Assembly: GCF_000743755.1 (NCBI RefSeq) | Contig: NW_014569522.1 | Coordinates: forward strand, 1-62,695 | Reading direction: 5' to 3' | DNA from: Blastocystis sp. subtype 4 | Lineage: Eukaryota | Length of the DNA stretch: 62,695 bases | Shown here: one piece after another, positions 1 to 62,695 of the stretch | Numbering within the stretch: position 1 is the stretch's first letter | Layout: every line of letters starts with the position of its first letter | The notes under the pieces: generated by a model | Told to the model about the DNA's origin: nothing | The model's input: the letters and a program-made list of their open reading frames with translations, nothing else | The model's database searches: none | Program-made: the position numbers and the translations under genes

Positions 1-265
1 ACTATCATCAATTCCACTTCATTCTCATTCTCTTTCACTTCTATCACTTCTTCTCCTCTCTTACATACTCCTCTCATTTCTTCTTTATCAACATTCAAAA
101 TCAACATACAATTCTTATTATCATTCAATACACTCTCTTTCAAGTACTCTTTCCACTTCATTCTCCATTCTACTCCATTCAACTTCTTTGATGTTGATTC
201 ATCATTATCTACTCTCATATTCTTATTATCAATCAAGAAATCAATATGATCTTCAATCAGATCAT
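1..265 (-). CDS. Partial E/K/N-rich open frame running off the left edge (hypothetical protein fragment or pseudogene)
   Basis: Minus frame IEDHIDFLIDNKNMRVDND...EVKENENEVELMI is open to position 1. An in-frame TGA lies just upstream and there is no clear start. Confidence 0.35.
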
Positions 266-461
266 GTCATGAATATCAGTTGTATTAGTAGCATCCATTT
301 TCTGCATATTTGAAATGATATATTACTAGGAGATTATCATGTGATTGATATAGTTGTTTTGTAAGCAAAGTCTTAAGAATAAATCCTAGTGTCTTATGTG
401 TGTTATCTTAGAGTCTTTCTAATGATATTCTTGGACCCACAGATTGATAGTAACAAACAAT

Positions 462-2326
<1,865 letters not shown>

Positions 2327-2485
2327 TTGCATTATGATTTATTGAATGAAATAATCCTTTCATCATGATGTAAGAGGAGTGTGTATTTTCAAATTGCTAT
2401 TAATTTATCGAAGCATAGTCGGGGGATCAACATTCAATTGGCATGTCAATTATGAAAAAGACATCGAGTAAACAATAAATGAAAA

Positions 2486-2558
2486 GGGGGTGTAGCTCAG
2501 ATGGTAGAGCGCTCGCTTAGCATGCGAGAGGTAAGGGGATCGATGCCCCTCTCCTCCA
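2486..2558 (+). tRNA. tRNA-Ala (anticodon AGC)
   Basis: GGGGGTGTAGCTCAGATGGTAGAGC... with anticodon arm CTCGC-TTAGCAT-GCGAG, G3:U70 alanine identity pair and a downstream T-run (Pol III terminator). Confidence 0.96.
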
Positions 2559-2581
2559 ATCTTTTCTTTTCAACAAACATG

Positions 2582-4504
2582 CTAACTTGCATTATTCCCT
2601 CCTTGTTCATACCCCAAATTATACGCATAGTCCTTTAATGTCTCTGCTTTGGTAATATAACCCATCTTCTTCACACAATCAGATAACAAATGGAAACAAT
2701 CAGCACGCCTAGGATTCCGAGTTGTACTAAAGATAATTCTTCCACTTATAACTCACAAATCATTCAACATTCGTTCTAACACTTGATAATTGCCAGAACC
2801 ATCTAATGCCTTGAATGTTGACAATAGTAATAGTTCACGATCTCGAAGTTCACCTCCCATCTCACCAAATCGTGGTAATAGCGTAAACAAAGTATCTGCT
2901 GCTTTAACGTAATTCTCCTATTACTCAAGGTTTGTTTGAATTTGTACATTGTTCAATTGAATGATTGCATCAATGGATGATTGGATCATGGTATTGTCAC
3001 TAATTGCATCCATTCTATCATCTCCTTGCACGTGACACCACTTAATCTTAGTTTCTGGTAAGTCAAGTTGCTTCCATAATTCATCACATTCCCGTTTTCG
3101 CTCATCGGAAAGAAGATTCCTCATTTTCTCATCTTCTCCAGTAACTGAAAACAGAATACCTCTATGGAAATAGTCCATTGGCGTTAACAATTGTTTGTGA
3201 GTACAGTCAAGAAGTTTCGAAACTCGATTCCAACGATCTCCCATTCCTTCTCCCGCTAATTCACAACGATAAAGAACATTCACATAATCATTCACATGAT
3301 CTGAACTTATCAAATCCTGATTCGTACTCCATCCATCCTGAGATTCTCCCTTCATCATATCCTCTTCACGAAGTAATGTTTCATCCAACTGTCCTATCGC
3401 ATATTCTGTTTGTTTTACCTGCAAATACAGTGACCATATGTGTGACTTCAAATGATGCTCTAGTATCGAGCCCTGATGATAATCCACATTCTCATTGGTC
3501 CAATCTCCTTGAGTTTCACGTAAAAAGCGAAGACTCTCACGGGTTCTACCCTAAGTGTGATTCTCCATTCTCATTCACTCACTTGTGTTTCCATTACCTG
3601 AGAAACAGAATGAATTGATCGAATATCCGATGGGTTTCCAGAAAGAGAATGCATTCCTGCCGATTCTGCATCCCTTCAATCAAGACCTCTTTTCACTCTT
3701 ACTCATAAAAGCCAAGGTCTAGCAATGTCTGTGCACGATATCCAGGCATTAGATTATCACATGCAACTGCAATCCCCCAATACGACCATGTTCGACTAAT
3801 GGATCCATACTACATAACGAATACAATAATCAAATGTACCATGCCTTGACTATCTCCAATCATGGGATACAGATATGAAAGAATGTGAATTGCAAGGACA
3901 TCAGTTGGATCATTCATTAGAATCGCCTCAAGAGTGTTAATTGCATAGCGAATACGATTACAACGAAGTGAAGCAATAACTCGACTGTATAAATGTTCAT
4001 TCTTCGTGAAGTCCTTTTCTATCCATGAAACTACATAAAAATACACACGATTGGGATCCTGAGATAATGCATCCTGAATACGCTGATAATATTCATCTAC
4101 ATTGCCGATTCCTGAAAGAATAGACACAATTGCTCCCAGTACATTTGCCATGACAAATTCAGGATGATCCTTCAAATACTACACGTTTTATACCTCACTT
4201 CTTCACTGTACAGGATCAATCGTTTCAAATGGGTACCGAAACAGAGAAATAGTCTACAGTAAAGCCAATAATCGGTGTTGTACATTAGTCAATGCAGTAT
4301 CGTAGATTTTCAATTCCTCGTTCGAATGAGCAGTAATTAGCGTGTTACACACTTTTGATGCTCTTCGTGTAGTTGGAATCGACTTATCTCGTAAAAACCT
4401 ATACATGGTGTTTCCACAAAAGAACAGTACTCAAACAGTTCTCGCTTAAAGTAGAATCGATTTACAACAGATCTTTGTAAAAGAAACCGAGATGTGCGAA
4501 ACAT
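2582..4504 (-). CDS. TTC38-like tetratricopeptide repeat protein, possible organellar targeting peptide
   Basis: LEAILMNDPTDVLAIH, HLKSHIW and the C-terminal FGEMGGELRDRELL resemble TTC38; Arg-rich N-terminus MFRTSRFLLQRS; TAG at 2582-2584. Confidence 0.65.
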
Positions 4505-4602
4505 GAAAAAGATATGACTTCTATTTCTGTTGGTCTGTATAGGTCAAGTTGAAGATGGAGCGAGTTCTTTCAATTAGTCAATATGGTTTCCATTAATATA
4601 CT

Positions 4603-6362
4603 ATGAGGCTGGTTCTCATTGTTTTTACTCTCGTAGTCACATCCGTTGTTCATGTTCTGTTTGTGGAACTAAGCCGAATACTGGTGCGACAAAGTGACAG
4701 TCATGTGACTTCTATGACTGCTGAATTTGGTACCTCAACCATCATGGCACCTGGCCCAGTCTTTCTTTCTTGGGATATGATGGTTTCGGAGCGAAATGAA
4801 GCCAGCTGCTGTGCTACTCATATCGGTAGTGATGATCTGATGGCGGAGCGCTTTGGAGTAATAACTGATTGCCTTGATGTCGTGTCACCTTCTTTTGGGA
4901 TAGTTCCTTTGTATCATTTTTTGGATCCTATGCCATCTTTATTAGGATCTCTTCAATCTGAGGAGGAAAGCGAGCTTCGTTTAGATGCGAATGTTGATTG
5001 GGAGGAAAAGTTTGATCATTTCATATCCCATGTAAAAGAGAATTATACTACAAACGGTAATTCGTTTGTTGATCTCCTTCCAGATCTCATGTGAGTGTTC
5101 ATTCATTTCGTGATGTCTGTAGACAATACACATCATACAAATTGTATATTATTCCATCCATGAATACTCCGTATGTTGTTGCGAAGAATCTCTGTTATGA
5201 TAACAGGAAACGCAGTTTCATCTTTTTCCGTCCAGAGGAGTATAGTTTCTCATTTCGTTCATATGCATCGGCCTGTTCTCTTTCCTGCCCCTCTTCATCA
5301 TGTAGATTTCCGTTGGGGCTGGAGTTACAAGGTGGTTAAGGGCTCTATTCCATCCACAGCGACATGGGTTAACGAATCCTCCGTTTTTATCGGTTCTCCA
5401 TTTTTAACTCATCACATCACTCATTTCTCAGAATCAGTGAACCAGCTACTTATCAAATTACGGTATCCCTCCTTGTATCCGCCTGTTGCTGCTGTCTTCT
5501 TACCCAAGTTTGATCTTCTTCATGAATTTGAATGGTCTGTTTCCTACGTTAAGCTCCTGATGTCAGTCTTTCCTCATCCTATTCGATTTCTCACGAAAGA
5601 TCGAGAACATGATATGCTCTGTTTCAAATCGGCGGTATTTTTGGAATTCATTTATTAATGATTAGGTTATGATGGATCGAATGGCCTTTCATAATGAAGG
5701 AGGTGTGTTTGGAGGGTTTTTCTCGCAAGATACAATGCGAAGCCTTGCCTACAAATACAGTAACATTCATGCCAATTTAGATCGATGTAATGGGGGATCC
5801 CACAATTTACTCATCGTGAAGAGAAGGAATAGCCGAAGATGGGTGAGGGAGATGATGTATGAAAAAATGATTAAGCGCACTTGGGGTAATGTAATAACTG
5901 GATTATTCAGTTATTAGTAGAAACTGAATGTCAGCAGCTCTTACTTCGATAAAATGTCTCTTAGCCAACAGGTTCGTTTGATGTATAATACAGATATCAT
6001 ATTGTCGGGTCATGGATCCGCATTGGCTAATGCAATGTTTGCTCGTCCTCATTCTGCATTGATTGAATGTCATCCTCCGTACTTTTATGAGATGTGCTTT
6101 GCAAATATTGCATTCATTTCGCGTCTCTTTTATGTGGCTGTTAACAATTATGATAAGAAGATACTAATAAACAGTCATTATCCTCCTGCAGAAGTCTTAT
6201 ATGAGAGAGGAAGCTTTTATAGTAAGAGAAGATCGTTTGCAGCTGGTCAAATCTACCCTAATCCACTATTAGTGAAAAGTGCCATTCAAATGGCTGTTGA
6301 TTATGTAGAAAGGAAGCAATGTGTAACATGTACAAATGATTATTGGTCCCAAGTCTATTACT
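4603..6362 (+). CDS. Glycosyltransferase family 61-like (DUF563) membrane/secreted protein; stop predicted to be made by polyadenylation
   Basis: N-terminal hydrophobic anchor; THHITHF, MSLSQQVRLMYNTDIILSGHGSALANAMF; TGTTTGTT at 6367-6374. Confidence 0.75.
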
Positions 6363-6388
6363 CAAATGTTTGTTTGAACAAGAGTGGA

Positions 6389-7295
6389 AAACGACTACTT
6401 CAACCTCCATTACTTGGGGAGATAACACAAGGCTCAGAGGCTTTGATAACAGGTTCTTCTCCTTTCCAGTAGATTTTACATCACATAGAATTTGCACATC
6501 TTCTTTGGAGGTCTCTTGAAGCTCAATATGGATTGGGAGATATCCTGACTGGTGGATTTGATAAAAGCGGTCTGGATTGAAAAGTTCGCGGATGGTACAA
6601 TTCACATCAAGCAAACCCGATTCGAGAACCTCTGATTCGTTTCTATACACAAGTTCTAAACCCTTTCCAGTAATATCAAGCGTTGAACGCAATTCTAATG
6701 AAGAATCTATGGGAACAACAAGATACAATTAATACATCGCAATACAAATGATGAACTCATAAAAGAGGAATAATATACAGTTTCATTGGCAAGATCGGTA
6801 ACACGACAGAACAATCGAGAATCTTGGCCTGGAACAACATCTATTTGGATTTCTTGACAGTAATCACGATTGCTATGATAATAGAAGCGATTCCTTTCTG
6901 ATTCGTTCCATTCAAGATCCTTTTCATCCGCATCGGCTCTTCCAGTAATGCAAACTACTTTGGTGGGGTGATTTGCATGATAAGAAAACCCCACGATTGA
7001 TGAAGAGAGGAGAGTCACATTTGTAATAGAAAAATCAAATGGTGTCTTCTCTATAACATTAAAAAGAATAAGAACAATCGTACCAAAAGGATTCGTTGTG
7101 TATTGGCCTCGAATCCGTTGAAGAGTTATCGAAATGATATTGCCGCCACGACCATCACATGGACTAATAAAATTTAGAATCTAAAGTAGTGAAGGACACA
7201 TCGAATTGTACAGCCACAAGAATCAATAAACTCAACAGTGATTTGAAACTCGTATATCGTAGTGTAGATGGATGTTCTTTCATAACGAAACCCAT
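6389..7295 (-). CDS. Hypothetical protein with N-terminal hydrophobic segment
   Basis: ORFs 6707..7018 and 6258..6728 are joined by short introns. The 3' end is inferred from a weak motif variant (CTCTTGTT). Confidence 0.55.
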
Positions 7296-7430
7296 GTTTC
7301 CAACCAAGAAAATGACTATCGAATCATCGTTTTCTTTGAATTTTTGTTATTTTATGTGTACAGGAGTAGATTAGATATCTTGTCATTTGACAAGTGACAT
7401 GAACGATTCAAAAACGAAAAACCAGTAAGA

Positions 7431-8890
7431 ATGAAGCGAGGAGTTGCTATGATCACGGAATTCTTTTTTCCAAGATGCGGAGGAGTGGAAATGCACGTTA
7501 TGTCTTTGTGTAAAGCTTTATTGAAGTATGGTTATCACGTATTTTGGTCTCACTCTGGACTAATATGCAGGTGATTGTTATAACACGATATGATGTGAAT
7601 CACTTAGGATACGAGTTGTATGATAATATCTTGCCAGTATATTATCTTCCATTGGAGAATATGACAATGGGTACCATTTTCCCTTACTATTTTATTTGGA
7701 TGCCACTTCTTCGAAAAGTAGGGTAAGACGGAGTGAATAATTCTAGATCCTTTTGAAAGAACATATTGATATCGTTCATTATCATCAGTGTACTAGTGTG
7801 ATGTTCCATACTTCTGTTCGTCAGTGTGAACTTATGAATCTTCATACTGTTTATACAGACCATAGTCTAATGAATTTGGATGATGTATCTGGAATTCTCA
7901 TTAACAAGGTTCTACAGTGTTATTCTTGCAATTTGGATGCATTTATTTGTGTCTCTCATGCAAATTGTGTGAACTTTCTTCAGCGACAACACTACCAAAC
8001 AAAACCTAATAATGTGTACATTATACCAAATGCAGTGGATTCAAAGCCATTTCTTAAGGATTATTCCTCTCATTCTCTTGTACAAAATGTCATTAACCAA
8101 TTTCGTCAGCCTTTTGATAATTCTATTACTGTTATCGTTCTTGCTCGATTAGTCTATCGAAAGGGAGTCTTTCTGTTAGAACAGGTCATTGATCGAATTC
8201 TATCAGAATATCCCAACGTGAACTTTTTGATTGGAGGTAGTGGAGATCAAGAAGTGATTATTCAAAGCCAGGCAATTCGTTGGAATGAACGTTGTAATCG
8301 AACCAGAATTCTGATGTTAGGAGAGATCAGTCACGAGAATGTTCCTGCTTTTTTTGTACGATTTGTTTCTTTCTCTGAGAACTAGTCTTGTGGTGACATC
8401 TTCCTTTCCTGTTCATTAACCGAATCTTTCAATATCACTCTATTGGAAGCATTTGTGTATCTTTATTGACCTGAAATGATTCATAGTTCCGGATGCAAGA
8501 TTGTATCCACCAATGTTGGAGGGATTCCCGAATTGTTGCCAATGAATTACGGATATTTTGTGGATCCTTCCGTTGAGGCATTGGTGGAAGCTTTGAGGAA
8601 ATGTCTGATTGATTGTGTCGATTCGAAGGTTGTTCATCCATTACGACGAACTGAATCTGTGAATGATATATTGTCTGTATATGATTGGAATACTGTTTGT
8701 TTGCGGTTGATGTGTGTCTATGATCAAGTGATGAAGATCCCGAAAAAAACATATTGGGATCAGATTAAAGGATTTTGGAATCAGGGAATTGGGTCGTTTT
8801 TCGTTTTGTTGGCTGAATGGTTAGTATTGGTATTTATAAATCTTCTTTTGAATATCCTCGACTTTGTTGGTTCAGATCACCATTATTGGT
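7431..8890 (+). CDS. PIGA: GPI-GlcNAc transferase catalytic subunit PIG-A/GPI3
   Basis: MITEFFFPRCGGVEMH, TVYTDHSL, IPNAVD, RLVYRKG, SLTESF, VSTNVGGIPELLP and a C-terminal TM segment; TATTTGTT at 8895. Confidence 0.92.
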
Positions 8891-8986
8891 TGATTATTTG
8901 TTTCGGAAACAAAACACATTTCCTTTAATAACTCACTTTTCCTTTAACAACTCTATTTCTTTGTTCTTGCAGATAGTATTTCTGTA

Positions 8987-10117
8987 ATGAACAAGGATGC
9001 ATCTCCTTCCTCTACGTCTTCTCGTTTCGTTTCTCGTATTCGTTTATCTTCATAGGTGAATCTAGATCTTCGAGGCACAGCTCGAAAGAAGACGTAAGGG
9101 TTTCTATTGTCTTTTATTCTAGTCCTATCATATTCCCTGCCAGCCAACGTCGAAAGTACATTCTCTAGATAGTATTTTGTAATGAATGGTTGGCATCTAG
9201 TTAGATCCATATATTGATCAAACTATAAACTTCAATGCAGCTTCTTCAGTACAGAAAATAGCTCCCAGACCTAGTAAGTGAAAGAATTCTCATTACTTAT
9301 GACTAGCTGTGTCATTTCTTCCATTCCCTTACTGTGGTGTTACTTATCAACCTGCACAATGTTTTCCATATATGGTCATTTGTTTTCGATATACTCTCAT
9401 GTGTAGTCATCTCAAGTTCCTATTGTTGCAACCCCTATTCTTGTCTCTCCGTCATCAAGGAAACGGCCTTATCCACAACCATCAACCCCATCTCAAGAAG
9501 ATACGTCTTTGCACACGTTTATGTTATATCTTCGACAGCAATACGCATTTTGCCCTCGTTGGTGGTATCTCTTTCGGTTTGTAATCAACCGGATCCAACA
9601 ATCCAAGAATCCTTCTGGATATCTGAATGTGTTACGATTACTGCTAGCGGGACATCGGAAAGAACGGAAGCTATTGGCGAGTTACCTGCATATCAAATAT
9701 GATGAACCTAAAGATACATCGTTTGACAAATGTTTTGACAAATCGAAGCATAATGCCTACCTTCATTTGCTGCTGAATGTATGTGACGAGTTCTTATCCT
9801 TGGGTGTTGCTCAATTTGAAAGCACTCGTCTGATACAGCATTCGAATTCTCCAGTCGTTGAAAAGGATGATGAAGAGCTTTATCAACGGGTAAAAGCATC
9901 AAAGGAACATAACCTTGAGTTACTGGATGGGTTTATGAAAGTTTTTACAGAAAAGCAGAGAGAACGTGTTGCACGGGTGTTGGATTACTATTCTGATCAG
10001 TATCGAACCTATGGATATGTAGATTATTTGGAGGTTTTTGAAACCATCTATTCTACGATCTTTAATGTACCAACTGCTGTGGAAGCCTTTCGAAAGATCA
10101 TGGATTCTGGGTCATGA
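8987..10117 (+). CDS. Hypothetical protein (S/P-rich N-terminus, helical C-terminal region)
   Basis: GT-AG introns link ATG 8987 in frame to ORF 9509..10117. Confidence 0.65.
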
Positions 10118-10585
10118 GTCGTGTTTAAGGCAAACATGTTAACAAAACCACACTATACAATGTCAGGTACGAGTTTCATCACAATTCCAAATAAACTGCA
10201 ACAACAGCACTGATATCCTGAATTCACAATCTAGCGAGCAAATGGAGGAGATAGGAACACTCTCTCCCTATTCCGCATACACTCGCATAAATTCACAATC
10301 GTCCAATTACCTACATGAAAAATCTCAAAAAAGGAGTATCCCTGAAGAAAGAAATGATAGACGATTTGTGTGGAATGCATGTCGTGAATAGTAATTGACA
10401 TATATCTGAGATTCTCTTAGCAGAAGCCTTCAATAGTTTATCCATCATTGGTACTGGATTCTATAGTCAATATCTATCTATTCAATAGATAATTGGGAGA
10501 AGTAGTTAATTACACAAGGATTCTAAATACTATAATATATTATAGTTGAGAACCATTTATTTCCATTCCTGCTGACTCATTCTTT

Positions 10586-11578
10586 ATGTCACTCGCTGAT
10601 ACACTTGTCCTTGAATTAGGACAATCTGTCATTCGATATGGATATAATCACACTCCTGAACCTTATGGATGTTTTCAATCGGATGTGACTTCTAATTGCC
10701 CTTTCTCATTTGTAGTCAATAAGTGAACTGTTGCTAGGGTCAGGAGATGATTTCCAACAACGAATTCTTGTTTTCTGGAAGCAAGTTCTAATCCAGTTGG
10801 GTTATTTTATCGGAATGAGCAATAGATCATTTACAGTATCTCTTACAGAAAAAAAGGTTGTATTGCTGTATCCTTATTCAACCTCCACCAAGTTTGTGAA
10901 TTCAACGATTGACGTTTTATACACTTTGTTACAAGTATAACTTTAATACAATCTTTATTGGTAGGTTGGTGATATTCACCTGATTCCGCAGTATTCTCTC
11001 CCACTGTTAGTTACAGGTAAAGCAAGTGGATTCGTTGTTGAGTGGAACCCGAAAGGGATTCAAATCATTCCTACTGCTTTTGGAGTGACCGATCTCTTTC
11101 ACTCCGTCTGTAGTTATTGACATTTCTTTCAATAGTAGATATTCCATCGACTGGTGATACCTTCCTTCACAGTAATGAAGATTCAAGGTATTTATCTCTA
11201 GATTCGGAAGGACTGTCTACTCTGACGTATTCTCTCTTGACCTTGCTTCTTCAGCTGCCCGTAGACGTATTGATTCCTTGTGCTTCGACAATTCTTCTCT
11301 GTGGTGAATGCAATTGGAGCCAGGAAATTATCCAATCTCTTCAAGAAACGATACAAATTATGTCTACAAGCAATTCAAAGTTCTCGAGATTGCATGAAGT
11401 CATCAAACATATTCAATTCGTAAATGGTGGGAGATTAGCTATTTGGAAGGGCTATTGCGTCCACACGATAGCGAATCTCAAAGATACACAAATATCCAAA
11501 GTCGATTGGATGAAAGGAAAACGGTGGAGTTGGGATTGTTTATTTATTGAAAATGATTGCTTTGGGAAAATGACGTAG
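10586..11578 (+). CDS. Divergent actin-related protein (Arp10/ACTR10-like)
   Basis: N-terminal TLVLELGQSVIRYGY actin-fold motif, LVTGKASGFVVEW, AIWKG. The true end may be 11532 (TG + polyA before TGTTTATT). Confidence 0.6.
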
Positions 11579-11643
11579 AATGCATAACATCCTCAATCTC
11601 AATAACGATGTATTCCTTGAATTAACTGTTTTGTAAACACAAT

Positions 11644-12530
11644 TCACTGTGATTTCTTCGTACTGTTCAAAGCTTTCACTCGTTTCTTTGCACTTGGTGG
11701 CATCTTTTCCACAGCATATCGAACTGCTTCCTTAATAACTTCATCCTGATGTGAATTCAAAAAGTCAATAACAAGGTCCAAGTGATGAACACTCACATCA
11801 CGAAGAATCCAACCGATTCCCAATTGAGTGAAACGGAATGAATTGGATACCTCACTGCAGAATCACTACCTAAAACAACTTATACCATTTACAAATATCC
11901 ATAATGAGATCCGTGTGTAAATCACGTCGAGCAAAGTACAAGAACGAAACGCATGCTGCTCGTTGTCTCCATGATGTTGATGATTTCCATGATTCCACAA
12001 TCTACTTCTTAGAGTATCATGAAGGAATGACAGGAATGATATCTGCATTTGCTACCATAGCTTTGGTAACAAAATGACAGGATAAGCCATCACATGTAGC
12101 CCATTCAAATACGTATTTATCAATCACCGGTTCCAACAGCTTTATATCTTCAACACGTATTTTCTTCACAATCTTTTCCAAACAGCTGATACCTTCCGAT
12201 TTTACATCGAACATCTCGTCACGAAGCAGTTCAAATCCAAGATCACGCATTTGCTCATCCGAATAATCCCTATCCAGTTACAAACAAAACGAGTACATAC
12301 TTTAGATGTTCCTGGTAGATTTCTTTGAAGATTTGCTTACGTTGAGGTTGAAGCACACCATAACATGAAATCACCCAAAAATGATAAAAACCAAATCAGC
12401 GAGATACCTTTAAATACCGATCTTGTTGTCTCTTTTGTTCTGCAGTTCCCGCGTCTTTCAACTTTTGCTTCAAAAGAGCTATAACCTATTTCTAACCCAA
12501 AACTCATATCAAGACAGGACTAAAATTCAT
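11644..12530 (-). CDS. AlkD-like DNA alkylation repair enzyme (HEAT-like repeat glycosylase family)
   Basis: RYLK..ISCYGVLQPQRKQI, FEWATCDGL, FTQLGIGWILRDVS, AVRYAVEKM match the DNA alkylation repair family pattern. Confidence 0.78.
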
Positions 12531-12626
12531 AATTGTATTTGAATAAGTACTAAACTGGTGCACTCGCACTGGACAATAAGATGAAACTCCCATCTAAAGA
12601 TCAGTAAACAGAAAAAAACTGATAAA

Positions 12627-15146
12627 ATGCAATACGTACCATTGAAGAAAGGATTCCAAGTTGATATTGCGGGACCAATTACGAAGTATCTGAAGAAGTC
12701 TCAAAGAAATGTAAGGTATCGGTTTCGTGGAATAAGGTATAGAAAGTCGATCCTGCTGCTATCGCTTCTCTAGAAAAAGTTCAGAAGCAACGAAATGCTG
12801 TGATCAGCATAACTGAGTACAAAGGAACGAACAATATTCCCGATTTGAAGTGTTATCTAAGTTATTTGGAACAATTGGAGAAGCTTTTCCCACTTACGAA
12901 CGACAAAGTGAATAAACGGACTTGCAATAATAATTAGATTATCAACATCCCTTTTGTGTGGGCAGATTCATTCAGCAAAAAGAAATACACTGTATCCAGT
13001 ATTATCTATGAGAAAGCAGCTGTCATGTTCAACATCGCTGCTTTGTACACGCAAGCAGCATTTGAAGCATATAATGTAGATATTGGATGGGTACCTAATC
13101 GTAGACAGAAGATATGACCGAAGAACGAATTCAATTATGTATTGAATCGCTCCGTTCTGCTGGTTTGTATTTTAGTGAGCTGAGCAAACAGTATTCTAGT
13201 CGTCTGAAGACTACAAAGTGCTCAGAGGATCTATCAGCTCCAGTTCTGAAGACGGTAGATTTGATGAAGAGATATGATTGGTTAGTTGAAGGATGTATGT
13301 ATTGCTCAGGGACAACATATGTTCTACATCAAGGCTACAATTCGTCAACTTACTCCAAATGCTCTTCTTGCGTTACTGAAGGTTGCTAGCGATGATTACT
13401 ATGATATACTCGAAGAATCGAAGGAATGTTCCAGATATTTCCCTTCTGGACTAATTAAGCATTTCGAGGTAAGAATGATCACACAAGGTGAGATGTAGTT
13501 GCAATCATCTCTTACTGCTATATGTACTTTCCATTTCTATGGAGAAGTGCTTCTCAATGATCCTGAGAAGAACTCTGGATCATTATATTGTCTTGCTGAT
13601 GCTATTGAAGTACTTTTGGGCAATATGGCGTAATTGGGTTAGGCTGCCGAAACTGCCACAAAGAAGTTAATGACGACATTCCATTTGGAGCGTCATGATG
13701 AGATTCAAGCGAAGCAAGTATTTGATATGATCAAGGATGACCGTAGAAAGTTCTTCGCCCAATATCGTATTTATGTAAAGATTCCCGCAGTTGAGTTCAG
13801 TTATAGGGAGGAATTGTACCAAAGGAGTTACAGCTTCCAGCTGGTGTTAACAAAATGACATTAGTTGGAATGAGAATGGGCACTCATATCATAGGCTGAG
13901 GATCTCCAGTTGACAGAAGTACCACTGAGTTTCCCTGCGGTAGAGGCAAGTCCTGCTTTGAAGCATGTACTAACAATCTATGGTCAAGAGAGAACAAAAC
14001 GTCAGGAGGCAATGAATAAGCTGGTAAGTGAAGCTACACAGCAACTCTCGAGTCTGATGTGTGAGTATTTGCTTCCTGATATTGTGATGAATGGAATGAT
14101 GAGGTAATGATTAGTTGACTGCTGAAGGATTCTCATCTGGTCTGCCTAAGTCGATGGAAGCGAAGATTCGTGATATTCAACTGAAGGGAAGTGCAAGGAA
14201 GGTATTGGAGATGAGCAATATTGCTGAGAGCAAGTATTTGGATGTGGAGGGTATGTGGTGAGTATGAGTGAGTGTGATTGTGACTGAATGAAATGAGAGT
14301 GTGATTGAATAGAGAGATGATGTATCCCGACTGTGAGTGGAGTAATTGTGATGACTGAATTGTACACTAATCAATTGAACCCATTCTAACCTTCAGAACT
14401 GTTTAATACCATCAAGACACAAGTGAGACCAAATACTGATGAAGCTGAGATGATGGATTGGATAAATGGACTGTTGCCTACCTTCCAAACTCAGTTGAAA
14501 TCTTTGAAGGAAGATACAACACTTATGAATAACAAACCAATCATTTTTGAGGAACCAACGTAACTCCTTTCATGTCATGATATCAGAATTAGTTCGAAGT
14601 TGAGTCAAAGTTTACCTCAGTGCCCCAACTATCCACGAAATCAAGAAACAATTGGAATTCGAAACGCCAGTGATCGAGCTTCGAAACTCCTGCAGCAGCG
14701 AAAAGAATTATTGCAATCGTTGATGCTAAACCAAGAGGGAGAAATGATTCTTCGAGGCAAGGTTCAAGGAACTACCAATGCGTTGAATGTGAAGGTGAGC
14801 TTGAATGAATGGAACTAATTGGTAGACTATTGTATATGAGGCCATGCAACCAATGGAGAGAGCATGCAAGGCCATTCGTGACAATGTGGAACAACAATCA
14901 ACTGTGGAGGCTGAATTGAAGGTAAGAGAATGATTGCATCTTGAGTGATAGAGAGAATATGCTCGTTGGAATAATAGTCGTGTTATTACACCTGAAATGG
15001 CAAGGAGAGAAGAAGCGTTAAGAGATGTGAATAATTATTTGAATATTTTTGAACGAGCTGAAGAAATGGGCGTGTTATTGTGTGCTGTTATTCTTGTACT
15101 TGAAGAGACATTAGAAGAAGTCAAAACATCTCTTGGAATTCAGTGA
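12627..15146 (+). CDS. BRO1-domain / ALIX-like ESCRT accessory protein
   Basis: MQYVPLKK, IPFVWADSF, YEKAAVMFNIAALYTQAA, CIAQGQHMFYIKA, followed by a helical V-domain-like region; TGA at 15144-15146. Confidence 0.85.
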
Positions 15147-15192
15147 TATGTTTGTTCCAAATCATCATATTCAATCATAACAAACAAACTCA

Positions 15193-16779
15193 TTACTTAT
15201 GTCTTCTCTTCTCTAAATATTCAACAGGATACTTATCCTCCAGAATATCATGCACTTGTCTTGCTCTCTTTTCCTTCTTCTTAAACTCTCCATATTCTTT
15301 CCATGTCTTAAAACCATGTGGAATCTTGTGTGTCTTCTTCTTTCCTGTATGTGAATCCAGTGTACTTAAATCCAAGTAATGAGCTAATTGTCTTCCATCT
15401 GCATCTACTGGCACATTTCCTCTTCGATAGTCATCCATCTCTATAATCATTATAATCACTATACAGTTCTCACTTGATGAAATGAAACTTCCAGGCATGG
15501 ATTCTGTTGGAGGACGTTCTGTTCGTTCCCGTGGTTTTTTCGTCACACCAGGAGCTGTTTCATCGTAATCCCAATCAATTTCTCCTTCTTTTGCATCCGT
15601 AACATAGGAATAGTAATCATATCCAGCCGCTTGTGCTGCAGCTGGATCATATTCTACTGTGTTACTGCCATCTGCACCAGGTGGTGCTGGTTCTGTATCA
15701 CCTTCAATTCCTGTAGGGGCTGTCTCCATTAGAGGTTGGTCTCGTTGCATCGTATAAGCATGAGATCCCCCTACAATTGTTGCTGTTCCCATCAGAGAAT
15801 CACAAGCTGGAGGAACCATAGGATTCGGTCTGAGAGAAGGACGAACAGGGATTGTGAACTCAGGTGGAATTGGACCATCATCAGCAACAGAAGTATTTGC
15901 AATAAGAACCATTTCACTACATGTCATGATCATGCATCATACATACCTCGGAGTCCCATCACTATCCTTTGCTAAAGACATAGCTGAGCGAATTACAGCT
16001 AATCCACGAACCACACGTCCGAAGAGAGTACATTGATTGAAGAGAGACGGAGTGGGCGCGGATGTGATCAAGAACCTGCTAAGATTTCTAGATATAATGG
16101 AATTATGGAAATAGAACAGATTTGGACCATCGTTCAACATTACCAACAATCCAGCTCGATCCAGGGGCTTGTTTAAGTTCTCATCTTCGAAAGGAGCTCC
16201 ATAAATGCTCATACCACCCGTACCTACAAATATAACAGAGAGAACTCTATTACCATCGCCATCCGTAATATCACCTCCTAACATTCCAAATCCAGGAACA
16301 CAGTGATGGAAATAAGATCCCTTTAATTTCAGCTCATGTCCTCGAATACTCGCAAACTCATTTGTACAAAGACAATAGAAGTTATATGATGTGAGTGGTG
16401 CGATATCAGCAAATAACTATAACTGATTCATGTCTCCTATGGCCCACTTCAACAGTAATTCGTCCTCCCACTTTTTCACCAAAGTTAATATCCAAATTCA
16501 CTCGTGGACGAGGATGAACTAAAGTATAAGAACCATTCTAAGACGAAAGGACTTACCACTGGCAAAACGAACACACTCTTCACGACGGTCCTTCCTACCA
16601 ATGTCAACAGGCAATAAACTAATTTCCTACCAAATTGCCAAATCACAATTCTTATATTTATTCAGTTGGGCGAGATAGGGCGATTCATATGTTTCCTCTC
16701 CTGTTTTGTCATTATGATAGAGAAGACGACCATCTTCTGTCGTCAATACTCTCCATTCTGGTTTCAGGGACTCAGCCAT
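15193..16779 (-). CDS. WW domain + cyclophilin-like protein with low-complexity C-terminus
   Basis: EWRVLTTEDGRLLYHNDKTGEETYESP (WW); LFADIAPLTSYNFYCLCT, GTGGMSIYGAPFEDEN, LFGRVVRG (cyclophilin). Confidence 0.85.
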
Positions 16780-16990
16780 ATTGATTAATGACAGTCTGCT
16801 AAAAGTTAAAAAGAACCGTTTTCACGTCTAGATGGACAATGAATCTGATGTCTATGGAAGCATGCACCAATAACGAAAAGTGAATCCAAACAACCAATTC
16901 TTCAACGCATCGTGTTTTTATTGAAGTAATGTAATAGCTTGATAATCAACATACCACTGTACAGATGAAGCGAATCAAAACTAAGATTCA

Positions 16991-19099
16991 ATGGAAGAGT
17001 ATATTACGAAATCACAGAAATCTAGTATGCATCCATGTCATCCCAATAAGCATTAGGTCTTAACGACTATCCTCATGTTGCTGAGCATTACTACCCATAT
17101 GGTTATACTGAAACTCAGGAATCCTATCTCGCTCAGGGAACGGATGTTCCCGAGTTGATCATCCGTTTCAGTGCTCCTCACAAAAGGGAGTATCTTTCTA
17201 TCCAAACATTAACGGGAAATCGCACTGGTCATTTCATTCTTTTTATTGAAGGAGATGAAGAGCCATTTGCGCTCATGGTCGGTGAACTTGTGAATGGAAA
17301 GATAGAAGGCTTTTGTGAAGTGTTCGATCAAGAAAAAGGAAAGGTATTTGAAGGAACCTGGATAGAAGGAAAGCGTTGTGGTACCTGTATCGAGTATGAG
17401 TTTGGAAACGTTTCGTTCCAAGGAGCATATCGAAATGATAAGAGAAATGGATATGGCTGGGAATATCATAACAATGAACTTCAACGAGAAGGTATTTGGA
17501 AAGATGGTGTTTACCAAACTACATATTATATTACAAAGCAGATTAATTTCGTTAGTACAGGCTTAGGAATGACAGTCATAAGACAAAATGGAGATCTCAT
17601 TGTAGTGTCTTCGCCTTGGGAAGATAATAAAGCAAATGGGAAGGCTTATGCTTACAATATGACAACGAATAAGGTTGTTCATTCTCTTTTATATATTCAT
17701 GGGGATGCCATTGAGGATGTTGAGGATGTACCAATTTCATCAGGAACAGGAACAGTCACATTTGCTAATGGACTTGTCTGGGAAGGTTCTATAGCTGATG
17801 GACAGGCAAATGGGAAAGGCATTCTGAAGTCAGGATCATCGGTGGTATATGAAGGATCTATGTTTAAGAATATGCGTTATGGAATTGGAAAGAGTTTTTA
17901 TGCCAATGGGAATGTGGAATATGAGGGAATGTGGAGTTATGATACTCGAATGGGAGATGGGAAATATTATGACGAAAATGGGAATATCATAAATAGTGGT
18001 GTTTTCATTGATAATGTCTATGCATTCCCCAATTTGATTCTGAATACAAATGAAGAGTTTTTATTAACACATGTTTTATTGCGTGTGATTCATATTGGTG
18101 ATAATTTGCTGAATGACATTGTTGAGATCAATTTCAATGATTATTCATTACTTGAAGAATTAACTATTGGAGAGAATAGTTTGAAAGAACTAAGTGAATT
18201 AAGCTTGAAAGAATTGCTATGTTTGCGATCCGTTGAGATTGGACGAAACTCCCTTACACAATGTATCACATTTCTGAATCCAGCTAATCTTCCTTCAGAT
18301 AAGAAAGATTTAGTTGGTAGGACTATTAGTAACAACGAACAGCGTATTCGAGCTGAAATGAAGTCGTTCACAATCTCTCACTGTGGATCATTAGAATCGA
18401 TTATACTTCGACAAGGAGCTTGTTCTGATTTCTATTCATGTATTATTGAAGGTTTCTTGTTATCATTGTCTTGATGATGTAGATGTACCCAAATTGTGTG
18501 TTTTGCAAATTGGAGAGTTAATTCCATCATTGAGTGAAATGGATGGTTCTTATAATTTCTACTATGCACCTGAATTCGAATTGCGATGTCCTCTCTTATT
18601 CTCATTTTAACATTTAGCCTGTGATTCACTGAAGTCTCTGAGCTTTGGTAATCGTGCTTTTGTCAATACATTGGTATTCCGAATTCATGGTGATTTTTGG
18701 AATTCCTTTTTATTGTAGATATGCCACACTTACAAACTATTTCTGTTGGAAATCGTGCCTTTTTTGGAAAGAAGATTCGAAATTCAGAAGATCACATGGT
18801 GAATGCAAGTCGATTCTCATGGAGAAGTGAGAATGAGAGGAAGAATTGATTGTAGATTTGCCTGCGTTGAAATCTCTCTCTCTGAATAACAATTTCGTGT
18901 TTTATCGTGGAGTGACAATTTCCAGTAGGTTTTTAAAAGGCATTTTTAGGTAGATGCTCCGAATTGCGACACAATTGTAAAAGCATCCAAATGTTTCCCA
19001 TCCAAAGAGTTTCCAATTGAGTTAGAAGGTTAGGAAGTGATAATGGTGTTACTTGTAGGAGTTAGTCAGAAGATTCGGGAATCTGTTGTGAGCTCTTAA
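16991..19099 (+). CDS. MORN-repeat protein with C-terminal LRR-like repeats
   Basis: Many YEGxWxxGxxxGxG repeats in ORF 17155..18474, then LEELTIGENS / LRSVEIGRNS repeats; TAA at 19097-19099. Confidence 0.85.
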
Positions 19100-19191
19100 G
19101 GAATCATGTTTGTTGGAAATACTAGTACATTTTATGACGAATGGATTGCTATATAGCAATCTTTGACTGTTGTTTATCCAACAAACAATCA

Positions 19192-20668
19192 TTACTGCAA
19201 TTCAGGAGGAGATTGTAACGAATCCTTTCGTACATATGCCTCCATTTTATGAAACTGGACTTCTCTCTCTTCATGTCTTCGATCCCATTCCGTCAGTACA
19301 AGTTTCCCTTCCTTCCAATCTATTTTTAATTCACTCTTTCTAGAGATACAACACAATAGATCTCCAGGATAGGATAATTTCATTGCTTTCATTCGAGATT
19401 GGTCCATGAGAATCGAATTGAATTTCAGATCTCTATAGGAATGATTATGTTGTCGGATTCGTTGGCCAAACCAAGTTCGACCCAAATGAACAGTTAGAGC
19501 TGTGTTTGAAACAGTTTTCAATTCAATACCTGAATATGTACAATCAATCATGGAGTGATTCAAATGACGAACCAGACTCATTATGTACGTATCTACGACT
19601 TCTCTCCCAACTACAACTGGTGAAAACAAATCGAAATTTGTAGATTTGTGGAAAACCCAAAGATCCGAACTCCCGCGATCTCGAAACACAACCTTATTCT
19701 CTGATCTATTGATCCAACGAGTGTAATTCTGTGGTGATGACAATGGAATGGAATCAGGAACAGGAATTTCCACTGCAACTCCTGCTACAAGAAACTACAT
19801 AAACATTGAAATGAAACTCCCAACCTGATCTGTAATTTCGTTATTCTGATACCGAATCAACAGATCTTCCAGAACTGCAAACAAAGATGCTGACACCAGA
19901 ACATCACTATTGACATATCCGTAATAATCAGCTGAATATCGTTCTCTTAGTTGTTTCATCATTGCTGGAACAATTGGTAAATCAAATTCATTAACTCTTT
20001 GAGTGATTAAAAATATTCGATTCTACGAATAGTGAGAAATCACATCAACGGATTGATTCTTACAGTATTGGATGAATACAGGAGATTTGGTGAAATAGAC
20101 AAATTGAACAGAAAAATGTCGTTTCATCATCACAAAGGAGTCGATCACCATCTTGCGTTGAGGTTGCATCTACAAATGATTCCACTTAGTTACTGCAACA
20201 ATGTTAGCTTCTTCTGTAGTGGCAAGTACAACGAGATACGACTTGCGACCCTTGTCCTGTTTGGGTTTGTTGGTTGGTGATACAGGTATTGGGGAAGTCG
20301 GAGTAAATATTGGTGAAGTTGGACTAAGTTTTGGCGAAGCAGGAGTAGGTATTGGTGAAGTTGGAATGATAGGTATTGGAACTTTTGACTCCGGGATAAT
20401 CCTTTTTACGTTCTGTTCAACCGAAATATCATCGGAAGAATTGAAATGAAACTCATGATTCACTATTACAGGCATAGAGATATTGACTTGAGAGATAGGT
20501 TCTGATTGCTGCTCTATTATTCTAAAGGATCCCATATCTAAGTTGCTTGGGATCCAAAGGCAACAACCTAGACATCAGTCAGCAATCCATTCTTGGACAT
20601 ATCCCAAAGTACAGTACAAGCACGAAAATACATAATAAACTACTAAGACTCTTAAGTATAAAACTCAT
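19192..20668 (-). CDS. Type II membrane protein, putative glycosyltransferase-like
   Basis: N-terminal TM segment, Pro-rich stalk (PTSPI repeats), VNEFDLPIV and YYGYVNSDVLV DxD-like motif. Start is approximate. Confidence 0.55.
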
Positions 20669-20783
20669 TGATTTGCCAACACAACAAGAAAACGATTTCC
20701 CTATCAATCTCAGAGAAGTCAAATCCCACGGAGTCAATGATAGTCCACGAGAATTGATGATCACATCAGTAACAGCTTTGATT

Positions 20784-22039
20784 ATGGCCATTCCAATTAT
20801 GGTAGCTCTTTTTCATATCATTACCCTTCTTTCTATATCTTGGCGGAATTGTTTCTACAACAATGATAATCACTCTATATTACTCCAACTTCTTGAATTC
20901 CTTTCTCTTCCTTTTACCTGATTACATACCGAAACGCCGTTTGGTCGAACAACGCTACTCGTTCTCAGATAATCTGTTACAATCTTCTTAGTTGCGAAAT
21001 GAGCTTTAAAATAGGGTCTACTAAAGAGATCCAGGAAGAAGAAGCTGTCTTTAAGGATCTGTATCGCAGAACTCTTGATCCTGTGGAATATGTGTCAGAC
21101 GAAGAACGACGGTGGGTCGAAGCGCACAAATCGAAATAGTATTCTTCTCGTCAATGCCACCTAACATCTAGTCCCGAACAAGTTCGGCTAATTGATGAGC
21201 GATCTGCTTCTCTACGTAATGCAGGTACATCGATACCAAATGGGGGTTAATTCGTAGAGAGAAGTCTTACTAGCAGTCGTGACTATTCTTTAACTTCGAG
21301 TACTTCAGTCGGTGGTTCCATGCTTAAAGCAAGGGTTCCTATTATTCCAAAGAAGAGTATTGGTAGTTATCGCATCTCGTTTGATCTTTTGTACCATGGA
21401 GAACTAGAGATGGGTCGACCCAACGGTCAAGGTCAAGTAATATCGTTATTAACGAATGAAGTTCAATATGAAGGTGAAGTCATTGATTCTATTTACAATG
21501 GCAAGGGTTGTCGCTATTGCAAGGGTGTTCTCTATGAAGAAGGCACATTCGATAAAGGATTGATTGTTGAAGGCGTTCGTTACAATTCTAATGGTACTGT
21601 GTATTCAGGATATTTTGAAAACAATGTATACCATGGAAATGGTCGTATTGTACTTCCTAATGGTTTCTTTGTAAGTGGTTCATTTTCGAAAGGATCATTG
21701 CGTGACAAAGACTATCAGGCTATTACGATAAGTATTCCTTCAGCAAAGCAGCCAACTCAAATTACGAAGGATACACAGAACATTGAAGTACATGTAAAAG
21801 AGGAGTTCATTCAAGTGACTCGGCCTGAATATCGAGGGATTTCGTTTATTTTTTACTCTAATGGTGATGTATTTGTAGGGGTTATGGAGGATGGCTCGAA
21901 ACGTGGTTATTTTTATCGTTATGCTGAAACTTCATTTGAGAGAATGATTTTGGATAATGTGAAAGGAATACCTACAATACATCCTATAATAACCATAGAA
22001 GCAGGGAAGCAATATAAATCATTTTCTATGAGTGTGTGA
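20784..22039 (+). CDS. MORN-repeat protein
   Basis: YHGELEMGRPNGQG, YEGEVIDSIYNGKG, YSGYFENNVYHGNG. 5' exons are uncertain. Confidence 0.75.
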
Positions 22040-22060
22040 ATTGTTTGGAAGAAACAATTG

Positions 22061-23668
22061 TATTGCATATACACTCTACTTTGTTGCGATATTTCCATTT
22101 CCTCATTCTTAAGCAAACTTAATCTACTTATCAACTTGATATATCATTCATACTCTCCACGAACCTGTGCTGTTGTATCTTGCATTGTAGCCACCATAGA
22201 GAAGTAATCTCGAATGAAGAAGAGATAGACAAGTGGCAGTAACGTTAAGAATGAACATGTAACAACCATCTTGTATAGATTCGAGTAATCTTCGTATGAA
22301 ATACCATAGTGGGTTGTCAGATATACAGACTATATAGAAACCACTCATCATTCATACCAAAGAACCACTCACAGTTCCTGCTAAATCATTCAAGGAGAAG
22401 AAGACAGACCACATGGATGATTCATAACCCACGGGACAAGCTTTAGCAACCATCACCAGCATAGGTGTGAATGATAACTAATCATGAGTTCCCGATATCA
22501 TTCTGACTTGACTAGCAAACGAATTGATATCCATAAGGACAATCGATACCCAAAACAGAGTCATTCCCTCGAATAACCCAGTAACAAAATAGATCTGAAG
22601 GATTCCTGTGATACAAGCAGCTATTGTGGTTCCCAAAATCACCAGCGCCAAATTTTTACCAACCAAATAACGACTGTAAATTAGAGAAGCAATCAATGAG
22701 AAGATGGAAGTACTGATGTTGAGAGTGTTGTACTGCCAATTCTCAACAGACACAGTAGCAGCAAGAAAACCATATATATTGTTGGTAGCTGTCGGAAGCA
22801 TGCTGCGGATGAAGAGGAAGAGAAGAAGAGGGAATAATGGGCGATTCTTGGAAAGAATACTGTTTGAACGCTGTCCACAGAAAATTAGCTTGACTCCTTC
22901 CACTAACGTGTCTTTGAAAGACTAGTCATTAAAACCGCGGGAATTTGGATTACCATTCTTGTGACAACACGATCTTCAACTTTTAATGCTACAATGGAAG
23001 CAAGAAGATATGGAAGCCCTGACAAACAGAACATGATCTTGAAAGAACAGTTTATGCTTGGCTACAGATGATTAACAAGGAACTCACAAACAAGCATCAG
23101 AATAAGGGAAAGAATGGTAGCTACAACGGTTCCAGCTGTTTTAGAGGCCATTGCAAGAGACTGTCCTCGTCCTTCATCATCTGTTTCCTTATGGACTCGC
23201 TCAACGACGAGTGTATCTACCATCAACTGTGCTCCACATTGGCATGCATTTAAGATGGTTCCCATGATAAGAGCCGTCTTATAACTGCGCACAATAAATC
23301 CATAGAGACAAAACACAACTGCGACAAGGAAGGAATAAAATACAAAGTATGGAACTCTCTTATGCTTGAAGATGGGCAAGGAATCGGAAATGTAACCAAA
23401 GAAGAGCTAGAACGTGAAACGGAATAGCAAATAGAGTACTTTAAAACTCCAAGGAATATACACAATGGCATAATAAGCATTCACCTGCTCCATCGTCAAA
23501 TGCTAGTTGTTAGTCCCTGCAAATATGTAGTACAATTTCGGTGTAAAACATAAGAGACAATGCAGTCCATGGCAAACCCATTCCCAGTTGAATGAGGAAA
23601 TACAGAAGAAAGAGACGTGGCTCAACCGAGCATGTCCAAAACATATCTAACGGATTCTTCCAAGCCAT
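22061..23668 (-). CDS. Folate-biopterin transporter (BT1 family, MFS); stop predicted to be made by polyadenylation
   Basis: ISDSLPIFKHKRVPY, VDTLVVER, GRGQSL, PMLVMVAKACPVGYESS; multiple TM segments. Confidence 0.85.
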
Positions 23669-23891
23669 TTTCCGGTGATTGGATTAAAACAAGTGGAGAG
23701 AGAAATGAGTGTGCGAGGAATGAGAGAAACCCATTATCCAATTGAATTTGACCGCCGTCATTCTACATTAGATTGGGAATTTGTTTGTATTAATAATGTT
23801 ACTAAAATAGAATACCACTGAAGGAGGGATTAAGAAGTGTTGAAGGATTGTCTGTCAATTGCTTCGTTTCTCGAGTCAATCATTCTTATTC

Positions 23892-24714
23892 ATGAGTGCG
23901 ACTGTAGTCGACTATTCCGAACCTTCCGAGACGGTTTCTCCCTTGGAAAAGTATCTCCTGGAGTGTTGCTGAGACGAAGGCATAAAATGGTATTGCTGGG
24001 GGATCCTGGATGTGGAAAAACGTCTATCATCACCAGATTCATGTATGGTTCGTTTGATTCGGCCTATCAGGTATGAATAATTAGAAGCTAATCATTCTAG
24101 TCAACTATTGGAATTGATTTTCTATCCAAAACGCTTATGGTTGGGAAACGACCCATTCGATTGCAATTATGGGATACTGCAGGTCAAGAGTCCGTCTTGC
24201 ACGGGGAAGGATCATCGATAGACGCTTTCGGAGTTTGATTCCGTCATATATTCGAGATTCCAGTGTAGCAGCAATCGTCTTTGATGTAACAAGTACCTAT
24301 GGATTCCCTCTTGAATGGTAGATCGACTATCGTTCAATAATGTTACCCAGTGGTATGCTGATGTGGCCAATCAGCATTGCGATTGTCTTGTCTTACTCGT
24401 GGGAAACAAGATAGATCTTGTGGACATGCGGTTGTTCTTATCCAGTGGCTTTATGGTAGAGATGTGACATCTGAAGAAGGTGAAAGAAAGGCAGCCGAAA
24501 TGAAGGCAGTGTATATTGAAATGTCGGCAAAAACCGGCATAAATGTTGATACACTGTTTAAGAAGGTAGTTGCAGCACTTCCAGAACCAACCGATTCTGA
24601 AGAGTCGTTGGAACGTCAGAAATGTACGTGTGAACACTACAAATTGACATTAGATATTCGTATTAACGTTGACAGCGGAAATGGAGTTCAGCCACCGTCA
24701 ACGTGTAACTGTTG
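23892..24714 (+). CDS. RAB6: Rab6 small GTPase; stop predicted to be made by polyadenylation
   Basis: [63 protein letters not shown]; predicted C-terminus ...STCNC. Confidence 0.93.
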
Positions 24715-24718
24715 CTTG

Positions 24719-24726
24719 TGTTTGTT
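24719..24726 (+). terminator. TGTTTGTT 3'-end/polyadenylation motif (Rab6); representative of many in the window
   Basis: Exact motif also on + at 6367, 15149, 38838, 41210, 51684, 59922, and on - (AACAAACA) at 452, 2572, 25565, 34054, 42559. Each lies a few nt from a gene end. Confidence 0.88.
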
Positions 24727-24740
24727 ACAAAAGTTTAGTC

Positions 24741-25489
24741 TCAGTAATAGTATAAGGAGCGCTTGAAGGGCATCTTCTGCTGATGAGTCAGATTCCTTCT
24801 TCTCCAATTCGAAAGGTACATGGTTATTTGAGACTCAGTGAGACCTGTTCTTTCAGCCAGGATCTTCTTCTCACTCTTGGTGGCATAAGGATAATCTTTG
24901 TGAGTCAAGATAAACTCCTTGATAATATCACGAACTTGAGGCGAATAGCGATGAGGAACGTTCTTTGTTGCTTGCTTCTGCTCAGCGGAGCCAGAAGGCA
25001 GCAACTGCTCTTGTTCCTTTTCTATAGCTTGGTATTTCTATATATTAAAAATATGATATCATAGTGACAGATAGTGTATACGTGCAGGTGGCAGGATTTG
25101 ATAGAGTTTCCTTTGAAGAGATGGCAATATCTAGGAATAAATAATCTGTTATTAGTACTTTTTTCGTCTTTATTCCTGTCGAACTCGACTTTCTTCTTTC
25201 CTGATATACTATTGAATTGAGTATCACATCTAACAACAAATGGTATAGACTGATAAGGCGATATACGATTCTGAAGATGACAGTACCTCTGTTGGACGGA
25301 TCCAACAACAATATTGAAATCTACAGAATCTCCAATTACTAGCTGTGATTGATGAATAGTGCAAAACGTTGCAACAACAGAAAGTACGTCTTCAACGGAC
25401 AATAATTGTACATTGAAATTAAGTCCTTGGAGAGCTTCAATAATACGGGTACAATATTCAAAAACAGACACATGAAAAGAAACACTCAT
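24741..25489 (-). CDS. TALE-class homeobox protein
   Basis: HKDYPYATKSEKKILAERTGLTESQITMYLSNWRRR homeodomain with TALE loop. Confidence 0.82.
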
Positions 25490-25577
25490 GACTTAGATGC
25501 AGTGGAATAGGTTTTAGCACTCTGAATTAAGAGTTTTCCTGAATGCGAATGAGAAATGGATTCCAACAAACACGTGC

Positions 25578-28500
25578 TCAAGCCATACTAATCATAATTT
25601 GGGTTAGTTTCTCGTTCACTGCAGGGGGGATTGGAATTCCAGTCATGCCAACAAATTGCTCATACCCAGCGATACGTGATCGGCTCTGTTCCATAGACTG
25701 CTGAAGTGATTTCTTCTCTTCTTCATTCACACTCACGTACTATATTTCATATACTGCATTCGATCCTACCAACTTCTGCTTGAATTGACCATACTTGAAG
25801 GAGATACACTGACAAACAGCCAGAATCACATCAACCAGAATTCTCCAGAGCTGTTCTTTCACACCACGAAGGGCAGTCACTGCCGACAGAACGTCCTGAG
25901 CATCATTCGATCGAGGCAAAAAGTCAATTGTCGATAAGACATGAATACACTCGTCGAAAAGATCTTTCAATTATAAAATTCCTATAATACTCACTATTAT
26001 TGGAAAGATCAAGAATTGTCATCATTTGCTGGATTACAACAAGATTATGTTGATTTACGAGAGACACGTTCTTATGACTATTGCAACGTATTTCTCTATC
26101 AAACTCGTCAATACAAGACAATACCTCTCTCCATGTCGAATTGTGTTCCAAATAATTTTGAGCAGTTTTTGTAATGAGAATATCAGCAGCATGATCCCAA
26201 TTATTACATAATTTGAATAGGGAGACAGCTCGCTTCCATTCATTGTTCATCTAATCATCATCCAATCTTTCTAAGATCACATTCAATTGTACAGCTGCAT
26301 TCTTAATCACTTCATCTGTTTCAATATCCTTCATTTTGTCAAAATATCCTGGATTTCTGACACCTCCCTTTCCAGAATTCCCTACCAATTCTGTCTCAGC
26401 AGAAGGTGAATTCACTAATAGAATCTACATTTCAATTCCTCTGTCGGATACTACCACTAGTAAGTCCATTTTCACAGAAGGTTCTTTGACAAATGCAATC
26501 AAATGAACAGGAATGGTAGGCTTTTCTGTCATATGAGGTAGAAGACGAAGAATAGAAGTCACAAATACATTTTCGCTTCCACTAATCACTCCATATGCAT
26601 ACATCAGGAATGACAAAAAAACGGCTGAAATCAGCCAATGTCGTTGTAACAGATACAATACACTCTTCTCATACTCTGCAACAACGAGAAGATTCTGAAT
26701 GTAACTGAATGGTGATTGACCATTAGCATCAAAGTAATCACTTCCACATTCCACAATTCGTTTCTTCAATCCTACCATTTTGAAATCATCCTGTTCTTCG
26801 TTGCGATTTGGAGAAAGACTATAATTGACTATTCCATAAATACGCTCGATTTTTGTACATACCAAAAATAGTGATTAATTTGTGCCATAACCAGTCTTGT
26901 AGAGTGAGGAGGACTTCTTGCTGAGGGATATGAGGTTCACCAGAGTGAGGATTTGATATAACATTTGAGAGATAAGGATTCTCATTAGCCAGAAGAGAGA
27001 GAATGAGCAATCTAAGTGAGTGAGTGAGAGGGTAAGGAGTACTTATGATAGTCTGTTTCTCCTGCACCAGAGAGACGATGGAAGAAACCTTGGATACGAG
27101 AACAAAGTGTGAGATGATCAGAGAGAGAAATTGAGAGAGGTGATTTGTGACAAAGACTATTGGTTAGTTACAGGCAATCAGTCAGTTCCATCAGTCATCA
27201 TCATTGTTAGTTCCAACCACAGTTCAAATCATTCACACTCACAATCACACTCCATCAGTTGTCAATCATACTCAGTCACTCAATCATTCAGTCATTCAAC
27301 ACAACTCCATCAATCACTCCTTATCATTCCTTCACTTACCCCACATAAACACGAAGCATCATCAAAATATCATTACCAACAGCACCTCCAAATCTACTCA
27401 TAAATCTATTTCACTCACTTATCAACCTCAGAATATCGTCAGCAAACACATCTAATTCCATTTCACTACATCCACTACGTAACAAACAGTATAACTGAGG
27501 CCATATTGGCAATAAACCATGTGAATCCAGTTCTATTCCATTCATCTTCACTTCATCTCCATCAACACAACACGTACATCCACTCCTTCAAACAATATAC
27601 TCACATATGCCTGGACTATGGATATTAAATCACTCTCTGGAAGCACTATCATTCAGTCACAGGAATCACACTCACTTTGAATCGATCGAGCACGAATCAC
27701 AGAACGACGCATATACTCAACGAACTCATTCTGAAGGAATTGCAATGTGTTGAACACAGCATTCTGCTCGTTAAATGAATCGCTTCGAATTATGGAATTC
27801 CAAAAACAATCACTTCTTTCGGTAATGACGGAAAGGAACAGCAGTAAGGTTCAGTTGTGCAATCAGCAGTCTCCAACAGAATACTTCACCTGCCATCTAC
27901 AGATCACTACACACATACCTTCCTCACATCCTGATGAGAATCTTGAAGTGCAGCAAGAAGTTTTTCTGCAACATTAACCGTCTTTTTCATACAATGATCA
28001 TCGAAAAGACTCTTCAGAGTAGGCTCGTAAATGTAGATTTTGGAAGTATCATCTTCCTTTGAATAACCTTCATAATGATTTCAATGCATTCAAATCTACT
28101 CGAAATAATAGGAGGAGTCACCAATTTCTTTGTTGAGAGTGGAAGATTATCTAGAGATGACGTATGTATGTGAAATAAACTGGCTGTCTGAGAAGGAGCA
28201 TGCAAATTACTTTGTCGTTTCTCAGATTCGAGAATGGAAGAACGCGAATCCAGAAACTCCTTATGCATCATCTTCCAAATTCGAGAAGAGCATTTGGTAT
28301 CAAACAGATTCTGGGATTCTTCCAATGTGGAGGCTACAGCATTCTCGTGATATTGACGAATATAACTTTAGATTACCATAGAATCGTCTTTCATACCCTT
28401 CAACATCATAATCACTGATCGAAGAAGTGTTTGAGAAAACAAGCTTTGACTTACCTTCCTCCAGAGATTTCATTAATCCAGCAGTGTCAATCCCCTTTTC

Positions 28501-28745
28501 CATCCAAAAGAGATGACTACACATCAAATAACCCACTCTATAACAAACGCATTATCACGCAGGTTTTCTTTCGGTTCCTCCTCTCCAAACTTTGCCTTTT
28601 GAGCCAATGAATGAATAAACTGTGGAGTCTTCTACCAATAAAAGACAGATATCAAAATCACCTGGAAAGCCATTGCACTCGGGTCTTCAATGTTAGAGCT
28701 CAATAGCTGTGATCTCTGCTGCAACTTCCGGAACTTGTCATCCAT
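25578..28745 (-). CDS. NUP93: Nucleoporin Nup93/Nic96
   Basis: MDDKFRKLQQRSQLL start; PIWPQLYCLLRSG, TLQDWLWHKL, CGSDYF..PFSYIQNLLVVAEYEKSVLYL. Confidence 0.82.
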
Positions 28746-28840
28746 AGTTAAAGACGATTGTGGTCATTGTTTCTTCTACAGAAACTAACTATTTGGTTTC
28801 TGTATTTACAGGAATTTGACAAAGCAAAAGAAGGGATAAA

Positions 28841-41375: not shown

Positions 41376-42530
41376 ATGTCTGGAAAGCTGAAAACAATCA
41401 CGAGTAGTCAGATTTATGACCTTGGTAGTGATTCTGATGAAATTGATTTCGGTATGTGTTTTTGTGATGCTTTATTGACATTTCAGATATAATAGTGCCA
41501 AAGAAGAGTCCCATTCCGATGTACCTCTTGGATTGTGGATTTTGAATGTAGAACATTGTCTGATGATGAAGATGATGACTTTTCCTTTAATGTGGACTCC
41601 ATTCAGTCAAAGGATCCTATTCCTGTTTCAAAATCGCAGGCAGAAACACAGTATAATGCAAATGAAGACAGTTGGGATGACTTGAGTGACGATCTGATTC
41701 CCAAGTCTCGGAAACGGAAGGGAGATGAAGCTGTGCAAGAGTCTAAACAGCAGCGTGTCCATCGATTGAGTGAAGTGATGGAGTCGATATTGTCCTCCTC
41801 CTCCTCACCTCTTCAAGTGGGTTCACCTTCTCCCGAACCATTGCCTCCGTCTCCTCAGACGGAATCTCCGTCCCCTCCTCTGGACGCTGTGATGCCAATT
41901 CAATCACCATCACCTCCACAGAGAGAGTCTCCACCTCCTCGGCTGTCTTCTCCACCTCAGCCATCACCCCCTCAATCCCCTTCTCCTCCGATTCACTCGT
42001 CTCCACCGGATGTTCCTCCATCACCTGAGGACTCACTTTTGGTTGAACCAGTGCCAAACACTCATTCCACTGAAGTTACAGAGTTCGGTCAAATTTTGCT
42101 CTTTGATCAAATGCTGGATAGTTCACATATTAGCACGTATCGAAGTGAATGTCAACTGATTGGACACAACCAACGATTATCACTTCAATCTCTCTATGAA
42201 GAGACTCCTGACATTCGTGGAGGGGCATCTTTAGAGGCAGAAAATCTGTTTGTTTCTGGACTGCTTGTCGTACCACGGAAACGAACGAAAACGACAGAGA
42301 ATTGTGGTGATAATTGTCTAATTCTTGTTTGTTTGGAGGGTGAGCCATCACTCCTTCGAGTTACGATCAATGGACATTCACACCAGATCAATCCAAGTGA
42401 TGTTTTGTGGGTACCAAAGGGGAATGAGTAAGGACCGATATAGTGAATGATGAATAGATATGCCATTATGAATGAAAGCGAAGATACAGATGCCAAATTT
42501 GTCTTCATCAATATCCGTAGTGATTACTGA
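41376..42530 (+). CDS. Protein with Mif2/CENP-C-type C-terminal cupin domain
   Basis: Acidic/Pro-Ser-rich region, then GLLVVPRKRTK...LRVTINGHSHQINPSDVLWVPKGNEYAIMNES..AKFVF. Confidence 0.65.
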
Positions 42531-42570
42531 TTGTATCTCTTCTTGTTTGAAAAATATCAACAAACACACA

Positions 42571-45500
42571 ACTCTGGACTATACATCCCTAAACGAATGT
42601 TGAAATTCCATCGATAGATCTGATTCATCTCTGATGTGGTTGTATTCTCTCGTTTCAACAAGTAAGTATCCGTTAGTAACACAATCACTCCAAAAGCAAC
42701 CAACTACTTCATCACACTTCAACCATTCTTACCACAAGCCAGATCCACCCAGAGATTGTGAATAACATCATACGAGAGTACACAACATAACAATAGATAT
42801 CTCCTATGAACCACTAGTCATGATGCAAACTACAAAGACAAACAGTGAAAAGAAGAATTAAAATGAATGAAATGACTAATCCTCGTGAACTAGGTTCTCG
42901 GAAAGACTCGACAACTGTTCGATTTCGATTCATCATCATTCCACACAAGAGGAAACAAAACCATTCAGAACAGATTAAACTAAAGAGATTTGAAATCGAA
43001 ACTAAGCTCTGTGCATTGATATCCTCGGAATACATCCACTTCTTTATCTACCAATCAGATTCCATAGTTTTCCCTCACTTCTGTATGGATCAGAAATGCA
43101 AATAAATGAGAATTTGAGTAAGGAGAATAATTCCAAATCAAAGTAGACCACGCAATAAGTGAAGAGAAGATTAAAAAGAAGGTAATGAGAGCCATACGGA
43201 TCAGGAATCGAATTGTGAAGGATTTGGGTACAGACAGTGTTTCTCCCTACAAATAATGCAAAATAAAAACAATAGAACCTTGTTAATAGGTTTCCAAGGT
43301 AATTGAAGGAATTGCCTGGATTCTGTGAGTTCGGGAGTTGCAGAAAATAGACACAGAGAGAGAAGTGGAATTACGAGGAACAAGAGGACATACAATGCAG
43401 CAACTAAATATGAATCACTTTCAATTCTAATACCATTAAATACTTCAGGAAGATCAATGATCCAATTGAATAGAATCAGACAATTCACAGCATACACCAT
43501 CGTAACTGCAATTATCAATTGATTGTCCATATTGTTCATTAGAACCTTTGCTTCGTTGATTATAACTGGTAAAAATGATAAATCCGTTCGATTGTCAATA
43601 TGGAGAGTAGCTGCGAATTAGATAAGATAATCACGAGTACCGCCACTTGAGTTCAACAATTCATTTATGTGAAAGATTTGTTTATTGAGAGAGTTATTTG
43701 TATAAAAAGAGTAAGTATCTTGTAATGATTTGACTTCGGTAGAAATAGCAACATTTTCTGGAATACCATTCTTTCCTCCTTCTTTGGATAATGCTCTCTA
43801 TCATTTCTTACCTTGTAAATCATCATTCATTAGTTTTAAATCCTTTGAAACTGAGAAATGATCAAACTGATTCATAGAAATTGAAAATCGAGCCTATTTC
43901 AGGAATGCCAATAATAGCCTACTTTTTCAAATAGTTTATAATTAGAAGAATGAGATGAATTGGAAAGAGTCATAACTCCTTCACCCCACTCTGTCATTAC
44001 ATCAAGCATCCCAAGAACAGGAGTATCAGTACTAGAAATGAACGAGAGAATGAATGAATACGAATGAGTGAAGAGATGAACAAGGAGAGGAACATTGTCT
44101 TGAGTCTCGAGACGATCACGAATCTGATTGATTCCATGAGGCAGTTGAGCAAAGTCTTCCCATTCAAGACGTTCATCTGAGGAGGTGAGTATGAGAGTGT
44201 GATGAGAATGAAGTGAAGGAGAATGAATGGAGTGAGTGAGAGTGAGTATGAATGTGAGTGAGAGTATGATAAGAATGAAGTGAGTGTGATGAGAATGAGG
44301 TGAGTGAGAGTGAGTATGAATGAATGAGATACTTGTAAAATACATGACAAATGATGAATCAACTCCACTTACCAACAACTTCCTCAGCTAATGATACAGC
44401 AGTATTCCATCCCGTCTCTAATCCCATTCTAGATGCTAATTTCCTTGAATGTCGATAATTATAAGGAGAATAATAAACAAATCGTACACCTAAATTAGAG
44501 AGTTGTTCTATTGTATTTGGTAAACTATCCTATGTCTGATTCCTTTTCTAATTCACTATTTACTTTAATTACATCATCAACACCTAATAATGATAAATAT
44601 GTTGAATCATTTAGAAGCTTATCAAGCATCTTATCATCATGTGATCATCTTATTACTACTACTGATTGATTTGATTCATTCACACACAAGAATAAGCTTT
44701 CATTCCTCAATTGGGTTAAATCAAGAGATGCAATAGATGGATCTAATAGATTCAAACTATTATGACCAATAAGCAATGTGGGAACAAATTGTTGGGTATT
44801 TTTGGAATCCACACTTTCAATCTTCTGTCGTAATTCTTCACTCATTGGACGTAAATGACGACCTGTCCAGACATGCTGAATGTATGGCAATAAAAACCGC
44901 TATTATTGGAATCAACCAAAATCACTTACCACACTCCCAACAAAGAGAATATCCATTGTAGTGGATGAAGTCGCTAATGTGAACACGAAAACTTCACAAA
45001 ACCTTCTCCCACCCAATTTGTTTTGGAGAGGAACTTGAGTTTCGTCATTCGCCTTCATTTGCTCTCGAAGCAAATTCAATTTCCCATCCAGATTCTGAGC
45101 ATACAAATCCTCTTTCAAAAAGCCAATGGCATCAGCAAATTCGAAAAAAGTCTGAACCTTAATCACGTCAGAATAACCTCACTTCTCGATAATAATTGTT
45201 TGTTAGTGCCATAATATACTGATTCAACGCAATTCGAACATCTTCAGAAAATGCTTTTTGATTGGCTAGAGATCAAACGTGGAAATATAGAAACAACAAT
45301 GAGAGGGAATTCCCATTAGCAAGGTGAGCAATCCAGTGGGCTTCAGAACATTCAATTTCTCTCGCCATGACTTATCATAGAAACACAATCGATCATGACG
45401 ATGATAAAGAGGTAACACATCTAATGTGAGATTGTGTTTCGACTTTTTTGATTCCGAATTGAACTCTGAAAATTGGATATCAGTCTGCTCTATGAATCAA

Positions 45501-47020
45501 TTCCAGTTTCAGAATGTACTGGGTGTATGAACACGACCTACTGTGTAAACAGTGGAAATCTAAGAATGAGTTTCATTTCTGGAATTCCAATACAGAGGGA
45601 TAATCACGACACACCACATTCTTACTGACAATATTCAGATTCGTACAGTAGGGTAAGGATAGTAATGGAGTAACTGGAACACTATTCCTCAATGTGTTCC
45701 TCGATTCTTACTAATCTAATGGATTGCTATAATATTGCCAAAAAGAATGACGTAATTCATGGAATCCAGGAATCGAGTAGTTTTCTGTCATCTAAGACTC
45801 ACATCATGAATTCAACATCACAATAATATGCTTCCAAAATCCAACTACTCGAAAGAAATAGATACTCTGATAGAGAGATTCCAAAATTACGACCGAAAAT
45901 GGACAAACAAAAAAAGTGATCAAAATGTATCGCAAGTCAGCAAACCGAAAAGTAGTTAGGTTCATTACAATGGAAATGATTACTAATATCCATGTACCAC
46001 AAGTGAACCACCGATAACTATTCTGATACATTTGGTGATATGGGCCATAATTCAGAACATGATCAGGAATCTGTGTAAGTGAGGTGTTTTCATGTAGAGC
46101 CAAATCACAGTGAATCCATCGTTTAAGACGTTGCCAAAAATAGGACGAATTATGAGATTTGATAGAGTCCATATCAAAGAAATGACAAATGAAGGATCGA
46201 ATGGGAGTTTCATCAATACGAAATAGACCTGAAATACTATTCCGCTGTAAGAACTCGTTGTTTCCAAAATGTTTGGAATTCTCACTCTCACCAACAGGAG
46301 TCATATGAATGTCATCACTTGGTTTGGAAGGGAAACAGACAAGATCACCAGCTACCAAGAGTAATCTAGTATGAAGGAAGAGGAAGAACACTACGTGGGC
46401 CAACGCTGCCAGGTATGATTCCGATACACAAAGGCATAGGTCACTTCGCCTTCTTCAAACTCGACTGAATAGTCGTTCCATTGCTCGTTTACTCGATCTC
46501 GAATCTGACTAACAGTTAGAGGGAAATGATGATGGCATTACTAAAGTTTCCTCAGAATTGCATCAAACCGAAAGAGATTATGACGTTTATCGTAGAGTTC
46601 CTGGCAGAGCGACCAATCACCATACAACATTAGAGCAGGTACAACAATAAGAGTTTCGATGAGCAATGACTTCCCCATTGACCTAGAAATCAGATATTGT
46701 TTCGTCTCTCACGTTCGTAGAGAATGGAATCCAAACCAGATCAAAAAGATCATGAGCGCGTAAATGACCAACTCAATGGCAATTAATGGAACAAGCAATC
46801 TAGGATATAAAAGGACCTTTATGAACTACTGTCGTAAGCGACTTTTCAATTCTTTACGCACCACAACAAGAGCATCGTCGAACTCCGATATTAACGTGTT
46901 TAAGGCGAATTCCATTGAACATCCTTATTCTCATCTTTCTTTCGAAATTGTACCAGAATCTTCTTTTACTTCATAAGTTGGAGAACTAGGATGATCTAAC
47001 ACTGGAATCTCGATACTCAT
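42571..47020 (-). CDS. TMEM94: TMEM94/KIAA0195-like P-type-ATPase-related membrane protein; stop predicted to be made by polyadenylation
   Basis: LLVAGDLV, AQLPHGINQIRDRLETQDNVPLLVHLFT, VMTEWGEGV, C-terminal FNIRLGMYSPE. Confidence 0.82.
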
Positions 47021-47124
47021 TGCTTGTTCTTATGTTCAAAAACTGGGGGTGAGTGGTCTCGGAATTTGGGATCCCAACAACACAGTCATTAATCGGTGTG
47101 GTCCCACATCCTCTTCAAACCAAA

Positions 47125-48739
47125 ATGGATGATGGCGATAGTGAGAACTATTTGAATGGAAATGTGAATCGACGGTTAATCTTTTCAAGTCAGCTAAGTC
47201 AAGGAATGGAATCTAGTCAACGAGGCAATCCCATCATTTCCGAAAATAGTATTGAAAAATCACTCGATGTACGGTTACTATCCCAAATGGATTTCTATAC
47301 TCCTGCTGTAAGTGTTTAGTCGCAATTAAGAGCTGTAGTTTACAGAAGATGCTTCATCCCAGTTATTTGAGTCTGTTAGAGATTCAAATGAGAATTCGTT
47401 TATTTATGGAGAGACTCCACAGAAGACTCCACGACAAGGAGCTAGATCCTTGTTTAAACGGAAGATTGGAATGGGTAATGGTTGGTATAATGTGTTATAA
47501 TTAGATTTAACACAACCAGAGTCCAAAAAGATGAATATGATTCCATTGGCACAACAAGAAGATGAAAGAATGACAGTAGCAACATTACCAGCGCCAGAAG
47601 AGAATCCGTATCTGTTACTTCCAGACGATCTCAACGCAGCTCTTCAGAAACTGCTTGAGAAACGTGATTTTTCCATTTTAGATGAGAGTCGTATCACTCG
47701 GTATCAGCGCGAATTCAAAGAATTACAGGTTTCGTTCGACCATTGTATTGATCTATAGCGGTTAGGAAAGGGGATTTCATCAACAGTAACATTGTGCAAA
47801 CATCGCTTGGATGGTTGCTACTATGCAATCAAACAGATTGGTCTATCCGAAGGTACAACAAAGAAATCTGTCATTTTGTAGTTTAAACTGTTTTGAATAA
47901 CAATTAGAAAGAAAGCAATGAAAGAAGTTCAACTTTTGAGTGTCATGAGTTGGGATCCAAGTGGATTATAATATGTAGACGAAGCACCTCATGTCATTCG
48001 ATATTTTGGATGTTGGAAAGAAGATGATTACTTTTTCATTCAATTAGAATATGGTTTCTATGGAAGTGTATCAAAATTCGCTGAACGTGTATTTGTCTCC
48101 TTAGTTCCTGATTTTAAGAATCGGTTTACAGAGGAAGATATCGGTGAATTGCTTTGGCAAATTTCAAATGCACTTCTATGGCTTCATTCTCATGGTTATG
48201 CTCATCTTGATGTAAAGCCAGACAATATACTTATTTTACACAAACGAGAAGCAGGTGACAAGAAGAGTGAATGGAATTTTAAATTAACGGATTTTGGGTT
48301 GGTGGGAATTCTTCATTCCGATGATACATAGACATGTAAGGTAGATAACGAGATTCCATCCGAAGGAGATTGCAGATATCTTCCTCCGTAATAGTTTGAA
48401 GGGAATTGTGATTTAGGGAGATTCTAACACGAGACTCTGCATTTAAGGCTGATGTATTTGCTTTGGGAGTTACAGTTATTCATTTGGTGGGAATGATTCA
48501 AAGTGATTATTTCTAGTTGTCTCCAAGGACATGTGTGGAAAAGAAGGAGTTTTTCGCTAATGTGCGTTCAGGACGAATTCCAAACGAATGTAGGGTATCT
48601 CCTCATCTTCGGATGCTTGTTCGAGTACGAATGGAATGAAAAAGGTAATGATTAGGAGATGATAAATGTTTCTGTGGCAGACCGTTTTACAATGGATCAA
48701 GTAGTTCATCATGTCTATTTCGATAGTTATCGGAAATAG
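47125..48739 (+). CDS. WEE1: Wee1-like protein kinase
   Basis: SRITRYQREFKEL, HRLDGCYYAIK, HVIRYFGCW, HLDVKPDNI, DFG, EGDCRYLPPE, KADVFALG. Confidence 0.87.
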
Positions 48740-48814
48740 AATCTGTTTGTTTGAACACTGTTTCTTTCTTTGCCATGGACAAAGATATTGATTCGATAAC
48801 AGAGGATGATTCTG

Positions 48815-50654
48815 ATGAATCCAGAGAAATGGATTCTCAGTATTCCTCTGTATTAGGGTCAATCGATACGGGTGACGTTGAAGCTGTAGAGAATGATACT
48901 CTTGACTGAACAATGTAGGTCAAACGCTGTCTAGGTGGAGATGGCTCACAAGGATCTCAAATTCGTGTTAATGGTGTTCCCCTACTTATTTATGTATGTG
49001 TGTGCATTAATAATTGTAAGAAGTAGGCAATCAACAAAAACAAGTATAATATTGTGAAGTACTTCGTTGAATCGGGATCGACTGTTCGGTGTATGAACAA
49101 TCTGAAACAAACCCCAATTATGATTGCATCCAAAGTGGGAAACATTAATATCGGTAGAAATATGTCTTATGTGTTTATGCCTAGTAAGTATCTGTCTAAA
49201 GTATGGAGCTCGGGTTGATGACCGTGACAGTAAGGGAATGACACCCATTCACTATTCGTGCCTTTCGGGTCAGATTGGAGTTATTTCCTTCCTCAAGCAT
49301 CATGGAGCAAGTTTGGATGTTCGAGACAACAAAGGTCGAACTCCTTTAATGATAGCAGCTCAAGAGAACCAACTCATAGTAATCCTACATTCTTACTCTG
49401 ATCTAGGCATTCAATTGGTTGATAAAGCATGGAGGACGGTTATTAGATCAAGATAGTCGAGGAAGAACAGTACTTCATTGGTCCTGTTTCCAAGGTTCAA
49501 CAGCAATTGCGAAAGTGATTCTGGATAGTAAATATGGACCTCAGTTAGCTCATACTGTGGATTTTGCAATCCAAACACCTTTAGAAGTAACAATTGAAAT
49601 CATGTATGATGATTAGTACTCCAAAGAGTTGCTTGCAATTCCTAATAACCCTCATATTCAATCTATAGAAGCTACATATGCGTTATTGAACAAATTCTCA
49701 CATCACCGAATTCGATATGAGATTGAAGATCTGATTGATCGGTATCTGGCTTTCCTATTTGTTCCACTTTTATCCATTGTTGCATTAATTCTGTTATCAG
49801 AAGTTGGATTGTTTAGTGGAATCGTCTCGGCAAGTGTTCTAGAAACATTTTTCATTCTAGCTGTAATAACACTCTTACTGTGGGTTTATTTGTGTGGAAG
49901 TGATCCAGGGAGTGTATTGGATGGACATCAGAATCTCAAACACTATTGGTTCTTAAATGCAGATTTGAAGCATAGTTACGAAGAGATTATGGACGGAACA
50001 CGTCTTATGACACACACAATATGCCCAACATGTGAGATTGAAAGACCAAATCGATGCAAACACTGTCTGAAATGTGATGATTGTATCTATCGAATGGATC
50101 ATCATTGTGAGTTATAAGAGAGGAAAAACTCATCTGTAGGTCGTTGGATTAACAATTGTATAGGTATTAGCAAGTATTGATTATCAAGGTTTGTGATATT
50201 TAGTCATCGTGTTTTCTATCTCTTCTTAACTTCATGTGTTGTATTATTGTTGTATGGAGTTTATGTGTTATTTTTACTGTACAATAGTAATTCTATTCTT
50301 ATCATGTCAAAAATAGACCAAAGTTTTCGTTGTCCAGATTCCCAAAATAACTGCTATTTTGTAATGACCCTATTTGTTGTGTTCTTTTTGAATCTGAGTT
50401 GGATGGGTGTATATTGTGTATATTTGTGGATTGTTCAAACTCTACAGATCAGTCGGAATATCACAACCAATGAAGCTATAAACTGGAAACATTATGCTTA
50501 TTTGTGTGATGAAGTTGGTATTGGAGGGTATAGTAAGCGATAGAACCATCAATTCCGAAATCCATATGATCGAGGGTTCATCCGGAATTGGCTGGAATTT
50601 TGGGGTATTCTAGGAGACAGTGGATACGGTGTTGTAAACACTCGTGATGTGTGA
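48815..50654 (+). CDS. Ankyrin-repeat DHHC palmitoyltransferase (Akr1/ZDHHC17-like)
   Basis: Ankyrin repeats (GMTPIHYSC, GRTPLMIAA), CPTCEIERPNRCKHC...RMDHHC, NITTNEAIN, NPYDRG. Confidence 0.92.
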
Positions 50655-50832
50655 TATGTTTTGTTTGTTGTGAATCCCATTTTAGAATACATTGTATATG
50701 AATCGATATTCTGCAGAGAATAAGATTTCAAGGAGTGAACCAGTATTTCAAGATTTGTTTTCTTCAATTCATTCCCGCGGGGATTCGACAAATAGTTGTT
50801 ATTTGTTATTGATTCCACATCATTGTTGACAA

Positions 50833-51679
50833 ATGAGGATTAGGCAGTTTATCGTTCTTATAGCTGTTCAAGTCCTATCAGTGTATTGTCTTGACAATGA
50901 CACTTCTACGAACCTGATGTTGAAGAAAGATGAGCATACTACAAAGTCGGACTCCGTTGATCTCCGTGTGTTTTTTAGTACTTATTATTATCGTAGCATG
51001 TGGTGTCTATGAGTCCTCATGTACAAGGATTTTGGATGCTTGTAGTTTGTTTAATTCGTTCTTTACTTAGTTCTCAAATACCAGCTGATTCTATACCAGA
51101 CTTCAAATAACACTGTAGATCATTTCCGATTGCTTGCTTATCAATATCTGGAATCTTCTTGTTCATTTTCTTATGTTTATGCATTTGGATTTCGTGGCGA
51201 AATAATTGAGAAGGTTGCAAGTGATCGTTACAAAGTCAAAACAATCCGGTGTGTGACTGTCTTGTCAACAATTGCACTTCAAGCATTAAAGTGTGACCCA
51301 ACATTGGATCCAGATATGGAGTATCCAGCATCGTGAGGTCCTCTCTGTCTAGTCATGTCTAGATTTGTAAGCTGCGTAAATGAAGATGGTGTCAATATTA
51401 ACGAACGCTGGTTTAACATGGATGGAGTGGAAGGTGAAGCAACATTTATTGTGGCAGATGATACAGTTCACTATAGATACATAGGAGATGATGCACTAAT
51501 GACCAAAATTCGTGATGATGGTTGTATTCCCAGTATTGAAGCTGAAGAAGATCCATTACTCAATCATCTTCTGATTGCTATGTTGTGTGTTGGTGTAGTG
51601 ATTCTGTTGTTAATCATTGTACTCTTATTTGTTCTATTCAAAAAGAAACCAAAACGTGTAACTATACTTCAAGTAAATT
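50833..51679 (+). CDS. Type I membrane protein with Cys-rich ectodomain related to the 35754/37097 family; stop predicted to be made by polyadenylation
   Basis: Signal peptide MRIRQFIVLIAVQVLSVYC; CGVYESSC...KIRDDGC; TM segment plus KKKPKR stop-transfer. Confidence 0.78.
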
Positions 51680-51683
51680 TCTC

Positions 51684-51700
51684 TGTTTGTTCAAGAAACA
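51684..51700. terminator. Back-to-back bidirectional 3'-end motifs TGTTTGTT-C-AAGAAACA
   Basis: Lies between convergent membrane-protein and HDAC genes. Confidence 0.75.
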
Positions 51701-51702
51701 TC

Positions 51703-54700
51703 TTATAATCGAAAATCTTCATCGAGAAGCACATTATCTTGATGTGCACTTCCATAACTTGAATACTTTGCTATTCATAAGTCTTCTTCTATGAAACTCA
51801 CCTCGTCTTCTCGTCTTCCTTGGTGCTTCAGTTTCTTCTACTGGGTCTCTCTTTTCTGGTTTCACTTTTGAACGTAATCGAGACGTAAGTGTATCATCCT
51901 TCTTCTCATCTATCCTTTATATCCCTTTCTCTCTCTTACCCACACTTACACCTGCTGCTCGACACCATTTGCAAATGAATTGATCCTTATCATCCTCATG
52001 GAAATTCTGGAAGTCGATTCCAGCACAGCTGAAGTGAACCCATCCCCCACACACTTTGCCACTCATACATTCAATCATTTCTTCATCACGATGTTCACCA
52101 CAGCCACAGTATCCATCACTTCCTGACGGGCGTTTCGTCGTTGGCTTTTCTGGTTCTTCTTCACATAACAAACCATGCATGTGCCCCATGACGTTATGAG
52201 CAAGAGATGACCTAATTAGATAATAAGGGACCATAAAACACATACCGTCCCAATATGATCTCACCATCTGACTTTCTCTTTTCATATGACCCATACCCTC
52301 CTTCAAGCATACTCACGAGATGGCCATGACAATAATAATCAGCCACTTCTTGAATCTTCTGTAATGCCCATGTGTAATCAGTGACCTTCAAATTCATTCC
52401 AACTTGAACCGTGGGAATGTGACGATAGTTGCCAACATCCCCATGACCACCATCAAACCCTAAAATGAAGAGAGAAAGCAATGTGTACCACTGCTGACAA
52501 TGATCAGATCTGGTTTGAATGCTGTTAGCAGAGGGATCAGTCGTTCTACGACTGCCTTCCTGAAGAGTACACGGCCTCCTTCACCATCTCTCCTACGGCT
52601 GCTAGAAATGAGAAGATGATAGAATGACAAACTGTTCTGTCTCCCAGAGTGGTTGCATGGGTTGATTGTATATATTGTCAAAGACGAAATCAGACTTCCC
52701 TGTTCCTGGATAGAACTCATAGTCGTGATGAGTATCCTGAAGGTGAGTAAGTGCTGAGTGGGTGAAATATGAGTGAGTGTGACAGTGTGAGTGATGATGA
52801 GATACAGAAGTGATCAAAAGTTTGCATGATAATCAATCACTCCAATACTTACACTAAAGAAGATATGTGAAGACCAAAAGAGAATCTTCTCAGGATGAGC
52901 AAATCGCTTCAGAATCTGTTCTGTTCCATTTCCATGATGAACATCTATTTCTCAACACTTCTCTCCTCACTAGATACCAATGTCAACAATTGCTATTCGT
53001 TTCACTAAATCTGGATACTTCTCTAGAGCATGCAAAGCAGCAATCATCACATTATTGAACACACAGAAGCCACAACTGCTTGCTGTTGTTAACAGTCCAT
53101 CTGTTCCTGCATGATGACCAGGAGGACGGATACAAGCAAAAGCATTTCGGAATTCCCCCGTGATTACTATAAATGAAACTTCTTCACTCATTATCACCCT
53201 TATCAACAGCATGAATAGCTCCTCCAGCAGCTCTTAACGCAGCTTGTAATGATCCCTAGTCATCATAACTGAATCATTCAGTTACCTTACTAAAGGATGT
53301 ATCACATATTGCTTCATCCTTAATCTTATCTGAAGGAACTCCAAATCCATTCTGAACATGAGGTGTAAATGCCACACTCTGATCCTTCTCCAACTACCAT
53401 GATCATGATCTCCATCCAACTTACAGAACTATTCAAATCGTACAGCAATCGCATGTATCGTTTAGAATGAGCTCGAAGGATATCATCACTTGAAGCAGGT
53501 TCAAATGATGAATCAAACTCTACTTCCCAATCCTTCAGTGCCTCCTTCAATTCGCTCATGATTGCATCAATTCGAGCAGGAGCTTCCCATGGATTTGAAC
53601 CCTGACTACCATTTTCACGGGGAACATGAAGAAGGCAATCAGGATGACTCACAATCAAAGTACGAAGGCTTGGAATTGAACGATAAAAAACTTCCCGAAT
53701 TCTGGATTTCTCATCCATGGACAATTCTGGTAATGACAGAAATAGAGAAGAATTACCACACTCACTGGAATTCAAAATATTCAAGGGAGTCTGATGGCGT
53801 TTGTTTTGAATAAGAAGAAGATTCTTCTGCTCACGAGCAAGTGATTCGATACAATTGACATGAGAATGAATCACAGCAAGATGAAGAGGAGAGTTCCCAT
53901 CATGATTCTGTGTTGTGATTGATGCATGTTGGGTCAAGAGATACTGAGTGATGGCTGATGATTAGAAATGAATGAAAGAATCACGGTTATTTCCAACTAT
54001 GACAGCCCACATGAGAGCAGTGTTACCATCACGATCCACTGTTTCTAATTCGGCTCCCTACAGGAGTTAGTGAAGAGTTCATATCAAGTCAATCTGTCAC
54101 TCACTCATCAGAATCAGTCCAGTCAATCACTCACTTCATCAGAATCAGTCCAGTCAATCACTCACTTCATCAGAATCAGTCCAGTCAATCACTCCCTCAA
54201 GCATACTCAACCACTATCACTCACTCACCTTCTCTACTAACATCACCGTCACATTCATGGCTGTGACCATATCACTCAAACACACTGCTGTCATTAGAGG
54301 TGTGAATCCATGTGGATCTGCTTGATTCACATAGTATTGAATTGCATTTCCATTATTACTGTGTTCTGCAAAGAAATCTCGAGTTGCTTTCTCTGATGTT
54401 AATATTGCCTATTTCTGGAATGACAAAAATAGTCATTACTTTATGCAATAAGGATCGATTACCACGTACATTAGCAGGAGTTCGTGGAGCATTTCGATTC
54501 TCTCGATCATCTTCCAAGGACTCAGTAAATGACATCAAACGATCAGGGTTTGTTAATCGCAGAGTTGGTCTCACATGAGCTGGAGGTGGTTTGATTTGAT
54601 CAGCCACACTTGCCTTATGTTCTGGCTGTTGAGCTGGTTGTTTGATCTGATCAGTAATACTTGCTTTACGCTCTGGTTGAGCTGGAGGTTTGATTTGATC

Positions 54701-55793
54701 AGCCACACTTGCTTTACGTTCTGGCTGTTGAGCTGGAGGTTTGATTTGATCAACCACACTTGCCTTACGCTCTGATTGAATAGTAGCATTCATCCCTGCT
54801 TCCTCAACCGTTTCATTGGCAGTTTCATTTGTATCATCAAATGCCTTCCTTTTCAGTAATTCCAAAACTACACTTGCAAATTGGTGCTCCTGTTTCATTC
54901 GATCCTTCGGCATGTATATTCCCAAAGGAGTAATTCGTCGACTGAAATGATCTTCACTGCTTCGACTCATTGCACTAGCTCGAATACTTGAACGATAATG
55001 GGAAGGAAATGAAGTTAGCGTACTCTCGGGAACTTCATTGGCATCTGGTTGGAACTCAGAAGGAATGGTTGAAATAGTCTCCAGAGGGATGGAAGATTTG
55101 TCCGGAGAGTCTTCAGGAATAGGACTTGGAGTACGAGAACGTGTAATAATTACATGAGAAGGACGAGGAGCAACTCGAGATGTCGACTGATAAGTGGAAC
55201 GAGAGTGACTCCGATTAACCTTTCGCTTAAAATCAGATATTACACATAATCGTACTTTTGCAACAGATCTACGACGTTCTATTGGTGTATCTTGATTCTC
55301 AGGTATACGATCATACTTCATGCCAAAGTCATTCTTTTGAAAGTACTTCTGAGCATGTGTACGGATTTGAATGAGTGTTCTTGTTGGTACCTATACTAAA
55401 ACAGCCCACTATCATTTACTATGGTGGAAATCTTTCTCCAATCCTTGCCATACAGATCTAATCCCTTTAAAAACAAACTATGTTCTTGTGCTGTCCAGCG
55501 ACCAATATTGTTTCCTGCCTCACCTTGTTGCACCTCAATTCCATTTCCATCAATATCAACATCCTAAAACTCAACAAATTGCATCTACATGATACCCTTA
55601 TTGGATCCGTTGGAGATAAATCCTCCTGCGGAGTCATTTCCTCACTCCCCTCCTCCTCTTTCGGAGTTTCCAAGATTGGGGGACCTTCGGTAATCTGGTT
55701 CGTCGATACTTCTCCAGAAGCAGCGGTTAGTTGTTGAGCAGATTCAGTCGAATTCTTTGTAGTATCATCCAACTGTTGGTTCTCTTCTTCCAT
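51703..55793 (-). CDS. Myb(SHAQKYF)-ankyrin-class II histone deacetylase-PHD finger multidomain protein
   Basis: GRWTAQEH...RTHAQKYF; ankyrins (GFTPLMTA, GNTALMWA, GNSPLHLA); HDAC RPPGHHAG, GFCVFNN, DIDVHHGNGT, FYPGTG, GFD, LEGGY; PHD YCGC...MIEC...CGGWVHFSC...FICKWC. Confidence 0.88.
54105..54194. repeat. Intronic tandem repeat, ~3 x 31 bp (TCATCAGAATCAGTCCAGTCAATCACTCACT)
   Basis: Near-identical units start at 54105, 54136 and 54167. Confidence 0.9.
54579..54774 (-). repeat. Coding tandem repeat, ~4 x 48-51 bp (ERKASVADQIKPPAQQP)
   Basis: Visible in both DNA and the translation of ORF 54356..55321. Confidence 0.9.
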
Positions 55794-55816
55794 TTCAAAA
55801 TGAATCCTTCAATACT

Positions 55817-56569
55817 ATGGCACGGTAAGCATCCAAACACCTTCATTCGAAAAATGATACGCTTACTTACTTTGGATATAAGCTTCAAACCAAATGGATT
55901 CTAAACCACAAATGCAATAATTGTGGATTCAAGATACTAAATCAGAATAATGGAATCCAAGGAAATAGGCTAAAAATGCAATTCAAAAAATGGTCGACGC
56001 TCGACTGGACAGTTGTGTTGAAGAAAACCCTGACAAGGAAGTTGAAGTCGCCAAATGGGCAGATGAACAGGTACTTTTGGGGATTGTTGGTGAAGATGAA
56101 GGTTGCTAATGAAATAAAGCGACTCAAAACCTATGATCAGCACTGTCTGCCTGTAAAAGTAAAGAATATATCCTTTTGGATGTAATTATATGAATGAGTG
56201 TCTTTCATTGCAAACAGCTATTGTATGTGAAGATGAAGTCTATGTGAATCGAGTGGAGTGCAATACAGCGTTTGACTTTGATCGTGTGGAGAGAATCTTG
56301 ATTTCAGAACCTATTCCTTGTCCAGTAAAATCTGGATATAGTTATGTAGGAGTCGATATTGGTATTGATTCTAGGTACATGTGATACTCTTTTGCCAGAA
56401 CATTCCTCTCATTTTACCATATTTCTACAATGAATCTTATACACAAAAAGGTTTGGATTTGCGAGAATGGTTATTTATCAATAACAAACTCAAATCAACT
56501 CGTCTCAATGTGGATCAGTTTGATGAAGCTTGTTTCTTTTTGTTTCATAAATCATGTGAACTGCACTAG
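55817..56569 (+). CDS. Hypothetical protein (exon structure uncertain)
   Basis: Chain of short ORFs separated by ~30-nt intron-like segments; no recognisable domain. Confidence 0.4.
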
Positions 56570-57086
56570 AGTCTTTTTCTCTATAGTACTTGTCGATCAA
56601 TTCCATTTCCTTAAAACCGACTGATTGATAGAAACGAAGAGTGTCATTATTTGTTGCATGAATGTTACATTAAGAAGCCTACTCAAATTGACATGAAAGA
56701 TATATACAAGTCGATGATGGTAACATCCAACTGAGTAACTCGATGAAAGAGTATTTGAATTAATGATGATCCGATCCCTTGGTGACGATAAACTGCTTTT
56801 ACAGCTAAGGCAATAATCTCAACACGATCTTCCGATTTCCTGCAGATCAATGCTCCAATAACCTTTTGCTTCAAGACGGCTACATTCAAAAGTGTTATCC
56901 AGATCTACCAGCAAGTTGAAGTGTTGGATTCTGTCTTATAACTCTTCGATAGAATTGAGTAGATTGTTTGCTACTCATAATCGTATTCTAGAGTAAAAGT
57001 CGCTGATTCATACATACGAGCAAGTGGATAGTTTCATCAACCATATCATCTCCTAATTGCTCAATTCGCACGTTTTGAGTCGACAT
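56505..57086 (-). CDS. GNAT acetyltransferase, Naa50/RimI-like
   Basis: VIGALICR, EIIALAVKAVYRHQGIGSSLI, NNDTLRFYQSVGF...DKYY. Confidence 0.82.
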
Positions 57087-57359
57087 GGAATGAATCGTGC
57101 CATTCTTTGTAATTGTCGTGTTCCTGTTTAGAAACGATGTTTTTTTCCCAGTTTAATTCCATGTTTCCAATAATCACTTCGAAACTGCTCTTGGTTATTT
57201 TCGCGAAGAAGTCATTTCACTACATTGAAATTGGATCGTGTATCCAATTATCATAATTTGTTGCAATGACGAAGTGGAATACGGTTTTCTTTCCGGTTCA
57301 AAGGGGAGCCGAAAGACCCGGGAATTCACAAATTGTCTCGATGTCTCACATTTTTGTTG

Positions 57360-59919
<2,560 letters not shown>

Positions 59920-60057
59920 TATGTTTGTTGAGTATACCCTCTCTGTTGAGATGAATTGATTATTATTGCTTTCTGATCAATTTTGAAACGTTAATGAAAT
60001 GAAACTGAGTATGCAGTAGATTCGGATATCTGTCTAACAAACAACTATGTGGTTCAA

Positions 60058-60606
60058 TTATTTAGTTGGTTGTTTAGGCAGCGTTTTCTTGCTTTTAGAA
60101 CAGGATACAATAGCTGCTATCAATACAATGATAAAGAAACCACCACCAAAACCAAGAAGAAAGTATAAACCGTACTCTTCTATGAATGATGGTGCCTCCG
60201 TAGTTGGAATAATGACAGGGAATAGATTGGATCTCATAAAGAAGTCAATATCAGCTAGATACCCAGTGAGCAATGTTCCATAGACAACTCGTTGACCTCC
60301 ATATGTCAATTCAATATAAGAATTTGCAGACCAACCATCACCATACTCATCCATAAGTCTTAGAGTGTAGGTACGACCAGGAGTCAAACATACATTGTAA
60401 TAGTCATATGCATTACCTCTGTATGTCATTGTTAGAAGGTTTATTGATCCAGATCTGAGTACTGCTGTTTCTTCTCGTGGGTCGGTTGTATAGTGCCTTG
60501 TAACTCTCACAGAATAAGAACCCGATGAGCAACTCATAACGACTATCTCTAAGCGACTCAACCAACTCTGACCTGCTATCATAAGAAGTGGATAAAGGAA
60601 CTTCAT
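60058..60606 (-). CDS. Small single-pass membrane protein with D-x-YGDGW beta-rich ectodomain
   Basis: VCLTPGRTYTLRLMDEYGDGWSANSY, TM segment and basic tail. Confidence 0.7.
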   Translation of the reverse strand: MKFLYPLLMIAGQSWLSRLEIVVMSCSSGSYSVRVTRHYTTDPREETAVLRSGSINLLTMTYRGNAYDYYNVCLTPGRTYTLRLMDEYGDGWSANSYIELTYGGQRVVYGTLLTGYLADIDFFMRSNLFPVIIPTTEAPSFIEEYGLYFLLGFGGGFFIIVLIAAIVSCSKSKKTLPKQPTK

Positions 60607-60935
60607 GAAATAAAAGAATATGCTTATCAGGGTAATGAATTCCTAACAATATTATTATCCAATCAATCATCTTGTCAAAGTGACTTCATCGTTAACAAAA
60701 GTACCAAATTTATATCAGTTTATTTGATAAGAAACTGTCTACTTCCTTATATCCTGCGTATATCGAAAATTAGTGATAAAACAAGTTGTGCTACTGAAAT
60801 GTGTGATGATAACTTGATACTGTGGCTAAATGACAATCTACTCAATAGACATGTTAGCTAAGCAGATATAGAAACACTAAGATAGTTGTTTGAAGAAAGA
60901 AACAAAGGAACTGGTGAATATAGCAAGCGGAAGGA

Positions 60936-62027
60936 TTATGCCAAACTTACAACAAGTGCTATTAAACCAATAAAAAAAAGATAGAGAGATAAAATCGCAC
61001 AACTATAGCAATTATCACTACCATTTGTCCCATTATTCCAAGTTCCCTGTCTCACCACATTTCCATTCTTATCATACTCCTTTCCCTGTCCATTCTTTAA
61101 CCCATTCTTCCATTCACCAATATATTGTGGATATCCATCACAATACAAAGTTCCTTCACCATTTCTCATTCCCTCTTCAAAATGACCAATGTACAAAGCA
61201 GATTCACCATCACTCATATACTCACTCCCTTCACCATTCCTTAGATAACCCTTAGTCTTATCTAGCACATATCCTCCTTGATATACTCGTTTCCCTTTAT
61301 CGTCATATTCAATCATTACGTCTTCTTTGAACTCGCACAACAACAATAATCTTTCATCATTCTTATATTGATACTTCTTCGAACATACACCATTTTCATA
61401 CTCATAACAGATTCCTTCTTTATGTGTTCGATCAGCAGTGTATTGGGATGTGGTAAGAGTGTTTCCATTTGCATCGATCTCATCATAGTATCCATCGATT
61501 TGTTCACTCTTCTTCAAATCACTAATCAAGAGGCCATTCCGATAGAAGCATCGACTCAATTCCAAACCCTTATCATCGAATTCGATAAACAAACCACTCT
61601 TTCGTCCTTCATGCAAACAACCTTTGCTTATAATACGGCCTAACCTATTCCTTTCTGTTAATTCTCCCTCTGCTATGTCATTCACAAAACAGAGTTCCAT
61701 AAACACTATGTTGTTCTCTCGATAGATCACTCCCTTCCCTTCCTTCTTTCCATTCTTCATATTCACTTTCATTTTATATCCTTCATACTTTCCTGAGTAA
61801 AAGATCGTTGCATTTCCTTCATCGCGTTTGGTAGGATCCGCCATTTCAACACTCTTAACATGGAAATCACTCATTAATGTCGTTCCCGAAGACAGTTCTG
61901 TCAGTTCAATGTTAGTAATCATAATGAAAATTATACTGACAAAATGGCAATCTGTTATGAATTCATTATCGATCCAAAACACTATTATAGGCATCCTATT
62001 CATCATCAGTTTGAATTTTGAATTCAT
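60936..62027 (-). CDS. MORN-repeat protein with C-terminal TM anchor
   Basis: YIGHFEEGMRNGEG, YIGEWKNGLKNGQG repeats; hydrophobic C-terminus. The true start may be downstream of 62027. Confidence 0.8.
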   Translation of the reverse strand: MNSKFKLMMNRMPIIVFWIDNEFITDCHFVSIIFIMITNIELTELSSGTTLMSDFHVKSVEMADPTKRDEGNATIFYSGKYEGYKMKVNMKNGKKEGKGVIYRENNIVFMELCFVNDIAEGELTERNRLGRIISKGCLHEGRKSGLFIEFDDKGLELSRCFYRNGLLISDLKKSEQIDGYYDEIDANGNTLTTSQYTADRTHKEGICYEYENGVCSKKYQYKNDERLLLLCEFKEDVMIEYDDKGKRVYQGGYVLDKTKGYLRNGEGSEYMSDGESALYIGHFEEGMRNGEGTLYCDGYPQYIGEWKNGLKNGQGKEYDKNGNVVRQGTWNNGTNGSDNCYSCAILSLYLFFIGLIALVVSLA

Positions 62028-62374
62028 TGAAGTGGAATAATGAGCTACATTAGTATGATACCCTCATTGATGAATTCTATCAGTAATCGCCTTTATTAAT
62101 CAATATAACTCCAGATACCACTAACAGAGCGAGTTCAACATCTACCGACATCGAATCACAATCACCTTAAATGAGTAATATTTGAGCTGCCTGTGGCTAT
62201 GGATCTTTATCAAGCATTATCTACCCTTTTTTCAATCAGATCGACACAAAAACGGTAAGAAAACCAGTTCAGAGTGATCATTGGCTGTTATATTTGTTCA
62301 CCAATAATTGTATATTCGAATGTGCGTCATTCATTGAGTGTTAATCTATTCATAATTATATTGTACGTGAGTAA

Positions 62375-62695
62375 ATGAAGTCGATTGTTTTCGTTCTCTT
62401 TGCTGTCGCTCTCTCTATGAGCCTTCGCAGCGATTTCTCTGCCTTCGAGGCCAGATATGGAAAGAACTATCTTCCTTCTGAGAGAGCCTTCCGTGCTAAG
62501 GTTTTCGAGTACAACATGAAGTGGGCTGCTAAGATTAACGCTGAGGGTCATTCTTACACCGTCGGTGCTACTCCTTTCGCTGATATGACTAACACTGAGT
62601 TCGCCACCTCTAAGATGTGCGGATGCATGCTGAAGCCTACCATGACTAAGCCTGCTACTCCCATTATGGATGCTGCTCTTGAGGAGGTTGACTGG
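62375..62695 (+). CDS. Papain-family (C1A) cysteine protease, 5' part (signal peptide + I29 propeptide), truncated by the window end
   Basis: MKSIVFVLFAVALS; ERAFRAKVFEYN (ERFNIN-like), GATPFADMTNTEF (GNFD-like), EEVDW mature start. Confidence 0.92.
   Translation, partial: MKSIVFVLFAVALSMSLRSDFSAFEARYGKNYLPSERAFRAKVFEYNMKWAAKINAEGHSYTVGATPFADMTNTEFATSKMCGCMLKPTMTKPATPIMDAALEEVDW

Follow-up and report, generated by a model that had tools for sequence, protein, structure and literature searches.

Known systems of poly(A)-completed stop codons

Completion of stop codons by polyadenylation has been described for nuclear genes of Blastocystis (Klimes et al. 2014, PMC4159000; Gentekaki et al. 2017, PMC5608401; Genome Res 2025, PMC12129017). 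This system is characterized by the motif TGTTTGTT, reported about once per 3 kb, a poly(A) site that precedes it by four bases, the lack of an upstream AAUAAA, completion of in-frame U, UA or UG, and conversion of UGA or UAG to UAA. For subtype 4, PMC5608401 gives only motif counts and PMC12129017 describes the motif at transcript ends; in a subtype 7 reporter, mutation of the motif lowers expression 324-fold (PMC6395660). Other tail-made stops, summarised in PMC4159000, are the poly(A)-completed UAA stops of animal, dinoflagellate and diplonemid mitochondria and, in nuclear mRNAs, the PAY* Tyr-to-stop conversion and the UAG-to-UAA change in mouse thymidylate synthase.

We analyzed a stretch of 62,695 nt (the window), in which nine genes had been predicted to end at an incomplete stop codon 5 nt upstream of this motif. 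Its GC content (38.6%, compared with 39.4-39.6% for subtype 4) fits subtype 4, the named homologues are from Blastocystis NMH, DL and B. hominis, and the introns in the window RNA are mostly 28-35 nt long, as are the ~30-nt GT-AG introns of Blastocystis. The motif, the 4-nt spacer, the U/UA/UG completion, the UGA/UAG-to-UAA conversions and the Rab prenylation argument are all shared with published Blastocystis, and nothing in the mechanism is different. The mechanism is real but already known, published since 2014; the original prediction was right about it and had itself ascribed it to Blastocystis nuclear genes. Beyond the 2014-2025 papers the window adds little, namely one RNA example resolved to the base in a genome resembling subtype 4, and a pair of TMEM94 orthologues.

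The mitochondrial systems resemble the window in that the tail contributes one or two A residues to the stop codon and no 3' UTR is left, whereas the window genes are nuclear, have spliceosomal introns and do not share the intron poverty of organelles. The cut in the window appears to be set by a downstream GU-rich element, while mitochondrial cuts are set by tRNA punctuation. PAY* and thymidylate synthase also have a nuclear mRNA stop made or changed by the tail, and the BT1 gene (TAC) and the site at 15144 (TGA) resemble them. However, those are alternative isoforms of few genes, whereas tail addition in the window is apparently the normal end of many genes.

Motif frequency and register in the window

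The exact motif occurs in 27 copies in the window, compared with a shuffle mean of 5.21, and none of 100 shuffles reaches 27. Its density of 1 per 2,322 bp of the 62,695-nt window is in line with the published frequency and somewhat above that of Blastocystis genomes (1 per 2,751-3,097; 1 per 2,751 in subtype 4). At offset -5, a stop formed only by poly(A) lies in the longest open frame at 6 of the 27 exact motifs (background 4.9%, binomial p 0.0017), and a genomic TGA or TAG is cut after its T at five further ones (background rate 1.0%). Incomplete or cut in-frame stops are thus found at 11 of 27 exact motifs, against a background of 5.9% (binomial p 1.6e-7). Of the five with a cut genomic stop, four are predicted from sequence to undergo TGA/TAG-to-UAA conversion (464, 2584, 38833 and 59917); these four have no tail among the RNA ends listed. 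The 136 one-mismatch motifs of the window carry no signal particular to -5 (16 of 136 there, 6-17 at the other offsets from -1 to -12); therefore, the three one-mismatch sites among the nine require support of their own. AATAAA or ATTAAA is present within 50 nt upstream at 1 of 24 gene-end sites, as expected from the Blastocystis trait. Back-to-back palindromic pairing of motifs between convergent genes is striking by eye but turns out marginal in a count, with 2, 4 and 9 of 27 motifs at no more than 1, 2 and 3 mismatches, maxima that other 4-nt windows match.

Coordinates, bases, motif variants and codon phase proved right at 9/9 sites, confirming the observation. A single T remains in codon position 1 at seven sites, and two bases remain in BT1 and Rab6. 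Completion would give UAA at eight sites and UGA at one (Rab6); a similar excess of UAA is known from Blastocystis subtype 7 (359:13, compared with 8:1 in the window). Each listed gene nevertheless reaches a genomic stop in the same frame, 4 to 47 codons beyond the site, and annotation software that relies on genomic stops appends 4-47 wrong residues to the proteins. The names GT61, PIG-A, BT1, AAR2, Rab6 and TMEM94 hold, while L7Ae is a lead only (score 0.87).

Table 1. Gene ends and motif copies in the window.
Feature	Position	Strand	Description
GT61-like gene	6362..6374	+	in-frame T6362, 4-nt spacer, exact TGTTTGTT; predicted UAA
PIG-A coding sequence	8694..8701	+	exact motif, crossed by RNA contig (record 7571-8785)
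PIG-A gene	8890..8902	+	in-frame T8890, TATTTGTT (one mismatch); predicted UAA, weakest of the nine
Additional site	15144..15156	+	genomic TGA cut after T, giving UAA; tail shown by RNA
Additional site, cyclophilin-domain gene	15179..15191	-	genomic TAA, 2-nt 3' UTR; RNA tail
BT1 transporter gene	22049..22062	-	in-frame TA 22062-22061, TGTTTCTT; poly(A)-made UAA shown by RNA
Rab6 gene	24713..24726	+	in-frame TG 24713-24714, exact motif; predicted UGA leaving CXC end
Probable Nup93 coding sequence	27481..27488	-	exact motif; frame by eye
Hypothetical gene	34054..34066	-	in-frame T34066, exact motif; predicted UAA, from sequence
Additional site	36994..37006	+	genomic TAA, 2-nt 3' UTR; tail shown by RNA
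Additional site	37736..37748	+	TGTTTATT variant behind a genomic TGA with short UTR; RNA tail
L7Ae-like gene	38848..38860	-	in-frame T38860, TGTTAGTT; predicted UAA
AAR2 gene	41205..41217	+	in-frame T41205, exact motif; predicted UAA
CENP-C-like coding sequence	42247..42333	+	two exact motifs, crossed by RNA contig (record 41552-42381)
TMEM94 gene	42559..42571	-	in-frame T42571, exact motif; predicted UAA
Membrane protein gene	51679..51691	+	in-frame T51679, exact motif; predicted UAA, from sequence
Four further exact-motif sites	464, 2584, 38833, 59917 (span 464..59929)	-, -, +, +	T at -5 is first base of genomic TGA/TAG

RNA and protein support for the gene ends

RNA evidence was taken from assembled contigs of one spliced run (X1), with tails read from their loose ends. 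Among the loose ends listed (16 of 39 and 6 of 22), at least five poly(A) tails were found, and 5/5 are in the published register (four at -5, one at -4 on a genomic A). In the cyclophilin-domain gene the tail is listed at 15190, where the base is A. Runs X2 and X3 consist of short unspliced pieces without any tail. For the nine genes, mapping of tails had been proposed as the check; one of the nine sites, BT1, has its tail among the loose ends listed, exactly at the predicted base. There, 22 T precede 22061 on a spliced 1437-nt contig, the spliced length of 773 equals that of the RNA record, and the frame stays open with two bases left over. Thus, the genomic TAC becomes UAA through the tail, a direct case of in-frame completion, as the site at 15144 is of conversion. 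No longer BT1 form is present among the records listed, although contigs drop rare variants.

Protein ends support AAR2, TMEM94, the L7Ae-like gene (all by orthologue ends) and Rab6. In L005-L007 the AAR2 orthologue stops a residue sooner, at a genomic TAG whose G lies at -5 of the same motif. The TMEM94 orthologue (L006/L007) shares the final residue and also has T at -5; a genomic TAG stands where the window has TTG. TMEM94 shows what appear to be both states (T cut from AG in the orthologue, T from TG here), and the pair would represent a stop before and after losing its second base. The TMEM94 exon had no usable match in the Atlas, and searches of solved structures were empty. Similarity of the L7Ae-like protein to four homologues stops at the site residue, one homologue ending exactly there, and two homologue clusters extend 3 residues beyond it in their database form; a search of L005-L007 did not recover the gene. 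Rab6 would gain a CXC end at the site, compared with 17 extra residues on read-through. The CXC rule for Rab ends comes from the supplement of PMC4159000, and the prenylation site is hidden by read-through gene models. Rab6 has no tail among the loose ends listed and no match in a search of other genome contigs.

For the GT61-like, hypothetical and membrane protein genes, a poly(A)-made stop is predicted from motif and frame. The genomic stop of the GT61-like gene lies 36 codons after T6362, within the open frame of its convergent neighbour, and no tail at 6362 is found among the loose ends listed. Run X1 has zero depth over the site at 34066, and the listed contig of the membrane protein gene halts at 51658, short of 51679. 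A Markov coding-potential score, too weak a test for this purpose, could not tell the extensions apart from the ends of coding sequence (0.08 vs -0.09 bits per codon when pooled, with a mean of 0.08 for held-out coding sequence).

Proposed mechanism and alternative gene ends

We propose, with a probability of about 95%, that these Blastocystis-type nuclear mRNAs are tailed at the base 5 nt ahead of a downstream UGUUUGUU element and that an in-frame U, UA or UG at the cut is completed to a stop codon by the tail; BT1 demonstrates this, and for the remaining eight genes it is predicted. The element may bind a shortened CstF-64, a role that is a hypothesis in the literature. Because the cut would be precise, 3' UTRs could have shrunk to zero, and stop bases 2 and 3, lying beyond the cut, would be free to drift.

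It is unlikely, though far from negligible, that within a real system one or more of the eight sites without RNA are misassigned, the gene in question stopping at its genomic codon. Among these, PIG-A is the most likely case: T8890, its frame and the variant motif stand as predicted, but a rival end lies downstream. The gene would then end at the genomic TAA 8926-8928 and be cut near 8953, as a second one-mismatch motif (TCTTTGTT at 8958) is found 25 nt past this stop. Such motifs are common in the window, and even exact ones can be passed over by RNA. A first homologue search with the last PIG-A exon was empty; a second gave five proteins with truncated or divergent, hence uninformative, ends. 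On the other hand, the RNA contig of the next gene appears to start near 8929, judged from 95 letters to the left of the joint at 9023, so that the rival motif would fall in that gene's 5' leader. In addition, the GT61, BT1, Rab6, L7Ae-like, hypothetical and membrane protein genes have no motif with at most one mismatch within 130 nt past their genomic stops.

That the tails are minor alternative or decay products, as in PAY*, with read-through forms as the main proteins, is very improbable. The BT1 cut codon TAC is the codon used in PAY*, contigs give no isoform levels, and public collections already hold a read-through L7Ae-like protein (P0040). Such database forms are, however, gene predictions, and the tail forms the very end of the main BT1 contig. 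Read-through would also enter the coding sequence of the convergent MORN gene by ~120 nt. The extensions are not conserved: in a comparison of proteins, the first post-site residues are YY or SS within one homologue cluster, while the first base of the codon could stay T. Klimes et al. 2014 (PMC4159000) found virtually no alternative ends. Finally, the view that the nine sites are chance picks can practically be dismissed. In its favour, DNA with 61% A+T often has an in-frame T, TA or TG close to a T-rich motif (5-7% per position), and one-mismatch motifs lack an excess at -5. Against it stand the exact-motif enrichment, the tail register, the same register in another subtype (L006; 6/8 exact motifs have a stop at -5 that is incomplete, cut or full), and the BT1 tail and open spliced frame.

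A possible tenth case at 11532 was set aside because it has a genomic stop and another motif downstream.

Exact motifs inside coding sequence

Four exact motifs lie in coding sequence, and RNA contigs cross 3/3 tested, which shows that the octamer alone is insufficient to define the cut. The Nup93 copy is presumably one of the four, its frame being assigned by eye from a family motif. The two CENP-C-like copies are not exact motifs in the orthologue. In the text of the Blastocystis polyadenylation literature, figures aside, we found no account of exact motifs in coding sequence being passed over, and the window sharpens the question of how the 3'-end machinery skips them within genes. Tentatively, it can be speculated that the 3'-end signal has a second determinant, internal octamers being read through and gene-end copies having A-rich bases downstream; this could spare a zero-UTR cell non-stop mRNAs, with half of the ends with T at -5 keeping TGA or TAG as a backup stop. 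At 3-5 nt after the octamer, A occupies 36 of 60 gene-end positions, compared with 2 of 12 inside coding sequence.

Motif enrichment and register

The exact octamer motif TGTTTGTT occurs 27 times in the window against 5.21 copies expected, a count reached in 0 of 100 shuffles. Each of the 27 exact and 136 one-mismatch motifs was assigned to a class from the longest frame open at each offset between -1 and -12; we use "poly(A)-only stop" for an in-frame T, TA or TG that is completed only once the tail is added. At offset -5 (the base 5 nt upstream of the motif), 6 of the 27 exact motifs have a poly(A)-only stop (background 4.9%, p 0.0017) and at 5 others the cut falls just behind the T of a genomic TGA or TAG (background 1.0%); pooled, these two classes comprise 11 of 27 motifs (p 1.6e-7). 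The one-mismatch motifs yielded 16 of 136 at -5 versus 6-17 at other offsets, and therefore show no class-wide signal. The original prediction had placed incomplete stops at -5 in nine genes; all nine bases were confirmed within long open frames, T in seven genes, TA in BT1 and TG in Rab6. The original observation is real and was correctly interpreted, and the mechanism is already known.

When classed by hand, 20 of the 27 exact motifs fall at gene ends (33004 being uncertain), 13 of them without any 3' UTR; the others comprise 4 in sense coding sequence, 2 antisense and 1 without a class. All nine predicted genes also possess an in-frame genomic stop further downstream (see table). Genomic stops with T exactly at -5 of an exact motif are found at 464, 2584, 15144, 38833 and 59917. 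Variant motifs with a genomic stop T at -5 occur at 22037 (TGA), 32386 and 51705 (both TAA). Of the 10 exact sites at which the T is the first base of its codon, 5 retain a genomic TGA or TAG, versus 13% expected (p 0.005), a small sample that hints at backup stops or recent loss.

Predicted poly(A)-made stops and internal exact motifs in the window
Feature	Position	Strand	Location	Next genomic in-frame stop (codons past predicted end)
TMEM94	42571			4
Membrane protein	51679			9
PIG-A	8890			12
Hypothetical	34066			13
AAR2	41205			14
Rab6	24713-24714			17
GT61	6362			36
L7Ae-like	38860			46
BT1	22062-22061			47
Internal exact motif	8694-8701	+	PIG-A coding sequence	
Internal exact motif	42247-42254	+	CENP-C-like coding sequence	
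Internal exact motif	42326-42333	+	CENP-C-like coding sequence	
Internal exact motif	27481-27488	-	Nup93 coding sequence, probably	

RNA tails

Seven sequencing runs were listed by the run search, one of which, X1, contained 0.67 of the words. Contigs of X1 and two other runs, X2 and X3, were placed on 33000-52900, and those of X1 also on 5900-25800. X1 represents RNA, since its contigs skip GT-AG introns, mostly of 28-35 nt. Among the loose contig ends listed (16 of 39 and 6 of 22, from one run, as contigs), at least five carry poly(A) tails, at 15144, 15190, 22061, 36994 and 37736. Four of these five tails sit at -5 of a motif that is exact or has one mismatch. The fifth sits at -4, where the genome itself has an A, and is compatible with a cut at -5. 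The expectation of poly(A) RNA at the nine predicted sites was borne out for BT1, tailed at 22061; the other eight are not among the loose ends listed.

The 22061 tail closes a spliced BT1 contig of 1437 nt. When two listed introns and the sole 30-nt candidate for a third are removed, the spliced stretch has 773 bases, matching the RNA record, and the Pfam BT1 frame is open with TA left over. The codon in the genome is TAC, therefore UAA is produced by the tail, whether or not its first A is templated. At 15144, a tail on an RNA contig shows a genomic TGA cut after its T. Tail position and stop completion are the parts of the mechanism directly seen here.

Three RNA joints are far longer than the usual 30-nt introns (14249-14396, 146 nt; 44176-44373, 196 nt; 52735-52852, 116 nt), possibly due to exon skipping or long introns. 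X1 contig depth is by far the highest at 35754-36989 (+), an open frame of 412 aa that lacks introns and Pfam matches and whose start resembles a signal peptide. Next to it, at 37031-37708 (+), a frame of 226 codons looks similar but has no clear start; the associated cluster has 24 unnamed members.

Homologue support for individual gene ends

Named homologues of the window genes come from Blastocystis (51-63% identity), and the G+C content of 38.6% fits subtype 4 (39.4-39.6%). In a Blastocystis NMH protein (55% identical) and in three metagenome loci (53-55% G+C), AAR2 stops one residue short of the predicted end, at a genomic TAG that has its G at -5 of the motif; the 14-residue extension has no match. 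The TMEM94 orthologue (gene named at E 7e-5) in metagenome loci L006 and L007 has the identical last residue and also T at -5, followed by AG versus TG in the window. The L7Ae-like name is an atlas lead (score 0.87). One of its five matches is the window's own read-through form; in the other four similarity stops at the predicted site, where one ends exactly, two extend 3 residues and one continues with unrelated sequence. Cutting at 24714 would give Rab6 a CXC C-terminus, a pattern applied to Rab32 by Klimes et al. (PMC4159000).

PIG-A homologues do not decide its end; downstream of the predicted site there is a genomic TAA and then another one-mismatch motif, although the contig of the next gene apparently starts near 8929 by our reading of the contig table. 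The ends of the GT61, hypothetical and membrane genes are predicted solely from the exact motif and its phase. Of the 8 exact motifs in L006, 4 have a poly(A)-only stop; at one more a TAG is cut, and another comes after a complete TAG.

Convergent neighbours

Motifs of convergent genes stand back to back at 22037/22061, 38833/38860, 51679/51705, 34041/34066, 24714/24738 and 6362/6389, and at 6766/6791 in L006, where they form an exact 16-bp palindrome; the gaps are -1 to 2 nt. This arrangement is only marginal when counted objectively, and probably reflects a limit of compaction. The convergent neighbour of GT61 lacks a genomic stop as far as 6260, 100 nt inside GT61; at 6389 (-), an in-frame T ahead of a motif with 3 mismatches could be a tenth stop made by poly(A). 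Within 32927-33016 (+), a gene that we take to be ribosomal-protein-S25-like ends ~77 nt ahead of an exact motif; this motif, at 33009, lies across the start region of the reductase gene that comes next.

Published mechanism

Published reports describe poly(A)-created stops in 372 of 2,419 mapped subtype 7 genes (359 UAA, 13 UGA), 90 further stop conversions, the motif four bases downstream in ~96%, and CstF-64 as its hypothesised reader (PMC4159000). They also put the share of genes in subtype 1 at 26% and count the motif in subtype 4 (PMC5608401), place it at the ends of transcripts from subtypes 1, 3 and 4 and note its lack in tortoise isolates and Proteromonas (PMC12129017), record a 324-fold expression loss in a reporter with the motif and two upstream T mutated (PMC6395660), and describe the position of the motif and a U where the tail is attached (PMC4360255). 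Among the five papers listed for nuclear cases, one, on Blastocystis, is nuclear judging by its title. Precise cutting could let 3' UTRs shrink to nothing, and the last bases of the stop might drift once the 3' UTR is gone.

Internal motifs and the A-rich flank

The internal exact motifs and an A-rich flank go beyond the original prediction, and the literature search returned no text on this flank or on internal motifs passed over. RNA contigs span all three covered internal motifs, those in PIG-A and CENP-C-like, reaching 96, 139 and 60 nt beyond the would-be cut. Cutting there would produce non-stop mRNA; internal motifs may be used as cut sites part of the time. The orthologue of the CENP-C-like gene codes for identical residues there but lacks the exact motif.

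At 3-5 nt after the octamer, A occupies 36 of 60 positions at gene ends versus 2 of 12 at internal motifs (Fisher p 0.0096), a post hoc pattern, noticed after looking at the data, which published logos may already show. An A count of 36 anywhere in the flanks was reached by 2 of 2000 random sets. The A-rich flank is partly due to the motif of a convergent neighbour, and without those 5 sites the count is 25 of 45. In L006, A is found at 13 of 24 such positions, two of the sites being one palindrome.
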